In this document: one piece after another, positions 1 to 64,000 of the stretch | How the letters are laid out: each line of letters begins with the position of its first letter | Position numbering within the stretch: the first letter of the stretch is position 1 | Source: a virus | Lineage: Duplodnaviria > Caudoviricetes | Length of the DNA: 64,000 nucleotides | Reading direction: 5' to 3' (one strand) | IMG/VR virus record: IMGVR_UViG_3300009873_000003 | Coordinates: 32,001-96,000 of that record | The notes under the pieces: model-generated | Told to the model about the DNA's origin: nothing | What the model saw: the letters and a program-made list of their open reading frames with translations, nothing else | Database searches by the model: none | Translations under genes and position numbers: made by a program

Positions 1-1
1 G

Positions 2-3000
2 CAATATGATGGTACGAATTGGGTTTACCAGTTCCATAGTTTTGATGGCACGAGTAATAAACACACCCATTCTGACCAAGTGTCTGATGACATCATCTAC
101 ACTGCTTTACCTGCAACTCCGCAAAGTCCACCAGTTTCGCCAATTGCTAATGACACATTAGTCGAACACTTCAGCAATGGTGACATTTATTGGACGTATA
201 ATGGTACGGTTTGGGTGCAAGACTGGGTTGATTCTGACTGCTGCACACTGCTACGTGACGAAGGTGTGACCACCATCGACCCACTCAACCTACCAACAGC
301 ACCACTTAATCCACCCGCAGCCTCTGCACCAGGCAATGTGTTAGTCGAGCGCTACAACAATGGCACAGTGTTTTGGGAATTCGATGGTACGAACTGGACA
401 TACCAATTCCATACACTTGATAGCTCTGGCGGCAACCTGCACACACATAGTAATCAGATTGCGACGTTCATCAACTACACAGCGCTACCAACAACACCAA
501 TTGTCTCACCAACTGCACCTTTAACTGGTGACACGCTGGTTGAACACTATGGCAATGGTGACATTTATTGGACTTATGATGGCGCAAACTGGGTGCAAGA
601 CTGGGTTGACTCTGACTGTTGCACGTCAGTTACAGATGAGACAGGCACTAGCTTTGACCCACTCGCCTTACCTGGCACACCAGCTAACCCACCCGCTAAC
701 CCTTCACCTGGCAATATTCTAATCGAACACTTTGACAATGGTGAAATTTACTGGGAATTCGATGGTACAACGTGGAATCCAGTTTTCACGAAGCCTGACC
801 AGTTAGAAATCTATAGCACACACTATGATGCTTCAGGAAATTTAATCACTGTCGGAGCGCCACCTGCTGCACCACAATCGCCACCGACAGGTGTGAATGC
901 TGGACACACGCTGCACGAACTCTACGACAATGGACAAATCTTCTGGACATATGATGGAACGAATTGGGTTCTTGACTATGTCATCATCAATAAAAATAGC
1001 ACCTACGAATATACAGCGACAGGCAACTACGACTGCGCTAACCCGCCAACTGTTCCTCAAACCTCGCCAGCAACAGTAATTGAAGGTGATAGGATTGTTG
1101 AGCATTACAACAATAGCACAAGACAATCGGCTGTAGTCATCACCTGGGAATATGATGGCGTGACGTGGAATATTGTGGCACGTGAAAACCACAACATGCA
1201 CTTTCAAGTCGAAGATAAGACTGAAGAAATTGTACCACTGAATGTTGCGAATGGCACTGGTTATCTCACACCACTCACGCCTGGTGCAACGACGGACTAT
1301 ATTAATGGCGACACGCTTTACGAACAGTATGGCAACGGACGCATTCTATGGACATATGAGACTTGCGCTTGGGTTAGGAAGACGATTGTTCTCGACTGCT
1401 GTTGCTTTGAAGCCTACGTCACACCAATCATCACCGTGACTGCGCAAGATATTTGTGTTGGCACAAATGTGACCTTCACAGATGACTCGATTCACCATTC
1501 TGACCTTGATACAGTTTGTGAATATCAAAGTACAGCGTGGGATTTTGGTGACGGCACGACAGGTACAGGACAAGTTATCAACCATTCCTTCTCCGACCCT
1601 GGACTTTATTTTGTCGAGATGACATCAACATGCACAAGTGGTGCTAGCGCAACCCAAACCATCGCCGTGAAAGTCAGCGAAATTGAAACAGACATCGTTG
1701 TACCAACGACCGGTATCGTTGCGGAACCTGTCACAATTCAGAGTGGTGCGAATGTTTCTGGTTGCGACCCGACCTACCTCTGGACGTTTGGCGATGGTTC
1801 AAGTTCAAGTCTACGCAATCCTGGCGCTCACACGTATGCAGCAGCAGGAACCTACACTGTTGCATTAACGGTCAGTTGCGCTAATGGGTGCACGGATTCA
1901 ATCTCTTACACAATCACTGTTTCAGAAGCTGACGCTGTGATTGCGGTCTTCTCCGTTTCAGATTCGAGCATTTGTCTCATCACAGGAGATACAGCAACGT
2001 TTGTCAATTCATCAAGCTCGACAATTTGCACAATCGACACTTGGTTGTGGGAGGTTAGTGTCAATGGCGGTGCGTTCACAACGCTTTCTACTGCTCTGAC
2101 ACCACCCGTCTACGCACCAACAGCAACTGGGACACATGTGGTCAGATTGACAGCAACGTGTTCGGCAACTGGTGAAACTGGAACAACAACGAGAACGTTG
2201 GTCGTCGAAGACCCAAATCCGGCTATCGGTTTGTCGTCTGCAACCATCACAACGAATCAGCCAGTGACTGTCACTGACACAACGACAGGTTGCACTGTTG
2301 CTTCGAGACTGTTTGAAGTTAGTGTGAATGGTGGTGCGTTCAGCAACATTAGCACAGAGCAGCTCTTCACCTACACGCCAACTGTTGATGGCACGCATGA
2401 TTTCAGACTGACTGTCACGTGCGCTAACGGCTGTTCGACAGTTGCGACTAGAACTTTAACTGCTTCATCCACAGCGTTCGTTGCTGCCGAATTCACCATC
2501 GTTGACAACACATTGAGTCTAAATCTTGGTAATTCGACAGCACTTAACGATGCGACAACGTCGAGCTGTGTGGTTGACGACTGGCTGTGGGAGGCGAGTG
2601 ATAATGGCGGTGCCTTTGTCACAATCGGCACGACACAAAACATTCCAGCCTTCACCCCAGCGACTTCAGGTACGCATACGATTCGCTTAACTTCGACCTG
2701 CACAGGTGCTGGCATTAGTGATAGCGTCACACACAACATCGTTGTCACAGCCTTGGTCGCTGCAATGACAGTTAGTAGCACAGCGGTGTCTGCTGGTGAT
2801 GTCGTCACCTTGACTGACACTTCGACATCCGTCAACTGCACGCCTTCAACTAGACAATGGGAGGTGAGCTTCAATGGTGGCGCTTACACGGCGGTTGGCA
2901 CAGCCTCGCCACAAACGCACACCGCAACCACTGCTGGCACATACGACTATCGCTTGACTGTCACCTGTGCTGATGGCGTCACGATTGACACAGTGACCGA

Positions 3001-3754
3001 AACTGTCACAGCTACTGCTGCTTGCGCTGGCACAGAGACCTGTTACACTGTTTGCGCTCCATCTGCAACCTTCGCTGACTGGACCGATTCGACAGCCTGG
3101 GATGCAAGCAATGAAGACTTTGCAAATAGTGTCGTTAGAAATCAGGTCATCAGAGACGGTCTGCGAGTTTCCGCCCTGACTGACATCGCTGGCACTGGTA
3201 TTAACGGCACAATCACAGGCGATGGTGCGATTAAGACAACTAACGCTGGCGTGAATGAATCAGGTGGTTCACTAGTCTTGCGCATCACTGACAATGGCAC
3301 AAACGATAGACGTGCAATCGTTATGACCTTTGCTCAACCTGTGGATGTCACTTTCCAACTCGATGCCATGCGGTTGGGCCAGACTGCACAAATTACAGGC
3401 GATGGCAACTTCCACTACATTCCGTACTCGGATGGCACGCCACAAATTACGTCAGTGGTTGGTGATAATAGCGCTAATCTAACCGTCTCTACACCGAATG
3501 GTGACAGTACGAACAGAAGCGGCTTTGTTTGCGGTACGGCACTTACTCAGTTCAGACTTGAGTTTAGTTCGACAGGTAATGTTGGTAGTGTGGTCAACCT
3601 GTATTTCACAATGAGTGTGAAAGCGGCTGGCTCTGGCGCTACATACAAGGTCTGCGATGTTGGCGGCACATTGACAATTGTCAATCTCAACGACCCCAAC
3701 GATACACCGACAGCTATCGGTCTTGACTGGGAAGAGTTGGCGGCATGTCCGTAA
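2..3754 (+). CDS. Large repeat-rich virion/adhesin protein, 5'-truncated (GD[T/N]LVEHY-NG-I-W-YDG-NW repeats followed by multiple PKD/Ig-like domains)
   Basis: The frame is open from position 2 (QYDGTNWVYQFHSF...), so the gene starts before the window. It has several ~60-aa Pro-rich/WxYDG repeats, then PKD motifs (WDFGDG, WTFGDG, HTY..AGTYTV.LTV). Confidence 0.75.
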   Translation, partial: QYDGTNWVYQFHSFDGTSNKHTHSDQVSDDIIYTALPATPQSPPVSPIANDTLVEHFSNGDIYWTYNGTVWVQDWVDSDCCTLLRDEGVTTIDPLNLPTAPLNPPAASAPGNVLVERYNNGTVFWEFDGTNWTYQFHTLDSSGGNLHTHSNQIATFINYTALPTTPIVSPTAPLTGDTLVEHYGNGDIYWTYDGANWVQDWVDSDCCTSVTDETGTSFDPLALPGTPANPPANPSPGNILIEHFDNGEIYWEFDGTTWNPVFTKPDQLEIYSTHYDASGNLITVGAPPAAPQSPPTGVNAGHTLHELYDNGQIFWTYDGTNWVLDYVIINKNSTYEYTATGNYDCANPPTVPQTSPATVIEGDRIVEHYNNSTRQSAVVITWEYDGVTWNIVARENHNMHFQVEDKTEEIVPLNVANGTGYLTPLTPGATTDYINGDTLYEQYGNGRILWTYETCAWVRKTIVLDCCCFEAYVTPIITVTAQDICVGTNVTFTDDSIHHSDLDTVCEYQSTAWDFGDGTTGTGQVINHSFSDPGLYFVEMTSTCTSGASATQTIAVKVSEIETDIVVPTTGIVAEPVTIQSGANVSGCDPTYLWTFGDGSSSSLRNPGAHTYAAAGTYTVALTVSCANGCTDSISYTITVSEADAVIAVFSVSDSSICLITGDTATFVNSSSSTICTIDTWLWEVSVNGGAFTTLSTALTPPVYAPTATGTHVVRLTATCSATGETGTTTRTLVVEDPNPAIGLSSATITTNQPVTVTDTTTGCTVASRLFEVSVNGGAFSNISTEQLFTYTPTVDGTHDFRLTVTCANGCSTVATRTLTASSTAFVAAEFTIVDNTLSLNLGNSTALNDATTSSCVVDDWLWEASDNGGAFVTIGTTQNIPAFTPATSGTHTIRLTSTCTGAGISDSVTHNIVVTALVAAMTVSSTAVSAGDVVTLTDTSTSVNCTPSTRQWEVSFNGGAYTAVGTASPQTHTATTAGTYDYRLTVTCADGVTIDTVTETVTATAACAGTETCYTVCAPSATFADWTDSTAWDASNEDFANSVVRNQVIRDGLRVSALTDIAGTGINGTITGDGAIKTTNAGVNESGGSLVLRITDNGTNDRRAIVMTFAQPVDVTFQLDAMRLGQTAQITGDGNFHYIPYSDGTPQITSVVGDNSANLTVSTPNGDSTNRSGFVCGTALTQFRLEFSSTGNVGSVVNLYFTMSVKAAGSGATYKVCDVGGTLTIVNLNDPNDTPTAIGLDWEELAACP

Positions 3755-3806
3755 GATAAAACACTAGGGGGAGGGATTGGCCTTCCCCCTTAACTTAGAG
3801 GTGAGA

Positions 3807-6317
3807 ATGGCAACCTATTATATTAGTCCAACAGGAGCAAACGGTAATTCAGGGGCGACGCCATCGTTACCTAAAGCTGTCTCCTATCTCAATAGCCTTG
3901 TCGCTGGCGATACAGCAATTCTGCTGAACGGCAACTACAATCAACGTATCTCTGTCTCAGGCAGAAATGGCACTGCGTCAAACCGCATCACAATTAAGGG
4001 TGAATCACAAGCAGGCGTTGTCATTAACGGTGGCTGGACAGGAGCGTCACCGCCTTGTTCCTCTTCTGGCGTTGTCTTAATCGGCGAATATGATGCCATG
4101 CTTGATGTTGTTAATTGTGACTATCTCGATATTGAAGACATCACAATTAATGGTTCGACTGGTGAAGCAATGGGCATGACGCTCTGCAATCACTGTAATG
4201 TTAGAAGAATTAAAACGAACATTTCATGGGGTGCTGGCTGTATCACGCAAGGCTCAAGCAGTGGTGGAACAACGACAAATGTCAACTTCTATGATTGCGT
4301 CTTCAATCGTCCAACAGAGGCTTGGAAATGGCATAATCAGACAGTTTGTGGGCAAGTAGTTGACTTTATTCAATCCTGCTTTGGCTTCTTCTGGAACGCC
4401 AGTAACTGTCGTGCCGAACGCTGCATCGTGCAGGACGGTGGTGCAGAAAGTTTAGTCGCTGGTAGAAGTTCGAGTAACATCACTTTTTATAAGTGTATCA
4501 GCTACAATGGGCTACACAATGCTGCCTATCTTGCGACAACCAGAAATAGCAAATTCCAATATTGTCTCTTCTACAACACTGCTGCTCTTGTCGCTGCTGA
4601 AGGTCGGCAGAATGGCTTAGTGTTTAGAGATGAGGCTGGTGCTTTGAATGGTGGCGCAACGACAAGCCAAGACAACTTAGTCGAGTATTGTATCTTTGTC
4701 AATATGGACAATGGCATTACATGGGGTGGAAATGCGACAATGGTGCGGCACACAGTCAGAAATTGCACCTTCGTTAACTGTGAACGCCCAATCATTCTTA
4801 GAGCGGCAGCTACAGTGCATGGCTACACCTACGCTCCAGCGACAGGTTGCGTATTTGAGAACAACATTCTCTATAATAGCGCAGTCGCAGGCACGAACAC
4901 GATTGGGCAGACGGCAGGTATCACCTGGCGGAACAATTTAGTCTTTGGCTCAACTTTCCCAACAGCGGCGCAAGGCACTAACTATCTCACTAGTAATCCA
5001 AACCTCGCCAACCCTAACGTTACTGTAACCGCCCCGCTTGACCCAAACAACTACAAAATTGCAAGTGCCTCAAGCCCTGCGATTGGCTCTGGTTATAATA
5101 ATGCGACTGCAACTGACTTTTTCTTAGGCACATTTAGTCCACCGATTGACAGAGGTGCGCATCACTACAACGCATCACCAGGCACACCAGTTGACCCCGA
5201 CCCTGACCCAGTTGACCCTGGCACTTTGCCACCATTAACTTGTGCTGGCAATTTGCTCACGAACAATAGCTTCTCTAGCGGCTTGACTGGTTGGACGGTT
5301 GAAACAGATGGCGTGAGTGAAATTCAAGCCAGCACATTAAGAGTGACAGGCACGTCCGCCTATGCTGGAACAAAACAAGTCTATCAGGCGAACATTTCAC
5401 TAACGGCTGGGCAGCAGTATCGAGCTGTGTTCACGGCTAGGTCTTCAACAACGCCTGTGTCAATCATCTTTCAATCAATGTTGCACACTGCTCCTTTCAC
5501 GAACACTGGGTTGAACTATAGTGCTTCGTTAACCGGCACATATGTCCAGTATTCGACAACCTTCGTTGCCACAGCGACTAACACAAACAATCGCATCAGA
5601 ATCACGTGGACTGACGGTGAATTTTGGCTTGACGACTTGTGCATTGAACCCATCATCGTGCCTACAATCGACGCTAGCTTCACATTGTCAGAAACAACGC
5701 TGAATGAGGGTGACACGCTCACATTGACTGACACTTCGACTTCAACCAGTTCATTCACAGCAATTTCGATTAACTGGGGTGATGGGAATACGACCACAGC
5801 GATGGAGAGCGACGACACCTACGACCATGCTTATCCTACCGCTGGCACTTACACTGTCTCAATGACTGTCACTAGTGCTGCTGGCACGGACACCTACACC
5901 CAAACTATCACAGTCGTTGGTGACATCGCTGCGAGCTTCACGAAAGATGAAACAAATGTCCTGACCGGAGAAGTGATTAACTTCAATAACACTTCGGCAT
6001 CAAGCTCAGCTATCACGAGTTATCTCTGGAGTTTTGGTGATGAGTCTTATTCAACCAGTCAGAACCCAAAACATAGTTACTTTGAAGCTGGTACATACGA
6101 AGTAACCTTGACTGTCACTAGCGCTGATGGCACAGTGACAAGCGAAGCGCAAACAGTTGTTGTGCAAAACTTTGTCCCTGGCCCTAATGCGCTCTACGAA
6201 GTGTTAATCTGCGACCCAAGCCAAATGAAGATGATTCACCTCGTGCCAAGTTCCAATCCTGGCTATGTTTTGAAACAAGTTGGTACAAGCTATCAGTGGG
6301 CGTTTGACGAAACCTAA
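3807..6317 (+). CDS. Right-handed beta-helix (pectin-lyase-like) + CBM-like + PKD protein; putative tailspike/depolymerase
   Basis: ATG at 3807 follows GAGGTG. The sequence has the MATYYISPTG..GNSG..P start typical of beta-helix proteins, an NLLTNNSF...GW CBM4-like domain, and two PKD domains. Confidence 0.7.
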   Translation: MATYYISPTGANGNSGATPSLPKAVSYLNSLVAGDTAILLNGNYNQRISVSGRNGTASNRITIKGESQAGVVINGGWTGASPPCSSSGVVLIGEYDAMLDVVNCDYLDIEDITINGSTGEAMGMTLCNHCNVRRIKTNISWGAGCITQGSSSGGTTTNVNFYDCVFNRPTEAWKWHNQTVCGQVVDFIQSCFGFFWNASNCRAERCIVQDGGAESLVAGRSSSNITFYKCISYNGLHNAAYLATTRNSKFQYCLFYNTAALVAAEGRQNGLVFRDEAGALNGGATTSQDNLVEYCIFVNMDNGITWGGNATMVRHTVRNCTFVNCERPIILRAAATVHGYTYAPATGCVFENNILYNSAVAGTNTIGQTAGITWRNNLVFGSTFPTAAQGTNYLTSNPNLANPNVTVTAPLDPNNYKIASASSPAIGSGYNNATATDFFLGTFSPPIDRGAHHYNASPGTPVDPDPDPVDPGTLPPLTCAGNLLTNNSFSSGLTGWTVETDGVSEIQASTLRVTGTSAYAGTKQVYQANISLTAGQQYRAVFTARSSTTPVSIIFQSMLHTAPFTNTGLNYSASLTGTYVQYSTTFVATATNTNNRIRITWTDGEFWLDDLCIEPIIVPTIDASFTLSETTLNEGDTLTLTDTSTSTSSFTAISINWGDGNTTTAMESDDTYDHAYPTAGTYTVSMTVTSAAGTDTYTQTITVVGDIAASFTKDETNVLTGEVINFNNTSASSSAITSYLWSFGDESYSTSQNPKHSYFEAGTYEVTLTVTSADGTVTSEAQTVVVQNFVPGPNALYEVLICDPSQMKMIHLVPSSNPGYVLKQVGTSYQWAFDET

Positions 6318-6326
6318 CCAAATTAT

Positions 6327-6354
6327 GCACTTTGCGATTTGTTTCGCAAAGTGC
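6327..6354 (+). terminator. Intergenic hairpin GCACTTTGCGA-6-TCGCAAAGTGC
   Basis: Perfect 11-bp inverted repeat after the stop codon, with only a weak U-tract. Confidence 0.5.
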
Positions 6355-6394
6355 TAATTTAATAGCTAGCAGAAGTTTAATTTAGGAGATAATA

Positions 6395-7894
6395 ATGGCT
6401 CAACAATCAGTAGCACGGAACGACCTATCTCGTGCGTTTATTTTCAAAAATGGCATTGATGTTTGTGTGCCAACCTATCAGTATTTCCCCTGCCTTGGTG
6501 TGGATGCTCTGACGCAAGACTTCGGTGACATCACTCGTGTCGAATGTCCTGACCCCTACAACTACGGTCAGTTTATCGAGGTTGCTCAAGTTCCTGGCGA
6601 AGTGGGACGTATGACCACAACCTTGACCACAAGACTTAGCAGAACCGAACTTTCACTCTTCCGTAACTTCGCAGTGAAGGGCTGCGGTTTCGACTTGCAC
6701 TTGCACTTTGGTCTGTGTCAGAAACCCAACGACTTCAACGCTTTCGACAAAATGATGATTTTTGAAGACGTATTCGTCACATCCTACGGCACAGACGCCT
6801 TGACTGCTTTGCAATCTGCTGACCGTGAAACTATCATGGAAACGATTGACATTTCGATTGGCAACTATTATGAGATTGTTCCTTTGACTTTCTCGCAGCG
6901 TGACATTCCGCTTGTTGCTGGCCTGCTTCCTATCATCGATTCTGTCTATGCTGACAACTCTAGCTGTGGCGTAGATTGCGATAGTCCGAGCGATGGCTGC
7001 ACCGATTTGTTTGCAATCACTTCAGACGGTGTGCTGCTTTGGTCTAGAGACAATGGCAAGACGCATACGCTTGGCGCTCAAGACTGGGATACGACGGCTG
7101 GAACGAACATTGGCATCGGCTTTTTGAACAACTTCGTGTTCACCTACGTTAATGACGCTAACCTGAGTGTCGTGTTCGCAACGAAGGCGGACGCCTTAGC
7201 AGACATTGCCCCGACTGTTGTCTCTAACTTCGCCGGCAATCCTGACGCCTATGTTTATCGTGACCTTGGGATTGGGGCTGGCGTTGCGGTCGTGGTCGGC
7301 AACGATGGCTTCATCGCTTTGACTGACAACCCGACTCGTGGTTTTGACGAAGTCTATTCTGGCGTCTATTCAACTGAAAATCTGACTAAGATTCAATTCA
7401 GACCGAACAGTGACACAGCGTTGATTGTCGGTGAGAATGGCGCTGTTGTCAGTTTGATTGGCGGTGAGTTTGAAGGCATCTTGACTACTGGCAGTGTGAT
7501 TGCTGCACTTACCCTGACTGCTGCTCTGCCTGCAACTGACAAGAAATTCTTAGTTGGCGACACGCAAGGTAACATCTACTGTTCAACCACTCCTGAAGTT
7601 CCGTCAAGCTGGGCAATGATTCGGACGCCGATGTCAAACACAGGCGTTGCTGTCACTGACCTTGCCTATGTGACTAGCCACATCCTTGTCGCTTCGTTCG
7701 CTAATGGCGAAATTCTGATTAGCTATGATGGCGGTGGAACATGGAATCGTCATTTAACTGTCGCTGCGAAGTCTAATCACATCACAACTGCTGTGGCGAA
7801 TGACATTTTGGTCTGCTCCTACAATCCGAACCAAATCAATTTCTATGGTCAGAATGGCGCTGCTGGCTATATTCTGAACGGGTTTGCTAACTAA
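6395..7894 (+). CDS. Putative major tail (tube) protein fused to a BNR/beta-propeller domain
   Basis: Strong AGGAG RBS and followed by a strong hairpin. C-terminal S-D-G-T-W (BNR) motifs. The N-terminal ~170 aa is paralogous to 23089..24648. The tube assignment is inference. Confidence 0.5.
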   Translation: MAQQSVARNDLSRAFIFKNGIDVCVPTYQYFPCLGVDALTQDFGDITRVECPDPYNYGQFIEVAQVPGEVGRMTTTLTTRLSRTELSLFRNFAVKGCGFDLHLHFGLCQKPNDFNAFDKMMIFEDVFVTSYGTDALTALQSADRETIMETIDISIGNYYEIVPLTFSQRDIPLVAGLLPIIDSVYADNSSCGVDCDSPSDGCTDLFAITSDGVLLWSRDNGKTHTLGAQDWDTTAGTNIGIGFLNNFVFTYVNDANLSVVFATKADALADIAPTVVSNFAGNPDAYVYRDLGIGAGVAVVVGNDGFIALTDNPTRGFDEVYSGVYSTENLTKIQFRPNSDTALIVGENGAVVSLIGGEFEGILTTGSVIAALTLTAALPATDKKFLVGDTQGNIYCSTTPEVPSSWAMIRTPMSNTGVAVTDLAYVTSHILVASFANGEILISYDGGGTWNRHLTVAAKSNHITTAVANDILVCSYNPNQINFYGQNGAAGYILNGFAN

Positions 7895-7912
7895 AACCAA
7901 AACGCTCTAAAC

Positions 7913-7952
7913 ACAAGAGAGACTAGCTAATATTAGCCAGTCTCTCTTGTTT
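7913..7952 (+). terminator. Intrinsic terminator-like hairpin
   Basis: ACAAGAGAGACTAGCTAA/TTAGCCAGTCTCTCTTGT inverted repeat. Confidence 0.65.
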
Positions 7953-8034
7953 CATAGTCGCATATTTGACTCTAATCAGCCAAAATCAGATAATAAGTCA
8001 ATATGACTCATTTTGATGTTTAAGGGAATTAACC

Positions 8035-11000
8035 ATGCCTTTACTATGCCCTGATTGCAATAGCGACTGTGGACACATGATTAAGCCAGAGAGCTTAACG
8101 CCTGTCGCTATTCTATGCGATATGTCCACGCCTAAGAAAGATTACGAGCTATTGAACATTCTCTGTAATCCTGACAACGACCTTCCTGTTATTTCGGCTG
8201 TCGGCTTTAATCCTGCTGATGGCACGTTTGAGCTAAAATACTACAATCAGGACGGTACAGACTACACTGGCAATACTCCTGTATTGTGCACGAAAGACTT
8301 CTCCTACACGACACCATTAGTCTTCTGCCATAATGGTACAGATGTCACTAGAACTGATGTTTTCCAGAACGATTCTAACACGCCTCTTTTTAGCATTTGG
8401 CAGGATAAACTTGGTGCTGTTGTTGCTGCTCCACTTGCCGCTGACATTGTTGCTGGTTGGTGCACAGATGTTGACTACGAAACTTACGTTTTATGTGACG
8501 CTGGCAATAGTGCGAAACAATTTGTGCGTGTTGTCAAGTTCGACACAAACATTGTGCCAACCACTGTCGCTGACTACGAGCTAGACGGTCAGACAGTCTA
8601 CACCGCCGTTGGTCCTATCACAATGTGCAATCCAAAGGTTGTCGAAGATATTTGCATTTTTGAGATTGCGACCGATAACTTTGTAGAAGCAGCGCTGATT
8701 GACTATTCACAAAATCCACCGAAACTTTATGAGTTTGGAACGAATGTTGAAAGAATTCTACAACCTACAGAAAGACTTGGTCGATGTAATGCCATCGAAA
8801 TCTGTACAGAGACTGACGACCCTGAACTAAATGGCGAGTGTGGTCCTGGCGAAAATGTCAGTCTAACTCTTGTTGCTTCGCCAGACGCCGAAGTCTTGCA
8901 AGACACTTCGGCAGATACGTTGTGCGGTGGCTCTTGGTCGCACGCTCCAGAGACACCGAGCGCTCCATTTCCTATTAAAGAACCACTAACAGGAAACACG
9001 TTCAATGACGCTAACTGGGTTCTTAACGGCAGTGCGATGTTAACGGCAAACGGCATCATCGACGCCCCTGGCTCTGGTTGGTTACGTTTAACAAGTAATG
9101 CAAATGCTCAATTTGGCACAGCCATTCTCAACACAGCATTTCCGTCCACAGAAAGTGTCAACTTCGAGTTTGACTATGCTGTGTACGGCGGTTCAGGAGC
9201 AGATGGTATTTCAATTTTTTATCTTGACGGTGCGTTTCCGGTCACTGGCTCCGGCGCTAATGGTGGCGCTTTTGGGTATTCTTGGAACAACGCTTCCGGA
9301 CAAAATGGCATTCCGCATGGCATTGTTGGTATTGCTCTAGACGAATTTGGCACATTCGCTACAAACAACACTGTCGGTGTGGGTGGAAATAATGCAGGCG
9401 GCAACCGAGTTACAGTAAGAGGTGCTGGCAATGCTGGTACGCCAGGGAGTAACACTTACCCATTTATTTCTTCAGACGCAATGCCCCCTGGAAAGAGTTT
9501 GCTAAACCATCCACGTTCAGCGCCATTAAAGGTTCGTGGTTCCATTCTAAATGAAGGCGGTCAGTTACTTCTTTCTGTCCAAATTGACTTTCAAGATGGC
9601 GACGGGTTCGTCGCAGTTGTCAACCGAAGAAATATTACTGCCGGTATCGGTGGTGTCCTACCGCCAACGCTAAAAATCGGTTTTGGCGGCACGACAGGCG
9701 GTTTTAATAACTTCCACGAAATTAAAAACCTGACTGTCTCGACAGCGAGCAAACAATACTGGCGCTCATTCCCAATCACACACGACACTGTCCCTGCTTG
9801 CGCTACGGAAGTGAAGGTATGTGTTGATGTCGATATTACTATCACTGACGATACTCAATCTACCAGAGGTGGTGATAGTGAAGCTGAACACTGGCTCCGG
9901 ATTGTTGACATTGTCACGAACGAAACGCTTGACAATAAAATACTAGCTTCCGGTCCCATTAAAATCGATAAGAAATATACATTATCGGTTTGTACCGAAC
10001 CTATCGCCATCAACCGTATCCCTAATCTACGAGTCTATGTTGGCACGGAAAGTTACGATATTAATGGTTCATATGGTTCTCTTTGGGAAAATTTTAATGT
10101 CAAAGTTTTTGCAATAGGCTGCCCAAAAAAGCAACATATCACAACGCCGATTTCAGCGCCATGCCCACTCGAAGTCATTATTGTTGGTGGTTCTGTTGAT
10201 AGCACTGGCGGCGGCAATAGTACGACAGTCTATACCGCACCAGCAATCGATACTTCTCTCGTTTGTGCAGACGGTGCTCCAGCGTTGCGTTATGAAAGAC
10301 GAGATGCAGACGGTACATATACACTACAGTTCTATGGGCTTGACGGCAATCTGGTAACACCAACGACTTGGACTCCAGGCTCGTGCGATGCGATTCAACC
10401 CGACAGTGAGCTAGAAATTCTGTGCGACGACAATCGCTCATTCCTAAGACGTTATATTTCTGGTGAAACTGGCATTACAGTTGTCAACACCGATTTCGAT
10501 GGAACGACACTCTACACACCAGTTGGCACAGTTAGAAACTGCATTAGAAGTGGCATAGCAAACATTCTAGCCGATTGTTCAAATGTCTCCACACCTGTCG
10601 TTTCAATGGGACCGAACCTATTAGAAAACGGGGATTTCCAGAAATCGTCAGGGCTGGGTGCAACGTCTAACCCTGGCGCTGGTTGGACGACTGCCTACAC
10701 ACCTGCGAACAACATCTATGCGTCTGGCGTTCAAACCTATGCTTTCTTCAACACAAATGCCAGCGTTGTGACAAATGCTGCCGCTGCTGGCGTGTTGGCT
10801 CTGACTGGGCGTTCGATGGCTGTGAATGTTGGCCCAAATCTCGCAACGCCGATTATTTCTTGGGCGAACATCTATTTAGAGAATGGCTATCAGTATGCAC
10901 TCGAAGCCGATGTTGCCATGCTAGGCGGACCTTTCGGCGTGGATATTCGCATCAATGGTGCAGTAGTCGTAGCTATGACCGCACCACCAACACTTAACAC

Positions 11001-11766
11001 ATGGCGCAAGACACAAACCGTCTTCACCTATGCTGGCGCTACTGGATATGCGACTATTGCTTTGCATTCCAATACCGCCGCCGCTGGTGGGAACGACCAT
11101 TGTTTCGACAACTTCACGTTAAAACGTGTCACAGCAGCAAGAGTGGAAACAACGACACCTGTAGCCTACGATTCAACTGTGCGTGCTGTCATTGACCAGG
11201 TGCTCGAAATCGCTGGCTGTAACGATGCTAGACGTGACGAACTGCTTGCACAAATTCTGAACAAAGCGTCAGGTAGCGGCTATGTGACACCAGTCTGCGC
11301 TAACGGTGTGACCCTGTTACGCATTCTGACCGAGCGAAATACCATCGAATTCTTAGGCACAGATGGCGCTGCGGTCGCTGCTCCTGCGAACTACACCATT
11401 GGTCAATGTGCCGCCGCAGCAAACACAAATGTCACTGTTGAAACTTATCGTCTCGCTGGGAATGCGGTTGGTGTCTCGACAGCCTCAACAGCACCAGCCA
11501 GTAACCCGACAGTTGGCAACACAGTGACAATCACGCCACCTTTCAGAGCTTTGTCTTGGCAATGGCTGAGACAAACACCACACGACCCTGGCGATGGTTC
11601 GGTTGCAGCATTAACTGTGAATGGATTCATTTATCATGCAGGCAATGGTCCTATTTATCAAACAACTGGACAGTCGATTCAGTCGAGTTCAGGGCAGACG
11701 ATTAACACGACCTACACGTTAACCGCATCTGGTCTGGCATTTGTGGAAGTGACGGTGATACGCTAA
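8035..11766 (+). CDS. Cys-rich virion protein with L-type lectin-like and CBM-like domains
   Basis: WLRLT..QFG.A...FPS...FDY..YGG.GADGI lectin signature, GF.G.TGG..NFHEI, an NLLENGDF CBM-like domain, and Cys-containing repeats. Confidence 0.7.
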   Translation: MPLLCPDCNSDCGHMIKPESLTPVAILCDMSTPKKDYELLNILCNPDNDLPVISAVGFNPADGTFELKYYNQDGTDYTGNTPVLCTKDFSYTTPLVFCHNGTDVTRTDVFQNDSNTPLFSIWQDKLGAVVAAPLAADIVAGWCTDVDYETYVLCDAGNSAKQFVRVVKFDTNIVPTTVADYELDGQTVYTAVGPITMCNPKVVEDICIFEIATDNFVEAALIDYSQNPPKLYEFGTNVERILQPTERLGRCNAIEICTETDDPELNGECGPGENVSLTLVASPDAEVLQDTSADTLCGGSWSHAPETPSAPFPIKEPLTGNTFNDANWVLNGSAMLTANGIIDAPGSGWLRLTSNANAQFGTAILNTAFPSTESVNFEFDYAVYGGSGADGISIFYLDGAFPVTGSGANGGAFGYSWNNASGQNGIPHGIVGIALDEFGTFATNNTVGVGGNNAGGNRVTVRGAGNAGTPGSNTYPFISSDAMPPGKSLLNHPRSAPLKVRGSILNEGGQLLLSVQIDFQDGDGFVAVVNRRNITAGIGGVLPPTLKIGFGGTTGGFNNFHEIKNLTVSTASKQYWRSFPITHDTVPACATEVKVCVDVDITITDDTQSTRGGDSEAEHWLRIVDIVTNETLDNKILASGPIKIDKKYTLSVCTEPIAINRIPNLRVYVGTESYDINGSYGSLWENFNVKVFAIGCPKKQHITTPISAPCPLEVIIVGGSVDSTGGGNSTTVYTAPAIDTSLVCADGAPALRYERRDADGTYTLQFYGLDGNLVTPTTWTPGSCDAIQPDSELEILCDDNRSFLRRYISGETGITVVNTDFDGTTLYTPVGTVRNCIRSGIANILADCSNVSTPVVSMGPNLLENGDFQKSSGLGATSNPGAGWTTAYTPANNIYASGVQTYAFFNTNASVVTNAAAAGVLALTGRSMAVNVGPNLATPIISWANIYLENGYQYALEADVAMLGGPFGVDIRINGAVVVAMTAPPTLNTWRKTQTVFTYAGATGYATIALHSNTAAAGGNDHCFDNFTLKRVTAARVETTTPVAYDSTVRAVIDQVLEIAGCNDARRDELLAQILNKASGSGYVTPVCANGVTLLRILTERNTIEFLGTDGAAVAAPANYTIGQCAAAANTNVTVETYRLAGNAVGVSTASTAPASNPTVGNTVTITPPFRALSWQWLRQTPHDPGDGSVAALTVNGFIYHAGNGPIYQTTGQSIQSSSGQTINTTYTLTASGLAFVEVTVIR

Positions 11767-12872
11767 TGAACACAAGTGTTACCTACTCTAGTGCTCAGAG
11801 TGAAGCAATCGATAAGACCATCTACACTCGCTTTGCTGATGTTCGGCGTAGTGACAATGGTCTTGTGACTTTCAAGCTTGGCGCAACAGGGACACCGTTC
11901 ACAGCATACGCTTCTAATCAATATGGTGGTGGCTGGATTCTACTGGCGCAATTCGTTCATCGAGGCGGTACGAATCCAGCCATCACCACAATCAATGCAC
12001 ATAACAATCTTCCTGTACTTTCGACAGCACCACTAGGCACAGATGAATCAACAATTCCAACGCAATGGGGAACGATTTCTGCTACGTTTCTCAATCTCTT
12101 CCCAGACGCAACAACAGATTTAGAGCTATGGTTCTATGGACAGACGAACGCACATGCACGAGTGATTAGCTTCATCACAGACGCAATCATCGACAGATGG
12201 CGGACAAACACTGGAACAATGCTTGATGTCAGAGACAGGTACATCCTCCTACCAGAGCATACTGCCTTCTTACCAAGAGCAACCGACAGTTCTTACCAAC
12301 AACAGAATGTCACTAACTTTCCATTTTATAATGCTGGCGACTACCATTGGGGAATTCGTGGTTTAAACACTCGCTGGGAGGTTGACGATTTTACCAATAA
12401 CGACAGTCGGCATACGATACATCGAGTTTGGTGTCGTTATAAACCTGGCGTCACGCAACCGTTGGTCGTCAATGGTGATTTCCTACAGGGAAATGTTGGC
12501 TGGATACTAGCAGGGAATGTTGTTGTCACTGGTGGACAGGCTGTGTTTAGCGGCGGCGATACGCCAATCACAGGAGTTCTTTCGCAAGTTTGTGCTACAG
12601 AAGCTGGCTGCGAATATAACTTAAGATATAACGTCGGATTCGTCGGTGCTGGCCCAGGAATGCCGAGATTGCTTGTCGAAATTAGAGACGACGCAACGAA
12701 CGCACTCATCGTGCCTGCACAGCTTTCTGTTGGTCAACCAGCAGCAACATACAATGTTCGTTTCACGGCAAGAGGGCAGACGAGGTTGGTTTTCATCGAC
12801 AACACGACGAACACAACGAATAAAGATTGCACGTTAGATAACGTGTCATTAAGTAGATATATTCAAGGATAG
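11766..12872 (+). CDS. Fibrinogen-like domain + galactose-binding-like (DUF642-type) domain protein
   Basis: GGGWILLAQ motif and a C-terminal LVVNGDF...LDNVSL jelly-roll domain. Confidence 0.55.
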   Translation: MNTSVTYSSAQSEAIDKTIYTRFADVRRSDNGLVTFKLGATGTPFTAYASNQYGGGWILLAQFVHRGGTNPAITTINAHNNLPVLSTAPLGTDESTIPTQWGTISATFLNLFPDATTDLELWFYGQTNAHARVISFITDAIIDRWRTNTGTMLDVRDRYILLPEHTAFLPRATDSSYQQQNVTNFPFYNAGDYHWGIRGLNTRWEVDDFTNNDSRHTIHRVWCRYKPGVTQPLVVNGDFLQGNVGWILAGNVVVTGGQAVFSGGDTPITGVLSQVCATEAGCEYNLRYNVGFVGAGPGMPRLLVEIRDDATNALIVPAQLSVGQPAATYNVRFTARGQTRLVFIDNTTNTTNKDCTLDNVSLSRYIQG

Positions 12873-12876
12873 AGAG

Positions 12877-13191
12877 ATGGCAAGCAATTCAGGACAAGGC
12901 GGCAATAGTCCGTTAAATGCGGTTGAACAGGCACATATTTTTAATGCTGTTGGTGTGAACTGGACACCAGCTAATGCGCCGGTTGGAACAAGGGTGACGT
13001 CGGTGTCAATGTCTGTGTTAGTGACAGATGCGGCTAACTCTGTGACTGATAGCGATGGAACAGTGACCACGAACATGCCTGCTGGCTTTTCGCAAACTTG
13101 GCAAGCAGCGAATGGGGCGACACTCAATCCACCGCAAATCATCAATCCTGGTCCAGCAGGGCGGATTTTAATCACATTCACAGTGAGATAA
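12877..13191 (+). CDS. Small hypothetical virion protein
   Basis: Tightly packed in the operon with an RBS-like AGGA/GAGAG upstream. Confidence 0.6.
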   Translation: MASNSGQGGNSPLNAVEQAHIFNAVGVNWTPANAPVGTRVTSVSMSVLVTDAANSVTDSDGTVTTNMPAGFSQTWQAANGATLNPPQIINPGPAGRILITFTVR

Positions 13192-13197
13192 AAAACT

Positions 13198-14805
13198 ATG
13201 GCAACGAATAGCAGTTTTGTGACAGCAGGTTCAGGTAACGAAGATTTTTTCAGAAGTGGCACAGCAGCGTTACCAGCTAAAGCAGATGGCACGAATGATG
13301 TGACTGAGAACATTACACGTGCTGGTGACACAGGTTTTGGTCTTGCTGACCCAACGCAAGTCGCTGCAAAGGTCGATGTCAATGGTGCAGAAGTCCTACG
13401 CCCTGTTGCCATCGCTAACCGCACGGCGAATGGTGCCATTGGCACAGCAGTGACAACCGTGGATGTCAGCAGCAATCTTTTACTAACGCAAACCACAGCA
13501 AACATTTCCGCAACACTGCCTAATCCTACGAACACACAAGCAGGTAGGCTGTTGTACATCGAAAATGGAAATGCCTCGACCGTTGCAATTGCCGTTAACG
13601 GCGTCAATCTCAACCCTGGCACTGGCACACAGTTCATCTGGTCAGGAACGGCATGGATTGGGCTTGGTGGGAATGTAGAAGATTTCTGGCGGAGTGGTAC
13701 TGGGGCAACTCTACCTGACGGCACAAATGATACTACAGATAGTATCACGCATAACGGTAATGTTGGTTTTGGTCTGACGAATCCGGCAACCTTAGCAGCA
13801 AGAGTCGATGTGAGTGGTTCAGCCGTCCTGCGTGCGTTAGCTCTAACAAACTTTGCTGCTAACGCTGCGATTGGCACTGCTGCGGCCACGGTTGATGCTG
13901 CCTCACACATCGTGATTCCACAGACAACAGCGAACATTAGTCTCACCTTACCTAACCCGACAAACACACAGTCAGGCAGAATCTTAGGCGTTCTAAACAC
14001 TGGCTCAACACCTGTGACAGTTGGTGGTCTCGTTATTCCTAATGGCGTTGGCGCACAGTTTGTTTGGAGTGGGACAGCGTGGATTCCTGAGTCAAGTGGT
14101 TCAGCACCGGACTTCTGGCGAAGTGGCACAGGCGCAACCTTGCCTGACGGTGTGACCGACCCAAGTGATGCCATCGCTCACTCTGGGAATCTGATGCTTG
14201 GTCTCCTGACGCCTAACACATCTGCTGGACGTTTTGATTTGACTGGTTCAACAGTTCTGCGTCCTGTTGCGTTAGGAAACTTCGCTGCGAATGCAGCAAT
14301 TGGAACAGCAGCAGCGACGGTTGATGTCGCTTCAACCATCACAATTAATCAAACCACAGCGAACATTGCAGTCACACTTCCTGGTCCAACGAACACACAG
14401 GTTGGCAGAATTGTGACAATCGCTAACATTGGCACAGTGCAATTGAAAGTTGGCGTTGTCTACTTGACCCCAGGTCGCTCTGCTTCATTCATTTGGACAG
14501 GGGCTGCGTGGTCGTTCATCGGCAATGAAGCAAGTTTCATTAATGTTGCTGCGTCAAGAGCAGCGTTAGCAACGGACCATTTGAAGACGATTCTTGCTGG
14601 TGCTGCCGCTATCACAATCACAGTGAACATAAATACTTTCCAATATGGTTTGTTTAGAGTTAGACAATCAACAAACGCAGGCATAATCACAATCGCTGCT
14701 GGCGCAGGTATGACGCTCGTTGCTCCATTTAGCGCTGCAACCCTTGGTTTAGCTGGCGCTGACACAATTGTCGAAGTTATAGGAACCACAGTGTACGTGT
14801 CATGA
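13198..14805 (+). CDS. Tail fibre-like protein with three ~145-aa tandem repeats
   Basis: DF(F/W)RSGT...DG..D and TLP.PTNTQ.GR and F.W.G.AW each occur three times. Confidence 0.7.
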   Translation: MATNSSFVTAGSGNEDFFRSGTAALPAKADGTNDVTENITRAGDTGFGLADPTQVAAKVDVNGAEVLRPVAIANRTANGAIGTAVTTVDVSSNLLLTQTTANISATLPNPTNTQAGRLLYIENGNASTVAIAVNGVNLNPGTGTQFIWSGTAWIGLGGNVEDFWRSGTGATLPDGTNDTTDSITHNGNVGFGLTNPATLAARVDVSGSAVLRALALTNFAANAAIGTAAATVDAASHIVIPQTTANISLTLPNPTNTQSGRILGVLNTGSTPVTVGGLVIPNGVGAQFVWSGTAWIPESSGSAPDFWRSGTGATLPDGVTDPSDAIAHSGNLMLGLLTPNTSAGRFDLTGSTVLRPVALGNFAANAAIGTAAATVDVASTITINQTTANIAVTLPGPTNTQVGRIVTIANIGTVQLKVGVVYLTPGRSASFIWTGAAWSFIGNEASFINVAASRAALATDHLKTILAGAAAITITVNINTFQYGLFRVRQSTNAGIITIAAGAGMTLVAPFSAATLGLAGADTIVEVIGTTVYVS

Positions 14806-15557
14806 TTTACGCAACCTTAGAAGACGTTTTACATCTATATAATGGCGGCGTGCGTTGGGAGACAGCCGTAATTCGCAATCCTGGCGCAACAGTTTTCACA
14901 ATTCCAGCGAATGTCGTTGCTGTTCGTGTCTTTGCTGTAGGTGCTGGCGGTGGCGGTGGCGGTACGAAACAAGGCAGGAATGGGCCATCGTCAGGTTCTG
15001 GTGGTGGCGCTGGTGGATTTAGTGCGTCAACCTTCCTAGTCACACCTGGCACGAACATTAACATGACAGTTGGCAATAATGGCGGCGGTGGAACTAGTGG
15101 TAATGCGAGCGCTGGTGGTGCAACGACTGTCACTTACGCCCCTGCTGGTATTAATCTTGTTGCTAATGGTGGAGCTGGCGGTATAGAGGTTGGTGGTAAC
15201 GCACCTGGTGCTGCTGGTGGAACTGCGTCAGGCGGTATGGTGAATGTGACAGGTGGCAGAGGTGGAGCTGGAAATAATAATTCGGCTAGAGGCGGTGGCG
15301 GTGGCGGCACAATGGGGAATAATGGTGCTGGCTTTAATGCTGGTTGCTTGAGTAATAACTTTGAACTCTACTTTGCACTTGGTTTAGCTGGCGCAGCAAC
15401 GAACTATTGTGGTGGCACAGGTGGTCAAGGTGGCGATGGTGGCGTTGGTGGACGTGGCTGCGGTGGTGGCGGTGCAGGAAAGCAGAGAACCAACACAAAT
15501 CGTGGCGGCAATGGTGGCGATGGCTACGTGGTGATTATGATGGCTAGGAGAAGATGA
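14802..15557 (+). CDS. Glycine-rich tail-associated protein
   Basis: FTIP..V..VRV.AVGAGGGGG ... GG.GG.G.V.I glycine-rich domain signature. Confidence 0.7.
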   Translation: MIYATLEDVLHLYNGGVRWETAVIRNPGATVFTIPANVVAVRVFAVGAGGGGGGTKQGRNGPSSGSGGGAGGFSASTFLVTPGTNINMTVGNNGGGGTSGNASAGGATTVTYAPAGINLVANGGAGGIEVGGNAPGAAGGTASGGMVNVTGGRGGAGNNNSARGGGGGGTMGNNGAGFNAGCLSNNFELYFALGLAGAATNYCGGTGGQGGDGGVGGRGCGGGGAGKQRTNTNRGGNGGDGYVVIMMARRR

Positions 15558-15589
15558 GGCAAAGATGTTGAGCACCTGGAGGGGCGAAG

Positions 15590-16318
15590 ATGTTGAGCAC
15601 CTATGTTGAGTTGACGCTTTTAGTTGTAGCTGTTATGACAATCACAGTTGCACTTTCATATGTAGTGAAATTCGCCTTGATGCGAGTCCTACGAAACACA
15701 TATCGAAGTTTCTTTTCTAACGCTGCGCAACTGTTTATCATTGTCATTGGGATTGTCACTGCACTGCGCTTAGCTAATATTGATTCGACAATTCTGCTAG
15801 CTGTCCTTGCAATAGTCACAGCAGGCATCAGTCTTGCCCTAGACCAAAGTGTGAAAGACGTCATCGGCGGTGTCAAGATAATTCTTTTCAAATATTACAA
15901 AGTCGGCGAATATGTTTCGTTCGATGATATTAAAGGCTTGGTCTTAGACATCAACCTTTTCTCAACTTCACTCAATGTCCAACCAAAAGGTTTAGTGGTT
16001 GTTGCTAACTCTAAAATCGTTGACGGCATCATCACCAACCATTCAAGACTCGATTCTGTTCGCTTCTTTCTGCAAATCCCTGTCACTGGCAAGCACAATC
16101 GAAACTATGCGCTATCACGAATCAAAGAAATTATCGATAAACATCCTGGAACATTGACAGGCGAGTCAAGAGTATTCCATCTATGGATTGATGGTGCGGA
16201 AACCTATCGTGTTCAATTAGAAATCATTGAATACGACAAACGTGAAGAAGTCGCAACAGACATTAGCGTGCGTCTAACGGAACTCTTAGAGGAATTAAAA
16301 GTCATTAATGCCAGCTAA
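15590..16318 (+). CDS. mscS: Small-conductance mechanosensitive channel (MscS family)
   Basis: Three N-terminal TM helices, then GISLALDQSVKDVIGG, YKVGEYV...KGLVLDINLFST, VVVANSKI...ITNHS, which is the MscS beta-domain pattern. Confidence 0.8.
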   Translation: MLSTYVELTLLVVAVMTITVALSYVVKFALMRVLRNTYRSFFSNAAQLFIIVIGIVTALRLANIDSTILLAVLAIVTAGISLALDQSVKDVIGGVKIILFKYYKVGEYVSFDDIKGLVLDINLFSTSLNVQPKGLVVVANSKIVDGIITNHSRLDSVRFFLQIPVTGKHNRNYALSRIKEIIDKHPGTLTGESRVFHLWIDGAETYRVQLEIIEYDKREEVATDISVRLTELLEELKVINAS

Positions 16319-17270
16319 GAAAATAATGCTGTCCGTGCTGATTTTAATATATTTCATCCTAGGAGGGTTCGGTGTCACGAATCCTCTTTCTTCTAATCGT
16401 CTGCTTGACGACCACCTAAATGTCAATGTGTCTGAAATCTTTTCTAACACTAACGCTAATTCTAACGCTAACGCTAGCTTGCTTGCTTCAGATTTCACTG
16501 AGAATGACACTAGCTTTGGTGTGAATGACGGCATTCACCTTAATGACCTGATGGTTGTTTTCCTCGCTCCTAATCCTTTAGTCTGGAAACTGAACACCAT
16601 TGTACAAGATAAGGTTCCAAACCCGATTTCGACTGAAATAGTACCAATTTTAGAGCCAAAATCAACCGAAACGCCATTCGCAACACCGATTTCGACAATT
16701 GAGCCAGAAGTCACGGAGGTCAATGTTCCGACAACTGTTTCGACACCTAGCCCGAATCCATCACCTATTAGAAGCGAAACGAGAATTGAAGCTTCAACAG
16801 CAACACTGGAAGCAACGCAGACGCAAACATTAGTTCCAACTTTCGAGCCTTCTGCAACATCATCACCAGCATCGACAAGCACACCAACGCCTGAACCAGC
16901 ATCAACATTGACATCGACGTTTGAGCCAACGCTGACAACGACACCAACAACAGCACCAACGCTTGAATCAACATTGACTCCAACGTTTTCGCCAACTGCT
17001 GAGCCTTCTGTGACATCAACGCCAACGTTCGAGGCAACATTCACAGCAACGCCTGAACCCACATCAACATCGACTCTGACGCTTGAACCAACATTGACAG
17101 CAAGTGCTACAGCAAGTGCTACAGCAAGTGCTACAGCAAGTGCTACAGCAACATTCACAGCAACGCTTGCAATTGCACCGACCTACACGCCGAGGCCAAC
17201 ATTGACGCCACGTCCTACATATACATTATTACCGACCTACACACCGAGGCCGACCTATGGCTACAATTAA
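16308..17270 (+). CDS. Signal/TM-anchored Pro/Thr/Ser-rich mucin-like protein
   Basis: Hydrophobic N-terminus, then TPT/EPT/ASAT low-complexity repeats and a PTYTPRPT tail. Confidence 0.7.
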
Positions 17271-19056
17271 GCACTTGGCACTATTGGTCTTGTTATTTAT
17301 CTCATCTACACTTGTGGTAGCGGCCCAAACACCCTACCCAACAGCAACACCCTACCCAACAGCAACTTATTATCCGACACAAGAACCATACCCGACAGCA
17401 ACTTATTATCCGACGCCTTACCCAACATATCCATTAGCCACAGCAACTGGGACGAGCACACCGACTATAGAACCAACAGCAACACCAACGTGGGTGCTGG
17501 TTCCAACACTAACACCAACACTAACACCAACACTAACACCAACACTAACGCCAACACTAACACTAACACTAACACTAACACCAACACTAACACCAACACT
17601 AACGCCAACACTAACACTAACACTAACGCCAACACTAACGCCAACATTGACACCAACATTGACACCAACATTGACACCAACATTGACTCCAACGCTGACT
17701 CCAACACTTTGCGCTATAACGAGTTCCCATCCTGGTACGCATTTTAGTCGTTGGTGGAGTGGTCCTGGCGTGGTATCAGGAGTCGGTGGTGGCGACCCAG
17801 GACCAAATCTCAACAATGTTTTTAACACAGTTGACGACTACGGGATGCCTTATCGCTTATCTGCTGCACCCAACCTCGTGCGTTGGTTAACTGGCGCTGG
17901 TTTTGGCACAACTTCCAGTGGTTTAGCGACAATTAGTGAGGCGTGGATTATAGTTCCTGTCGGTGTGACGAGTCTATCAATCAGACAAGTTAATCACGGC
18001 ACTGTGACGCTAGGTTTCTACGCAGGACCATCTCTGGAAACTGCAACAAGACTATCCTGGAATGCCTACAACGGAACATTGACGATAAATGACTTAAGCA
18101 GTTATCCAGAGCTTTGCGGTCAAAAGATTGTATATGTCCGTGGGTACACCGCCGATGGGTATAATGTCACAGGTCAGTGGTTTCATTGGGACTTGGGGAA
18201 TGGGTTTGTCGTTGTTCCTAACTCAAACCTTCATGGCACCAACCCCATTGATGATTCCTATCCATCGTTATCACCAACCTTAACGCCAACACCGACAGCA
18301 ACAGCGACAAGCACACCAACGTGGGTGCTTGTTCCGACCCCAACGTTGACTCCAACAGAAACCCCAACGTTGACGCCAACATTGACACCAACATTGACAC
18401 CAACGTTGACTCCAACGTTGACTCCAACGTTGACTCCAACGTTGACTCCAACGTTGATTCCAACGTTGACTCCAACGTTGACTCCAACGTTGATTCCAAC
18501 AGAGACGCCAACGTTGATTCCAACAGAGACGCCAACGTTGACGCCAACGTTGACACCAACGTTGACACCAACAGAGACTCCGACGTTGACTCCGACGTTG
18601 ACTCCAACGTTGACACCAACGTTGATTCCAACAGAGACGCCAACGCTAACACCAACGCCTGTGACTATGCTCTACAATATTGGAACAAACTATGGCAGTC
18701 ACTGGAGCAAGAGCGGTAATGTTGGAATTTCAGCGACCGAGGCTGTCTACTCTAGTGGCAATTCTGTTGTTAACGGTGTTGTTTGGCAAGACATCTGGAC
18801 AGGCGTAGGGAAGGCGTACACACTTAAGTTTACTTTAACATCGATTGGATGTCTTAGCAGTTCTGGTATCGCAAGAGTAAAAGTGACTGTCGAGAATCTG
18901 ACTACCGGACAGATAGTTACAACAGTTGATAAGACGACTGTCACGACAAATAATACATTGACTTTCACAGGCGTTGGCTCGATTAGAATTCAATTCAGCG
19001 ACATTACACTCAATACAAACAATTGTGATTTAGTTTTATCAAACGTGCAATTTTAG
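17257..19056 (+). CDS. Secreted TPTL-repeat (mucin-like) protein with two globular domains
   Basis: Signal peptide, two TPTL tracts flanking a ~190-aa domain, and a C-terminal jelly-roll resembling the C-terminus of 11766..12872. Confidence 0.7.
17501..17709 (+). repeat. 12-bp VNTR (ACACCAACACTA-like; encodes TPTL)
   Basis: Directly visible tandem repeat. Confidence 0.9.
18337..18660 (+). repeat. 12-bp VNTR (ACTCCAACGTTG-like; encodes TPTL/TPTE)
   Basis: Directly visible tandem repeat. Confidence 0.9.
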
Positions 19057-19157
19057 TCTGTTATATTTCTACAACTTGAACAGCAGTCAGTATCGAATGT
19101 ATAATTGAGACGTCATCAATGCTGTCTACTTTGTTCCTGACGTAAGAAGGCAAAAAT

Positions 19158-19871
19158 ATGAGTGTAACGGTGCGTGACAAAATGGTTGAATTGAGTGATT
19201 TACTAAAACAAGATGAGAGCAAAGTCTTGAAGAAAATCTTTGAGTCAATGTTCGACTTGGTTTTCATTGTTGATAAAGAATTTAATATTCTGCAAGCCTC
19301 ACCTTCGATTAGAGTTTTAGGCTACACACCTAGCGAAGTCGAGCTTAAAAGCATCTTCATCTTGGCTAATGACAATGCTGTCATGAATAAGGTGTTCGAT
19401 AATCCAAGCAATGGGCATAAATTTGTTGAAATTGTGCCGTTGATGAACAAGAACAAAGAAATCGTTCACTACGAGTTCTTCTGCACGCTGATGAAAATTG
19501 ATGAAGAAGATTTCTTCATCGTCATTGCGTCAGATGTCAGTGCGAAACTGTTAGCAGAAAGTGAACTTAAAAAGCATTCTGAAAATATTGAAGCAGAACT
19601 AAAACAAGAGCGACAGTTTCGGCTAGACCAAGATAAAACAACGCTTCAGAAAACCATCACCAAGTGGCTGATTTTTCTGATTGGTTTTCTAATAATGATT
19701 CCATACGTTGGTGGAGCAATCTTCAATCTACCATCAGAATGGACAAATTCGACTTTCAATGTTCTGTTAATGGTTGTTGGTTCGTTGGCCGTCGCTGTCT
19801 CTAGTATTTTTAACACGAAGCAAGCAGAGACGAACAGTAACAGTAATAACACAGTTGAGATTAAGAAGTAG
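19158..19871 (+). CDS. PAS domain + coiled coil + two-TM membrane protein
   Basis: IFESMFDLVFIVD..FNILQASPS...LGY.PSE...SDVS PAS pattern, a charged coiled coil, and two C-terminal TM helices. Upstream TTGAAC-18-TATAAT promoter. Confidence 0.7.
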   Translation: MSVTVRDKMVELSDLLKQDESKVLKKIFESMFDLVFIVDKEFNILQASPSIRVLGYTPSEVELKSIFILANDNAVMNKVFDNPSNGHKFVEIVPLMNKNKEIVHYEFFCTLMKIDEEDFFIVIASDVSAKLLAESELKKHSENIEAELKQERQFRLDQDKTTLQKTITKWLIFLIGFLIMIPYVGGAIFNLPSEWTNSTFNVLLMVVGSLAVAVSSIFNTKQAETNSNSNNTVEIKK

Positions 19872-19879
19872 GAGTTATC

Positions 19880-20125
19880 ATGCAAGAGTTTCAGAATCTA
19901 GATTTAAAAATTGATAAGGACAAGGTTAGTGTCAAGAATCCTTTAGCGAGCAAGACAATCATCGCTAACGCACTAGTTCTAGTCTTGACTTTCATCTCTG
20001 TCGTCAGTCCAGAAGCACTAAACATTGACCCCAAAGTCTTACTCATCGCTAGTGCTTTCATCAACATTGCGCTAAGATTTGTGACTAGCGAAAGAATTGC
20101 CTTTGGTGTTGAAGATGAAAACTAA
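19880..20125 (+). CDS. Holin-like two-TM protein
   Basis: Small; SKTIIAN...INIALRFVT pattern; AGGAG RBS; upstream of an M23 peptidase. Confidence 0.6.
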   Translation: MQEFQNLDLKIDKDKVSVKNPLASKTIIANALVLVLTFISVVSPEALNIDPKVLLIASAFINIALRFVTSERIAFGVEDEN

Positions 20126-20477
20126 GCTCTATCACTATAAAGCTAAAGTTAACAGAGTGATTGATGGTGACACGATTGACGTTGAAATCGATGTTGGTTT
20201 CAACTTCTGGTTGCATAATGTCAAGGTAAGATTCGCTAGAATAAATGCTCCAGAAACTAAAGGTCAGAGTAAAGAGTTTGGTTTAGTCACTAAAACCTAT
20301 GTCACTAGCCTAATTGAACATGAGACTGTGATTCTACATGTCCTAAAAACTGATGATAAATATGGCAGAATTTTAGCCGATGTCTACTATCACAACGTCG
20401 AGACCGACACTTGGATTAATCTAAATCAAGAACTTGTTGAAAAGAATCTTGCCATTCCATTCATGACAGAGATATAG
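20115..20477 (+). CDS. Thermonuclease (SNase-like) protein
   Basis: RVIDGDT...VRFARINAPE...DKYGRILA...LNQELV motifs. ATG at 20115. Confidence 0.88.
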   Translation: MKTKLYHYKAKVNRVIDGDTIDVEIDVGFNFWLHNVKVRFARINAPETKGQSKEFGLVTKTYVTSLIEHETVILHVLKTDDKYGRILADVYYHNVETDTWINLNQELVEKNLAIPFMTEI

Positions 20478-20481
20478 AAAG

Positions 20482-21201
20482 ATGAACTACTATCGAACGC
20501 TAACTGAACTAAATATTAGAGACAAGCCAAATGGTCAATGGCTAGGTACAATGCGACCTGAAACCATCGCCTACGCTCTAGCAGAACCTATCCAACTTAG
20601 TGAAACTTGGTGGGTTAATGTGTTCGCCTATGACACTCATGGCATTTGGATTAATGGGTTTAGTGCAATAAGTCAAGCTGATACTGTGTTCATGGAGGCA
20701 TTTGTACCACATGTTAAGCTAGGCAATCCTTATCGTGGTGAAACGCATGTAACACAACTGTTTGGCGAAAACCCAGCGATGTATCAATCTACATTCCCTG
20801 GTCTTGGCCTAATGTTTCATAATGGCATCGATTTCTCTGGTTTACAGAATACGCAAATCTATAGCGTTGCACCAGGCGTTGTTGAAGTAGGTTTTGACGC
20901 TAGAGGCTATGGTCACTTCGTTAAAATCACTGGCGCAACACTAACAATCGTCTATGCTCATATGCGAGACCTACAAGTGAATTCCAATCAGTATATTGAA
21001 CCTGGTACATTGATAGGCTTTGAGAGTAATTCAGGTGGTGAACATTATGGCATGGGAAAACACTTGCATATTGAAGTTAGAAACAAAAACCTTTATAATT
21101 ACGATAACGGAGCACTAGGGAGAATAGATTTACTGCCTTATCTTGATTGGAGCAACATCACTTTCCCTAACTACTGCTCTATTCTAAACACGTTCAAATG
21201 A
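20482..21201 (+). CDS. M23 peptidase (probable endolysin) with N-terminal SH3b-like domain
   Basis: HNGIDF, GYG, YAHM and HLHIE zinc motifs; LNIR.KP SH3-like start. Confidence 0.85.
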   Translation: MNYYRTLTELNIRDKPNGQWLGTMRPETIAYALAEPIQLSETWWVNVFAYDTHGIWINGFSAISQADTVFMEAFVPHVKLGNPYRGETHVTQLFGENPAMYQSTFPGLGLMFHNGIDFSGLQNTQIYSVAPGVVEVGFDARGYGHFVKITGATLTIVYAHMRDLQVNSNQYIEPGTLIGFESNSGGEHYGMGKHLHIEVRNKNLYNYDNGALGRIDLLPYLDWSNITFPNYCSILNTFK

Positions 21202-21216
21202 CAGAGGCTAATTGAC

Positions 21217-21891
21217 ATGAAAGTTAAAGATTGGGATTTGATTGAAACAGCTATTGAACTTCATTTAGCAAAGAAAGATTCAACAGCGTTAGTCCTACTA
21301 AAAGAAGCGTTAGACTTTTCTGATGAAGTTGGTTGCGCTAAAAATTGCTGTTCTAATCAAGCAGAAACAGAAGCGAAAAACAACGTTGAGAGCGAAGCGA
21401 AAAACAACGTTGAGAGCGAAGCGAAAAACAACGTTGAGAGCGAAGCGAAAAACTATGGCTTGAATAACTATTCTGACGCTGACGACCCACGAGACGCTCA
21501 AACAGCTAGAAGTCACATTGCTGACAAATCAGTTCATCTGATTGTGCACACTAAACCAGAAAGAAAATATAAACTTCACTCTGTTCGTTCTGTTGGTGAT
21601 GCTGATGGTAATGGCGGACGGCATGTTGCTAAAGTCAGAGTTCCTTCAAGTTTTAGTGGTCAAGTTGTTCTAGCTACTGGTTACAATGGCAATCCAGATA
21701 AATTTGATGACCAAATTCCACACTCTGTTGGTCAAGAGGTTGTCATTGACGGTAAATTCAAACTACCAGCATTAGGTCCGCTCGCTATCTTTCTAAAAGA
21801 GAACGGAAAAATTGTTTCTGATGTTGTCGGTAACATCGGCTTACCAGATGGATTGCACTTCTCGTTTAATCTTGATTTTTCTGAACGCTAA
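21217..21891 (+). CDS. Hypothetical protein with EAKNNVES x3 repeat
   Basis: ORF with an in-frame 24-bp tandem repeat at ~21370-21450. Confidence 0.65.
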   Translation: MKVKDWDLIETAIELHLAKKDSTALVLLKEALDFSDEVGCAKNCCSNQAETEAKNNVESEAKNNVESEAKNNVESEAKNYGLNNYSDADDPRDAQTARSHIADKSVHLIVHTKPERKYKLHSVRSVGDADGNGGRHVAKVRVPSSFSGQVVLATGYNGNPDKFDDQIPHSVGQEVVIDGKFKLPALGPLAIFLKENGKIVSDVVGNIGLPDGLHFSFNLDFSER

Positions 21892-21907
21892 CAATTTGTC
21901 TGCTAAC

Positions 21908-21959
21908 TAAAAAAAAAGACTTGAAAGCTAGATTAGATAGCTCTCAAGTCTTTCTTTTT
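21908..21959. terminator. Bidirectional intrinsic terminator
   Basis: A-tract, AAAGACTTGAAAGCTA/TAGCTCTCAAGTCTTT stem, T-tract. Confidence 0.8.
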
Positions 21960-22047
21960 AGGCTTATTCTCAAACGCCCGCTCGCTCTTTTTAAAAAAGA
22001 GTGAAAACCGTTATTACCTCTATCGCTTGAGGCTCTCGACAAAGTCT
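21908..22047 (-). ncRNA. Orphan predicted sRNA (promoter TTGACA 22076-81 / TAGAAT 22053-58)
   Basis: Near-consensus promoter with 17-bp spacer, no ORF, internal hairpins, ends at the bidirectional terminator. Confidence 0.5.
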
Positions 22048-22178
22048 CAATCATTCTAACATACTGATTTGCGTTTGTCAAGCTTTCTCGCAGAACCCAC
22101 TAACTCGTGTGAAAGCTTTTTTAAAATGAGTTCTGCGAAAACACTTGACAAGAGTTAAAAGTCGTGATATAATATCAG

Positions 22179-22290
22179 CATCTTCAAACGTTAGAGCACG
22201 TTCGACTTCAGCTTGCCTGTTTGAAGACTACGTCAAAAAGTCCAAACACAAAAAACGACTTAGAGAAATCAATCTCTAAGTCGTTTTTTT
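22179..22290 (+). ncRNA. Dispersed TTCGACTT-loop sRNA cassette, copy 1 (subtype A)
   Basis: TTGACA(22145)-17-TATAAT(22168), TCTTCAAAC/GTTTGAAGA stem, terminator 22250-22290. Confidence 0.75.
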
Positions 22291-22307
22291 GCGTTCTTTC
22301 GCTGCTT

Positions 22308-22634
22308 CTAGAGAAAAACAGACAGCAAGAATTTTAGAACAACTTTCGTTTCAAACATAGATAGCACTATCTCAACGTGGTTGATGTTAAGGTAGAAGTC
22401 GTTGTCTGTTCTTTCTAGTTCGATTGTGACTCGATTAATTTCGATGGTTCGCTTGTCAGACGATTCGTTAGATTCAATCAAAGTGAAGAAGACAGTTCTT
22501 AGCAATTCTAAATCTGCTGATGCGAACAGATAGAAGCGAAAACGCACAGTTTCAGAACAGATGTCAATGTTCAACTTATCAGGTTCTGATGTTAACAGTA
22601 AAAAGTCATCTTGTTTAGTGATTTCTAATTCCAA
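22308..22634 (-). CDS. Hypothetical protein
   Basis: TTG start after GGAGG; packed operon. Confidence 0.6.
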   Translation of the reverse strand: MELEITKQDDFLLLTSEPDKLNIDICSETVRFRFYLFASADLELLRTVFFTLIESNESSDKRTIEINRVTIELERTDNDFYLNINHVEIVLSMFETKVVLKFLLSVFL

Positions 22635-22794
22635 AGTTCAGCCTCCAAAGTACATAGACAGGAATAACGACAGTGAGCAGATAGAAGACAATGATTTGTG
22701 TTGCGCTAACTTGCTTGACGTTGTCTCCAATGATTTCCAACACTTTGTCAACATAGACGAAAATCACAACAACCTTGATTAGCAACTCTAGCAT
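22615..22794 (-). CDS. Small 59-aa membrane protein (absent from the ORF track)
   Basis: MLELLIKVVVIFVYV...IIVFYLLTVVIPVYVLWRLNFGIRNH; overlaps both neighbours as in a coupled operon. Confidence 0.55.
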   Translation of the reverse strand: MLELLIKVVVIFVYVDKVLEIIGDNVKQVSATQIIVFYLLTVVIPVYVLWRLNFGIRNH

Positions 22795-23204
22795 AACTCT
22801 GTCCAGAATTTATAGAACAAAAGACTTGCTTCATTGTCGAGCACAATTGACATATCATTCACGCTGACACGATAAGTATAAGCGTCAGCGAGCGAAATGT
22901 CAAACGCTTGTCCATTGACGATGAAGCTTTCATGTTCTAGCACGCTGTCTAACGCTTGTCTAAAACTACTCACAGTCTCTGGAATGTTGGCTAAGGCAAA
23001 GTTTTGTTCTGTCGTTGCTGTCTGAAACAGAACATAGAAACATTGCGTTCCAACTTGAATTGTCAACGCTTCACACTCAGTGCAGAATTTAAACGTTATC
23101 AAACAGCACACCGTCCCAGTCTTCACAAGCCCAAACAATCGAATTGCCTTGCACATCTGCTTCAACAACGCCTGTCGCATCAAAATAGCCAGCGAAATTG
23201 ACAA
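22788..23204 (-). CDS. Hypothetical protein (true start probably near 23100)
   Basis: ORF fills the gap; the annotated 5' part overlaps the upstream gene. Confidence 0.5.
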   Translation of the reverse strand: MSISLAILMRQALLKQMCKAIRLFGLVKTGTVCCLITFKFCTECEALTIQVGTQCFYVLFQTATTEQNFALANIPETVSSFRQALDSVLEHESFIVNGQAFDISLADAYTYRVSVNDMSIVLDNEASLLFYKFWTELC

Positions 23205-24648
23205 TTTCTGGTTTGTCGTAGCAAGCTGAAATGTTCGTCACAACATTGCCTGATTCGCTCGACTCCATCACAGAAATGAAACTCTTGCCACCGTCTGCGC
23301 TCATCCAAAGCATGTTTATGCCGTGAAAGTTAGTTGCAGCATAAACGATGTCACCATCAACATTCTCTAGTGCTGTCACTGTGCCTAAAATGTTAGCAGA
23401 GCGTTGTACATTCCCTTGACAAACATAGTAGAGGTCATCTTCAACAGCCGCCAGAAACGAGCAGCAAGAGATAGCTTCAACGTGATGCACAATCCCTGCG
23501 CCATTGTTTAGATAGTAAGTTTGCGCAAGCTTTGTGTCGAGGTCTAGTTGTAAAACTCTACCATTGTTTGCAGAGATGAACGCTGTCGAGCAGTCGTCAC
23601 AAATGCTAACATCAGTGTACGAAATGCCTGTCAATGGCAACGTTCTGTTGCGCAAGACTTCATAAGTCTTTGTCGCAGTGTTGTAGAGCACAATGTTCGT
23701 GTCACCAACTAATACAACAATTTGTTCGCAACCGTCAGCAGAAATGAGCCTCTCTCCTGTCGGCAATACTGTTGACGGAATTGTGACTAAACTCGCACCA
23801 AGCGTTGAGCGAATTGTTGAGCCGAAGTTCCCATTCAGATTGACATAGTTAAAGCTCGTCCCATTTCCACCCTGCATGACGTTGCGATTAACAGGTGTAG
23901 CGCAGTCAATTTCATCACAGAAGGCTAAGCTGAACACCCGCCAAACATTCCCATCTGTGCGATAGAGAATTCTTGGCTTGACGCATTCAGCAGCACAACC
24001 ACAGTCTGTGTTACATTTAGCTAATTGAACTAAAAATGTTCCTGATGTGTTTGGACATAGACAGCAACTTGTGTCGCACGTCGTGAAACTGTCAATGATA
24101 GGACCATCAGCAAGGATAGTAGCGACACTTAGCGTAGGTTTGGGTGCAGTGAAGGCGTACATGGTCTCAAAGTTGAAATCAACCGTTTCTGTCACAACAC
24201 CTTGTTCTGATTCTTGCTTAGCAAAGATGTTAGTCAGACTATAGTTCGTCACTTCAATATTTTGCAGCACAATGATGCGTTCAAACTGCGCAAAAACACT
24301 TGGGTCGGTGCAACGCCCAATGTGAATCTGAGCGTCGAACAGACAGCCTTGCTGGTAGAGTTCCTCTAACACACTATTGCCTAAGCTATAGTTTGTCGAG
24401 AATGAACCTGAACCACTTTCTTCTTTCGTTTTGATTTCAGTCACAATGTCGAAACTGTCGTAGCTCGTTGGCGAAGGACAATAGATTTTCTGTCGCTCCG
24501 CCTTACTCTTACTCAAGTCACCTACACTAATGCAAGAATGATAGGTGTAGTCTGAACAGCAGCAGTTCGATTGTGCACGCTTGAGAAAAAGTCTCGTCTG
24601 ATTGTTAATCACAACGTCGGAATTCTTTCTTCTTTTTAATCTTGCCAT
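23089..24648 (-). CDS. Paralogue of the putative tail tube/beta-propeller protein at 6395..7894
   Basis: Shared motifs: Y.Y..C, CP.P..Y..F, GC.FD...H.G.C..P..F..F......V..Y, and S.DGG BNR. Confidence 0.65.
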   Translation of the reverse strand: MARLKRRKNSDVVINNQTRLFLKRAQSNCCCSDYTYHSCISVGDLSKSKAERQKIYCPSPTSYDSFDIVTEIKTKEESGSGSFSTNYSLGNSVLEELYQQGCLFDAQIHIGRCTDPSVFAQFERIIVLQNIEVTNYSLTNIFAKQESEQGVVTETVDFNFETMYAFTAPKPTLSVATILADGPIIDSFTTCDTSCCLCPNTSGTFLVQLAKCNTDCGCAAECVKPRILYRTDGNVWRVFSLAFCDEIDCATPVNRNVMQGGNGTSFNYVNLNGNFGSTIRSTLGASLVTIPSTVLPTGERLISADGCEQIVVLVGDTNIVLYNTATKTYEVLRNRTLPLTGISYTDVSICDDCSTAFISANNGRVLQLDLDTKLAQTYYLNNGAGIVHHVEAISCCSFLAAVEDDLYYVCQGNVQRSANILGTVTALENVDGDIVYAATNFHGINMLWMSADGGKSFISVMESSESGNVVTNISACYDKPEIVNFAGYFDATGVVEADVQGNSIVWACEDWDGVLFDNV

Positions 24649-25410
24649 TTACTTATATTCCCATAGATAATCGGGAGTAGTTGCCGTCCCACCGAACCAA
24701 AAACCTGTGCCGCAATTCCAAGGACCGTTAGCAGCAACCCACGTCAATGCTTCAGCATCTGTCGGATTATTGCTGTCTGCGAACGCTGTGCTAGGAATCG
24801 CTTGATAGGTTAGACACTCATCTGTGGCTAACACACAGAAAGTTTGCTGGAAAGAGTTCGTATTTCCGTTACTATCCGTCACTGTCAACGTCACTGTATA
24901 AGAACCAGCTTGTGAGACTGTGAACGTTGGGTTAGGTGATGTCGTGCTTGAGAACGTCAACGTTCCAGGTCCGGAAGCAGTCCAAGCGTGTGTTAGTGTC
25001 ACACCGTCTTGCGTTGATGTTGACGAGTTGCCATTCAACGAACCGCCCAAAGGTGTTGTCGTGTAGGAAAAGAGGGCAACAGGCAATGGCGTGCCAACAG
25101 CGACACTAAAGTCAATGCCAGCCGCTGTGACAGCGATTATCACACTACCATCTGTCGATGTGAGATTGACAACTTCGTTGCAGCAAATGTCCTGCGAACC
25201 AGAAACTGAACTAAATCTTAAACAACAGCTTCCTTGCGTTGTCCAGTTGGCACTATTGCAAGGGTCCGCTCCTGTCAAAACCCAAATTGAGCCATCCGCA
25301 CCAACAAACGTCGAACCAGGCTGAGCAGAGCTTAGACAAGTGACGGCACAATTAGGAATGTTGAAAACGTCTGAGCTAAAATTACTCTGACAGCACGCCA
25401 TCGTCATCAC
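24649..25410 (-). CDS. Cys-rich PKD/Ig-like domain protein
   Basis: AGSYTVTLTVTDSNG PKD motif; several CC pairs. Confidence 0.65.
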   Translation of the reverse strand: MMTMACCQSNFSSDVFNIPNCAVTCLSSAQPGSTFVGADGSIWVLTGADPCNSANWTTQGSCCLRFSSVSGSQDICCNEVVNLTSTDGSVIIAVTAAGIDFSVAVGTPLPVALFSYTTTPLGGSLNGNSSTSTQDGVTLTHAWTASGPGTLTFSSTTSPNPTFTVSQAGSYTVTLTVTDSNGNTNSFQQTFCVLATDECLTYQAIPSTAFADSNNPTDAEALTWVAANGPWNCGTGFWFGGTATTPDYLWEYK

Positions 25411-25738
25411 CTCCTAACATTTGTTCAGAATAGATGTAGAACTCTGCGACGTCTAAGCGTTCGTCTTTCTCGCTTTCTGCTTCAACCTCGCTAACTAGAT
25501 TTTCATATTCAATATCGTCAAGCACATCTTCAGGCCCAAGTAGGAACTTCTGAAACTCACCATAAGTGTCATTCGTGACAGGTTCAAGGAACCCAGCGTT
25601 CACTGTCTGCTCTTGGCCTGGGACTAACGCAACTCGACTAAACTTATTCGCTTCTCCCCATCCTAAAACTGGAAGATAGGAGATTCGCTTCTCTGCTCTA
25701 TCTAAAAACTTTGCAATTATCATCTTCACTCCAAACAA
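25382..25738 (-). CDS. Hypothetical protein
   Basis: ORF in a packed operon. Confidence 0.55.
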   Translation of the reverse strand: MFGVKMIIAKFLDRAEKRISYLPVLGWGEANKFSRVALVPGQEQTVNAGFLEPVTNDTYGEFQKFLLGPEDVLDDIEYENLVSEVEAESEKDERLDVAEFYIYSEQMLGGDDDGVLSE

Positions 25739-26166
25739 TTCGCTGAAATAAACACATAGAAATAGTTGTTATTATGTTCGTAGTAGCCGACACCAACCTC
25801 ATCCTGATTGTTAAAAAAACCGATGCCGAGTAGATGGTCGTGGTGCGCTGCACTATTTCTTAAACGTTCGTAGGCATCTGTGACTGTCTGCGAACCAACT
25901 GCAATCGATTCAATCTGATTGCCATTGTCCGCAAACCCTGTCTTACATCCAAAATCAGCAGCCAGTTTATTTGAACAATAACCGTTAATACAATGCGCCA
26001 CAATGCCCGTCTCAGCCATTAACTTAGCTTTGTAGTTTGCAGCGTTGACTAAACGTTCGTCTAAACGCATCACTGGCCGCTGTTGCTCAATATCAGCAGA
26101 CCAGACCTCGTAGCCCTGCTGCTGAACCGATAGTAACATCAAAATGAGCGGTAGCATTAGTTTCAT
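25726..26166 (-). CDS. Secreted CAP/SCP-like domain protein
   Basis: Signal peptide; L..AA..KA..MA, ESIA.G, NS..H..HLL and EVGVG motifs. Confidence 0.7.
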   Translation of the reverse strand: MKLMLPLILMLLSVQQQGYEVWSADIEQQRPVMRLDERLVNAANYKAKLMAETGIVAHCINGYCSNKLAADFGCKTGFADNGNQIESIAVGSQTVTDAYERLRNSAAHHDHLLGIGFFNNQDEVGVGYYEHNNNYFYVFISANCLE

Positions 26167-26305
26167 TATAACGGTTTTCCTTACTTAATCAAGTTCTAGT
26201 TCGTCAAGCTTTCATGCGTGAAAGCTTGACAAATTATACCGCATGTGCTATGCTTTCAGCAATAAAAACATCAAGAAAAGCTTGTTAAAAAGAAAGTGTT
26301 AAACA

Positions 26306-26968
26306 ATGTACGTAGAATTCACAAATTTTCTAAATGAGCGTGACTTGAACCTAGAACTGCTGTTTAGCTACGGCTCGCAGGTCTATAATCTAGATAATGC
26401 GTCGAGTGACTATGACTTGATGGCTGTCGTGTCGCAGCAACCAGACACCTACCTTGGACTGCACGATGCGAATCGGTCTTGGGGTCACTTCACGCACGAC
26501 AACGTCACTGTGCAATTTCTTGATTTGAAACGCTTCTATCAGCTTGCCGAAAGTAGCAATTTCACGCTCTATGTTGGACTGCGGAATTTGACCTTCACTG
26601 CACCCTTGCAGCTACCGAACCCTCGCACGTTTAGCTTGCGCAAGCTTGCACATCATTGTCTTGGTCTTGTCGATAACAAAAGTCAACGTCAGTATATGAA
26701 GGCATACAGCGCATTGTTCGTCATGTTTCTAGTGCAGAACGGGCATCATCCAGCAAGTCTTGACTATCGCTATCTACTAGACAATGTTCGCTCTGTTCCT
26801 GACAATGTGAAACGGCTGCTCGAACTTAAAAAGACAGGCGAGGCAAAACTCTCTGACGTTGCCGTAAACGCACCGTACACGCACGATGAAGTTAACTTTC
26901 TATCTGACGAAAAACACTCTTATAATGATTTCTGGCTTGATTGGCTGAAGGAGCGCTATGTCTTCTAG
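26306..26968 (+). CDS. Pol-beta superfamily nucleotidyltransferase (RlaP/YcgL-like)
   Basis: YGSQVYNL....SDYD catalytic motif and DLKRF..L...SN; own promoter TTGACA(26226)-17-TATGCT. Confidence 0.7.
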   Translation: MYVEFTNFLNERDLNLELLFSYGSQVYNLDNASSDYDLMAVVSQQPDTYLGLHDANRSWGHFTHDNVTVQFLDLKRFYQLAESSNFTLYVGLRNLTFTAPLQLPNPRTFSLRKLAHHCLGLVDNKSQRQYMKAYSALFVMFLVQNGHHPASLDYRYLLDNVRSVPDNVKRLLELKKTGEAKLSDVAVNAPYTHDEVNFLSDEKHSYNDFWLDWLKERYVF

Positions 26969-28403
26969 TAACGTTTGGTCGAACTACGACTACCTTGAAC
27001 AAAACATCGAAGTGCGTATGATTCTTGACTCGCTTCGTGAATCGAACGGCACAAGAGTTTCAACAATGCTCTGGCGTGTGCCAAGATTTCTGTTACCGCA
27101 ACTGAACACTTACAGAACATTTTCAAGAAATGTTTCAAGCTGTTTGACTGGCGACAACGAACTCTACTTCGACAAACCAGTTGCTATTGCTAAAGGTAAA
27201 CGCTTTCTCAACAAAGTGTCTTTAGACACGCTCTATCGAAAATGGACCTACGGCAATTCGATAGGCAGAACTCAGAAACATGTCGTCCGTGCACTGTGTT
27301 TGCGTTGTTACGATTTCGACAAAAATGAATTTAAACACACCCATATTCGTGACATTCGTTATGAAGGCTTGAAAGAGGTCTACAAAGTAACATTCTCTAA
27401 CAAATTCACGCTAACCCTAACAAGCGACCATCGTCTACTAACCACAGAAGGTTGGAAGACGCTGCAAGACTACGGTTTACATGTTAAAGCTGACGGTCAG
27501 TGCGAATGGAACGAAGGACCGAAAATTGCTGCCAACGAAAAGCTAACGAAACCAAGTGGCCCTCATCCACGCTGGGTGAGAATTAGAAATATAGAATATG
27601 TTGGTGTTGAAAAAGTCTACGATGTTGAAGTTGAGGACGAAAACGAATCGTTTGTCTGCAATGGCATCGTTGTTCACAACAGTCGTGCTAAACGTTTTTC
27701 TAAAACTGTTTCAGAAGTCCTCGACAATCCATATGTGCCGTACATCTGGCAAGCTGACCATGCTGGAATGCAGACGGAAGAAAGATTAGAAGCTTGGAAA
27801 ACACCGATTGCGAACTTTCTGTGGAATGCTTCAATTCAAACTCAAACCTTTTGGGCTGGCTGTCTCTCAAGATTAGGCGTCTCGAAACAATACACAAATC
27901 GTCTAATTGAACCTTACATGTATGTTGACTATCTCGTGACAGCGAACGATTTTGACAATTTCTTGACGCAACGTGACAGCTTTCACGCTCAATTAGAAAT
28001 CCAAGTGCTTGCCCGTCGCCTACGTCTAGCACTAGAATGCAGCGAACCAACAGTGCTAAAAACGAATGAATGGCACCTGCCGTTTGTGACTAATTCTGAA
28101 AAAGAGAACATGTTTGATGCAATCAGACTAAGTGTTGCACGCTGCGCTCGAACCAGTTATCTTGCACCTAACATTGAAACAGACAAACAAGCTGACTTCA
28201 AGCTGTTCGCACGTTTAGCTAAAGACTATCACCTATCACCTTTTGAACATCAAGTCGTGATGTCAGGAACTTGGGGCGGGAATTTGCAAGGCGTGACACA
28301 ACTTCGCAAAGTTCTCGAAACTCACCTTACCTTCACTGATGGCGTGTTCAATTTGAAAGAGTTTGAAAATTTGTTAATGAATCGTCTTTCTCTGTTCGAC
28401 TAA
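26958..28403 (+). CDS. thyX: Flavin-dependent thymidylate synthase ThyX, intein-containing
   Basis: LNTYRTFSRNVSS^SRA, KQY.NRLIEP, AQLEIQ.LA, SVARCARTSY and H.SPFEH motifs. Confidence 0.85.
   Translation: MSSSNVWSNYDYLEQNIEVRMILDSLRESNGTRVSTMLWRVPRFLLPQLNTYRTFSRNVSSCLTGDNELYFDKPVAIAKGKRFLNKVSLDTLYRKWTYGNSIGRTQKHVVRALCLRCYDFDKNEFKHTHIRDIRYEGLKEVYKVTFSNKFTLTLTSDHRLLTTEGWKTLQDYGLHVKADGQCEWNEGPKIAANEKLTKPSGPHPRWVRIRNIEYVGVEKVYDVEVEDENESFVCNGIVVHNSRAKRFSKTVSEVLDNPYVPYIWQADHAGMQTEERLEAWKTPIANFLWNASIQTQTFWAGCLSRLGVSKQYTNRLIEPYMYVDYLVTANDFDNFLTQRDSFHAQLEIQVLARRLRLALECSEPTVLKTNEWHLPFVTNSEKENMFDAIRLSVARCARTSYLAPNIETDKQADFKLFARLAKDYHLSPFEHQVVMSGTWGGNLQGVTQLRKVLETHLTFTDGVFNLKEFENLLMNRLSLFD
27141..27680 (+). 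mobile_element. Mini-intein (180 aa, no homing endonuclease) in thyX
   Basis: Starts CLTGD, has block B LTLTSDHRLLT, ends VYDVEV....FVCNGIVVHN followed by Ser. Confidence 0.9.
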
Positions 28404-28490
28404 CATTCGTGCTAAACTTGCTGCTGCTCTCTCTGCTCTCAACAATCATTGTCTATGTCTGCCTTGTTGCTGCTAGCAGAGCAGACGAAA

Positions 28491-28523
28491 AATCCCGCCG
28501 TAAGTTTAGAAAACGGCGGGATT
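28491..28523. terminator. Hairpin between convergent genes
   Basis: AATCCCGCCGT/ACGGCGGGATT inverted repeat. Confidence 0.6.
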
Positions 28524-28554
28524 ATGGCTGACGCCAGACAGCTATGGCTGAAGC

Positions 28555-29673
28555 CTACTTCAAGAACTCTTCGCTAACCCAACCTGTGTAGTGAGTGTTA
28601 GGGACACTAACGTTCGCCCAACCGTTCGTCCTCGAATGAACCTGAACAGTTTGGCCTTCGACTAAAACAGTCAGAATCTTCCCCTTGACCATCGTTTCCC
28701 TTAAATTTAAACCAGCTTCAGCAGCCACTGTCATGAACTTGCCAGTGCTTGGAAAGGTTGGTTCAATTTTAATTGGCGGTTTTGCGGAATAGTTATGCCG
28801 ATAATCCCACTGAAGCGATTGCTTGAAATCTTCTAAACTTCTGTCATCAATATGCCATTTCGCATCGCTAGCATTAAATCTGAATAAGATGCCAGCAAGA
28901 ATTTTCTGCTGCTCTTTCTGGTTCCATTCATTCAGTTTGTGATAAAACGTCTGCACCCAACGTCCAGAGTGATTTTCGCTCCAGGGGCCATCACCGTTAG
29001 CCTCAGTGACTAGAACTTCGAGATGTTTAAGCTCAGCAGGAATTGCGTGCATCTGTTCATAGAGGTTTTGAAAGCTAAATTCTCGATGTTCATAGGGCGG
29101 GTTCATCTTCTGACTAACATCAAACTTTTCTAACTCATAACCTTTTGTGTAAGCGTGAAATGAAAAGAAATCAATCTTTTCAAAACCAATCGCTTTTGCT
29201 AGCTTAGGAATCAAATCAACCCAGTCACCTTCAAACGTCGGATTCCAGGGCGCTGGCGGAGCGAATGTTACCTTAGCATTAGGATTCGCACGCTTAATCG
29301 CTGCATAAACTTTAGCGTAACAACTAACATAATCAGACAACGAAGGCTTGATGCCGTCGGGCCATTCCCACTCAAGCGAAAGCTCGTTGCCGATTTGATA
29401 GTAATTGATGTTGGTCGAATTTCTGACAAACTGTTCAACCCTGCTTGCAAACTCGTCATACTTGTCTGGTCTTGGTATCGTGCCTGTTCTCCCATACCCC
29501 CAGTTCAATCTGACAATAGGCGTCAAGTGAGGAACGTCCCACTTTATTCCATCATAGTTACCAGAAATTTCCGTTAACAGTAAGACCCAAGCCTCTCGAC
29601 CAGCGTCACGGACAATGTTCGACCAGCGTTCGTCGAACTCATGAATTCCGTAAATGTTTTTTGACATCTTCAC
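28555..29673 (-). CDS. Glycoside-hydrolase-like TIM barrel + C-terminal SH3b domain (cell-envelope hydrolase candidate)
   Basis: YQIGNE, SFHAY and VTEAN clan GH-A-like motifs; GLNLR...GW...GWVS..FL SH3b domain. Confidence 0.65.
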   Translation of the reverse strand: MKMSKNIYGIHEFDERWSNIVRDAGREAWVLLLTEISGNYDGIKWDVPHLTPIVRLNWGYGRTGTIPRPDKYDEFASRVEQFVRNSTNINYYQIGNELSLEWEWPDGIKPSLSDYVSCYAKVYAAIKRANPNAKVTFAPPAPWNPTFEGDWVDLIPKLAKAIGFEKIDFFSFHAYTKGYELEKFDVSQKMNPPYEHREFSFQNLYEQMHAIPAELKHLEVLVTEANGDGPWSENHSGRWVQTFYHKLNEWNQKEQQKILAGILFRFNASDAKWHIDDRSLEDFKQSLQWDYRHNYSAKPPIKIEPTFPSTGKFMTVAAEAGLNLRETMVKGKILTVLVEGQTVQVHSRTNGWANVSVPNTHYTGWVSEEFLK

Positions 29674-29779
29674 TCCTTTTTAAATTAGCGTCTTGAACCT
29701 TAGCATAGCATTCTAACAAGCAGTTTTCAATTTCGCTCAAATTCGTGCTTGACAAAGTGTTGAAGATGGGATAGGGTTA

Positions 29780-29896
29780 AGTCACTCTCAAACGTCAGTA
29801 GTAAGTTCGACTTCACCTTAACTGTTTGAAGAGCGATTTAAAAAAGTCACACAAGTTTTGTCTGATTCTTGTTAAAAATCAGACATTTTTCTTTTT
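29780..29896 (+). ncRNA. Dispersed TTCGACTT-loop sRNA cassette, copy 3 (subtype B)
   Basis: TTGACA(29749)-17-TAGGGT, CTCTCAAAC/GTTTGAAGAG stem, TGTCTGATT/AATCAGACA terminator. Confidence 0.7.
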
Positions 29897-29938
29897 AAAA
29901 CTGTCCTTCAATCGTTCTAAAATTAAGGTTCACGCACC

Positions 29939-30256
29939 ATGCCTCAATTCTATGTCGCTTTTCTAAAAACTGAAGAAAAAATGTTAGAAGCAGGTATTGT
30001 GACGAAATTTGAAGCTATCACAGTGACACCTGTCATCAAGTTCGCAGACGTTCCTGCAAGCGAATCGTTCCCTATTGTCGCTGTTCGAGCACCTGCTGGT
30101 GTGCGCTTTCTTCTTTCGAGTCACACGCATGTCGTCAACGAGCTTGGCACAATTGCTGATACTGTTAGCGCAGAACATCTGCAACAAATGCTTCGCTTCT
30201 TTGAAAGTTGGGCTGCTTCCTCACCAGCAACAAGAGAGTTAAAACTAGTACGTTAA
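29939..30256 (+). CDS. Hypothetical protein
   Basis: ORF with AAGG upstream. Confidence 0.55.
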   Translation: MPQFYVAFLKTEEKMLEAGIVTKFEAITVTPVIKFADVPASESFPIVAVRAPAGVRFLLSSHTHVVNELGTIADTVSAEHLQQMLRFFESWAASSPATRELKLVR

Positions 30257-30266
30257 AGGAGCCATC

Positions 30267-30923
30267 TTGATTCGATTAATCTTAACTATCATTCTCTCAC
30301 TCATCCTTTTTTTTTCAGCTTTCTATATTCTAAAAGCTGAAACAATTGCCCCAGTCCCTCCTGTTTTAATCGCTGACGATGGTGACATCTTAACGCTTCA
30401 CTATCGCCTCCCCTATGCTCGCAGAATTGCTGTCACTTACTCCTACGCTGATGGTGCAATCATGAATCGCACTTTTCTCGAACCTGTTCAGCATCGTGGT
30501 GTGACTGCAAATTTGACGATTTTTAACGCAGCGAGTCTACGAAATGTTCAAATCGTCGTGACTTTGCAAGACAACAGCATTCACACTTTCGAGCCGAGAG
30601 TTGTTGGAGAGAATGCACTCTTCATTCCATTAGTCGATGCCAATGGTGGTCCGAACAACGCTTTCACACTACCGCACGATGGCACATTGACTTTCTTAGC
30701 TGATGGTCAGATGCGAGTGCAAGTGAGGCTTGGTGCATACGATGTGATTCATGTTAGTGTTAAGTCAACGGCTGGCACAGTGTTCGAGCTATTTTCTGGA
30801 AACGATGTTGATTCAACCTTCCCATACGATGGAGAATATGTGCAAGCGTTCGGCTACGTTGTTAATGTCAATAATTTAGCATATGAAACAATCAAATTCG
30901 AGGAAATCCATGTTGAAGAATAG
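30267..30923 (+). CDS. Secreted/membrane-anchored hypothetical protein
   Basis: Hydrophobic N-terminus; AAGGAG RBS. Confidence 0.6.
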   Translation: MIRLILTIILSLILFFSAFYILKAETIAPVPPVLIADDGDILTLHYRLPYARRIAVTYSYADGAIMNRTFLEPVQHRGVTANLTIFNAASLRNVQIVVTLQDNSIHTFEPRVVGENALFIPLVDANGGPNNAFTLPHDGTLTFLADGQMRVQVRLGAYDVIHVSVKSTAGTVFELFSGNDVDSTFPYDGEYVQAFGYVVNVNNLAYETIKFEEIHVEE

Positions 30924-31290
30924 CATAGTCATTCTTTTTTTTGTCCTGAGTCTGTTCCCTCATCAACTGCACGCAGCGGTTGAATCGTCATTTCCAACGC
31001 CTGTCATTCGCTACAGTGGCAACGAGCTTTTTCTAAACTATGAAGTCACTGGCGCTGAATATGTTGAAGTTAGTTATCGCTATCGGGATGCGACGGAACG
31101 AACAATAGTGCGCTTCAATGGCGAAGATGGAATTGTTGATATTAGCACAGTTTTCGCTAACGCTGATGAAATTCGTTTGAATTCATTTTTAGTCGTGATT
31201 GTGGTCAGCACCAGCGAAACCTATCATGAGATTCCAACTCTGTCTTACGCTGAACATTTCTACATTACGGTGGTGCTAAATGAAAGTTGA
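30910..31290 (+). CDS. Secreted hypothetical protein, weakly similar to the upstream gene
   Basis: ATG at 30910 after GAGGA; signal peptide; shared P.I...G..L.L.Y......V.Y.Y.D pattern. Confidence 0.6.
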   Translation: MLKNSIVILFFVLSLFPHQLHAAVESSFPTPVIRYSGNELFLNYEVTGAEYVEVSYRYRDATERTIVRFNGEDGIVDISTVFANADEIRLNSFLVVIVVSTSETYHEIPTLSYAEHFYITVVLNES

Positions 31291-31596
31291 CGAAGTGTTT
31301 TCGCTTAAAGAAAAGGGCTTGATTATATTCGTTCACGGCTCAGACGCAGACTAGAAGCGGTAGAAGTTTCCAAATTCCGATTCACAAGTATGTCTCTAAG
31401 GTGACAATCACAGTTGACGAGAAAATTTTCGAGGCGCAAGTTAACGAAGGCACGACAATCGTCTATGTCAATCTCTAGAAAGATGCGACAAATGTCTTAG
31501 TTAGCGTCAGTCAAACGACCGATTTCATTCAACGTCAATCATGCTAAAATTGATTCAGCAGTTCGTGAATCAATCTTAACAAATAAGGAACTTAGC

Positions 31597-31683
31597 ATGA
31601 TTGACGTCAGTTGGAACAGTTTTAACCCGCAAGTCGAACTTCCTGAAGTCTTTGACCCTGAGCTAGACGATGGCACTACCTAA
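31597..31683 (+). CDS. 28-aa acidic peptide
   Basis: AAGGA RBS; upstream TGcTAAAAT extended -10; MIDVSWNSFNPQVELPEVFDPELDDGTT. Confidence 0.4.
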   Translation: MIDVSWNSFNPQVELPEVFDPELDDGTT

Positions 31684-31747
31684 TGCTGACACAGCGCTCG
31701 AAGCAGAGTGCGAACTAGAACAAGAAATTGAAAATCTATTTGGTTAG
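31670..31747 (+). CDS. 25-aa acidic peptide
   Basis: Overlaps the previous stop and ends right at a terminator; MALPNADTALEAECELEQEIENLFG. Confidence 0.35.
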   Translation: MALPNADTALEAECELEQEIENLFG

Positions 31748-31787
31748 AAAACGACCCTAAGAGAAAAAACTCTTAGGGTCGTTTTTT
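31748..31787 (+). terminator. Intrinsic terminator
   Basis: AAAACGACCCTAAGAG/CTCTTAGGGTCGTTTT stem with T-tract. Confidence 0.8.
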
Positions 31788-31826
31788 GTTGTTGAATCTA
31801 AGCCATTTTCATGTTATGCTTAGTCG

Positions 31827-32564
31827 ATGTCACAAACCTACTGCTCGTTATCTGGTCATAAGTTAGCTCTTAAAAGTGTTGCAAATATTGCTATCTTTAG
31901 TGAAATAGCGAAGGCGAAACTCGTTGTACCTAAGCCGCCAACGTTCATTGATGAAGAAGGTCGCGAACTCGAACACCCATTCCACCCGCTTTATCATGAC
32001 GCTCTGTCTGTCTACGACTTACAAAGACATTTAGTCGCTAGTGATGCGATAGTAAAACTTTGCGTGTCGTTTGCGCAAGATTTTAACCTAAACGAGTTCA
32101 AGGAAGCCTTTGACATTGCGCAAAGCAGCGTCTTCAGTCGGACTGGTGACACGCTCGAATCCTGGGTGTTGAAGACTTACGTTTTGACTGATTTCGACAT
32201 GGCAAGAATTGTTGAAAAAACGCTATTGACAGAAACGCTAGTCTCAGCTATATTTAATAGCATCAGAGTGACGAGAGATGGTGTTGACATTCATCGAGCG
32301 AATGTTAAGAACGCAATTCAGACGCACATTGAAACAGACGCCATCATCATCGCAGGGCAACAACTTGTTTCACCACTTGATGAAATCAAGGCAGCGCAAT
32401 TTAGCATGATGAACTGGAATGAATGGCTCAAATGTGAAATTGGACTCGATGAGAAGGCGACAGCGGTGGCATTATATCGGCTTGACAGGGTTGTTGAAAC
32501 GCACAGTAACGATGTAGTTCAGCTTCACCAAGAGCGTGAGGCACGGAAAAAAGCAAAACATTAA
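31827..32564 (+). CDS. Putative tail assembly chaperone
   Basis: Position upstream of the tape measure; apparently leaderless (TATGCT 6 nt before the ATG). Confidence 0.45.
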   Translation: MSQTYCSLSGHKLALKSVANIAIFSEIAKAKLVVPKPPTFIDEEGRELEHPFHPLYHDALSVYDLQRHLVASDAIVKLCVSFAQDFNLNEFKEAFDIAQSSVFSRTGDTLESWVLKTYVLTDFDMARIVEKTLLTETLVSAIFNSIRVTRDGVDIHRANVKNAIQTHIETDAIIIAGQQLVSPLDEIKAAQFSMMNWNEWLKCEIGLDEKATAVALYRLDRVVETHSNDVVQLHQEREARKKAKH

Positions 32565-32584
32565 TTTAAGTTAGAAGAGGGAAA

Positions 32585-33094
32585 ATGGCAAGAATTATTG
32601 AAACAAACGAAGTTAGTCCAAGTGTTGAAAGAGACGGAATTGTCGAAGTGGCGAGTGTTGCATCACAGCCTGTTCCAAACAATGTTGTGACGTTGTCATC
32701 AGGCGTGCGGGTGCAATTTCTTGGAACATTGCCGCCGACAATCTCACAGCAGATTGTTGTCACCACGTTCCAGAATGCGAACCTAGATGCGAATGGTGGC
32801 GTGAAGCAGAACATGACATCAATGGAGCAATTGCGCCTAGCGAACCAAATGTTCGACTACAATCGCTCGATTCTGTCTTTCGCTCTAGCAAGAAAACTCA
32901 TCAAGCTTTACGACGGCTTGCCAGCAGATGCGGACTGGTTGGAGTTATTGAAAGTTAACCCGCAAATCCGTCAGGCGATGCCAGACTTGAACTTCAGCAA
33001 TCGCTTTCATCAAGAGCTTCTCTACATGCTTTACTATGCCTTCATGAATGAAGATGACATCGCTCTAATTAGTGAAAAGCTGTTGAATCGCTAA
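32585..33094 (+). CDS. Putative tail assembly chaperone
   Basis: GAGGG RBS; position upstream of the tape measure. Confidence 0.45.
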   Translation: MARIIETNEVSPSVERDGIVEVASVASQPVPNNVVTLSSGVRVQFLGTLPPTISQQIVVTTFQNANLDANGGVKQNMTSMEQLRLANQMFDYNRSILSFALARKLIKLYDGLPADADWLELLKVNPQIRQAMPDLNFSNRFHQELLYMLYYAFMNEDDIALISEKLLNR

Positions 33095-33117
33095 GTGCAA
33101 GACTAGAACAAGACAAC

Positions 33118-33229
33118 AAAAAAAACGACTTAGAGATTGATTTCTCTAAGTCGTTTTTGTGTTTGGACTTTTTGACGTAGTCTTCAAAAAGGCAAGATGA
33201 AGTCGAACGTGCTATAACATTTGAAGATG
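33118..33229 (-). ncRNA. Dispersed TTCGACTT-loop sRNA cassette, copy 2 (subtype A)
   Basis: TTGACA(33258-63)-17-TATAAT(33235-40) on the minus strand; near-identical to copy 1 including the terminator. Confidence 0.75.
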
Positions 33230-33292
33230 CTGATATTATATCATTTCTTTTCGTTCTTGTCAAGCATTCTCGCATCATCTATAATGAAATTC

Positions 33293-33793
33293 ATGACATC
33301 ATTTGTTCGCAAACCTGCTCATCCTAAGAAAGTCAAAAATGTTGGCATTGCGTTGCGCAAAGTTATGAAAGACATAGGTGACGAAATTAAGACTGAGCTT
33401 CAGGGCATTGTTGCACCGTTTGAGTCTAACATTAACATCATTGCGACAAGCAAGACAGATAGTCGTGACTTCACGCTAGAAATCATGGGAGACCCCAATG
33501 ACACTGCGACAATCAATGCTGCTGGGGTTAGTGTCTCGTCGCACGACTTATTAAAATTTCTTGATGGTGGCACGAGTGTCTCTTACGTCGCAATGCCATC
33601 TGACTTTGACAACGAAACGTCACCTAATTCTAAGGACACAGCGCATAAAGACTATGACAGAGACGGCATTTATTTTAGCTCTGAGCCTGGTCCTGGCATT
33701 GCGCCAAGACGTTGGCTGAAGCTTTTACTAGCAGAATATGAAGACAAGATTACTGAACGTTTGCACGCTGAGACAAAGAGGTATTTAAGTTAA
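33293..33793 (+). CDS. Putative tail completion/neck protein
   Basis: ATG at 33293 lies 7 nt after TATAAT. FLDGGT...PG.GIAPRRW resembles HK97-gp10-like proteins. Directly precedes the tape measure. Confidence 0.5.
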   Translation: MTSFVRKPAHPKKVKNVGIALRKVMKDIGDEIKTELQGIVAPFESNINIIATSKTDSRDFTLEIMGDPNDTATINAAGVSVSSHDLLKFLDGGTSVSYVAMPSDFDNETSPNSKDTAHKDYDRDGIYFSSEPGPGIAPRRWLKLLLAEYEDKITERLHAETKRYLS

Positions 33794-33795
33794 CA

Positions 33796-36700
33796 ATGGC
33801 CGAAAATTATTCGTTAGTTGTTGAACTAGAAGGCTACCAGAAATTCATCGACCAGGCTGGGTCGATTGATGAAACGATTGCTAAGGTTGGCAAGAACCTA
33901 GAGACACTAGCATCTAAGTTCACTAAGCTTGACTTTGGCACGGTGAAATTCGATACGAAGTCGTTAGAAGCGTTAGCGAATCTTGACTTAAAAGGCAAGA
34001 GCCAGTCGCTTGCTGCTGTTGCGAAACAGTATGGTGCTCTTGGCGAAGCTGTCAAAACAGTAGATGCTGCGAAGCTTGCTGAAGTTAATAAGGCACTTGG
34101 TGCTGGTGCGAAGAAAGAAACCATTGAAGGCAAGGCAACAGCGATTGGTGCACTCTACACAGAGTTGAAGAGATTTGAGAAACTTCAGCTTGGCATTGTG
34201 CCTGAGCAACTAAGACGCATTTTTGAGAGTCTTAAAGTCACAGCTAGTTTCGATGCTGACAAAATTGGTCAGGTGCATGTCGCTATTGCAGCGTTAGCAA
34301 AGGGCATGGCAAAGCTGGAAGGCATTAAGGTTAGTGACGATTCAATTCGCCAAATTAATCTGCTTTCTGTCGCTTTGAGCAACATCAGCAACAGTGAAAC
34401 CATTTCAAAGCTTGGTCAACTTGCGCCTAAAGTCAAAGAGCTAGCGAACGCTTTCTTAACATTTGGCAAGGACACGAAGTCTTTTGATGCTAGCATTTTA
34501 GCCAAGAACATTAATGTTTCAATCGAAGCGCTAATGAAATTCACAGCGCTGGCAAAATCGTTTGGTGCTGGTGTGTTCGGCGGCAAGACGCTTGAAAATT
34601 TCCATAACATGGCAAATGCGGTTAGAGAGCTAGCCAAAGCGTTCATCGAATTCAAGTCTCCAACCGAGCCTTTTGACAACGTCGGCAAAAATGTCACAGC
34701 GACAATCACTGCGCTAAAGAATTTGAAGGACGAGTTTTCGCAATTCGGTGGTGGCACAACGAAAGTCGTGAAAGAAGTTGCAGAAAGCTTTCGAGCCATT
34801 GGTGAAGCAGCGACCTCGTTAGGCTCTAGAACTAAGAGCTTTGAAAAACTCCCAGACAATATTGAAAAACTAAATCAAGCCTTGCTCAATCTAAATGTCA
34901 AGCGTTTAGAAGAGATTGCGCCAACCTTAGAGCGTGTTGCACCAGCGTTAAGGTCAATGTCTGATTTAGCGACTGTGACAGGCAGCGTTTTCACACGCAT
35001 GTCGAGTGAAGTGAAGACTTCCACTTCTGGCTTCAACTATTTTGCAACAATTGCAAATGTGGCGAAGGGTAGTTTCTCTGTCATCTCAACGACCCTTTCT
35101 GGTCTGATTGGTGTGTTTAAGACGCTCTCTCCGCTACTCTTCACAGTGGCGAAGGGGTTCTTGACTTTGCCGTTCGATGTCGTGACTTCGAGCGTTAAAA
35201 CATTCGCTGCTGTTCTCTTATCGCCGATTCGTTTGCTTGAATGGTTAGGCCGAACGACCATCGCCTTTGCCAGAGAGATACGCTTGCTTGAGATTGGTTT
35301 GAAGACCCTCTTGCTGCCGTTTAAAGCGTTAGAAGGTTTGATTGCTTTGCTTGGCAAGACATTCAATGGTTTCGTTGCAATCATTCAAAAGATTGCTGGT
35401 TCGTTTGACAACTTCCTGACGTCAGGCTCGAAAGCTAAGAAAGAAATTGAATTCTTTGGCACGAGTGCAGAGACAACGAAAGCTAAGGCACAAGCGTTAG
35501 GCACGACGCTTGACTCCCTCGATGACAAAGCTGCGCCAGTTTCAGTAGCGTTTAAGCAGATTGGTCAGAGTGTTGACTCATCAATTGATGATTCTGACAC
35601 GGCTAAGTTCGTGCGTTTCTCTTCATCACTGCAAGCCATCACAACGATTGGCAATGCTGTGATGAGCACTTTGTCGAGCATGATTAACAGCTTCAAACAA
35701 TTTTTTGCAGCAGGGTTTGAGGCCAGTGCTTCGATTGAAAACGTGCAGAAGTCCTTGAACACACTTTCTGCTGGCGACTTGATGCGAAGACAAGCGGATG
35801 GCGCTTTGACGTTAGAGTCGGCGCTCAATCAGACTGAACAAGCTTCAAAAGACTTGCTTGACCGCTATCAACTATTAGGCTTTCAGTCTATTTTCAGTCG
35901 GCAGCAACTAACTGATGCACATCAACTTGCGCAAAGCTTAGGCTTCACAACTGACGAAGCCGAATCGCTAGTCAGACAAACTGCTGACTGGGCCGCTGCG
36001 AATGGTTTGAGTGGAGACAGCATCAAGGCGCTCATCCTTCCTCTTGGTCAAATGCGCAGCCTAACGAAAGCAAACACAGTTGACATGAAGCAGCTAATCA
36101 CGGCTGGCAATGTCCCTGCTTTTGAACTACTCAGAAACGAGTTAGAGCGTTTAACTGGAACGCAAGTCTCGATGACGAAAGTGCAAGAATTGCTCTCTGC
36201 TGGCATGATTGACAGTGACACAGCGCTGCGTGCGGTCATGGCTGGGTTTAAGACGTTTGATGGTGCAGCAACAAAAGCAACAGGCACATTGAGTGGTTTG
36301 GCGAATGCGTTTGGCGATGCTAAAGAAAACATCATTCGTGGCTTCTTTGAACCGCTGCTGTCGCAAGAGGAAGGGTTAAGAGGCGCATTCACAAATCTCT
36401 TAAGCGCAGAGAACATCATTGGTGCAACGAATGCTGCTCGTGAATTTGGCAAAGTTTTTGCAGCGAATGTTGTTGGCGTTGTCAATCGAGTGGTGGCTGG
36501 TTTCAAGCTTCTAATGGCGATTTGGCAGGCGATTCCTGGTCCGATTCAAGAGTCCATTTTCTTCGGTCTGAAGTTCGCAGCAATGACTGCTGCAATTGCG
36601 TCAGGCATTTTTGTTGTCACTGCAAGCTTAAGTGCCTTAGTCACAGGTTTTGGTCTGTTTGTTGGTGCTGTCCCACTTGCCACAGCCGCTGTCGCAGCGT

Positions 36701-39700
36701 TCATCACAACGTTTGTCACGAATTTTGATGTGGTTAGAGGAAGCATTGCGCAAGTGCTCTATTCGTTTAGTGAGATGCGAGGCATTGTGCTCTCTGTTGG
36801 CAAGGCGTTGCAGCAGAGCTTTAACACTGGTGTCGTTGACCCCAAAGTTTTTGATGACTTAAGCTCACTTTCACAATCCTTAGCGCAAGGTTTGACCAGT
36901 GGACTAAGCGAAGTTGGCTCAGCGTTGGTTTCGACCTTCAATCTAGTCAAAACTTGGGTTGGACAGTTTGAAGACTTAGCAGTCAACATGTTTCGCTGGG
37001 GGAATGAGACAATTCTAGCGTTTGCGAATGGCGTCATGGCTGGCGTTGGTGCAATCTACAATGCCATTGCTAGCATTGTCAAAATCTTCACAGAGTGGTT
37101 CCAACCGCACTCTCCGCCTAAGGTTGCTAGCGATATTGATGTTTGGGGTGAGGAAACAGCGCACGTCTACACCACAGGTTTGCAGAAGGGCTTTCTGGAC
37201 GGTTTCAGAAATGTTGAAGTCAGTGTCAGTGCAGCATTTGGTGCATTGTTATCAACGTTCAAAACCATTGCTTCTGTCGGCATTTTCAGCGTCATCAATG
37301 CGATTGTCGCAGGATTTTCAGCGTTAAGTGATGTTGGTTCAATCCTCATCCTGCCTGCCAAACTTTTGCTAACGACAGCTAGTGCTTTGCTTGACTCTCT
37401 ACTCGTCATTGTGCTTGGTGCGTCATCACCATTTCTAACGCTTGAAGCGAAAGTCTACACCACAATTGCTGCCATTGCGAATTTCATCACAAAGACATTC
37501 GATGGTGTGGTGGATTTCATGGCAGGTTTCGTTGCTTCAATGTTGCGTTTAGTTAGCACCTTCACAAATTTCTTCGCAATGGAGTTTGACATCATTGGCG
37601 ATTCGTTGCTGACCTCCTTTCCAAACACGTTAGGTGGTGTGGGCAAGGCGTTGTCAGACTTTGGTTCAGAACTAAGCTCTGGCATGGAGGTGGCGAGTGC
37701 GTCAGTCAACCGTGATGTTGAAGACTTAGGAACGAAGGTTAAGCAGAACTTTGCCAACGTGATGGTTGATGCGGTCACAAGTTTGCTTGACCCTGTTACA
37801 AAGGGCTTCTCACCAACAATTCTGACGCTCGCAAATGGCGTGCGTTTGTTGCAAAACGTCGCTGTTGGTTTGTTTAATGTCTTCACAGGCATTGGCAATT
37901 TCGCCGTTTTCTCGTTGGTGAACGCCTTTCAACTACTTGGCACAATCCTGAATGAAACACTCAACATCATTCTGGCCGTTGCCTATGGCGTTGCGAATCA
38001 AATTGCCATTGCGATTAAAACGATTGTCAACACAGTTGAAATACTGGCCGACCCATTCCTTAGCGCTGGCGATAAGATTAAGAACATTTTTGAATTGTTA
38101 GGCTTCAGTGTCGAAGCAACACTCAACAACATCGTCACGACAGCACAAAGCGTGTTCGGCAGCATTAGTAACATCTTCTCTAGTTTCTCTGCGTTCGGTG
38201 CGAATGAGCTGCTGCTAACCTTCCAAAGTTTAGGCATCGCCTTTCCTTCAATCTTTGGCAACATTCAGCAAGACGTTGAGACCTTTGTTAACAACGCATC
38301 GACAGCGCTGGCAAACTTCACAACAAACACAAGTGACAACTTCGCTTCATTGCTTAGCGCTGTTGCCGACTATGGCTATGGGCTAATCTCTGCCTTTGCA
38401 GACGGCATCTATGCTGCGGTTGACATTGTGGCGGACGCTTTGTCAGCAATGGGGGACATGATTAGCTACTGGCTAGCACCAGGTTCACCACCTAACCTCC
38501 TGCCTGACATTGACGACTGGGGAACGGCGGCTGCGCAAGAATTCATTGATGGCTTTAGTGAAGCGGACCTACAGACCATCACAAATTTTGGTAACACGAT
38601 TGAACAAACGCTGGAAAAACTTGACGTAGGTGATGTAAATGTTGAGGAAGTCACCAGAGCGTTCGCAACAGGGCTCGATAATCTAAACAGAGGCGGTGAA
38701 TTTGGTTCTGATGTGATGGAGCGCATTGTCGCACTAACTGCTGACGCTGGCCCAGAGGTGCAAGCGCTCACCTCTAAGTTCAAGACACTAGCTGAAGAGC
38801 AAGCGAAGTTAAATCGCACGACGTCTCTCTACAATGCCGAACTTGCGAAAGCACAAGGCACGTTGGACACATTGAATGCCAATGAAGAAATTGACGCCAA
38901 CGCTGCGAAAATTGAAGCCTTGCAAAACGCTTTGACAAACACCTATTTGACGACTGAAGAAAGAACAAAGATTCAAACGCAGATTGACAAGCTTCAGGCA
39001 ACGAATAAGATTAAGCAACTTGAGCAGCAGAAAAAAGCGCAAGAAGAAAGCGTCAAGACGGTCACAGACTCGATTGACACGCAGAAGAAACTGCTCGATT
39101 TGTCTGATGAGTTCGATGGTGACAAGCAAGCGTCTGCTGTGACAAAGATTGGCGAAGCTGCATCAAAAAGCGCTAAGAATGTGACTGACAAATTCACAAA
39201 GCTTCAGCTTCAGCAACGGCTAGCAGGCAAAACGACTGAAGAACAAATTGCTATCTACAAGGAGTATTTGTCAACGCTAGAAGATGGCTCAGAAGAGTAC
39301 ATTAAGACACAGACTAAAATCATCGAGCTTGAGGCGAAGCTTGGTAAAGAACGTGAGTCAGCCAATAAGAAGCTGGGCAAGACTGCTCAACTTGCTGAAG
39401 AGTTTGGCAGTGCGTTAGCAGGTGGCGGTAGTCCGTTCGCAAGTCTGACGAAAGATATTAACAACAAAACGGCAGAGATTGAAAAGACAATTAATGGCAC
39501 AGTGAAAAGGGTGCAAGACACTTGGTCATTGTTTGTCGCTTCGTTCTCTTTTTCAAGAATGTCTGACATCTCTGTTCCAATCGACTTTTCAACATTGCAG
39601 AAAAGTGTGATTTCGATTGGCTCGTTGATAGGCAAGGTTGCGAAAGCGATAGACCTCGCCATCTCCTATATCGATAAGTATGTTGTCAAGAATGACATTG

Positions 39701-42700
39701 TGCGAAACGCTCTGATTGCACTGGCAACTGTGTTAACGGCTGGTGGCATTGCGTTGAAAATCAAGGGCATTGCGTTAGCGGTTGGAGCGTTGCTCACGCC
39801 GTTTAATCTAGCTGTGGTTGCTGTCACTTTGCTTGGCAGTGCGATTTTCACATTTGTGCAGCAGTCAGGTGGCTTCAGTCAGACGATTCAACGCATTGGT
39901 GATGCCTGGTCAGGGTTAACGAGTGCCTTTTCTAATTCAGCAACAGGTGGTGAGGCGGCCTTAGACTTTAGCAGCTTTGAAGGCGTTGCAAGCAGCATCG
40001 GCACTGTGCTTGGACAAGCGTTTAGTAGTGTGAAGGAAAAATTCACGAAGTTTTATGATAATCTTTCGCTTGCTTGGCAAGGTGCAATCACAAATCTTCA
40101 AACCAGCATTTCTGACACTTGGACGAACTTCACTGGCTTGTTTAGTAAGTTAAGCTTCGACTTGTCTGGTTTGAAGAAGGTTCAAGAGTTCTTCAGTAAG
40201 AATTGGTTAGAAATCATGAGTGGTGTGGCTGATGTCATCATTGGCATCACGCTTGGCCGCTGGCTGCTAATTGTGCGAGGCATTGCGCTAGTCTTGCAGA
40301 ATTTCTCCTTGCCGACCGACGTTTTAACCGAAGTCTTTGTGAACTTCGTCAACAGCATTGACAACTACATCGTCAAACCTGTTGCTGACGCTTTCGCTAG
40401 CAATTCAACCTTGCTAGGTAAGATTTCTGGTGCGCTTAGTAAGTTCTACTATGGCGTGTTGCAGGTGATTTCGACATCAGTGCAAGGTGCGTTCAAACGC
40501 TTTGGTTCAGGCAAGTTTCTAGCAAATCTAAACAATTTCTTTGACAACACAGCAATTGGCAAGGCAGTTGAACGGAACCTAAATGAAGCTGTTGTCAACA
40601 TTGTGCCAAATCTTAGCGCTAGCTTCGACTTGAGCACTTTCATCAATCAGATGTTTGCGCAGTTTGGTAACGCTGTTGCTGCTGTCAAGGCGTTTGTTAG
40701 TGACATCAAGGCAGCGTTCTCAACTGGCATTTTGGCGAACATTCTAAACGAAAACAAAAGTGCATTCAGTGAGTTCATTAGTGAAATCACCTCGCCAGCC
40801 TTCCTACAATCGTTAAGCACAATTGGCAAGGCACTAGGTATTGTTGCTGGTGCTGTGCTAGCGTTGGGCGCAGCAATCATTGATGTTGCGCTCGTTGGTG
40901 TGTTGCGGAACATTGCCGACCTTTTCATTGTCGTTGGACAAGGGTTGGATAGAGTTTTCGCTGGTTTCCAGCAACTCATCTCAGGCGACGTGCTTGGCGG
41001 TGTGAGTGAAATCTTTGGCGGCATCTTTGATGTGGTCAACGGCGTGTTTGACACGATTGGGCAGACTGTGGCTGACACTGTGCTGGCAATGGTTTCCTTC
41101 TTCAATCCAGAGTGGGCGAAAACACTTGACCCAATCGTTTCGGCAATCTCTAAAATCATTGTTGGTTTCTTAGGTTGGCAAGGAACGTTCACTAAGGTTT
41201 TCTCTGCACTTGGCGGTTTCTTCTCTAGACTTCTGCCTTGGTTTTGGAAAACGCAGAAGGCAACACAAGGCACAACGTCGCTTTTCTCTAAATTCCAAAC
41301 CATTCTGGCACCATTCAAAACAGTCGTCGCAAACGTTGGCAATGCGTTCAAGAACGGTGTCACTAATCTGCAAAAGTTTGGCGAAACGGTCCCTTATCTT
41401 AGAGGCGTTCTCTCTGCGCTCTATCGTGTGCTAGAAGTCTTGGCTAGTCCTCTAAAGCCGCTTTACGCTGGCTTGCAGAATTTAATTAGTGCGTTCGGCG
41501 GTGCCAATGTCACAGGCTCATTCCTTGGCACAGCGTTTGAGAGGTTGAAGTCTGGTCTCGGATTGTTGAGTGAAGCGTTCGCTTTAGTCTGGTCGTGGGC
41601 TAAGACGGCATATAGCGCTTTCGTTGGCCTTGCTGCACCTGTCCAACAATTCTTTTTAAGCATTGGTCGTGCCGCTGCTTCACTCCTGCGTTTTGTTGAT
41701 TCAATCCTTGGTGCTGTCGCTCACTCAACCGTTCTGCGCACAGTCATCACCTGGGTTGCGGATGTTTTCACAGCAATTTTAGGTGTGTTTAGAGCAGTTG
41801 GCTTGGCGCTATTCTCTGTCGGTCGCTGGTTCTTCAATCTGACAGCGAATGTGTTGGCGGCGCTTAAGCCACTGGAGACAGTGAAAGCGCTGATTCAAGG
41901 TTTGACGCTGTTCGTTTCATTCCTTGGTTCGGCCCTAAGTCGAGCTGTTGTCAACGTTTTAGCGTTTGGAACAACGCTCTACACAGCAGTAAATGACGGC
42001 ATCCAAAGTCTTTTGGCAATGGACTTTGTGCAACAGTTCATCACATGGTCAAGTGGGTGGGTTGATGCCATTTGGACAGGGCTAGCGACGTTTGTCACCA
42101 GTCTGCCTGAGAAAATCACATCGTGGACAACAGCGTTCACTGAATGGCTGGCACCAAACTCTCCGCCCAAGTTCCTGCCAGAATTAGCTAACTGGGGAAA
42201 GGCGATTGCTTTAGTCTTGTTGCAAGCGATGGTCGATGCGCCATTAGATTTAATCACAACGCTTGGCACGAACATTGGCACTGCGATTTTAACTTTTGAT
42301 TGGCTTCAGTTTGCGACAGAATTAGGCACGAAGATTAGTGGCTTATTCACATCGGCGATTGCCACAGTCGTCGCCATTCCAACCACGCTAAGTCAATTTG
42401 TGAATGTGACAGAGACAGAGGAAGGTGAGTTCGCTCAAAACATTCGTGACGCCTTGCCGAACTTTGATGCTGTTTTTGGCGAAGGTGTTAACGAGAAAAT
42501 CAGTGTTGGCTTAGCCGACCTTGTCACATTCAATCAAGCTGAAATCTCAACTGCGACTGACTACTTTAAGCAATTCTTTGACGCTCTGGTTGGCTTTGCA
42601 AATGTTCAAGCCATTCCTGAAGCGTTCACGACAAGTCTCTCGACCATCATCGGCTTCTTCCAGGGAGACATCACATTCCCTGAAGCGATAAAAACAGTGG

Positions 42701-45531
42701 TCGCTGAACTTGGCAAGGTCGTGAATCTAACCGCAATTCCTGAAATCTTTACCTCTGGTTTGAATAGCATCATCACCTTGTTTAGTGAAAATTCAACCAT
42801 TGGCACGGTTGTACAAAGCGTTGTCACAGCGCTTGGACAATTCGCTGCACTAGTCGGTGTGCCTGAAGGTGTTGTGACATCGATTAGCAACATCTTCTCT
42901 TTCCTCTCTGGCGAAGATGTTGATGCAACGTCAGCAAACGCTGTGGCTGAAACGTTGAAGCAGTTCGGCAATCTGACTGGAATTCCGGTTAGTGTGAAAG
43001 AAAGTCTGGAAACTGTGTTTGGTTTCTTCAGTGAAAACACGACCATCACCACGACGATTGACGCAGTTAGCACAGCGCTTGGTAGATTTAACACATTGAC
43101 AGGGCTTGGCACAGGGTTCGCTGAAAGTTTCACAGCAGTCTTTGACCTCTTTTCTGGCGAAGCAACATTCCCACAAACGGTTGAACGAATTTCGACAGCA
43201 TTGAGCGGCATTGTGACAACATTGCAATCAACGCTTACTAATCCGTTTGATGCGCTCGACTTCGCAGCGTTTAGCACAACGATTGAAAACATTCAGACTG
43301 TGCTTGACAACATTTTTACAGCGTTCCAGAACCTGACAACCATTGATTTGTCTGGCATTAGCTCAGCCTTTGAGCCGCTCACCAGTCTTTTCGACACTGT
43401 TGGACAGCAGATTGAAAACATCAAGACTGGGCTGAGTTTCATTCCTGGCGTGAACTTGACGGGGGCTGAGGTTGAAGGCGAGGAGGAAGTCACCACAGAT
43501 GTGCAGACAAATCTACAATCAGCGCTAGACGACAAAACGCTGCCGTTAGAGACAAGAATTTCCATCATCACTGACGAGACTAACTTGTCTGAAGAGGCTG
43601 CTAAGGCGTTGGTTGCGATGAGCGATGCACTTGCGACAAATGCGACCTACATTTTCGGACAGCAGACTGGCGACAACCTGTCAACAGTCGTGAATGACTA
43701 TCTAAAGGCTGGGTTTAAGCCTGAAGACTTCAAGAAAATTGCTGAAGAGGCTGGCGTGCAAGTGCCTGCTGGCTTTGAAGAAGCATTCAAAAATCCTGAA
43801 AACTGGAGCGGTGCCAACACAGAAGCTGGCAATCAGATGGTTGCTGTGCTCGATGAAGTTAAAAAGAAACTTGGCATCGAGTCGCCATCGACTGTTGCTA
43901 GAGATGAAATCGGCTTGATGATTATTCAAGGCATCGCCGATGGCCTGAAGCTGTTAACTGGTGTGGACTTCGCTGGTCCTATCACTGAAGTCATGACGAC
44001 AATTCTGACGACAGCGCAGACGCAACTTGCCACTCTCTCAGCCAACATCAATCTGGCAGCTTCGATTTTCACGCTAGATGAAGCAATTGTCGCTCAGACT
44101 ACGGCAGGAGTTAATCAGTTCGTTGAAATCTTCACAGCAGGTTTTGAGTCAGTTTTAACACTCATCACAGAAAGTTTAGAAGAGTGGACAGAGTTGTTTG
44201 AAGAGTTCTTTGAAACCTTGCTTGACATGGCTGATGAGTTTGTGTCAGCGTTTGTTGCTGCGTTTGAAGACCTAAAGACACAGGTTTCGGACAAGATTAG
44301 AAGCCTGATTAGTGCGATTAAAAGCTTCAAACAGCAGTTCTATGACGCTGGCAAGGAACTTGCTTCAAAGCTAATTGATGGCATCAAAGACTTCTTAGGT
44401 GAAGATGGCGCTGGGCGTGCTTCTGTTGAAAGTGCTGTGAAGGGGTTGGCTAGTTTTATTTCTAGCTCTAACGAAGCAATCACGACAGCCTTTGCAAACG
44501 CTGGCAAGAGTTTCGCTAAACCGTTTGTCGAAGGCATTGCAGCGGGGATTGATGCTGAGCGCTCTAACGGTGCGCTGAAGCAAGCAATCAACAATTTAGT
44601 CACAAGAATCATTGAGATTGCTAAACAAGCTGCCGGTGTCAAGTCACCGTCAACAGAAGCCAGAGACCAAGTTGGCATTCCGATTGCGCAAGGCGTTGCT
44701 GTTGGCATCACGCAAGGTGCTGTCTTCTTAGACGCAGCAGTTAACGAGTTAATCGACGGCATCACGCTGCAAAATGCGTCGATTGGTGAGAGTTTTAATC
44801 GTGGCGTTGCAAATGGCATTGCTGACACAACAAACGTTGTCACCGACGCTGTGAAGCTAATGGCGACGTCTGGCGTCGAAGCCGCACGTCAAGCCTTAGA
44901 CATCAATTCACCTTCTAAGGTGACAGAAAAACTAATCGGGTTGCCGTTTGTGCAAGGCATTGCAAAAGCATTGTCAAGTGGGAAGGCGATGCTCACGCCT
45001 CTAACTTCTGACTTGCTCTCAATTCTACCAAATGATGCCAAGTTTAAACTAGACGTTGCGCCAAACCTTGAGCAACTGCGTTTGCAAGAGCAGAGCATTG
45101 ACGTCAAATATGACGGTTTGCTGAACGCCTTGCCAACGCTTTCGCAGGATGTCACGCTAAATCGCAGTCAAGTGAACGCTGCTAAAGCGATTGCCATGCA
45201 GCACAATATCTCAACCATTGCGACGAACAGAGTGACACAATCGTTCTTACAAGGAATGAATAAGGCTTATATCAGCGTTGCACCACATATCGCAGTCATG
45301 GCCGAAGCGCAGAGAGCTAAGCTTGGTAGTAGCGTGGCGAGCATCGTTGTTCCACATCAGCTTGAAAAACAACAAGTGCTTGCAAACAATACGCACATGA
45401 GCGATAATAGAACAACAGTGGTGAACAATCATCAGGAATATCACATGCACTTAACGACAACTGAGGGCAGAGCCGCTAGAAGAGTTCAAAAGAACTTCAA
45501 TTCGATGCGCTATGGCTATCGATTTAGATGA
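33796..45531 (+). CDS. Tape measure protein (3911 aa)
   Basis: Very long helical Ala/Gly/Phe-periodic protein with a tape-measure core (LGQMRS..K....DMKQL, TGTLSG....D) and L.I.SPS motifs; followed by tail-tip genes. Confidence 0.9.
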   Translation: MAENYSLVVELEGYQKFIDQAGSIDETIAKVGKNLETLASKFTKLDFGTVKFDTKSLEALANLDLKGKSQSLAAVAKQYGALGEAVKTVDAAKLAEVNKALGAGAKKETIEGKATAIGALYTELKRFEKLQLGIVPEQLRRIFESLKVTASFDADKIGQVHVAIAALAKGMAKLEGIKVSDDSIRQINLLSVALSNISNSETISKLGQLAPKVKELANAFLTFGKDTKSFDASILAKNINVSIEALMKFTALAKSFGAGVFGGKTLENFHNMANAVRELAKAFIEFKSPTEPFDNVGKNVTATITALKNLKDEFSQFGGGTTKVVKEVAESFRAIGEAATSLGSRTKSFEKLPDNIEKLNQALLNLNVKRLEEIAPTLERVAPALRSMSDLATVTGSVFTRMSSEVKTSTSGFNYFATIANVAKGSFSVISTTLSGLIGVFKTLSPLLFTVAKGFLTLPFDVVTSSVKTFAAVLLSPIRLLEWLGRTTIAFAREIRLLEIGLKTLLLPFKALEGLIALLGKTFNGFVAIIQKIAGSFDNFLTSGSKAKKEIEFFGTSAETTKAKAQALGTTLDSLDDKAAPVSVAFKQIGQSVDSSIDDSDTAKFVRFSSSLQAITTIGNAVMSTLSSMINSFKQFFAAGFEASASIENVQKSLNTLSAGDLMRRQADGALTLESALNQTEQASKDLLDRYQLLGFQSIFSRQQLTDAHQLAQSLGFTTDEAESLVRQTADWAAANGLSGDSIKALILPLGQMRSLTKANTVDMKQLITAGNVPAFELLRNELERLTGTQVSMTKVQELLSAGMIDSDTALRAVMAGFKTFDGAATKATGTLSGLANAFGDAKENIIRGFFEPLLSQEEGLRGAFTNLLSAENIIGATNAAREFGKVFAANVVGVVNRVVAGFKLLMAIWQAIPGPIQESIFFGLKFAAMTAAIASGIFVVTASLSALVTGFGLFVGAVPLATAAVAAFITTFVTNFDVVRGSIAQVLYSFSEMRGIVLSVGKALQQSFNTGVVDPKVFDDLSSLSQSLAQGLTSGLSEVGSALVSTFNLVKTWVGQFEDLAVNMFRWGNETILAFANGVMAGVGAIYNAIASIVKIFTEWFQPHSPPKVASDIDVWGEETAHVYTTGLQKGFLDGFRNVEVSVSAAFGALLSTFKTIASVGIFSVINAIVAGFSALSDVGSILILPAKLLLTTASALLDSLLVIVLGASSPFLTLEAKVYTTIAAIANFITKTFDGVVDFMAGFVASMLRLVSTFTNFFAMEFDIIGDSLLTSFPNTLGGVGKALSDFGSELSSGMEVASASVNRDVEDLGTKVKQNFANVMVDAVTSLLDPVTKGFSPTILTLANGVRLLQNVAVGLFNVFTGIGNFAVFSLVNAFQLLGTILNETLNIILAVAYGVANQIAIAIKTIVNTVEILADPFLSAGDKIKNIFELLGFSVEATLNNIVTTAQSVFGSISNIFSSFSAFGANELLLTFQSLGIAFPSIFGNIQQDVETFVNNASTALANFTTNTSDNFASLLSAVADYGYGLISAFADGIYAAVDIVADALSAMGDMISYWLAPGSPPNLLPDIDDWGTAAAQEFIDGFSEADLQTITNFGNTIEQTLEKLDVGDVNVEEVTRAFATGLDNLNRGGEFGSDVMERIVALTADAGPEVQALTSKFKTLAEEQAKLNRTTSLYNAELAKAQGTLDTLNANEEIDANAAKIEALQNALTNTYLTTEERTKIQTQIDKLQATNKIKQLEQQKKAQEESVKTVTDSIDTQKKLLDLSDEFDGDKQASAVTKIGEAASKSAKNVTDKFTKLQLQQRLAGKTTEEQIAIYKEYLSTLEDGSEEYIKTQTKIIELEAKLGKERESANKKLGKTAQLAEEFGSALAGGGSPFASLTKDINNKTAEIEKTINGTVKRVQDTWSLFVASFSFSRMSDISVPIDFSTLQKSVISIGSLIGKVAKAIDLAISYIDKYVVKNDIVRNALIALATVLTAGGIALKIKGIALAVGALLTPFNLAVVAVTLLGSAIFTFVQQSGGFSQTIQRIGDAWSGLTSAFSNSATGGEAALDFSSFEGVASSIGTVLGQAFSSVKEKFTKFYDNLSLAWQGAITNLQTSISDTWTNFTGLFSKLSFDLSGLKKVQEFFSKNWLEIMSGVADVIIGITLGRWLLIVRGIALVLQNFSLPTDVLTEVFVNFVNSIDNYIVKPVADAFASNSTLLGKISGALSKFYYGVLQVISTSVQGAFKRFGSGKFLANLNNFFDNTAIGKAVERNLNEAVVNIVPNLSASFDLSTFINQMFAQFGNAVAAVKAFVSDIKAAFSTGILANILNENKSAFSEFISEITSPAFLQSLSTIGKALGIVAGAVLALGAAIIDVALVGVLRNIADLFIVVGQGLDRVFAGFQQLISGDVLGGVSEIFGGIFDVVNGVFDTIGQTVADTVLAMVSFFNPEWAKTLDPIVSAISKIIVGFLGWQGTFTKVFSALGGFFSRLLPWFWKTQKATQGTTSLFSKFQTILAPFKTVVANVGNAFKNGVTNLQKFGETVPYLRGVLSALYRVLEVLASPLKPLYAGLQNLISAFGGANVTGSFLGTAFERLKSGLGLLSEAFALVWSWAKTAYSAFVGLAAPVQQFFLSIGRAAASLLRFVDSILGAVAHSTVLRTVITWVADVFTAILGVFRAVGLALFSVGRWFFNLTANVLAALKPLETVKALIQGLTLFVSFLGSALSRAVVNVLAFGTTLYTAVNDGIQSLLAMDFVQQFITWSSGWVDAIWTGLATFVTSLPEKITSWTTAFTEWLAPNSPPKFLPELANWGKAIALVLLQAMVDAPLDLITTLGTNIGTAILTFDWLQFATELGTKISGLFTSAIATVVAIPTTLSQFVNVTETEEGEFAQNIRDALPNFDAVFGEGVNEKISVGLADLVTFNQAEISTATDYFKQFFDALVGFANVQAIPEAFTTSLSTIIGFFQGDITFPEAIKTVVAELGKVVNLTAIPEIFTSGLNSIITLFSENSTIGTVVQSVVTALGQFAALVGVPEGVVTSISNIFSFLSGEDVDATSANAVAETLKQFGNLTGIPVSVKESLETVFGFFSENTTITTTIDAVSTALGRFNTLTGLGTGFAESFTAVFDLFSGEATFPQTVERISTALSGIVTTLQSTLTNPFDALDFAAFSTTIENIQTVLDNIFTAFQNLTTIDLSGISSAFEPLTSLFDTVGQQIENIKTGLSFIPGVNLTGAEVEGEEEVTTDVQTNLQSALDDKTLPLETRISIITDETNLSEEAAKALVAMSDALATNATYIFGQQTGDNLSTVVNDYLKAGFKPEDFKKIAEEAGVQVPAGFEEAFKNPENWSGANTEAGNQMVAVLDEVKKKLGIESPSTVARDEIGLMIIQGIADGLKLLTGVDFAGPITEVMTTILTTAQTQLATLSANINLAASIFTLDEAIVAQTTAGVNQFVEIFTAGFESVLTLITESLEEWTELFEEFFETLLDMADEFVSAFVAAFEDLKTQVSDKIRSLISAIKSFKQQFYDAGKELASKLIDGIKDFLGEDGAGRASVESAVKGLASFISSSNEAITTAFANAGKSFAKPFVEGIAAGIDAERSNGALKQAINNLVTRIIEIAKQAAGVKSPSTEARDQVGIPIAQGVAVGITQGAVFLDAAVNELIDGITLQNASIGESFNRGVANGIADTTNVVTDAVKLMATSGVEAARQALDINSPSKVTEKLIGLPFVQGIAKALSSGKAMLTPLTSDLLSILPNDAKFKLDVAPNLEQLRLQEQSIDVKYDGLLNALPTLSQDVTLNRSQVNAAKAIAMQHNISTIATNRVTQSFLQGMNKAYISVAPHIAVMAEAQRAKLGSSVASIVVPHQLEKQQVLANNTHMSDNRTTVVNNHQEYHMHLTTTEGRAARRVQKNFNSMRYGYRFR

Positions 45532-45578
45532 GGCGAAGCAATCGATTTAGATGAGGCGAAGCAATCGATTTAGATGAG
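45518..45578 (+). repeat. 23-bp tandem repeat x2.6 (ATCGATTTAGATGAGGCGAAGCA) spanning the tape-measure stop
   Basis: Directly visible. Confidence 0.9.
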
Positions 45579-45596
45579 AGATGACAGAGGGGACAA

Positions 45597-46847
45597 ATGG
45601 CCTACGAACTACGTCTTTATGACGCATACGGCACATATAAATTTAATCTAGATGATTTCACAAGCCTTGAATATTCACGCAAGGCGAACGATTTGGGCAT
45701 TGCGACTGTGACAATCTTCGGTGGTGACTATGACATCACTGACTTTCAACGAGATGACAGGCTCGAAATCTATCGTATTGACAAGCGCAAGAAGACACTG
45801 GTTGGTAACACGTGCTGGTTCCTTAGAAAACACGAAGTTCCAATCGAGTCGGATTGCAGCACAACAACTGTGTTAACCTTCTATGATACGATGCACTTGC
45901 TCACACGCAGAGTCGTCGCCTGGTCTGGACGCTTGGCCGTTGGCTATGTTTCGCACCTGCTGCAAACCTACGATTCAATGCTACATCTCATCATGTACTT
46001 TAACTACGGTCAAGGTACAACGTCAGAAATTCTGAATCTTAGTGCGCTTAACACGAACGTTCCTTCGCAGAATTTAAGAGATTTGAATGGCGCTGCACTA
46101 GGCACAATCCAGAGTTGGCAATTCACGCCGTATGGTTCCGTTATTGCTGACCTAAGCAACCGTCGTTTGCCTATCACGCTTCCCTTACCACCTAATCAAT
46201 CAACATTGTCAGGAACGCAGCGGTTTGAACATCTGACTTGTTTGAAAGCGATGCAGGACATTGCGAACCTGTCGCTGTTACGAGGGGAGAAGCTTTATTT
46301 CGATATTCTCTACAATCCAGCAACGACAACTTCTGCTGCAACGTTCGAGTTCAGAACCTGGGTGAATTTACGAGGCTCTGACCGAACGTTTGGCAACAAT
46401 GTTTATATCGTCGGTCCGCAGTTTGGCAATTTGGTTGACGCTGCCATTGTGCGAGACTGGGAGAGTGAGGCCACAATCGCCTATGTAGCTGGCAACGGAC
46501 AGGACGAGACGAAAATCTACGCAAGTGCAAGAAAGTCAGGCGTCTTCAATTCTCCCTTCTATCCAATCGAAATTTTCGGTTCTGAGAGTTTTGGAGATGA
46601 CACAGCCGCTGTTCACAACTTGCCTGAAGGCGTTGCTGCTGCGCAAGTGCTGCTAGCAGACAATGCTGCAAGTGAAACATTGACAGGCACAATTATTAAT
46701 AGCGATAGTCTCGACTTCTTCGTCAACATTCAACCATACGATAAGATTGTGGCTCAGTTCAAAGACTTTCAACAATTCATCTACATTGACGAGTACAACG
46801 TTTCGGTTGACGACAGTGGCGAGGAAATCACCATTCCATTAGGGTAG
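45597..46847 (+). CDS. Siphovirus minor tail/hub protein (Gp37-like)
   Basis: YELRLYD..G, LEYSR..ND.G, RG.DR, FGNL and AT..YVAG.G patterns; directly after the tape measure. Confidence 0.6.
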   Translation: MAYELRLYDAYGTYKFNLDDFTSLEYSRKANDLGIATVTIFGGDYDITDFQRDDRLEIYRIDKRKKTLVGNTCWFLRKHEVPIESDCSTTTVLTFYDTMHLLTRRVVAWSGRLAVGYVSHLLQTYDSMLHLIMYFNYGQGTTSEILNLSALNTNVPSQNLRDLNGAALGTIQSWQFTPYGSVIADLSNRRLPITLPLPPNQSTLSGTQRFEHLTCLKAMQDIANLSLLRGEKLYFDILYNPATTTSAATFEFRTWVNLRGSDRTFGNNVYIVGPQFGNLVDAAIVRDWESEATIAYVAGNGQDETKIYASARKSGVFNSPFYPIEIFGSESFGDDTAAVHNLPEGVAAAQVLLADNAASETLTGTIINSDSLDFFVNIQPYDKIVAQFKDFQQFIYIDEYNVSVDDSGEEITIPLG

Positions 46848-46888
46848 TGCAATAAGGACACTTCATGTGCAATAAGGACACTTCATGT
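46847..46888 (+). repeat. 20-bp tandem duplication containing RBS and ATG (GTGCAATAAGGACACTTCAT x2)
   Basis: Directly visible. Confidence 0.9.
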
Positions 46889-47298
46889 ACGAACGCTATT
46901 TAGAGACACTTGGAAATAAGTTGGAAAGAGTTGACAAAAAGCACAGTCTTCATGCGTCTAGATTCGTTGGGCAGGACATGTATCCACAGATTGACACTGC
47001 GCACGGTTGGAAGATGCAGACAGTCAATGGCAGAGATTATATTCGTTCTGGAGAGCTTTGGGTCAGTCGTGAGTTGTTCAAAATCGTTGTCAGCGATGCG
47101 AAACGCTTTATGATATGTGTCGGGTCAATGTGTCTGGTTGAATCAATCATCGCATCTGAGCCATGTCGCTTGCAAATTTCTGACACAATTCTAGACATTG
47201 AGCCTGGAAATGACTATAATATCATCGCATATCCGCTCGATGTGTTCACGTTAGTAGGTGACGCAGTGATTGAAATAAACTACAGAGAGTTGCTATGA
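46885..47298 (+). CDS. Hypothetical tail-module protein
   Basis: AAGGA RBS; operon context. Confidence 0.55.
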   Translation: MYERYLETLGNKLERVDKKHSLHASRFVGQDMYPQIDTAHGWKMQTVNGRDYIRSGELWVSRELFKIVVSDAKRFMICVGSMCLVESIIASEPCRLQISDTILDIEPGNDYNIIAYPLDVFTLVGDAVIEINYRELL

Positions 47299-50078
47299 GC
47301 ACTAGTTATCAAGCAGTTGTCCCTATTCCAAATGGCTATTTTCTAGAAAAAGATGAAGGCTTCCTGACTGCCATCATTCCAGAGCGGCGGACAAATTATG
47401 TCTTAAACCCGCTTTTAGAGAATGACATCACGTCAATCACGAACACGCTGAAAAACATCACGCTAACGTCAGCAACATTCTTGCGCATTGCTGGTGGACC
47501 ATTCTGGCTCGACTATCTCAGGTTCACCCTGAATGTTAACAGCGTGATTGCTAACAAGCTACCTGGCACAAATATTAGCGGCACAGTGAGTGCAAGCGTT
47601 TGGGTGAAGAGTTTAAACAACAATGTGACCTTTAGAATCAGAGTCAGGGCGAAGGATTCCGTCACAACGAACGATGTCACCTTCACATCAGAAATTTTCA
47701 CAGTGCCAACCAAAGATTTTGAGCAATTTACCTTCACCTTCACGCCAACCAACGGCATCTATAACGGCACGCTCGATATTTTAATCGTCACTGGCACAAC
47801 GATTGATGTGGCTGGAATGCAGTTGGAGAGAGGTAAATACGCAACGACTTTCATTCATGGCTACGCAGGTGAAGGTTATAGTTGGAATGGGCAGCCGACT
47901 AATGCAACATCATTAAGAACAGAAGACGTGATTTGCGGTGGACGTGAGATTAATTTAAGAGAGCTAGGTTTCAGAATCACTAGCGTGGAAGGTCTTGGCA
48001 TCCCTGACAACTTTGACATTAACATGCAAGCTAAGGCTTCGGGCATGGGAAGCACATTCACCTGTCGTTCGATTGGCGAACGAGAAGTCACAGTGACTGG
48101 CATCGTTTATGCTAAAGATTTGAAAGCTTTACTAACGCAGCGCAATAGCCTAGGTTACGCAGTGTTTGACAAAGCTGCGATTCGTTGTTTTAAATGGCAA
48201 CCAGCGACGTGCGACAACACGTTTGAGTGTGTTCACTTCACAGGAATTTTAGAATCTGGCATGTCGTTTGGGTATAACACGCATCACGGCGAGGAAATTG
48301 AATTAACATTCGTTGACCCCAACGTCAAACTTGAATCTTGCACGACGACTTGTGAAACGCTCAACACAATTCCGACCGACACAACGGCACGCCTCTTTGC
48401 CTTCGACGAAAACGGCAATCGACACCTACTCCCTGTGCCAACTTTGTCAGGTTACACGCAAGAGCTAATGCTCGACCTAACCTATAGCACCTACACCAAG
48501 AAGCTCTATGTTGCCATGTCTGCTATACCATCAGGCGGCATGGGGGCAACGCAATATTTAATCATGGAATATGATGGTTCTGAGTGGATTCCCATCGTTT
48601 TTTCTACTCGCATCGTCTCGAAAGTGTTTGCGCACGGTAACTTTCTTTTCGCTGGTGCGGCTGGTGCAGCGACTTTCACAGGTCAGAATGGTTGGACAGG
48701 GACGAGTGTCGGGCCATTATTTTGCGGCAATCTGACAAGCAAGACGATTATTAGCGGCGTTGGTGACATTCAGACGACAAATGTTCTCGCTGCAAGTGGA
48801 GCCTCTGTCGCTCCTAACGTTGCTGCTTTCGCTTCTGATGGTGGCGACTATATTTTCTTCGGAGGAAATTTTAGTAGCAACAGTTCCTTCGAGTCTGACC
48901 TTGGTATGCTGAATATTCGTGCCTCTTCCAGTGCCAACCCACAACGTGAATTTCATGGCATTAGTGGGTATGCGACCACAAGAGGCGGCATTAAGGCGTT
49001 ACTCTACATTCAAGAGAAACGGGAACTATGGCTTGGTGGTGATTTTAACAACAACATCCTGTCTGGGACTGCAAACCAAGCGCAAGGTTTCTTTGGCTAC
49101 AGTTTTGCTAGGGCAACGCAGGTCAACAAGTTCGGCAGCGGCATCTATCAGTATCCACAACTTGCTGCGACATCTGGTGTATCACCGTTAGGTGTCGTTC
49201 ATGCTCTTGCTTACTACAAGGGTCGTGTGATTCTTGGCGGTCAGTTTAGTGACATCGAATCGGCTTCAACGCTCGTCACTGGCTATACAAGAGTGAATGG
49301 CTTGGCGTATATTGATGAAGGGGGCATTGCGAGACCATTTAATGGTAGTTGGGGCGTAAATGTTACAGGTGCAGCATTGCCAACAGTGATTGAAATGTCG
49401 GTTTGTGACGACGTGTTGCACATCGCTGGCATATTTAAAGAATATGGAGTCGTTGATAAACAATTTGGCACGTTCACTAGACAAGGCACAGCGCTAGGCG
49501 CAGTTGATTTTGTCGCTGCTGGCTATGCTGAGTCAGGCAGTATGACGCAAGCCATTATTAGTAGTGTTATAATGTCTGGTGAAGGAAAACTGAATGGTGT
49601 TGTGTGCACCGACAATCCAGACTACGCACTCGTCTATTTCGCAGAACACAACACCAATGTGACCAGCGCAACCTATCTACCGCAAACCGTCACCTTGTGC
49701 AGCAATCGTCTAGAGACATCACCTATCGTCTACATGCGTGGGCCTGGGACAGTGCGTGGATTAAAGAACTACGCCAATGGCACTCGCATTGACTTTAACT
49801 ATAAGTTCGCAACGTTCGGGTTGGTTGGCGGTGCGCTAGCGTCTGACGAAGTGTTGATGTTCGACTTCACGCAGAATCCAATCAAAGTCACGAGTTCGAT
49901 TTTTGGTGATGTGAGTTCAAGAATTTTGCCAACGTCAATTCCGCTTATCTTATCACCAGGCACGAATGAAATTGCGATTGATTTCGAGCCTGATTCAACA
50001 ACCGTGAACACAAAAGCTTGGCTCTGTTGGCGTGAGACAGCATTGTCAGCAGAAGCGTTACAAACAGAGTGTTTATAA
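47295..50078 (+). CDS. Distal-tail (Dit)-like protein with CBM-like and beta-propeller insertions
   Basis: RTNYVLNP..QLE.G..AT..I.G..W.G CBM-like domain, G.G.P...REVTVTG...DP Dit-like part, GG.F propeller repeats, and L.PG.N.I C-terminus. Confidence 0.6.
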   Translation: MSTSYQAVVPIPNGYFLEKDEGFLTAIIPERRTNYVLNPLLENDITSITNTLKNITLTSATFLRIAGGPFWLDYLRFTLNVNSVIANKLPGTNISGTVSASVWVKSLNNNVTFRIRVRAKDSVTTNDVTFTSEIFTVPTKDFEQFTFTFTPTNGIYNGTLDILIVTGTTIDVAGMQLERGKYATTFIHGYAGEGYSWNGQPTNATSLRTEDVICGGREINLRELGFRITSVEGLGIPDNFDINMQAKASGMGSTFTCRSIGEREVTVTGIVYAKDLKALLTQRNSLGYAVFDKAAIRCFKWQPATCDNTFECVHFTGILESGMSFGYNTHHGEEIELTFVDPNVKLESCTTTCETLNTIPTDTTARLFAFDENGNRHLLPVPTLSGYTQELMLDLTYSTYTKKLYVAMSAIPSGGMGATQYLIMEYDGSEWIPIVFSTRIVSKVFAHGNFLFAGAAGAATFTGQNGWTGTSVGPLFCGNLTSKTIISGVGDIQTTNVLAASGASVAPNVAAFASDGGDYIFFGGNFSSNSSFESDLGMLNIRASSSANPQREFHGISGYATTRGGIKALLYIQEKRELWLGGDFNNNILSGTANQAQGFFGYSFARATQVNKFGSGIYQYPQLAATSGVSPLGVVHALAYYKGRVILGGQFSDIESASTLVTGYTRVNGLAYIDEGGIARPFNGSWGVNVTGAALPTVIEMSVCDDVLHIAGIFKEYGVVDKQFGTFTRQGTALGAVDFVAAGYAESGSMTQAIISSVIMSGEGKLNGVVCTDNPDYALVYFAEHNTNVTSATYLPQTVTLCSNRLETSPIVYMRGPGTVRGLKNYANGTRIDFNYKFATFGLVGGALASDEVLMFDFTQNPIKVTSSIFGDVSSRILPTSIPLILSPGTNEIAIDFEPDSTTVNTKAWLCWRETALSAEALQTECL

Positions 50079-50087
50079 GGAGTAAGA

Positions 50088-51308
50088 ATGTCAGTCACTA
50101 TCACAAAGACACCGATGCCGCTTGAATATTTCATGCAATTTATCAACATTGACCCACTGCTGTTCAATGGCATCGATATTAATAATTGCGTCTACGTCGA
50201 ATCACCGCTGTGTAATTTCCACTGGGACCAATACAGCACAGGCAGGCAGATGTATAATCGTGAACAACTTGCGGAATGTATTTGCGCTGCTTACGATAAG
50301 GTTGCGAACTACTTAGGCGTTAAGCCAACACTGCAATGGGAAACTGAGGAAATCGTTGTCGAGCCGCACTGGTTCTATCAAAATTCAAAGCTTCCTGCGA
50401 CAGAAATGACCTTCAGAACCAAGTGGAACAATGTGAAGGAGTTCGGTCAACGGCTTTTAAAAAAGCAAGAAACAGTCGCACTAACCTATGAAATCGTTGG
50501 TGTGAATGACTTTACCTCCTACGCTGATTTCACAACAACTGTGCCAGCCGACCACAATGTCTGTGACATTCGTGCCTTCTCAAGTGGGCACGAGATTTCA
50601 CCTATAACTTTACTTAGTTATGATGAAAACACACGCCTTGCTAGCTTTCGCATTGCTAGTTGGAATCTCGTCAAAACCGAACTCTATCTTAAAAGAACGT
50701 GGGGAACGGCGCAGAAGGTGACATGTGACATGAGCAATTTCCTAAACGAAATCGATGTCTACTATGACATGATTGACCCCTGCAAGCCAGCAGTTGAAAT
50801 CATTTACCCCGAATCTCACACTTGCACAAACAATTGTCGTGAGAAAAGACAACCCGCTTGCGCCAGAATCATCGACGCTTGCAATGGTTATTTTAAAATC
50901 ATTCCACAAAAATATGACAGCACTGGCTGCGTGATTGATGGTTCTGACTGCTGCTACTGTTCAACTCCAGTTAGGTTGAGGGTTCACTACAGAGCAGGTT
51001 GTCATGCGCCTTGCAATGCGCAGTGTGACGCTAGCTGTAAGTGTCGGCAATTGTTGAACATCGTCTCGATGCTTGCTGCGTGCTGTCTCGATTCCTATCC
51101 GTTCTGCAACTGCGACTGCATGTCAACAAACATCACCAAATATCAAATCAACACAGCATTTGTACCAAAAGATGGTGACAGGTGGAACATTGCCGCATCA
51201 ATCAGAAACGAGTTAGTAGGTGGGTTTGGAACAAGAGTTGGAGAAATCGAAGCGTTGTTGATGCTGAATCAAATCATCAATTCGGAACAATTCTGCGCAC
51301 GAGAATGA
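50088..51308 (+). CDS. Very Cys-rich virion protein (head-tail adaptor-like)
   Basis: AAGGAG RBS; REQLA..I..A...VA.YLG and LRVHYRAG patterns; 26 Cys in 406 aa. Confidence 0.45.
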   Translation: MSVTITKTPMPLEYFMQFINIDPLLFNGIDINNCVYVESPLCNFHWDQYSTGRQMYNREQLAECICAAYDKVANYLGVKPTLQWETEEIVVEPHWFYQNSKLPATEMTFRTKWNNVKEFGQRLLKKQETVALTYEIVGVNDFTSYADFTTTVPADHNVCDIRAFSSGHEISPITLLSYDENTRLASFRIASWNLVKTELYLKRTWGTAQKVTCDMSNFLNEIDVYYDMIDPCKPAVEIIYPESHTCTNNCREKRQPACARIIDACNGYFKIIPQKYDSTGCVIDGSDCCYCSTPVRLRVHYRAGCHAPCNAQCDASCKCRQLLNIVSMLAACCLDSYPFCNCDCMSTNITKYQINTAFVPKDGDRWNIAASIRNELVGGFGTRVGEIEALLMLNQIINSEQFCARE

Positions 51309-51352
51309 GCGTGAACGCTTGACAAACGTTTCATTCTGTGTTAGAATGTCTC

Positions 51353-51427
51353 TATAACAAACATCTAAAACATTAAAGTTCTTCTTGGGAAACGCTCCTA
51401 GCGAAATTAATCGCTAGGAGCATTTTT
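51353..51427 (+). ncRNA. Tandem sRNA unit 1
   Basis: TTGACA(51319)-17-TAGAAT, no ORF, GCTCCTAGCGA/TCGCTAGGAGC terminator. Confidence 0.55.
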
Positions 51428-51465
51428 GTTGTTGACAATTTAACAAGCGTATGGTTTAATAGCGT

Positions 51466-51550
51466 TTGTGAAACATCTAAAGCACGTGCCACTGGTGTCT
51501 GGCACAACAAAAAAGCGCTAAGAGTGTGTTGACCTCTTAGCGCTTTTTTT
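51466..51550 (+). ncRNA. Tandem sRNA unit 2
   Basis: TTGACA(51432)-17-TTTAAT with TG extension, GTGCCA/TGGCAC hairpin, bidirectional terminator. Confidence 0.55.
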
Positions 51551-51562
51551 GCTATTCTTTTA

Positions 51563-52015
51563 TCACTGAAATTCGATTCTGACTAGCGAAAATTCTTTGT
51601 CAGAAATTGTCAATGTTCCAGTCTCTTGACCAACGTCAAGCAGGATTAACATGGTTTCGTTGTCGAACACGAGTGCATAGTGATGCTGCCCAACGAAAAC
51701 CATCGTGCCAACCAGACCGTCGTCGAATTTCAACTTCAAGAACCCTTCGTCATCACGATAAATTGTGAAATATGCTTGCTGCGCTGGCACGAACCACGTA
51801 CCAATCAGATAAGGGTCTTGGACAGTGGCGAAACATGTGATAGTGTCTTCAGTCAGCAATTCGCCAAAGCAAATTTCCTCTTGCGCCGTGTTCAAACGCT
51901 GCCCTACTCTTGGCGCAAGCTGAGTGTAAAGCTGTTGCGGGTTAGTTGCCACGTAACTCGAACAACCACTTAAAACAAGCATAATGCTTAGCAAAACGAT
52001 TAACTTGGTTTTCAT
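51563..52015 (-). CDS. Lipoprotein
   Basis: Lipobox LSGC after a hydrophobic signal. Confidence 0.7.
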   Translation of the reverse strand: MKTKLIVLLSIMLVLSGCSSYVATNPQQLYTQLAPRVGQRLNTAQEEICFGELLTEDTITCFATVQDPYLIGTWFVPAQQAYFTIYRDDEGFLKLKFDDGLVGTMVFVGQHHYALVFDNETMLILLDVGQETGTLTISDKEFSLVRIEFQ

Positions 52016-52021
52016 CCTTTT

Positions 52022-52279
52022 TCATCCCTTTTCACGAAATTGCAAAATTGTGTCTTTGTCTTGCACAACATTGACTTCATCTAAGCTTGGAATCTGCGCA
52101 GATGTGACGAAGCCAACGAACTCGCCATATTTTTGTTTAATTTCCAAATCATCGACAGGCACGAGATTAGTTAGGAACAAGTCATCAGAATTCGGTAGAT
52201 TGACTGTGTCGTGACTGGCGTCTAAGATTGTCACAATGCCATCTTTAGCAAACTTACCATAGCGTTTTAACATCTTCAA
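52022..52279 (-). CDS. Hypothetical protein
   Basis: Packed operon. Confidence 0.55.
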   Translation of the reverse strand: MKMLKRYGKFAKDGIVTILDASHDTVNLPNSDDLFLTNLVPVDDLEIKQKYGEFVGFVTSAQIPSLDEVNVVQDKDTILQFREKG

Positions 52280-52860
52280 TCCTTACTCCCTTGCGGGAAG
52301 AGTTTAGTTGTTAGAAAATAGAACGGATAGGTTAACAAGTAAATTTGCTTGCCGAAAAATAAAATCATACATCCATCCATGAGTAGGTGCACAATGTGAT
52401 GTGCCATAATCACACCAAAGCCGACTTGGTATGTCTGAATTAACGCTAGATAAGGCAAAGTCACAAATCCAGCCACCTTGCCAGCAACGGCGTAAACAAG
52501 CCATAGATAAAAGGTGATAGTCAACGTGCCTATCAATGGACCATGACTCAACCATGAACGATGCGGAATCATCACGCCATAAGGTGAGGTTAATGCGGTT
52601 TGCAAACGATAGATGATTTTCGCATCTCGTTTCGCTGCGCTCTTACGCCTACCAAACTTCGTGAGTGCGAAACTGACGAAATTCGCTAACAAGACTTCGT
52701 TGTACGTGCCTGACTCATTGTCAATGTCTGGCGTTAGCAATGTGCCAATCAGATTGCCGATTAGAATCTCATTGCGCCATTCTGGATGAGTGTAGAGCAA
52801 AGTCAACGTTGCACCATTAATTATCATGTCGGCAACGAAATGTTGCTTTCCTGATGCCAT
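52276..52860 (-). CDS. DUF2227-like metal-binding membrane hydrolase
   Basis: MASGK.H, TPDID, PHRS.LSHG..IGT and HL.MD motifs. Confidence 0.7.
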   Translation of the reverse strand: MASGKQHFVADMIINGATLTLLYTHPEWRNEILIGNLIGTLLTPDIDNESGTYNEVLLANFVSFALTKFGRRKSAAKRDAKIIYRLQTALTSPYGVMIPHRSWLSHGPLIGTLTITFYLWLVYAVAGKVAGFVTLPYLALIQTYQVGFGVIMAHHIVHLLMDGCMILFFGKQIYLLTYPFYFLTTKLFPQGSKD

Positions 52861-52870
52861 CGCTCACCTT

Positions 52871-53329
52871 CTAAGGCAAAAACCACTTTATCCATTCAAC
52901 GTCAGCTAACAGTTGACGACGATTGTCGAAAAGGGTTTGGTCGTAAGTGTTTTCGTGATGCTCCAACGCTGAACCTGGCACAACAACCCTTCGCCAAATT
53001 TCTTTAGCATATTTGACAACAACATAGATGCCTAACTCGAAACCTATCACAACACCGAAACTCTTCTCGTTGCCATTTTTAACAAGCACTGTGTCATATA
53101 GTTCAAACACGTGCGGCGTTCCCGTGCCTTGTCTTGGGAAGATGTTGTCATAGGTTGTTTCACAAATTGTCCACAAGTTGTCGCAGAAATAAGCTATGAC
53201 ATACTGCGTACCCGCTACTTCCAAAATATTGGCTATGTATTTTTTATCTTTCGTTAAAAACCATACTTTATCTCCTGTGTTCATCCTATCGTGGTCAGGA
53301 CTACGGTCGTGGTCGTATTTGCGATTCAC
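52871..53329 (-). CDS. Hypothetical protein
   Basis: Packed operon; two SH3/KOW-like halves. Confidence 0.55.
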   Translation of the reverse strand: MNRKYDHDRSPDHDRMNTGDKVWFLTKDKKYIANILEVAGTQYVIAYFCDNLWTICETTYDNIFPRQGTGTPHVFELYDTVLVKNGNEKSFGVVIGFELGIYVVVKYAKEIWRRVVVPGSALEHHENTYDQTLFDNRRQLLADVEWIKWFLP

Positions 53330-54201
53330 ATTATTATGCTAAACAATTTTTTCATTTGTTCGTCAGACAAATCGTCAACATAGAGATTTTGTCCGTGATT
53401 GTTTAGCGTCACCTCGTGCACCATCTTACCACGACAGCGTTGCTGATGCAACTGTCTTCTATAGCGCTCGCCACCAGTGTCATTGTCTAAGATAGCAACG
53501 ACTCTATTCCTGCCGATGTAGTCGAACAGTTCTGGTTGCAAGGCTGTTCCCATCGTCGCCACAGGGAGGATAGGGAGATGACCTACAACTTGCCAAATGC
53601 GCATCACGCTCCATGTGCCTTCGACTAAAATCACAACGTCGTCAGGTTTGAGTGCAGCCAACTTCCGCAAATCCCAACAGCAAGGCTTAACATGACCATG
53701 CAACATCATTGTTCGGTATCGGTCAGCTTTCGTTTGCGGGTAGGCATTGCGTTTAATGCTGCCAATCCGTTTGAACGTATCGTTATAAAGTGGAAAGAGC
53801 ACATCGGGGCCGTCAACTTCCAATTCAAAATGTGCTGCCGTTTCTGGACTTATGCCACGGCTTGCAATGTACGCATTGTAGCCTACCTTGCCAACAAACT
53901 CTTGATAGTCAAAGCCCTCCGCTTCTATTATCTTTGACTTGGTTGGCTTGAGAACTTCACTTAACGTCGGTGTGAGTTTAGCGTCAGGGTCGTAAATCTT
54001 CACCGAATCAGCATGTTGTAAACCAACGATGCGTCGCAGAAACGTGTAGATGTCGCCAGTCTCGCCGGTCGAAAAACGACAATAGGTGTCATTGTCTTCA
54101 TAAAGCACCACACTGTCGTATTTCGGACCAACAATCACCCAAGTGTTATAACTATTTCGTTTAACATTAAAGTATTGTTTGGCGACATCTACAATTTTCA
54201 T
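53326..54201 (-). CDS. DNA primase (TOPRIM)
   Basis: YIASRGI, VLFP, LVEG..S, ATMGT and LDND.GG motifs. Confidence 0.8.
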   Translation of the reverse strand: MKIVDVAKQYFNVKRNSYNTWVIVGPKYDSVVLYEDNDTYCRFSTGETGDIYTFLRRIVGLQHADSVKIYDPDAKLTPTLSEVLKPTKSKIIEAEGFDYQEFVGKVGYNAYIASRGISPETAAHFELEVDGPDVLFPLYNDTFKRIGSIKRNAYPQTKADRYRTMMLHGHVKPCCWDLRKLAALKPDDVVILVEGTWSVMRIWQVVGHLPILPVATMGTALQPELFDYIGRNRVVAILDNDTGGERYRRQLHQQRCRGKMVHEVTLNNHGQNLYVDDLSDEQMKKLFSIIM

Positions 54202-54210
54202 TTCTTCATC

Positions 54211-55587
54211 TCATTCTATTTCGGTTGAAACAGACACGACAGCATTTTGCTGCTGTTCAGACAACGAATCCCAGTCCAAACCAGACGCTTGCTCAAAGTT
54301 AGCAATCATCGCTTTCTTAGCAGCGTAGGAAATGTTCGTCTGGTCAGGCGACCAACCCTCTTCTAGCAACGCCATTTCGACACTGAACTTGTTATTCTCC
54401 TTATCGTAGAGTGCTGTCATTCGGATGTTCACATCACCAGCTTCACCAAAGCGATGCAAAGTCGTCCGAATCCAAACGTGCGGAACCTTCTTCGTTCCCT
54501 TCGTTTCAGGCTTTGGCGTCATCAGCAACATCACGTCAGCGAACGTTGCAATCGCCCAACTCCCTGCAACACTGGTCGCATCAGCCATATCACCAGCCTT
54601 CGCCCCATTGCGATTAGTCTGCGTGACAGCAATGATGCAGATGTTGTGCTTGTTAGCATATGCCTTTAAATCCGCACTAACCTGCGCAAGACTTGCAAAA
54701 CTGTTGTCAGTATGATTGCCTTGCATCAAATTCAGACCATCAATGAAAACCTTTGTTGGTTTGATAGGACAGCTAGAAATGTATTCATGCAACTGTCCAA
54801 CACTCGTAACTTGCGGTGTAACGTAGATGTCACTCTTGGAGCTTCGCTTGCGCAAAGAAGTCTGAAGCTGAGAAAACGTTCGCTTCATCTCATCGCTGAC
54901 GCCATGCCGTAAGTCTGAATGCGGCTTGCCGAGCTTCTGCATGTCTAGCTGCTGCGTCATTCTGAGCACGGCTTGCTCTTGCGAACAGAACATGACAGTC
55001 TCTTCATGCTCAAACGCAGCTTGTGCAGCAAGTTTGATTAGCGTCGTTTTGCCAGTTTTAGTCGAAGCTAAAATAACGATGAAATCGCCACCAACCAGGC
55101 CGTTGGTCAAGTCGTCAAAATATGGTATATGCCAGCTAAGCGATAGAATGTCTTTCTCGTAAGCACTGCGGTCAAATTCACGATAAGAGATAATTTCTGG
55201 TGACGGTATCGCCGTTGCAGTGATAGTTTGATTAAGAAAGTCCACCAACCCCTCATAATCGCCACGCCCTAACTTCCGATTCTGTTCAACAAATTCAATC
55301 TGTTTTTCTGCTAGGTAGCGTTCTCGTTGCTGAATTGCGAAGCTCTCGTAAATGACGTCAAGTGGTAGTGGTGGCTTCTTTTCAAGAATGTTGAAATGTT
55401 CTTTAACTTGAGCGAACGTCGGCGTAAATCCAGATTCAGCACATCGTACTATAAACTGCTGAATCTTCTTTTCAAAGTCAGTCAGCAAGACTGAGGGGAA
55501 ACGAGTGATGTAGTGACCAGCACTTTTTTCGAGACAAGCAGTTAGAAGCTCGCTGAAGCTGACAGCGAATCGTGGAGATTTAGTCAT
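54211..55587 (-). CDS. DnaB-like replicative helicase
   Basis: Walker A ASTKTGKT, FCSQE, VFIDG, and LKAYA...I.VTQ.NR. Confidence 0.85.
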   Translation of the reverse strand: MTKSPRFAVSFSELLTACLEKSAGHYITRFPSVLLTDFEKKIQQFIVRCAESGFTPTFAQVKEHFNILEKKPPLPLDVIYESFAIQQRERYLAEKQIEFVEQNRKLGRGDYEGLVDFLNQTITATAIPSPEIISYREFDRSAYEKDILSLSWHIPYFDDLTNGLVGGDFIVILASTKTGKTTLIKLAAQAAFEHEETVMFCSQEQAVLRMTQQLDMQKLGKPHSDLRHGVSDEMKRTFSQLQTSLRKRSSKSDIYVTPQVTSVGQLHEYISSCPIKPTKVFIDGLNLMQGNHTDNSFASLAQVSADLKAYANKHNICIIAVTQTNRNGAKAGDMADATSVAGSWAIATFADVMLLMTPKPETKGTKKVPHVWIRTTLHRFGEAGDVNIRMTALYDKENNKFSVEMALLEEGWSPDQTNISYAAKKAMIANFEQASGLDWDSLSEQQQNAVVSVSTEIE

Positions 55588-55620
55588 AAAATTTCCTTAA
55601 CCTTGGGAGCTATTGACGAT

Positions 55621-55661
55621 GCTAGTGTTGACTAACAGTACGCTAGTGTTGACTAACAGTA
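55621..55661. repeat. 20-bp direct repeat x2 in the helicase leader
   Basis: GCTAGTGTTGACTAACAGTA twice, abutting the -10 of TTGACT(55681-86)-17-TATACT. Confidence 0.85.
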
Positions 55662-55703
55662 TACAGCGGAGACAGCGTTTAGTCAAGATTTCTCACAATG
55701 AGC

Positions 55704-55752
55704 CTGTCTAGATGTTGTGCGTTTGTGCTATTCCAGCACAACATCTAGACAG
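55704..55752. other. 17-bp perfect inverted repeat between dnaE and the helicase promoter
   Basis: CTGTCTAGATGTTGTGC / GCACAACATCTAGACAG. Confidence 0.8.
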
Positions 55753-55799
55753 TGTTCACACAGACAACCTTAAATTTTTGAGCCAATTGCGTTATGAAG

Positions 55800-58220
55800 C
55801 TAGGCTAAGACTTTGAAGAAGCGAATTTGACCGTAGTGCTCTGGTTCGTCATCACGACGGTTAATGTTCATCTTCAACTGCAAGCGCACCAAATCACCAA
55901 CTTGAATCTCGTTGATACGTTCGAGCGTGGTCGAAGCGTGAACATTTTTCGTCAGCATATGTTTAACGTCAGGTTCCATCATGGCGAACCAGTACGCCTT
56001 GCCTGATTGAAATTTAATCTTGCGCTGTGGCGTGCCACCTTTCGACACTTTGTCATAGATTTCCACAACATACCCGATGCGTTCGTCTTCACGGTTAGCC
56101 ACATCTGCGATAATCTGTTTCAAATTTGTTGGCAAGGCGAACCCAAGTGCTGCCTTAATACCTTCGATTCTAGAAACAGGTTCAGGCAGAGGTTCATAGT
56201 AGCTGACCCGCTTGAAGTTAACGAGCTTGTTCTCTAAAGCGTAGTATTTAATCGTTGTTCCGACTTTCAAATCGTTAATGTCGGGTGCTGGCTTCATCTT
56301 CAAACGCTTTGCTTCAAGCTGAACCTCGACATCACCTTGAGCGAAAGTAAGCTTTGTGCCATCCGTAAGTGCAACACTGTTCCCCTCAAGATTCGCAACT
56401 GTACCAACTTTTGCAACCTCCCACACCATGCCTTTCACGACGAAGTGTTTAATTTCCTGCACACCTAAGTCATACAATGTGCCTGGTAGACCGTCCAGCA
56501 TTCCAGCGTTATAGAGTTTGCGTTTCAACGAAGTGTTAATCTTAACTCTTTGATTAAAGTCAGCTAGCGAAGCATATGGTCCGTTTGCCTCACGTTCTGC
56601 GACAATACTTTGCATCACGTTGACGCCAAGCCCAACTACAATGTCAATCGGGCAATAGATTGACTTACGGTCTGGCGAAATCACGTACTGTGATGTTGCT
56701 ACATTCACATGCGGTGGAACAATGTTGATGCCGTAGTTGACAATCGCTTCAACAATGTAGCGCAGCAACTTCTCCCTGTCATTCGCATTATTTTCTTGAT
56801 TATTCAAGAGAACGGTCCAGAATGCCTCTGGATAATGATGCTTAAACCAAGCTTGCTGCGCAGACAGGTTGGCGTAGGCGAGGGCGTGGCTTAAGTTGAA
56901 ACCGTAGCGGATGAAGCCATCTAGCGATTTGAACAGTGTTTCGAGATAGAGTTTGTCAAAGCCATGCTTCAATCCTCCCTCGATGAACATTTTGTGCAGC
57001 TTCTCGTAGCCCTTCTGAAACTTTTCCGTTGCCGCCACTTTCTGATTCTTAGGCACGAGACTTTTCAAAGCGACAATGCCATACTCTTTAGCGTGTGAAT
57101 CATAGGTTTGGAAAGCAACCTTCGCAAAAAGCTCTGCCACTTGCTCCTGGTAGATTAAAACGCCACCAGTTTGTTCAAAGATTTCTCTAATCAGCGGCGG
57201 ATGGATAGAGAGGTCTGCATCACGCTTAGCATAGGCGATGTGAAACTCTTGCTGCAAGGGTCCAGGTCTGCCAAGCGACGTGATGTCTGCTAGAATGCGA
57301 ATTGTGTTAATTGGACGATTGTTCTCGTTCATTAACGCAACAACTTTTTTAGCAGTGTTTGTATCGAACTGAAAAAGTCCAGTCACATCGCCAAGTTCAA
57401 ACATTTTTAAACAAGGGTCATCGTCAGCAATCTCCTTCGGCGCTTCGACACCAGTCAATTTCTCTAGTAGCGCAATTGAATCAAGTGTCTCACTCGATAA
57501 GAAGTCGTATTTGACGAAACCACAATATTGCAAGGTCTTATCGCTACCACTTTCCGTATAGGCAACAGACGATTCCGAAGCGAAGCTCTCAAATGGCACT
57601 GGCATTGACGCACGCAAAGGCACAACTGCACAAGCATGACGACCGTAACCTGCTCTTGCTCCATTCAACTTTTCATAAAGGTCTTCAGCCCAATTCTGTG
57701 GGAAGCCTTCAAAATGCGTCAGATTCATGAAACGCTTGAACGCTGCGTTCTCAAATGGGGCATCAGGGTCAGCGTCCGAAGCTTCATCAACAATCGACTT
57801 CGGAATGCGAATGTTCGCAATTTTGAACACAATGCGTTCGATTAAGCGAACAATGCTTGAGTGCGAATATGTCAACAACGTTCCAACCGGCTCGAAACCC
57901 CATCGTTCCTTAGCATATTCTTGAACAATGTGACGACCACTTGCAGCAATGTCGATGTCAATGTCAGGTAGCTCGCCTGTTTCTAGACGAAGCTCAGCAA
58001 GGAAGCGCTCGAACATTAAATTGTGCTTCAATGGGTCAAGTTGCGAACCACCTGCCAAGTACCACAAATACGAGCCACTCGCCGAGCCACGGCTAATCAT
58101 CTTCACGCCATGCCGTTGCCCATGTCGAATGATATCAGTTAGAACGGCGAAGTAGGGAAGAAAATTGTATTTCTTAAGCAACTCAAGCTCACGATTGAAG
58201 CGTTCGATTTTAGTTTCCAT
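55800..58220 (-). CDS. dnaE: DNA polymerase III alpha, catalytic part (split DnaE)
   Basis: RGSASGS, FERFL, PDIDID, KYDFL, GLFQF, RPGP, YQEQ and YGFN.SHA..Y motifs. Confidence 0.9.
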   Translation of the reverse strand: METKIERFNRELELLKKYNFLPYFAVLTDIIRHGQRHGVKMISRGSASGSYLWYLAGGSQLDPLKHNLMFERFLAELRLETGELPDIDIDIAASGRHIVQEYAKERWGFEPVGTLLTYSHSSIVRLIERIVFKIANIRIPKSIVDEASDADPDAPFENAAFKRFMNLTHFEGFPQNWAEDLYEKLNGARAGYGRHACAVVPLRASMPVPFESFASESSVAYTESGSDKTLQYCGFVKYDFLSSETLDSIALLEKLTGVEAPKEIADDDPCLKMFELGDVTGLFQFDTNTAKKVVALMNENNRPINTIRILADITSLGRPGPLQQEFHIAYAKRDADLSIHPPLIREIFEQTGGVLIYQEQVAELFAKVAFQTYDSHAKEYGIVALKSLVPKNQKVAATEKFQKGYEKLHKMFIEGGLKHGFDKLYLETLFKSLDGFIRYGFNLSHALAYANLSAQQAWFKHHYPEAFWTVLLNNQENNANDREKLLRYIVEAIVNYGINIVPPHVNVATSQYVISPDRKSIYCPIDIVVGLGVNVMQSIVAEREANGPYASLADFNQRVKINTSLKRKLYNAGMLDGLPGTLYDLGVQEIKHFVVKGMVWEVAKVGTVANLEGNSVALTDGTKLTFAQGDVEVQLEAKRLKMKPAPDINDLKVGTTIKYYALENKLVNFKRVSYYEPLPEPVSRIEGIKAALGFALPTNLKQIIADVANREDERIGYVVEIYDKVSKGGTPQRKIKFQSGKAYWFAMMEPDVKHMLTKNVHASTTLERINEIQVGDLVRLQLKMNINRRDDEPEHYGQIRFFKVLA

Positions 58221-59154
58221 TGCACAAATCTCTTTCTAACGCCTGTTGCCAGAAGGAGAGCAACTCTTCGACTTCTTTATCTGCTGGCGGCAGCTCGAAA
58301 TGGTGTTTAAACTCAACAATGCCGTCAGCTTCAATCTTTCTGACGATTTCGTCAATGCCACGAAACGCCTTTAACGCACGCTCTAAACCGATTAATGAAA
58401 CCGCTTCGTCAAACATTTCCTCCGCTGACTGAATGAAACCAGCCGTGAAACTATAGCCCTTTGTCGCTTTGGTGTAGATTTCTAACAGCGGTAAATCTTT
58501 TTTTGTTGCTGCATGAAAATCATTCGTCCAGACTGTGTTCAAGTCAAACCTATCGGCAAGTTTGAGTGGTCGTTCGTAGCTGTTCAAACCGCTCGAAATT
58601 TCATGCGCCTGCACTTCAGCGTAGACGTTTCGTTTCCCGAATGTTTTTAGTAGAAAGTCGATGTATTCGTGAGCGATTGTCTCTTCAGAGTGAAACGTGA
58701 CGCTCGCTACGCAGCCTGTCAAAACAATCAAACCTTCACCTGCAACTTCACGCAACATGTCAAACGTTGCAATCGGATACTTTGCACCACGTGACACTTC
58801 AATGTTCTGATGTGCGAAATTGTTTAGAGCAATTAATCTATCGTAACCGCTCTTACCTGAAGATAAGACGGTCATGTGGTAGCGACCAGACTTAGAATTG
58901 TCAGAACGTTCGTCTAAATGTGCTGGAAGACGAAGATAAATCTCTGTACCAAGCAGAGGCACAATGCCGTTCTCCTTACAAGATACAGAGTGCGCAACTA
59001 AGCCTGAACATGTGCCGTGGTCCGTTATACCTAAACCATGAAGTTGTTTGCTAACTGCTGCTGCAACGTTTTGAGAGATTTGGCTAAAACCGTCGCTTCG
59101 GTCGGAATGACCATGAAGTGAAGCGATTTTTAAGTCTCGAAGATGTTCGCACAT
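58210..59154 (-). CDS. dnaE: DNA polymerase III alpha, N-terminal PHP domain (split DnaE)
   Basis: LHGHS..SDG, ITDHG, G.EIY, LTGC and TNDFH motifs. Confidence 0.88.
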   Translation of the reverse strand: MCEHLRDLKIASLHGHSDRSDGFSQISQNVAAAVSKQLHGLGITDHGTCSGLVAHSVSCKENGIVPLLGTEIYLRLPAHLDERSDNSKSGRYHMTVLSSGKSGYDRLIALNNFAHQNIEVSRGAKYPIATFDMLREVAGEGLIVLTGCVASVTFHSEETIAHEYIDFLLKTFGKRNVYAEVQAHEISSGLNSYERPLKLADRFDLNTVWTNDFHAATKKDLPLLEIYTKATKGYSFTAGFIQSAEEMFDEAVSLIGLERALKAFRGIDEIVRKIEADGIVEFKHHFELPPADKEVEELLSFWQQALERDLCNGN

Positions 59155-59171
59155 TTGTGTTGACTTTCTAG

Positions 59172-59285
59172 AAAAGAAAAATGTCTGATTTTTAACAAGA
59201 ATCAGACAAAAACTTGTGTGACTTTTTGAAGCTTCTCTTCAAACAGCTAAGATGAAGTCGAACTTACTAAAAACGTTTGAGAGTA
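59172..59285 (-). ncRNA. Dispersed TTCGACTT-loop sRNA cassette, copy 4 (subtype B)
   Basis: TTGACA(59314-19)-17-TAGAAT(59291-96); same core and terminator as copies 3 and 5. Confidence 0.75.
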
Positions 59286-59315
59286 ACTTTATTCTATCAT
59301 CAAAGTCAGCGTTTG

Positions 59316-59783
59316 TCAAGCGTTCTCACAATTTTTCCCAAGCTTAACAATTTTGAAGTCAACGATGTCGATGAGTTTCAGATTCTTAGCACACAACCAC
59401 ACGCCAACCGCATCAACTTCGTCTAGTGTGAAAATCGTGTTGTGCTGTGCTCGAAGTTGAATCTGTAATTCTCGTGTTCCAGCCTTGCTTTGGAGCAGAC
59501 TCAGATTTTTGCGCCAAGTGCCAGGGTGAATCCAGTTGACATCGACGCCATCTTCAACGAAACGATGATAAACGTAACCGTAACGCTGAGCCAAATTGAC
59601 TAAAATCTTTGGTTGGCGTGAGTTATACGAAACGAGTTCTTCAATTACAACGCTATCGTATTTCAAGTTCTTCTTGAGCCACGCATATTGAAACACTGGT
59701 GTGCCAACAACTGTGCCGATGTGTAATGTCTTGCGTTTATCAAAACAAACTCCACACGTTGTGGCTAAATCTAGTGCAAGCAT
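59316..59783 (-). CDS. RuvC-like Holliday junction resolvase
   Basis: MLALDLA...G, VIEE, P.TWRK and DEVDA motifs. Confidence 0.7.
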   Translation of the reverse strand: MLALDLATTCGVCFDKRKTLHIGTVVGTPVFQYAWLKKNLKYDSVVIEELVSYNSRQPKILVNLAQRYGYVYHRFVEDGVDVNWIHPGTWRKNLSLLQSKAGTRELQIQLRAQHNTIFTLDEVDAVGVWLCAKNLKLIDIVDFKIVKLGKNCENA

Positions 59784-59849
59784 TTTCGCCTCGACGTTTA
59801 GCAATCGACGTTGACTTGGCCGATTGCTAAACGTTTTTATTTAGACCGA

Positions 59850-60926
59850 TTAGAACGGAATGTCTGAGCCAAGGTCGATGACCTTTTTCTCTTTGATAGC
59901 GCTCTCTGGGATTTGAGTGTTTTGCATATCGACAGAGTATTGCGGAATCAGTGAAATGAACAGTTCGTTAATCTCGTCTACACTCATTCCACTTTCAGCA
60001 TCAATTTCACCCCAACCGACCAGCAATTTTTCAGCAATTGCTGCGTGCACCCGACTGCTGGCAGTCGCCGCATCAATTTTGCCAGCCAACAGTTCATCAA
60101 TCGCAGACTGATAGAAGTTGTAGCGCTTAGCGATGTGGTCAATCATCTTCACATATTCGACGTCAGAAACGCTACTGAACGTCTTGGTCCAATCGTTAGG
60201 GTCAATGGTGTCAAGTAGCGTGAGTGAATTGCGCTCCTTCATGTCTGCTTTCGGGTCTTTGGTGTACTGGACCACGAATAAGCGGTCAGGATTCGGCGTG
60301 ACCCGTTGCTTCCGTAAGACTTGCGTGATTTGCTTATCATAAACGTTGATTGCGCTCATCAACGATTCGTAGTGGTAGAAGCTAAGTTCAAGCCACACCA
60401 ACTCGCCCGACTTCGTGTCAATATCGCCACTGTCGAGCACCTTCACGTTCCAGATGACAGGGATGCGCACAGTTTGCGTGTAGGGTTCAATCATCGTGTA
60501 AATGCCATCGGGAGCGCCGTGCAGACCAGGCTGCTTCTTTTGAGCGTCTTGCTTCAGCGTCAGACCAAGCGCCACACCAGGGTCGTCAAAAATGTCACCA
60601 TCAGCGATGCGCAAATTACTATCTGCCCACATTTCAGAACGCCACATCAATTGCGGCACGCCATTAACATACGGCTTTTCTGGATTCGGTTGCGACCACG
60701 AGTACTTGAAAATCTGGAATCGTGCTGCCACTGTGTTCAGGCCAGCGACATCAAAATGCGAACCATCTTCGCCAGGAACGAAACGACCAAGCGGCACAAA
60801 GGCGGTCTGAAAGAACTGCTTATACGCCTTACCCTTTTCGGTCAGACCAAGCGATTTGAAATTGATGACGGGAATGTTGACTTGCTTGTTTTGTACAATT
60901 TGTCCTGCGTGAGTTTTGAGAGCCAT
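59850..60926 (-). CDS. Putative single-stranded DNA-binding protein
   Basis: Replication-module position and the acidic C-terminal tip SDIPF typical of SSBs. Confidence 0.5.
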   Translation of the reverse strand: MALKTHAGQIVQNKQVNIPVINFKSLGLTEKGKAYKQFFQTAFVPLGRFVPGEDGSHFDVAGLNTVAARFQIFKYSWSQPNPEKPYVNGVPQLMWRSEMWADSNLRIADGDIFDDPGVALGLTLKQDAQKKQPGLHGAPDGIYTMIEPYTQTVRIPVIWNVKVLDSGDIDTKSGELVWLELSFYHYESLMSAINVYDKQITQVLRKQRVTPNPDRLFVVQYTKDPKADMKERNSLTLLDTIDPNDWTKTFSSVSDVEYVKMIDHIAKRYNFYQSAIDELLAGKIDAATASSRVHAAIAEKLLVGWGEIDAESGMSVDEINELFISLIPQYSVDMQNTQIPESAIKEKKVIDLGSDIPF

Positions 60927-61062
60927 AGTTTGTTTAACCTTTGTTTGAAGAAATTTGAAAGAAGTTGTTGTTGTTGATGATTAGCTTAGCTTGCAAATTA
61001 AGCGCTACATTTCGTCTACATGGCACACCGTCCTGGCTAATAGTCAACTTAGAGATTAAAGC

Positions 61063-61130
61063 AGTTCGCATTTAAACGTGAGAAATTATCGGTTTCTTGT
61101 TTTTTTGTTTTGCTGTTAGCGAACTTATGT
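61063..61130 (-). ncRNA. CTAACAGCAAA-stem RNA with anticodon-arm-like hairpin
   Basis: TTGACA(61159-64)-17-TATACT; AGTTCGC/GCGAACT stem; AGAAA-CCGATAA-TTTCT hairpin. Confidence 0.6.
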
Positions 61131-61179
61131 TTAAGAGTATACATCAGCACTTGCTGTTTGTCAAGCTTTCTCGCAGACT

Positions 61180-61362
61180 TTAACGCCAACGATGTTTTTC
61201 AAAATCCTTGGAGATTCGGTTAAATCGTCTAACCGCTATAATACTAGCGACTACCCAAGCGACGAAAGTTGCTACAGACACAGCGATTAGTACGTACACT
61301 AAGAAAGTTAAAGCGTTTGCTAATTCTGGACTCATGTCTAACTCCATAAATGTGTGAACCAC
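61180..61362 (-). CDS. Small single-TM protein
   Basis: Hydrophobic helix with a basic tail; packed operon. Confidence 0.5.
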   Translation of the reverse strand: MVHTFMELDMSPELANALTFLVYVLIAVSVATFVAWVVASIIAVRRFNRISKDFEKHRWR

Positions 61363-61685
61363 TTACCGAACAATTCGCATCCCTCTTGCACAAATGCAGC
61401 ATTCTCAGGTGTTGGTGCGGGCCAGTCGTCTTCGCTGGCAATGATTGTGAATGCGTGAATCATTTTATCTAGAATCTCGTCCCATTCTTCCGCAGTGATT
61501 GAAGCGGGATAAGATTTACAACCTTCACGAAACGCAATTAGTCGAGGTAAAGTGAATTGTGCAATTGTCGTGTAGAGCGACCACCAGTCAGTGTCGTCAA
61601 AGCCTCGTTGCGCAAGTTGAACGTCGTATTTCGCAATGCGTTCAGGGGCCATGCTCTGCCAGTTGTCTAAGTCTTTGTATGACAT
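61338..61685 (-). CDS. Hypothetical phage protein
   Basis: AAGGAG RBS; W.L..TIA...PRL..F...EW..ILD.MI.AF pattern common in phages. Confidence 0.65.
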   Translation of the reverse strand: MSYKDLDNWQSMAPERIAKYDVQLAQRGFDDTDWWSLYTTIAQFTLPRLIAFREGCKSYPASITAEEWDEILDKMIHAFTIIASEDDWPAPTPENAAFVQEGCELFGKWFTHLWS

Positions 61686-61694
61686 TTCTGCTCC

Positions 61695-62105
61695 TTATTC
61701 GTTTGCTAAAAACAGCTTTTCTTTCGCTCTAGTTACAGCAACATATTCTAGGTTCTGCTCTTGCTGCGCCTGCCAAGCGAGCTGACCTTTATATTTGATA
61801 CGAATGATTGTAAAATACTTGTTTTCGTCAACTCTAATTTTCCGCACCTTGGAGAGCAATTTCATTCCAGACGCATGAAGCGTTTTTGCATCAGCTTTAT
61901 CGCCAAGCCTCGAACCAAGTTCTGTCGCAATGTGTTTGTTGAAAGTGGCGAAGAGTACAGATTGTCTGGTGTCAAGCTCATTCACAATCTGAACAAGCGT
62001 TGTCGTCTTGCCAGAACCGGCAACAGCACTGACAGCAAGATTAGCATCTGTGTTGCGCACGTTGTCGAAAATGTGCGTTTGATAACTTGACCAGTTCATG
62101 CTCAT
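61695..62105 (-). pseudogene. Internally deleted UvrD/Rep-like helicase (136 aa)
   Basis: Motifs I (AVAGSGKTT), Ia (FNKHIA) and Ib (KTLH) are joined directly to motif VI (NL.YVAVTRAK); motifs II-V are absent. Confidence 0.7.
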
Positions 62106-62163
62106 CGCTGCGCCTTTCTGTTTAGTCTTTATAGAGGTCTTTTAAAAGCTTAAGATATTGAAG

Positions 62164-62277
62164 AAAGAAAAAATGTCTGATTTTTTTCAAGAATCAGACA
62201 AAACTTGTGTGACTTTTTTTAATCGTCTCTTCAAACAGGTAAGATAAAGTCGAACTTACTTAAAACGTTTGAGAGTG
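62164..62277 (-). ncRNA. Dispersed TTCGACTT-loop sRNA cassette, copy 5 (subtype B)
   Basis: TTGACA(62306-11)-17-TATAAT(62283-88); perfect GTAAG/CTTAC inner stem; terminator. Confidence 0.75.
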
Positions 62278-62405
62278 ACTTGATTATAACACTAGAGTCA
62301 GCGTTTGTCAAGCTTTCACACAACGTTTAAGCTCAATTTCAGAATCGAACTGAAATCTACTGCTTACAAGGCAGTTGTTTTACCGTTAAACTAATCGAGC
62401 ATTTT

Positions 62406-63050
62406 TCACTTAGCAAAGACAGGAACGAGATTTTGACGATTGTCGTAGAAGAGTTCAACAACGCCTTTTTCAAACCCATCCGCTAACGTGTTCATTGGGG
62501 CGTTCACTTCTTCACCATCGACGTACACTTGATAGCTGCTCGCTAGACCTGGCAACTGAATGCGGTCAGTCAAAACGGTTGTTGTAGTGATGTCATATCG
62601 TTTGAAAACTTCGCCTGTCTCAACGTGCTTAATTTCAACAACCTTATCGACTGTCATGTGAAATTTAATAAAGCTCTTGACAAAGCCATTTTCGACGATA
62701 GCATAGCGATAAACGTCAGGCACGACTGGGTTGAAGTGGGTGGTGATGGCAACTGGCGTCCCGTTAACCGTCACGCTCACATTCGCTGGACCAATTGATG
62801 GTCTAAAAGTGAAACGAGTGAATTTGACATAGAGTGGGTCGCCTTCGACTTGCACTGTCGCTGTGTAATAGACAGTGTCAAAAATATGATAGCTGACACT
62901 AATCGTGTCGCTAACCGCCGACTGCACCACGAGTTCAGACGTGAAACCTTCGGAATCGAAATAACTTTGGAGCACAGCGGTCGCTGGAACGGTTGGAGCA
63001 GGTGAAGCAATAAGAAGATAGAGAGAGAATAGACTACTTAGAAAGAACAT
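62406..63050 (-). CDS. Secreted hypothetical protein
   Basis: Signal peptide; AAGGA RBS. Confidence 0.6.
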   Translation of the reverse strand: MFFLSSLFSLYLLIASPAPTVPATAVLQSYFDSEGFTSELVVQSAVSDTISVSYHIFDTVYYTATVQVEGDPLYVKFTRFTFRPSIGPANVSVTVNGTPVAITTHFNPVVPDVYRYAIVENGFVKSFIKFHMTVDKVVEIKHVETGEVFKRYDITTTTVLTDRIQLPGLASSYQVYVDGEEVNAPMNTLADGFEKGVVELFYDNRQNLVPVFAK

Positions 63051-63076
63051 TTTGATTTTTCCTTTACCTATACTAG

Positions 63077-63148
63077 CGCCCTAACTTGGACTCGAACCAA
63101 GAATAGAAATTTAGAAGATTTCTGTGATGTCCCTTTCACCATTAGAGC
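63077..63148 (-). tRNA. tRNA-Arg(TCT)
   Basis: GCTCTAA/TTAGGGC acceptor, GAAAT-CTTCTAA-ATTTC anticodon arm, CTTGG-TTCGAGT-CCAAG T arm. Confidence 0.9.
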
Positions 63149-63161
63149 AGAAAAAGGGTAG

Positions 63162-63251
63162 CGGTCAGGGAAAGATTTGAACTTTCGAGACACTTACCGT
63201 GTCTAACCGTTTTCAAGACGGCCCCGTTAAACCAGACTCCGGCACCCGACC
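63162..63251 (-). tRNA. tRNA-Ser(TGA)
   Basis: GGTCGGG/CCTGACC acceptor, GCCGT-CTTGAAA-ACGGT anticodon arm, long variable arm, GAAAG-TTCAAAT-CTTTC T arm. Confidence 0.9.
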
Positions 63252-63261
63252 AATTTAGAAC

Positions 63262-63373
63262 AGTGCGCTATTTTATATGTGCTGCCGTTACACTACATCA
63301 TCTTGCGATGATGGCTGGACTCGAACCAACACCGTATCCTTAAAATAGAATTTTTGTTTGCTGTTAGCGCACT
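63262..63373 (-). ncRNA. Y-RNA-like (YrlA-architecture) RNA with circularly permuted tRNA-like domain
   Basis: A long stem with a CTAACAGCAAA bulge encloses a T arm, a 7-bp acceptor-like stem closed by GCAA, then TA and a D arm. Confidence 0.75.
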
Positions 63374-63377
63374 TGTC

Positions 63378-63686
63378 TTACTTTAAAATCATGCACGAGT
63401 TCGGTAGGTCGATGGGTAATTCTGAAAGCTTGCTAATTTGTTCGTTATATTGAGTGCAAGTACGATTGTATTGCGCCTCAAGCTTGCTAATTTCGGTTTT
63501 CAACCGTTCTTTTTCCTTTTCATCTGTCGTTTCGTCAAGTACGTTTAGCAAACGATTTGTTGCGAGTAAAACTTCCGTAAAACTCGCATTCAAATCTGCT
63601 AGAGAGCGTTCTTGTTCCGCAACTTTCAAGGATAAGCACGCAATTATTACAAACAATAGAATAAGAAGGGTTATACCGTGTCGCAC
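63378..63686 (-). CDS. TM-anchored coiled-coil protein
   Basis: N-terminal TM helix followed by a heptad pattern. Confidence 0.55.
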   Translation of the reverse strand: MRHGITLLILLFVIIACLSLKVAEQERSLADLNASFTEVLLATNRLLNVLDETTDEKEKERLKTEISKLEAQYNRTCTQYNEQISKLSELPIDLPNSCMILK

Positions 63687-63712
63687 TGTTGTCTTCTTTC
63701 TTTTCTAAGAAA

Positions 63713-63775
63713 AGTTCGCTGTTTTGTTTTTCAATTAGCGATGAAATTTTGTTTTGCTGTTAGCGAACTTATGTT
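63713..63775 (-). ncRNA. CTAACAGCAAA-stem RNA with anticodon-arm-like hairpin
   Basis: TTGACA(63803-08)-17-TATACT; AGTTCGCT/AGCGAACT stem; TTTCA-TCGCTAAT-TGAAA hairpin. Confidence 0.6.
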
Positions 63776-63812
63776 TAAGAGTATATCACGCTATTACTTG
63801 CTTGTCAAGCTT

Positions 63813-63998
63813 TCACGCACGTTTTGTGAAGTCGATTTCGCACGCTCCACCACATTCTAACACCAGTGTGCGCTCATCTACGCCTGACGTGTATTTTTCA
63901 TACTTGTGCCAGTCAATGACTGGGAATGTGTAGTTTTCATATTCAGTCTGCGTGATAGGCTGAATTGGTGAAATACCGTAGCTGTGATAGAAAGGAAA
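63813..63998 (-). CDS. nrdJ: C-terminus of a class II ribonucleotide reductase (partial)
   Basis: Own translation: FPFYHSYGISPIQPITQTEYE...IDW...ECGGACEIDFTKRA*, with the C-terminal redox Cys pair typical of NrdJ. Confidence 0.65.
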   Translation of the reverse strand, partial: FPFYHSYGISPIQPITQTEYENYTFPVIDWHKYEKYTSGVDERTLVLECGGACEIDFTKRA

Positions 63999-64000
63999 AA

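Follow-up and report, generated by a model that had tools for sequence, protein, structure and literature searches.

To our knowledge, few of the structured RNAs that phages encode have proven folds, and phage intergenic RNA is mostly unannotated. The promoter-RNA-terminator cassettes analysed here, which come from the 114-kb genome of an uncultured phage from activated sludge, resemble several described systems. With lambda nut, HK022 put and conAn2 they share a structured RNA just past an early promoter, with terminators and, behind these, genes, as well as a division of the genome's terminators into short-stem and very long-stem types; the presence of several copies per genome is also known from put and nut (putL/putR, nutL/nutR). 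Both conAn2 (PMC8191782) and put (PMC9378689) are documented cases of RNA-based antitermination just ahead of a terminator, and in the conAn system stems of at least 14-15 bp resist processive antitermination, ordinary stems measuring 7-9 bp (PMC10325885). Like ToxI, CptI, TenpI and pseudo-ToxI, the cassettes contain pseudoknot units with A-rich joints, flanked by a promoter and a terminator, sometimes in tandem and borne by a phage; toxI-type loci and the phage mimic have in common this layout of promoter, multi-copy pseudoknot RNA and terminator (PMC3475682, PMC3401426). The preQ1-I and SAM-II RNAs offer a likeness at the level of the fold, namely a 4-5-bp stem with a loop that starts U-rich and pairs with a tail after an A-tract, and invariant nucleotides that gather at the junction of the two helices. 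Finally, lambda 6S RNA (pR'-tR'), oop RNA and the T4 band C/D RNAs also pair a constitutive promoter with a short RNA that ends at a terminator, either before phage genes or between them, but these are single-copy and have neither this fold nor a multi-copy family.

The window, that is, the whole stretch of 64,000 nucleotides that was analysed, contains five cassettes. Sequence checks and alignment bore out the coordinates and strands that the earlier note had given for all five, together with the layout of each (TTGACA, 17 nt and TAnnnT, a two-stem core, and a hairpin with a T-run). The count of five is correct for the window and too low for the genome, which holds six copies. The observation as a whole was partly confirmed. 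The sixth lies on the minus strand at about 99,340-99,492 of G000:C1, 3.3 kb past the window end, and two variant cassettes are found farther along the same genome, which thus carries 6-8 self-contained promoter-RNA-terminator units. A covariance model built from the copies scored them at 83-95 bits (E about 1e-15 to 1e-17); beyond the six copies it gave no match above E 0.3 in the 114-kb genome, and zero matches in 632 kb of unrelated viral contigs. The recurrence of the cassette is far beyond chance.

Copies 1 and 3 form subtype A, and copies 2, 4, 5 and 6 form subtype B. Copy 1 (22145..22290, plus strand, 83.4 bits) is a standalone unit with a promoter at 22145-22173, an RNA core at 22178-22250 and a 17-bp bidirectional terminator at 22250-22289, and points at the end of a convergent minus-strand operon. 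Copy 3 (33118..33263, minus strand, 83.6 bits; promoter 33263-33235, core 33230-33158, 16-bp bidirectional terminator 33158-33121) also stands alone, being divergent from the tape-measure operon and convergent on the plus-strand ORF 32585-33094. Copy 2 (29749..29896, plus strand, 91.9 bits) has its promoter at 29749-29777, its core at 29782-29855, a CAAG at about 29852-29855, and a second hairpin, which is also the terminator, at 29859-29885, with the loop CUUGUUAAA and then a T-run. A co-directional ORF starts 43 nt downstream, at 29939, so the statement that copies 1 and 2 face convergent genes holds for copy 1 and fails for copy 2, the second such copy being copy 3. Behind copy 4 (59172..59319, minus strand, 94.4 bits; promoter 59319-59291, core 59286-59213, hairpin 2/terminator 59208-59182), the gene for the PHP subunit of DNA polymerase III alpha starts at 59154, and the gap is too small for another promoter. 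Copy 5 (62164..62311, minus strand, 94.3 bits; promoter 62311-62283, core 62278-62204, hairpin 2/terminator 62200-62174 with loop CUUGAAAAA) begins directly after tRNA-Thr (62330-62400) and is followed by a helicase-remnant ORF starting at 62105. The ORFs downstream of the units encode PHP/Pol III, the helicase remnant, NT5C-like and MazG-like proteins and unknowns, with no common theme except early or replication functions.

Homologous units were drawn from related phages with polymerases 65-77% identical. They lie at the PHP/polymerase position of copy 4 in L077 (8935-9006) and L163 (4458), at the position of copy 3 in L162 (unit R8, 6737), at about 12790 and 14440 in L160, and at 14668, 14738, 16396, 16465, 16602 and 16674 in L159, where units form tandem pairs with differing helix sequences; in the window each unit is single. 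At least three lineages (the window, L077 and L163) have retained a unit ahead of the PHP/polymerase operon; at this position L168 has hairpin 2 and the terminator, the upstream part being cut off. In one relative, six units sit in a single intergenic region, and none is found at the positions of copies 1, 3, 5 and 6. When 1.95 Mb of contigs from unrelated phages were searched with a structure descriptor, four matches were returned, a chance-level result given one match per 542 kb of shuffled sequence.

The core measures about 70 nt (units 65-75 nt) and is predicted to fold as an H-type pseudoknot. An outer stem, P0, of 7-11 bp leads into an asymmetric internal loop, which ends in A-G on its 5' side and in N-C-U on its 3' side, and then into a helix, S1, of 4 bp. 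The 11-nt 'loop' of S1 opens with UUN, and the 5-10 nt that follow pair with a stretch placed right after an A-tract, at a constant 20-22 nt downstream of S1; the first of the pseudoknot loops is U-rich and the third A-rich. Loop/tail pairs in homologous units of four related phages include GACUU/AAGUC, GUCAUU/AAUGAC, GCACUU/AAGUGC, GUCUU/AAGAC, GUCGUU/AACGAC and GUUUCAUU/AAUGAAAC. Over 15 units, the five positions of the pseudoknot show no mismatch, positions 2-4 are occupied by 3-5 pair types each, and a cross matrix of loops against tails gives the cognate pair as the best match. The outer and inner stems likewise covary across relatives. In the model-made alignment 88.8% of cells are paired, against 26-55% with the partner slid, a value reached by none of 500 shuffles. 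Both-sided changes occur in 12 of 18 pairs of this alignment. Counted on the other side are a U.U mismatch in P0 of copy 3 and a C.U mismatch in S1 of copies 1 and 3. Within this genome alone, covariation amounts to a single pair that is not significant by itself, and the support comes from the relatives. The inner-stem pair does vary as the earlier note had it, although with another assignment: copies 1, 3 and 6 have C-G, and copies 2, 4 and 5 have U-A. The fold, pseudoknot included, is well supported by these compensatory changes and counts as shown by covariation.

Many units then carry a conserved module formed by CAAG, 0-2 nt from the 3' strand of the pseudoknot, and a hairpin with the loop CUUGWWAAA. 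In this second hairpin six of nine stem pairs show compensatory changes, a value reached in 0 of 500 shuffles, and the loop is invariant. It doubles as the terminator in subtype B of the window, and is retained in a standalone unit of L168. Against Rfam 15 only three tRNAs rose above threshold, and nothing overlapped any cassette even at E<=10; the cassette RNA matches no described RNA family, so its proposed novelty to Rfam was upheld. With respect to a possible riboswitch role, the core is aptamer-like. It differs from the small H-type pseudoknot aptamers preQ1-I and SAM-II in that the 3' arm of the extra outer helix separates the tail from the stem, and in that neither an Rfam match at E<=10 nor, by inspection, a recognisable alternative antiterminator pairing was found, the genes downstream are of mixed kinds, and some copies stand alone.

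On sequence comparison, we consider it the leading reading, with a probability of roughly 40%, that each cassette constitutes a full gene whose non-coding RNA, about 110 nt long, would be recognised by its shape, act in trans at high dosage and, in subtype B, end in a leaky terminator. Judging from the consensus, a host sigma-70-type RNA polymerase would initiate at the early-class promoter a few bases ahead of P0, and transcription would end at the cassette's own predicted intrinsic terminator. Since the helix sequences vary freely around fixed junction nucleotides, a fixed A-tract and a fixed geometry, the RNA would be read by shape rather than by base-pairing with a target, and a protein or a small ligand seems the most likely type of partner for what would be an abundant, early RNA. 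A role in trans is suggested by the 6-8 units per genome, the tandem pairs in a relative, the standalone copies, the movable positions and the structured 5' and 3' ends. The 8-9-bp terminator of subtype B would let part of the transcripts run on into the genes for replication and nucleotide metabolism that follow, so that these genes would be both tied to the RNA gene and damped by it. Against action in trans, most of the relatives' units and four of the six copies (2, 4, 5 and 6) lie directly before co-directional genes with no other promoter, and the conserved position ahead of the PHP/polymerase operon would look like that of a cis-regulatory leader. Terminators at this position have 12-13 bp in L077 and L163, and their leakiness is not obvious. 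At the position of copy 3, moreover, L159 and L160 lack the unit yet retain promoter and long terminator, and standalone promoters may therefore serve another purpose.

A close rival, only somewhat less probable, is that the units are leaders for antitermination or attenuation in cis, like lambda nut, HK022 put and conAn2. The nascent pseudoknot, with or without hairpin 2, would make polymerase pass the short-stem terminator, alone or with a phage or host protein. It would gate delayed-early operons (PHP and Pol III alpha subunits with DnaB and primase; helicase; nucleotidase with MazG; a CCA-adding-like enzyme), other early promoters would fire ungated, and the modified polymerase would still be stopped by the long stems of operon-end terminators. 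An arrangement of promoter, RNA element, terminator and gene, in that sequence and with no second promoter, favours this reading; it is found in copies 2, 4, 5 and 6, in the two variant cassettes and in L077, L163 and L160, and is not seen for copies 1 and 3 and R8 of L162, which have 16-17-bp bidirectional terminators toward convergent genes. The cassette promoter belongs to the phage's own early class, GYGWGAAAGC-TTGACA-17-TAnnnT, which is not exclusive to cassettes: about 17 sites exist genome-wide, and 6 of the 17 drive genes directly, without a terminator, which suggests two tiers. Terminator stems agree, measuring 8-9 bp next to genes and 14-17 bp at operon ends and in standalone units. 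The precedent of conAn2 and put as RNA elements just before a terminator also speaks for antitermination, and the contiguity of the pseudoknot 3' strand with CAAG would fit a coupled switch. Several observations stand against it and were counted toward action in trans: standalone units face convergent genes (copies 1 and 3, R8 of L162, and L168b, the standalone unit of L168), two tandem pairs lie in series in L159, and the PHP gene of L078 is predicted to be expressed from the same promoter type without a unit. Clustering in one region of a relative was also counted toward trans action, as was the retention of hairpin 2 in the standalone unit of L168. Further points against antitermination are that inspection found no mutually exclusive terminator/antiterminator pairing, that no candidate antiterminator protein was identified, and that likeness to put, boxA-boxB or EAR was absent in the Rfam searches. 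Put and nut consist of two stem-loops or of boxA and boxB, whereas the cassette is an H-type pseudoknot closed by an outer helix; it has no sequence or model match to put, nut or conAn2, its standalone copies set it apart from all three, and its read-through is hypothetical.

It is conceivable, though improbable, that the units are RNA aptamers or decoys, mass-produced right after infection, that would soak up a host defence component, for instance a nuclease that acts in defence, a sensor that binds RNA or a nucleotide-type second messenger. Dosage would be governed by the tandem and dispersed copies, and diversified helices would prevent neighbouring units from misfolding with each other; the RNA would then be a counterpart of protein 'sponges'. 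Very unlikely is the specific case of a type III antitoxin mimic, pseudo-ToxI-like, neutralising a host endoribonuclease toxin. Pseudoknotted, multi-copy and sometimes tandem RNAs with A-rich linkers, a promoter before and a terminator after would suit it, but the units, at about 70 nt, are twice as long as the 34-45-nt near-identical repeats of ToxI, CptI and TenpI, an outer helix encloses the hairpin, and helix sequences diverge from unit to unit. No toxin gene follows them either: Pfam and PADLOC found no ToxN-, AbiQ-, CptN- or TenpN-like gene among the downstream ORFs.

It is just as hard to credit a MITE-like non-autonomous mobile element or a site acting as DNA (operator or recombination site). 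The copies are dispersed on both strands at positions that differ among relatives, assemblies break or cross over at units (L168 ends inside units), and copy 6 is flanked by a 14/15-nt direct repeat (0 of 500 shuffles). However, among the eight cassettes only copy 6 has a significant flanking repeat, the other seven being at chance level, so that there is no general target-site duplication; terminal inverted repeats are absent, all units are sense-oriented behind their promoter, and the compensatory changes keep an RNA pairing, pseudoknot included, that is meaningless in duplex DNA. Mimicry of a tRNA T-loop or of a CRISPR repeat, proposed from UUCGA in the loop of the window copies and GUUUGAAGA after the hairpin, deserves next to no credence and is already contradicted by the comparative data, because the key A of the T-loop (loop position 5, which would correspond to A58) varies among A, U and C and sits in the second pseudoknot pair, which covaries with the tail (relatives have UUAGA, UUCGU, UUCGC or UUUGU, and neither ARAGORN nor the Rfam tRNA model calls a tRNA on the units), and because the supposed CRISPR handle, GTTTGAAGA, is only the 3' arm of P0, the GUUUGAAGA arm giving way in relatives to UUUAAGAGG, UGAUUGA, UAUUGAAUAAG, GUUGAUAGG and others, all of which remain complementary to the 5' arm of their own unit.

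The earlier interpretation is thus partly supported: the comparative data sustain an autonomous promoter-RNA-terminator family under selection at the RNA level. Three helices of the family, a pseudoknot among them, are backed by covariation, the terminators fall clearly into two tiers, and the entire early programme of this phage seems to be organised around short structured transcripts. Whichever role applies, the definition of the family (model, boundaries, and helix-breaking and helix-restoring mutations) is sufficient for direct testing. If the units are antitermination elements, RNAs of this type would gain a new structural class, and a phage lineage unrelated to lambda would have a timing device like that of lambda N; if they are trans-acting binders, they would add an RNA-based tool for host takeover or anti-defence.

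The five cassettes of the window are organised as the earlier note had described: in the alignment TTGACA, which is invariant across the five copies, is separated by 17 nt from TAnnnT, and behind this promoter come a core of roughly 74 nt and a hairpin with a T-run after it. Two subtypes are distinguished by their linker and terminator: subtype A comprises c1 at 22145 (+) and c3 at 33263 (-), and subtype B comprises c2 at 29749 (+), c4 at 59319 (-) and c5 at 62311 (-). A sixth copy, c6, also of subtype B, lies outside the window at approximately 99,340-99,492 (-) of the source record (G000:C1; L003:3340-3492 in the part of the genome past the window), ahead of NT5C-like and MazG-like genes. 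The source record, of which the window is bases 32001-96000, has 114,335 bp, a G+C content of 44.7% and an estimated completeness of 92%, and the habitat of the phage is activated sludge and wastewater. When a covariance model of the six cores (R1) was run on the whole genome, only the six known copies were recovered, at 83-95 bits. In other assemblies from sludge and wastewater, cassettes (window 59168-59333 and 62120-62324) are the exact points where contigs stop, cross over or diverge; these joints and loose ends are assembly crossings at repeated units, not rearrangements. Since repeats break short-read assemblies, metagenomic contigs probably show fewer units than the genomes contain. In the one run labelled metatranscriptomic, which is whole-genome amplified and consists of contigs, no contig covers a cassette.

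Protein-guided searches of IMG/VR, for which the polymerase was used both singly and in an alignment, gave no close relative, only relatives of at most 30% identity that lack the units. Other relatives were obtained from a protein collection (ENA, Logan and JGI contigs): scaffold_335 from ENA (loci L077, L159 and L165; 65% identity in DNA polymerase III alpha, Pol III alpha), a 43.7-kb Logan contig (L078 and L162; Pol III alpha 67%), a 130-kb JGI contig (L160; ThyX 57%), a 5.9-kb JGI contig (L163; PHP subunit 77%), which was the one useful locus in a JGI metagenome scan with the PHP protein, and a 7.7-kb Logan contig (L168; Pol III alpha 66%, PHP and polymerase fused). Their gene order is common to the window. 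With R1 and a second model of 14 units (R2), units were found at L077:8935-9006, directly upstream of the PHP gene and hence at the c4 position, where the promoter is of the same class and the terminator has 12 bp; at L159:14668, 16396, 16602 and 16672; and at L162:6737, where a standalone unit (R8) with a 16-bp bidirectional terminator has the position and orientation of c3. On reading the sequence, the L159 units are tandem pairs (14668+14738, 16396+16465 and 16602+16674). Units that are more diverged and have an additional small hairpin at the 5' end occur before the PHP gene in L163 and flank a TnpB gene on both sides in L160. In L078 an early-class promoter stands directly before the PHP gene without a unit. 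The unit appears to be an optional module, present or absent behind early-class promoters, because at the c3 position both L159 and L160 keep early-class promoters running into a long bidirectional terminator and have no unit. The TnpB gene (Cas12f1-like_TNB), absent from the window's genome, is inserted between two cassettes at the c2 position (L159:14832-16385; L160:12949-14391).

The unit is an RNA core with an outer stem, an inner stem and an H-type pseudoknot between the hairpin loop and a 3' tail. Within the window's genome a single inner-stem pair varies, C-G in c1, c3 and c6 and U-A in c2, c4 and c5, a distribution that the earlier note had given incorrectly; the remaining stem pairs are invariant or mismatched, and the structural support from this genome alone is thin. 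Minimum free energy folding by itself does not make subtype B stand out (z -0.5 to -1.2), the pseudoknot being invisible to the energy model. The window loop GACUU(U) is complementary to (A)AAGUC after the A-tract, a match that is uninformative by itself because all window copies are identical there. In the relatives, loop and tail change together and complementarity is kept, the strands being GUCAUU/AAUGAC, GCACUU/AAGUGC, GUCUU/AAGAC, GUCGUU/AACGAC, GUUUCAUU/AAUGAAAC and GGUUU/AAACC. When 15 units were compared with the pseudoknot helix anchored at loop position 4, invariably G, positions 1-5 had no mismatch; position 2 was AU, UA, CG or GC, position 3 was CG, AU or UA, and position 4 was UA, UG, AU, CG or GC. 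The tail starts 20-22 nt past the inner stem in all 15 units. The inner stem itself has 4 bp, of which pairs 2-4 covary and the last is invariably G-C; the conserved G that precedes it has no fixed partner (A in six units, C in four, U in three and G in two). The outer stem changes in sequence throughout and retains its pairing.

Covariation was tested on a model-made alignment of 12 units, in which three tails are 1-2 columns out of register. In this alignment both partners have changed in 12 of 18 pairs, pairing holds in 88.8% of cells as against 26-55% with slid partners, and none of 500 shuffles attains the observed values. A descriptor of this architecture has a background of one match in 542 kb of shuffled sequence, and its four matches in 1.95 Mb of unrelated phage contigs are at chance level. 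The nucleotides that never change are the A-G before the inner stem, its closing G-C, the loop-initial UU, the G-C first pair of the pseudoknot, the C-U after the inner stem and the A-tract, and they are grouped around the junction of the two helices. A conserved RNA fold is what these comparisons show. A look-alike of the unit is present inside the 3911-aa tape-measure ORF (window ~40100-40180, +), where a 12-bp inverted repeat, TCTTCAAACCAG / CTGGTTTGAAGA, surrounds TAGTAAGTT..CGACTT; it is scored by neither covariance model and is probably a chance resemblance or a relic.

Many units are followed on their 3' side by a second module, formed by CAAG, two to five mostly U residues, and a hairpin with the loop CUUG(U/A)(U/A)AAA. 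It is carried by c2, c4, c5 and c6, by two variant cassettes, by L160 and L163 and by both ends of L168; it is missing from the standalone c1, c3 and R8 and present in the standalone unit at the L168 end. The stems of this hairpin differ and compensate, with six of nine pairs changed on both sides, which none of 500 shuffles attains. CAAG and the loop never vary, so that a second H-type pseudoknot, which CAAG and CUUG could form, is neither supported nor contradicted; in L077 the two tetramers are a nested extension of the terminator stem. In subtype B of the window a T-run follows the hairpin, which is predicted to double as terminator, and the hairpin of L163 and L168 is followed by a strong terminator separate from it. 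The variant cassettes lie at L003:15600-15850 (genome 111833, -) and L003:14400-14595 (genome 110578, -). Both keep the promoter class and the CAAG-hairpin terminator of the other cassettes and differ from them in the 5' pseudoknot domain, and the one at 110578 looks degenerate; this domain has a 6-bp GC-rich inner stem, GCCCUA/UAGGGC, with loop UGUGAC and tail GUCAC.

A pattern scan of the genome gave about 17 sites with TTGACA-N16-18-TAnnnT and a common upstream GYGWGAAAGC element. Six of these early-class promoters carry the pseudoknot unit, two carry the variant (genome 111833 and 110578), and six drive ORFs directly, without a terminator, as at window 26226 before the RlaP-ThyX genes. Several others are predicted to give short ORF-less transcripts that run, at junctions where operons converge, into a long bidirectional terminator; those at window 21905-22081 (-), back to back with c1, and 51319-51430 (+), at such a junction, have no pseudoknot unit. 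Another repeated leader, (A)GTTCGCTAACAGCAAA, stands behind early-class promoters beside tRNA genes (window 61136-61164 and 63780-63808, -) and is kept in scaffold_335 (L165:7620-7720 and 9290-9370), whose tRNA array is larger. The ThyX-type thymidylate synthase (window 26958-28403, +) contains an intein, longer versions of it in relatives have an HNH domain, and an RlaP-type nucleotidyltransferase gene is immediately upstream of it in all relatives.

As for the cassettes, c4 stands before the genes of a split Pol III alpha (the PHP subunit ahead of the polymerase), of DnaB and of primase; the gene behind c5 is a helicase remnant; and c2, which had been thought to face a convergent gene, is followed by a co-directional ORF at 29939 and precedes five ORFs without a known family. 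The variant at 111833 precedes a protein in which a GGAVRD motif, usual in CCA-adding enzymes and poly(A) polymerases, was recognised by eye. No ORF downstream of the cassettes matched toxin or defence families. The gaps between terminator and start codon are too short for a further promoter, and terminators of gene-proximal cassettes have stems of 8-9 bp, those of standalone cassettes and operon ends stems of 14-17 bp. The two parts of Pol III alpha (window 55800-59154, -), of 314 aa (PHP) and 806 aa (polymerase), overlap by 11 nt; the split is common to L077 and L078, and the gene is fused (~1120 aa) in L168, L170 and more distant relatives. The 136-aa 'helicase' (window 61695-62105, -) is an internal-deletion remnant corresponding to residues 1-98 and 460-495 of the 495-aa UvrD-type helicase of L077, and a full helicase is present elsewhere in the genome (~2124-3629).

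The units are placed in sense behind consensus early promoters, with terminators following, and from this arrangement and the fold we infer what they may do. The RNA would be recognised by its shape, via a protein or a ligand, because the helices are free to drift and the geometry and junction nucleotides are not. The reading to which we give most weight, with a probability of about 40%, is an RNA gene whose product would act in trans at high dose. It is favoured by six to eight units per genome, at different places, in the window's phage and scaffold_335, by tandem pairs, standalone copies and structured ends, and by a relative that runs its polymerase operon without a unit. With a slightly lower probability, the unit could be a cis-acting antitermination leader. 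The order promoter-element-terminator-gene precedes replication operons in at least three lineages (window, L077 and L163), L168 having a truncated equivalent; early promoters come in two tiers, gated and ungated; and the terminators split into short-stem and long-stem groups. In the conAn system, terminator stems of at least 14-15 bp have been linked to resistance against processive antitermination (PMC10325885), and an RNA element just upstream suffices to suppress an ordinary terminator (PMC8191782). Units at several positions are optional passengers, and some stand where nothing exists to antiterminate into, which tips the balance slightly towards the trans-acting RNA gene. The two readings are not exclusive, and subtype B may do both.

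An antisense regulator is disfavoured, since the RNA seems to be read by shape instead. A TnpB guide (omega) RNA was considered as units flank TnpB in L159 and L160, and was rejected: TnpB is absent from the window's genome, and the units come with promoters of their own. A classical type III antitoxin is contradicted by the unit size, by repeats that are not near-identical and by the lack of a toxin gene, and a MITE by the lack of inverted termini, a flanking direct repeat, TGCGAA(G/T)CGATTGCT, being found at c6 only (14/15 nt). Two proposals of the earlier note also failed: the supposed A58 of a T-loop mimic is part of the covarying pseudoknot helix, and the segment likened to a CRISPR handle forms the 3' arm of the outer stem and lacks conservation.

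An Rfam 15 scan returned three tRNAs only, even at E<=10, with no family match for the cassettes; ARAGORN called the same three tRNAs and no cassette; two units had no blastn match among 50,697 phage records, and R1 had none in 632 kb of unrelated viral contigs sharing a short motif. Exact and gapped DNA patterns in IMG/VR gave no match and then 73 single ones, which are chance matches because none scored with the covariance model. By these comparisons no described RNA family matches the units. Structured early RNAs or leaders of phages are a known kind of element; what is new is the fold, together with the modular multi-copy layout and the second module. The units constitute a well-supported new RNA family, in a phage whose early programme would be unusually RNA-centred.

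What the first reader, a model, noticed from the sequence alone, without database searches (positions are those of the whole stretch)
63262..63373. Circularly permuted tRNA-like RNA (YrlA/Y-RNA architecture) beside the tRNA pair
Seen, minus strand: AGTGCG-CTAACAGCAAACAAAAATT-CTATTTTA-AGGATACGGT-[GTTGG TTCGAGT CCAGC]-[CATCATC GCAA GATGATG]-TA-[GTGT AACGGCA GCAC]-ATA-TAAAATAG-CGCACT. The order is T arm, a 7-bp acceptor stem sealed by a GNRA tetraloop, U8-A9, then a D arm with GG; a long bulged terminal stem replaces the anticodon arm. Established: this is the layout of bacterial YrlA Y RNAs, which bind Ro60/Rsr (TROVE) and occur near RNA-repair genes. No Ro60 gene is in this window. Inference: the phage supplies its own Y RNA to a phage or host Ro60, or uses it as a non-chargeable tRNA decoy.
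Basis: partly seen in the sequence, partly recalled or inferred. Interest (0 to 1): 0.85.

Follow-up and report, generated by a model that had tools for sequence, protein, structure and literature searches.

The report
Phage Y-RNA-like tRNA mimic
This phage makes a small RNA shaped like a tRNA with its acceptor end sealed shut. It is most likely the partner RNA of a ring-shaped Ro60-like protein that the phage encodes among RNA-repair genes, in a variant of the Ro60/Y-RNA particle that I found in no RNA catalogue or paper.

Summary
The 112-nt element (window 63262-63373, minus strand) is real. It has a T arm, a tetraloop-capped 7-bp acceptor-like stem, U8-A9 and a D arm, closed by an 8-9-bp terminal stem (MFE -32.2 kcal/mol, z -3.5).

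The layout is that of YrlA-type Y RNAs. However, it lacks YrlA's GNCGAA motif, and the phage has no TROVE-family Ro60.

It belongs to a large covarying RNA family. The shared "handle" is a terminal stem plus CAGCAA, with ...CUGUU at the 3' end. The handle tracks another protein, Pfam DUF2828/DUF7788-vWA:
- DUF2828 is in 18 of 19 handle-bearing phage records; TROVE is in 0 of 20.
- The gene usually lies about 300 nt away on the same strand.

This phage encodes a 481-aa copy 10.3 kb from the RNA, outside the window.
- Its AlphaFold model matches Ro60 structures over the full length.
- It sits between RNA ligases.
- Its own mRNA leader carries the handle.

Two handle-only copies lie in the window.

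Best reading: a Y-RNA-like tRNA mimic that partners the phage's Ro60-like protein in RNA repair or counter-defence. Binding and function are inferred. I found no paper or Rfam family for it. This scan has reported the same DUF2828-CAGCAA pairing on many other genomes.

The parts
63366..63373 (-). Terminal stem P1, 5' strand (AGUGCGCU; a ninth pair A63365-U63270 is possible)
   Evidence: MFE fold. Eight P1 pairs all show changes on both sides across 36 family members, 92% paired. P1 is at least 8 bp in 81% of members against 10.6% of shuffles.
63358..63363 (-). CAGCAA motif, single-stranded, one nucleotide after P1. With P1 it forms the family 'handle' and the presumed protein-recognition site.
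   Evidence: C, A, G, C and A are invariant columns in alignment A1. The motif recurs in two leaders in the window and in the DUF2828 mRNA leader.
63336..63351 (-). Local hairpin AUUCU-AUUUUA-AGGAU in anticodon-arm position, followed by the 5-nt ACGGU (63331-63335)
   Evidence: MFE fold. Relatives often carry a 4-5-bp hairpin with a 7-nt loop here; U at loop position 2 in 13 of 15 and a purine at position 6 in 15 of 15. This is the least conserved part.
63314..63330 (-). T arm GUUGG-UUCGAGU-CCAGC
   Evidence: Helix 2 is 100% paired, with 4 of 5 pairs changed on both sides.
63296..63313 (-). Closed acceptor-like stem CAUCAUC-GCAA-GAUGAUG (7 bp, GNRA tetraloop)
   Evidence: In a pattern scan that left both 7-mers free, 24 of 44 viral hits were 7/7 complementary. 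Helix 3 has 7 of 7 pairs changed on both sides.
63279..63295 (-). U8-A9 and D arm GUGU-AACGGCA-GCAC
   Evidence: UA at this place in 81 of 92 family members.
63259..63269 (-). P1 3' strand AGCGCACU plus the conserved trailing GUU (...CUGUU)
   Evidence: tRNA-Ser starts 10 nt further on, at 63251.
63780..63808 (-). Sigma-70-type promoter (TTGACA-17-TATACT, TG-extended) that most likely drives leader A, ORF102, this RNA, tRNA-Ser, tRNA-Arg, ORF214 and tRNA-Thr
   Evidence: 11 of 12 matches. No minus-strand terminator-like site before 62311. Expression itself is not shown.
63712..63770 (-). Leader A: handle-only copy (AAGUUCGCU + AACAGCAAAAC ... AGCGAACUU) with a small hairpin. It is YrlB-like or Class-I-like.
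   Evidence: R1 28.5 bits over the full model. Compensatory U-A to G-C change against the tRNA-like copy. Rfam Dicty_Class_I_RNA alignment 16.8 bits, motif CUAACAGCAAA against consensus CUUACAGCAAU.
61063..61125 (-). Leader B: second handle-only copy, behind the promoter at 61164-61136, with hairpin AGAAA-CCGAUAA-UUUCU
   Evidence: R1 25.3 bits.
63161..63251 (-). tRNA-Ser(UGA), immediately downstream. Its RNase P processing would free the 3' side of the element.
   Evidence: The processing step is an inference.
26306..26968 (+). RlaP-family nucleotidyltransferase (RNA 3'-end repair). A possible accessory of the same RNA-repair programme, not an obligate partner.
   Evidence: Pfam RlaP E 5.4e-12. 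RlaP is present in only 8 of 18 other handle-bearing records. Activity is described in bioRxiv 10.64898/2025.12.29.696909.

Best explanation
The element is a stable non-coding RNA of the Y-RNA kind. It has a complete tRNA-like core (T arm, closed acceptor stem, D arm and a small anticodon-arm-like hairpin). Its 5' and 3' ends are clamped by a terminal stem next to a single-stranded CAGCAA motif.

This 'handle' is most likely the binding site for the phage's own Ro60-like ring protein. That protein is DUF2828/DUF7788-vWA, 481 aa, at genome 105,664-107,109 on the minus strand, 10.3 kb from the RNA and outside the window.

The RNA is probably cut out of a polycistronic early transcript that also carries tRNA-Ser, tRNA-Arg and tRNA-Thr. 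In the particle, the tRNA-like module would present a tRNA shape to tRNA-binding enzymes. These may be the phage's RNA ligases, Pnkp/Hen1-like enzyme, CCA-enzyme-like protein or RlaP, or a host nuclease. Alternatively the module may gate the ring. Either way the particle would serve repair or protection of tRNAs during infection.

Handle-only copies in three mRNA leaders, including the DUF2828 mRNA, would be second, YrlB-like partner RNAs or autoregulatory sites.

Shown here: the fold, family membership, covariation, genomic linkage to DUF2828, the Ro60 fold of that protein, and its RNA-repair neighbours.

Inferred: expression, processing, binding, and the repair or counter-defence role.
For: **Fold**
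-, with the local YrlA alignment.

**Family**
- 36 distinct members aligned by MAFFT show 96.5% paired cells.
- 23 of 24 pairs have changes on both sides; covariation score 0.94 against 0.24 in shuffles and 0.07-0.16 when the pairs are slid.
- Model R1 scores this RNA at 87.1 bits and leaders A and B at 28.5 and 25.3 bits.
- R1 finds more than 100 matches in viral loci and more than 100 in bacterial or MAG loci.

**Partner protein**
- DUF2828 is in 18 of 19 handle-bearing records, and in 11 of 11 that are at least 90% complete, including this phage.
- TROVE is in 0 of 14 plus 0 of 6 such records, and not in this genome.
- TROVE-positive records carry the other (GGCGWAG-type) 5' motif and have DUF2828 in 0 of 14.
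- In held loci, 52 handle RNAs share a locus with a DUF2828 ORF. The median distance is 311 nt and 52 of 52 are on the same strand.
- Protein-first test: 36 of 80 DUF2828 loci have R1 hits within 6 kb, and 50 of 50 hits are on the gene's strand.
- A scan for the 17-nt motif alone landed in the 5' leaders of DUF2828 genes in several unrelated phages. The same arrangement is seen in this phage.

**The protein is Ro60-like**
- AF2 model with pLDDT 91 and pTM 0.90.
- The top 12 PDB matches are all Ro60/Rsr/phage Ro60 over the full length (E 1.7e-8, TM 0.51-0.59).
- hhalign against phage TROVE proteins gives 97% probability, E 7.9e-11.
- MIDAS residues D293, S295 and S297 are invariant.

**Context**
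- The gene lies between a methyltransferase+Pnkp-ligase protein and an Rnl-type RNA ligase.
- A WGR-PARP protein and a CCA-enzyme-like HD protein are nearby.

**Precedent**
- Ro60 binds Y RNAs through a 5'-3' stem beside a conserved motif in an internal loop.
- Those RNAs are encoded next to the gene on the same strand (PMC4201824, PMC12135203).
Against: - No expression, processing or binding data exist for this uncultured phage.
- Here the tRNA-like copy is 10.3 kb from the DUF2828 gene. The usual distance is about 300 nt.
- The sequences used for covariation were picked by a detector that required paired T, acceptor and D stems and a terminal stem. Those numbers are therefore partly circular. 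The independent support is.
- Model R1 also scores TROVE-linked YrlA-like RNAs at 46-72 bits. It recognises the shared architecture, not the handle alone.
- Only 45% of DUF2828 loci showed an R1 hit within 6 kb.
- The N-terminal ring of DUF2828 aligns to TROVE by fold only, not by sequence profile.
- The hairpin loop here has 6 nt, not 7.
Confidence: 0.65

Rival explanations
1. It is a canonical YrlA Y RNA that works with the host's TROVE-family Ro60 (Rsr). The phage supplies only the RNA.
For: The core order T arm, closed stem, D arm matches the Rfam YrlA model locally. R1 scores TROVE-linked phage YrlA-like RNAs at 46-72 bits, so the two kinds are structurally close.
Against: The GNCGAAN0-1G motif that defines the presumed Rsr site (PMC4201824) is absent. 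The 5' motif type sorts cleanly with the protein type: CAGCAA with DUF2828, GGCGWAG with TROVE. The phage has its own Ro60-like protein, whose mRNA leader carries the same handle. The host is unknown, so host Ro60 could not be checked.
Confidence: 0.06
2. It is a free-standing tRNA decoy or sponge. It titrates a host tRNA-directed defence nuclease or a tRNA-processing or tRNA-modifying enzyme without needing the DUF2828 protein. The sealed acceptor end keeps it non-chargeable and resistant to exonucleases.
For: It has a full set of tRNA elbow nucleotides. It lies inside a tRNA cluster. Relatives carry diverse anticodon-loop-like 7-nt loops. Phages are known to counter tRNA-targeting defences with tRNA genes (general knowledge).
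Against: It does not explain the conserved CAGCAA handle. It does not explain the handle-only copies that lack any tRNA part. It does not explain the tight same-strand linkage to DUF2828. A decoy role within the particle is compatible with the best explanation.
Confidence: 0.1
3. It is a permuted or split pre-tRNA. RNase P and 3' trimming open the capped acceptor stem and CCA is added, as happens with Mycobacterium smegmatis YrlA. This would yield a two-piece, possibly chargeable tRNA-like molecule.
For: The stem is exactly 7 bp, the length that makes M. smegmatis YrlA an RNase P substrate (PMC4201824). In 13 of 92 family members the loop starts N-CCA, about nine times the chance rate. The phage encodes a CCA-enzyme-like protein.
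Against: Here the cap is a stable GCAA tetraloop with no CCA. The anticodon-like loop has 6 nt. No identity elements are evident. No ligase-dependent circularisation motif is known in bacteria. Cleavage in M. smegmatis did not make YrlA a translating tRNA.
Confidence: 0.07
4. It is only a cis-acting processing or stability element of the operon. The terminal helix and tRNA-like fold direct RNase P or RNase Z-type cuts and protect the flanking mRNA ends, and the RNA has no function in trans.
For: It sits 4 nt after the stop codon of ORF102 and 10 nt before tRNA-Ser. The handle also occurs at the very 5' end of three mRNAs behind strong promoters, where a 5' stem could stabilise the message.
Against: The invariant CAGCAA, the conservation across very different phages and bacteria, the arrays of several copies per genome and the linkage to one protein family all argue for specific recognition, not a generic structure.
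Confidence: 0.08
5. It is a decayed tandem-tRNA remnant or a chance look-alike with no function.
For: YrlA-like RNAs are thought to descend from dimeric tRNA transcripts (bioRxiv 10.1101/312249).
Against: z -3.5 with 0 of 200 shuffles as good. All helices are kept by compensatory changes in relatives. R1 scores it at 87 bits.
Confidence: 0.02

Closest known systems
YrlA / YrlB Y RNAs with bacterial and mycobacteriophage Ro60 (Rsr); Rfam RF02553; Chen et al. 2014, PMC4201824; structure in bioRxiv 10.1101/312249
   Same: The RNA has the circularly permuted tRNA layout (T arm, closed acceptor stem, U-A, D arm) with tRNA tertiary nucleotides. The ends are joined in a stem next to a short conserved single-stranded motif. 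It is encoded with a ring+vWA protein on the same strand, often beside RNA ligases. A second, smaller RNA carries the motif without the tRNA body (YrlB; the handle-only leaders here).
   Different: The motif is CAGCAA, not GNCGAAN0-1G. The partner is Pfam DUF2828/DUF7788, not TROVE (PF05731). The Rfam score is 19.8 against a gathering score of 69. The acceptor-like stem is a strict 7 bp in my sample. In this phage the gene is 10.3 kb away.
Thermus phage phiLo Ro60 with Yrl1/Yrl2 (PMC12135203; PDB 9KOP, 9L5Y)
   Same: A phage-encoded Ro60-fold protein with phage-encoded partner RNAs. The RNAs have a 5'-3' stem flanking an internal loop that holds the recognition motif, and lie upstream of the gene. 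9KOP and 9L5Y are among the best structural matches of this phage's protein.
   Different: phiLo Ro60 is a TROVE-family protein and its RNAs use the CGAA motif. Those RNAs are not described as tRNA-like. The proposed role there is hijacking host PNPase, whereas the context here is RNA ligases.
Dictyostelium Class I RNAs (Rfam RF01414; PMC7919456)
   Same: A short stem joins the 5' and 3' ends. An 11-nt conserved motif follows the 5' strand: Rfam consensus CUUACAGCAAU, leader A CUAACAGCAAA. The interior is variable and a conserved CUG(U) follows the 3' strand, compared with CUGUU here.
   Different: They are eukaryotic, about 60 nt long and have no tRNA body. Their known binder is the RRM protein Rnp1A/Cibp. 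The score here is 16.8 bits against a gathering score of 41.5, so this is a resemblance of the handle, not membership. I did not test whether dictyostelids pair these RNAs with a DUF2828 protein.
Permuted tRNA genes of Cyanidioschyzon merolae and some archaea (cited in bioRxiv 10.1101/312249)
   Same: The primary transcript has a closed acceptor stem, and the 5' and 3' ends pair in a helix.
   Different: Those are matured into real tRNAs by splicing-type excision, ligation and RNase P/Z. Here there is no bulge-helix-bulge motif, no 7-nt anticodon loop, and a conserved protein-linked handle instead.
Phage T4 Pnkp/Rnl1 tRNA repair and bacterial Pnkp-Hen1 and RtcB-Ro-Y RNA repair operons (Burroughs and Aravind 2016, recalled from memory; PMC7824862)
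   Same: RNA ligase, end-healing and nucleotidyltransferase genes are clustered with a Ro-type RNA-binding protein and a tRNA-like RNA. The presumed use is against host tRNA-cleaving defences.
   Different: There is no RtcB here. The ring protein belongs to the DUF2828 branch. The role of the RNA in repair is unproven in every one of these systems.

Membership tests
YrlA (Rfam RF02553; Chen et al. 2014) | T stem-loop, closed acceptor-like stem-loop and D stem-loop in that order, with tRNA tertiary nucleotides | tested here: met
   The model aligns over positions 30-81. U8, A14, G18G19, A21, G53, UUC, A58, C61 and A15/U48 are read from the sequence.
YrlA (Rfam RF02553; Chen et al. 2014) | GNCGAAN0-1G motif near the 5' end (presumed Rsr contact) | tested here: not met
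   The 5' region reads AGUGCGCUAACAGCAAACAAAAA. No GNCGAA is present; CAGCAA occupies the place.
YrlA (Rfam RF02553; Chen et al. 2014) | Encoded within about 4 kb of a TROVE-domain Ro60 gene on the same strand | tested here: not met
   No PF05731 match in the 114-kb, 92%-complete genome. The control genomes were detected.
YrlA (Rfam RF02553; Chen et al. 2014) | Reaches Rfam's gathering score (69 bits) | tested here: not met
   19.8 bits, E 0.48. Caveat: none of 5 TROVE-linked phage loci reached it either, so the cut-off is narrow.
YrlA (Rfam RF02553; Chen et al. 2014) | Bound by Rsr/Ro60 in vivo | not testable with these tools
   Needs immunoprecipitation or EMSA.
CAGCAA-handle RNAs linked to DUF2828 (unnamed; my model R1) | Terminal stem joining the 5' and 3' ends, 0-4 nt, then CAGCAA; 3' strand followed by GUU | tested here: met
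   R1 gives 87.1 bits. This sequence was in the training alignment, so that score is by construction.
CAGCAA-handle RNAs linked to DUF2828 (unnamed; my model R1) | Helices maintained by compensatory changes among members | tested here: met
   (23 of 24 pairs). Members were pre-selected for pairing.
CAGCAA-handle RNAs linked to DUF2828 (unnamed; my model R1) | A DUF2828/DUF7788 gene in the same genome, typically adjacent and co-oriented | tested here: met
   The gene is present on the same strand. It is not adjacent to this copy (10.3 kb away), but a handle-only copy sits in the gene's own leader.
Ro60 / TROVE superfamily (the partner protein) | Helical-repeat ring followed by a vWA domain with a MIDAS motif | tested here: met
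   AF2 pLDDT 91. The top 12 Foldseek hits are full-length Ro60. DxSxS is invariant. hhalign gives 97%.
Ro60 / TROVE superfamily (the partner protein) | Matches Pfam TROVE (PF05731) | tested here: not met
   Only DUF7788, DUF2828 and VWA_2 match.
Functional tRNA (RF00005) | Free paired 5'/3' acceptor ends and a 7-nt anticodon loop | tested here: not met
   Not called by ARAGORN or the Rfam tRNA model. The acceptor is capped by GCAA and the hairpin loop has 6 nt.
Dictyostelium Class I RNA (RF01414) | Short terminal stem, 11-nt motif after the 5' strand, CUG(U) after the 3' strand, about 60 nt, gathering score 41.5 bits | tested here: inconclusive
   Leader A aligns end to end with 9 of 11 motif letters but scores only 16.8 bits. 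The tRNA-like copy is twice the length.

The most novel reading that the evidence does not exclude
DUF2828 proteins are a family of more than 4,000 uncharacterised sequences in phages, gut and soil bacteria, and eukaryotes. They may form a second, unrecognised branch of Ro60. Its Y RNAs would be defined by a terminal-stem-plus-CAGCAA handle and would carry exchangeable cargo: whole sealed tRNA bodies, anticodon-arm mimics, or nothing. In phages this particle would work with RNA ligases to repair or shield tRNAs against host anticodon nucleases, and would autoregulate through handle copies in its own mRNA leader. The long-unexplained Class I RNAs of social amoebae would be the eukaryotic version of the same handle.
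Probability: 0.45. Interest if true: 0.9.

Novelty: new variant of a known kind. Interest (0 to 1): 0.78.

Why it matters
Ro60/Y-RNA particles are conserved from bacteria to humans, yet their bacterial and phage roles are still poorly understood.

What this finding adds:
- It gives a very large protein family of unknown function (DUF2828/DUF7788) a likely RNA partner and a likely field of action, RNA repair.
- It shows that the Y-RNA principle (handle plus tRNA mimic) exists in at least two protein-specific dialects that sort cleanly by 5' motif.
- It provides a simple sequence signature for finding these RNAs, which tRNA finders and Rfam miss, inside phage tRNA arrays.
- It makes one question directly testable: what is the tRNA-like module of a Y RNA for? 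The phage version sits next to defined ligases and end-healing enzymes. Related copies carry different anticodon-like loops.

Tried and rejected
- **TROVE, RtcB in this genome.** TROVE/Ro60 (PF05731): none. RtcB: none, and only 1 of 18 related records has it.
- **RlaP as obligate partner.** Present here but in only 8 of 18 other records. It is not obligate.
- **Retron idea.** The terminal inverted repeat plus AGC resembles msr/msd. Reverse transcriptase was found in 2 of 19 records and in 0 of 11 complete ones. Rejected.
- **Rfam.** At gathering thresholds only the three tRNAs are found. YrlA is only a weak local hit. The whole-genome YrlA search found nothing.
- **INPHARED phage blastn** of the region matched only tRNA pieces.
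- **Relatives through the neighbouring ORF214.** None in IMG/VR.
- **Naive genome-wide scan** for 'stem + CAGCAA' was too noisy inside coding sequence to add copies.
- **Pfam on the immediate neighbours** (ORF102, ORF214, ORF115, ORF358, ORF162) found nothing relevant.
- **Sequence searches of PDB** with the protein or its profile found no Ro60. Only the fold search did.
- **Papers not held.** Burroughs and Aravind 2016 (PMC5062991) and the 2020 Ro60 review (PMC10870794) are not in the library. I cannot exclude that DUF2828 was linked to TROVE there. A full-text search for DUF2828 returned only unrelated plant and tardigrade papers.
- **Complex prediction** was not used, because it takes no RNA chain.
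Full report
**Observation**

It contains:
- a canonical T arm (GUUGG / UUCGAGU / CCAGC);
- directly after it, a 7-bp hairpin capped by GCAA;
- then UA;
- then a D arm (GUGU / AACGGCA / GCAC);
- ends that are complementary.

The nucleotides that build the tRNA elbow are all in place. These are U8, A14, G18-G19, A21, G53, U54-U55-C56, A58, C61, and an A15/U48 Levitt pair.

RNAfold gives -32.2 kcal/mol against -21.6 +/- 3 for shuffles (z -3.5; none of 200 as stable). The fold shows four hairpins inside a 9-bp terminal stem. ARAGORN and Rfam find three ordinary tRNAs next to it (Ser-UGA, Arg-UCU, Thr-UGU) but do not call this element.

With relaxed thresholds the only relevant Rfam hit is YrlA. 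It aligns locally over T arm, closed stem and D arm at 19.8 bits, with a gathering score of 69.

The inner helix CUAUUUUA/UAAAAUAG is not in the MFE fold and has no counterpart in relatives. Instead there is a local hairpin (AUUCU-AUUUUA-AGGAU) followed by a 5-nt ACGGU before the T stem. That is the geometry of an anticodon arm plus variable loop.

**The repeated handle**

The 5' strand of the terminal stem and the following AACAGCAAAC recur twice more in the window. Each copy lies right behind a consensus sigma-70 promoter (TTGACA-17-TATACT). These are 'leader A' (63770-63712) and 'leader B' (61125-61063).

Each leader is a stem closing about 40 nt with a small hairpin. Compared with the tRNA-like copy, the stem carries a compensatory U-A to G-C change.

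A fourth, more diverged copy follows the promoter at genome position 107,268.

**A large family**

I ran a scan of IMG/VR for T loop + N7 + GNRA + N7 + UAG, which leaves both 7-mers free. It returned 44 places, and in 24 of them the 7-mers are perfectly complementary.

Their 5' flanks fall into two kinds:
- one with GGCG(A/U)AG-type motifs, the GNCGAA motif of YrlA (PMC4201824);
- one with a covarying terminal stem followed by CAGCAA, as in this window.

A second scan (ACAGCAA ... T loop) and a simple detector gave 36 distinct full-length members of the second kind.

A MAFFT alignment of those 36 members was not fitted to any structure. On it, 96.5% of cells pair and 23 of 24 pairs show changes on both sides. 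The covariation score is 0.94, against 0.24 in shuffles and 0.07-0.16 when partners are slid.

These members were chosen for having paired stems, so the figures are partly circular. Independent checks:
- the free 7-mers;
- a shuffle control for the terminal stem, which is at least 8 bp in 81% of members against 10.6%.

Covariance model R1 gave these results:
- this RNA, 87.1 bits;
- leaders A and B, 28.5 and 25.3 bits over the full model;
- more than 100 matches in the viral loci;
- more than 100 in loci from bacterial genomes and MAGs.

Handle-only 'mini' versions of 60-75 nt also exist in other phages.

R1 also scores the TROVE-linked YrlA-like RNAs at 46-72 bits. The two kinds therefore share one architecture and differ mainly in the handle.

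**The partner protein**

The 114,335-bp, 92%-complete phage genome has no TROVE domain and no RtcB.

Among other records:
- TROVE was present in 14 of 28 records from the first scan, all with the GGCGWAG-type RNA.
- TROVE was in 0 of 14 large records with the CAGCAA type, ten of them complete.

The clue came from a bacterial hit. In a Mycolicibacterium chromosome scaffold, a CAGCAA-type RNA lies 1.2 kb downstream of a 492-aa ORF matching Pfam DUF2828 + DUF7788.

I then tested DUF2828 across records:
- It is in 18 of 19 CAGCAA-bearing records, including 11 of 11 complete ones and this phage.
- It is in 0 of 14 TROVE-bearing records.
- It is in 0 of 14 control genomes.

In the loci I held, 52 CAGCAA-type RNAs share a locus with a DUF2828 ORF. 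The median distance is 311 nt, and all 52 are on the same strand. The other kind lies a median 200 nt from TROVE, 8 of 8 on the same strand.

Starting from the protein instead, 36 of 80 DUF2828 loci (gene +/- 6 kb) have R1 hits, and all 50 hits are on the gene's strand.

Loci found with nothing but the 17-nt motif GCUAACAGCAAAMMAAA include seven with a DUF2828 gene. In most of these the motif is the gene's 5' leader. The same arrangement is found in this phage.

**The protein is a Ro60 look-alike in an RNA-repair cluster**

The phage's copy is 481 aa, at genome 105,664-107,109 on the minus strand. That is 10.3 kb from the RNA and outside the window. It matches DUF7788 (E 1.3e-39), DUF2828 (1e-26) and VWA_2.

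Structural and profile evidence:
- An AlphaFold2 model from 56 homologues has pLDDT 91.2 and pTM 0.90.
- Its twelve best PDB matches are all full-length Ro60: Xenopus, human, Deinococcus Rsr and Thermus phage phiLo (E down to 1.7e-8, TM 0.51-0.59). Below them come only isolated vWA domains.
- A profile-profile comparison with phage TROVE proteins gives 97% probability over the vWA half.
- The MIDAS DxSxS residues are invariant.

Its neighbours on the same strand:
- a 794-aa methyltransferase + Pnkp-ligase protein (Pnkp/Hen1-like);
- an Rnl-type RNA ligase;
- a WGR-PARP protein;
- a CCA-enzyme-like HD protein.

An RlaP nucleotidyltransferase lies at window 26306-26968.

**Mechanism**

By analogy with Ro60, the DUF2828 protein most likely binds the terminal stem and CAGCAA. 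Ro60 grips a conserved motif beside the 5'-3' stem of Y RNAs, and those RNAs are encoded next to it on the same strand (PMC4201824, PMC12135203).

The sealed tRNA body would then act as the 'effector' module, as proposed for YrlA (bioRxiv 10.1101/312249). Here it would presumably recruit, guide or shield tRNA-directed enzymes in a phage tRNA-repair programme. The handle-only leaders would be YrlB-like partners or feedback sites.

The RNA is probably released from the early transcript that starts at the promoter at 63808-63780. RNase P cutting at tRNA-Ser, 10 nt downstream, would help. None of these steps has been observed.

Rivals I kept:
- a host-Ro60 Y RNA;
- a protein-independent tRNA decoy;
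- a split pre-tRNA opened by RNase P, favoured by the 7-bp stem and by N-CCA loop starts in 13 of 92 relatives;
- a purely cis-acting stability element.

**Comparison and novelty**

The element works like YrlA but fails three of its defining features: the motif, the TROVE neighbour and the Rfam score. I therefore file it as a variant, not a member.

The handle is strikingly like that of Dictyostelium Class I RNAs. Those have a stem, then CUUACAGCAAU, a variable interior and a 3' CUG(U) (PMC7919456). Leader A aligns end to end with 9 of 11 motif letters but scores only 16.8 bits. This lead came from earlier notes of this scan, and I tested it only that far.

I found no Rfam family and no paper that links DUF2828 to Ro60 or to these RNAs. 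Two key papers were not available.

After I had reached the DUF2828 link myself, a look-up showed that this scan has already reported the same DUF2828-CAGCAA pairing on many other genomes.

Noticed in passing
outside the window: genome 103,623-111,612 (L331:7623-15612), minus strand: An RNA-repair gene cluster: a CCA-enzyme-like HD protein, a 794-aa methyltransferase+Pnkp-ligase fusion (Pnkp/Hen1-like), the DUF2828-vWA Ro60-like protein, an Rnl-type RNA ligase, and a WGR+PARP ADP-ribosyltransferase.
   Followed up: partly
window 26958-28403 (+): A 481-aa ORF directly after RlaP combines an intein splicing domain with a ThyX (Thy1) match. It appears to be an intein-interrupted thymidylate synthase.
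   Followed up: no
window 26228-26305 (+): The RlaP mRNA leader, behind another AAGCTTGACAA promoter, holds GCUUUCAGCAAUAAAAAC ... AAAGC. This is a weak, diverged look-alike of the stem+CAGCAA handle. It was not detected by R1.
   Followed up: no
window 62311-62180, 59323-59170 and other copies (minus strand): There are repeated promoter, roughly 100-nt RNA and terminator cassettes with shared sequence (AAGUCACUCUCAAACG...), seen while listing promoters. Other reports of this scan already cover them.
   Followed up: no
window 61695-62105 (-): A 136-aa ORF matches only the N-terminal P-loop part and a scrap of the C-terminal end of UvrD/SF1 helicases. It is a miniature or truncated helicase.
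   Followed up: no
family-wide (92 distinct members in held loci): The loop that caps the acceptor-like stem starts with N-CCA in 13 of 92 members (chance is about 1.6%) and with N-CC in 21 of 92. GNRA tetraloops such as the one here occur in 10 of 92. This suggests descent from tandem tRNAs, or opening by RNase P and CCA repair in some members.
   Followed up: partly
family-wide; e.g. L200, L207, L167 (second copy): The small hairpin often has a 7-nt loop with U at position 2 and a purine at position 6, like an anticodon loop, with many different central triplets. In some members it sits after the D arm instead of before the T arm. The handle can therefore be inserted on either side of the anticodon arm of a complete tRNA body.
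   Followed up: partly
L225:3805-3929 (-) and L225:5171-6649 (-): A CAGCAA-type RNA and a DUF2828+DUF7788 gene lie together on a 1.5-Mb Mycolicibacterium scaffold with no tRNA genes nearby. The pairing is therefore not confined to phage tRNA arrays. Whether this is a prophage was not checked.
   Followed up: partly
L023:11235-11365 and L023:13778-13828: A related phage's tRNA array also holds RAGATH-33 and DUF3800-XI RNA motifs above Rfam gathering scores.
   Followed up: no
window 63039-63136 (-): R1 gives a weak 29.9-bit match over tRNA-Arg. This is a cross-hit of the tRNA-like core, not a further family member.
   Followed up: yes
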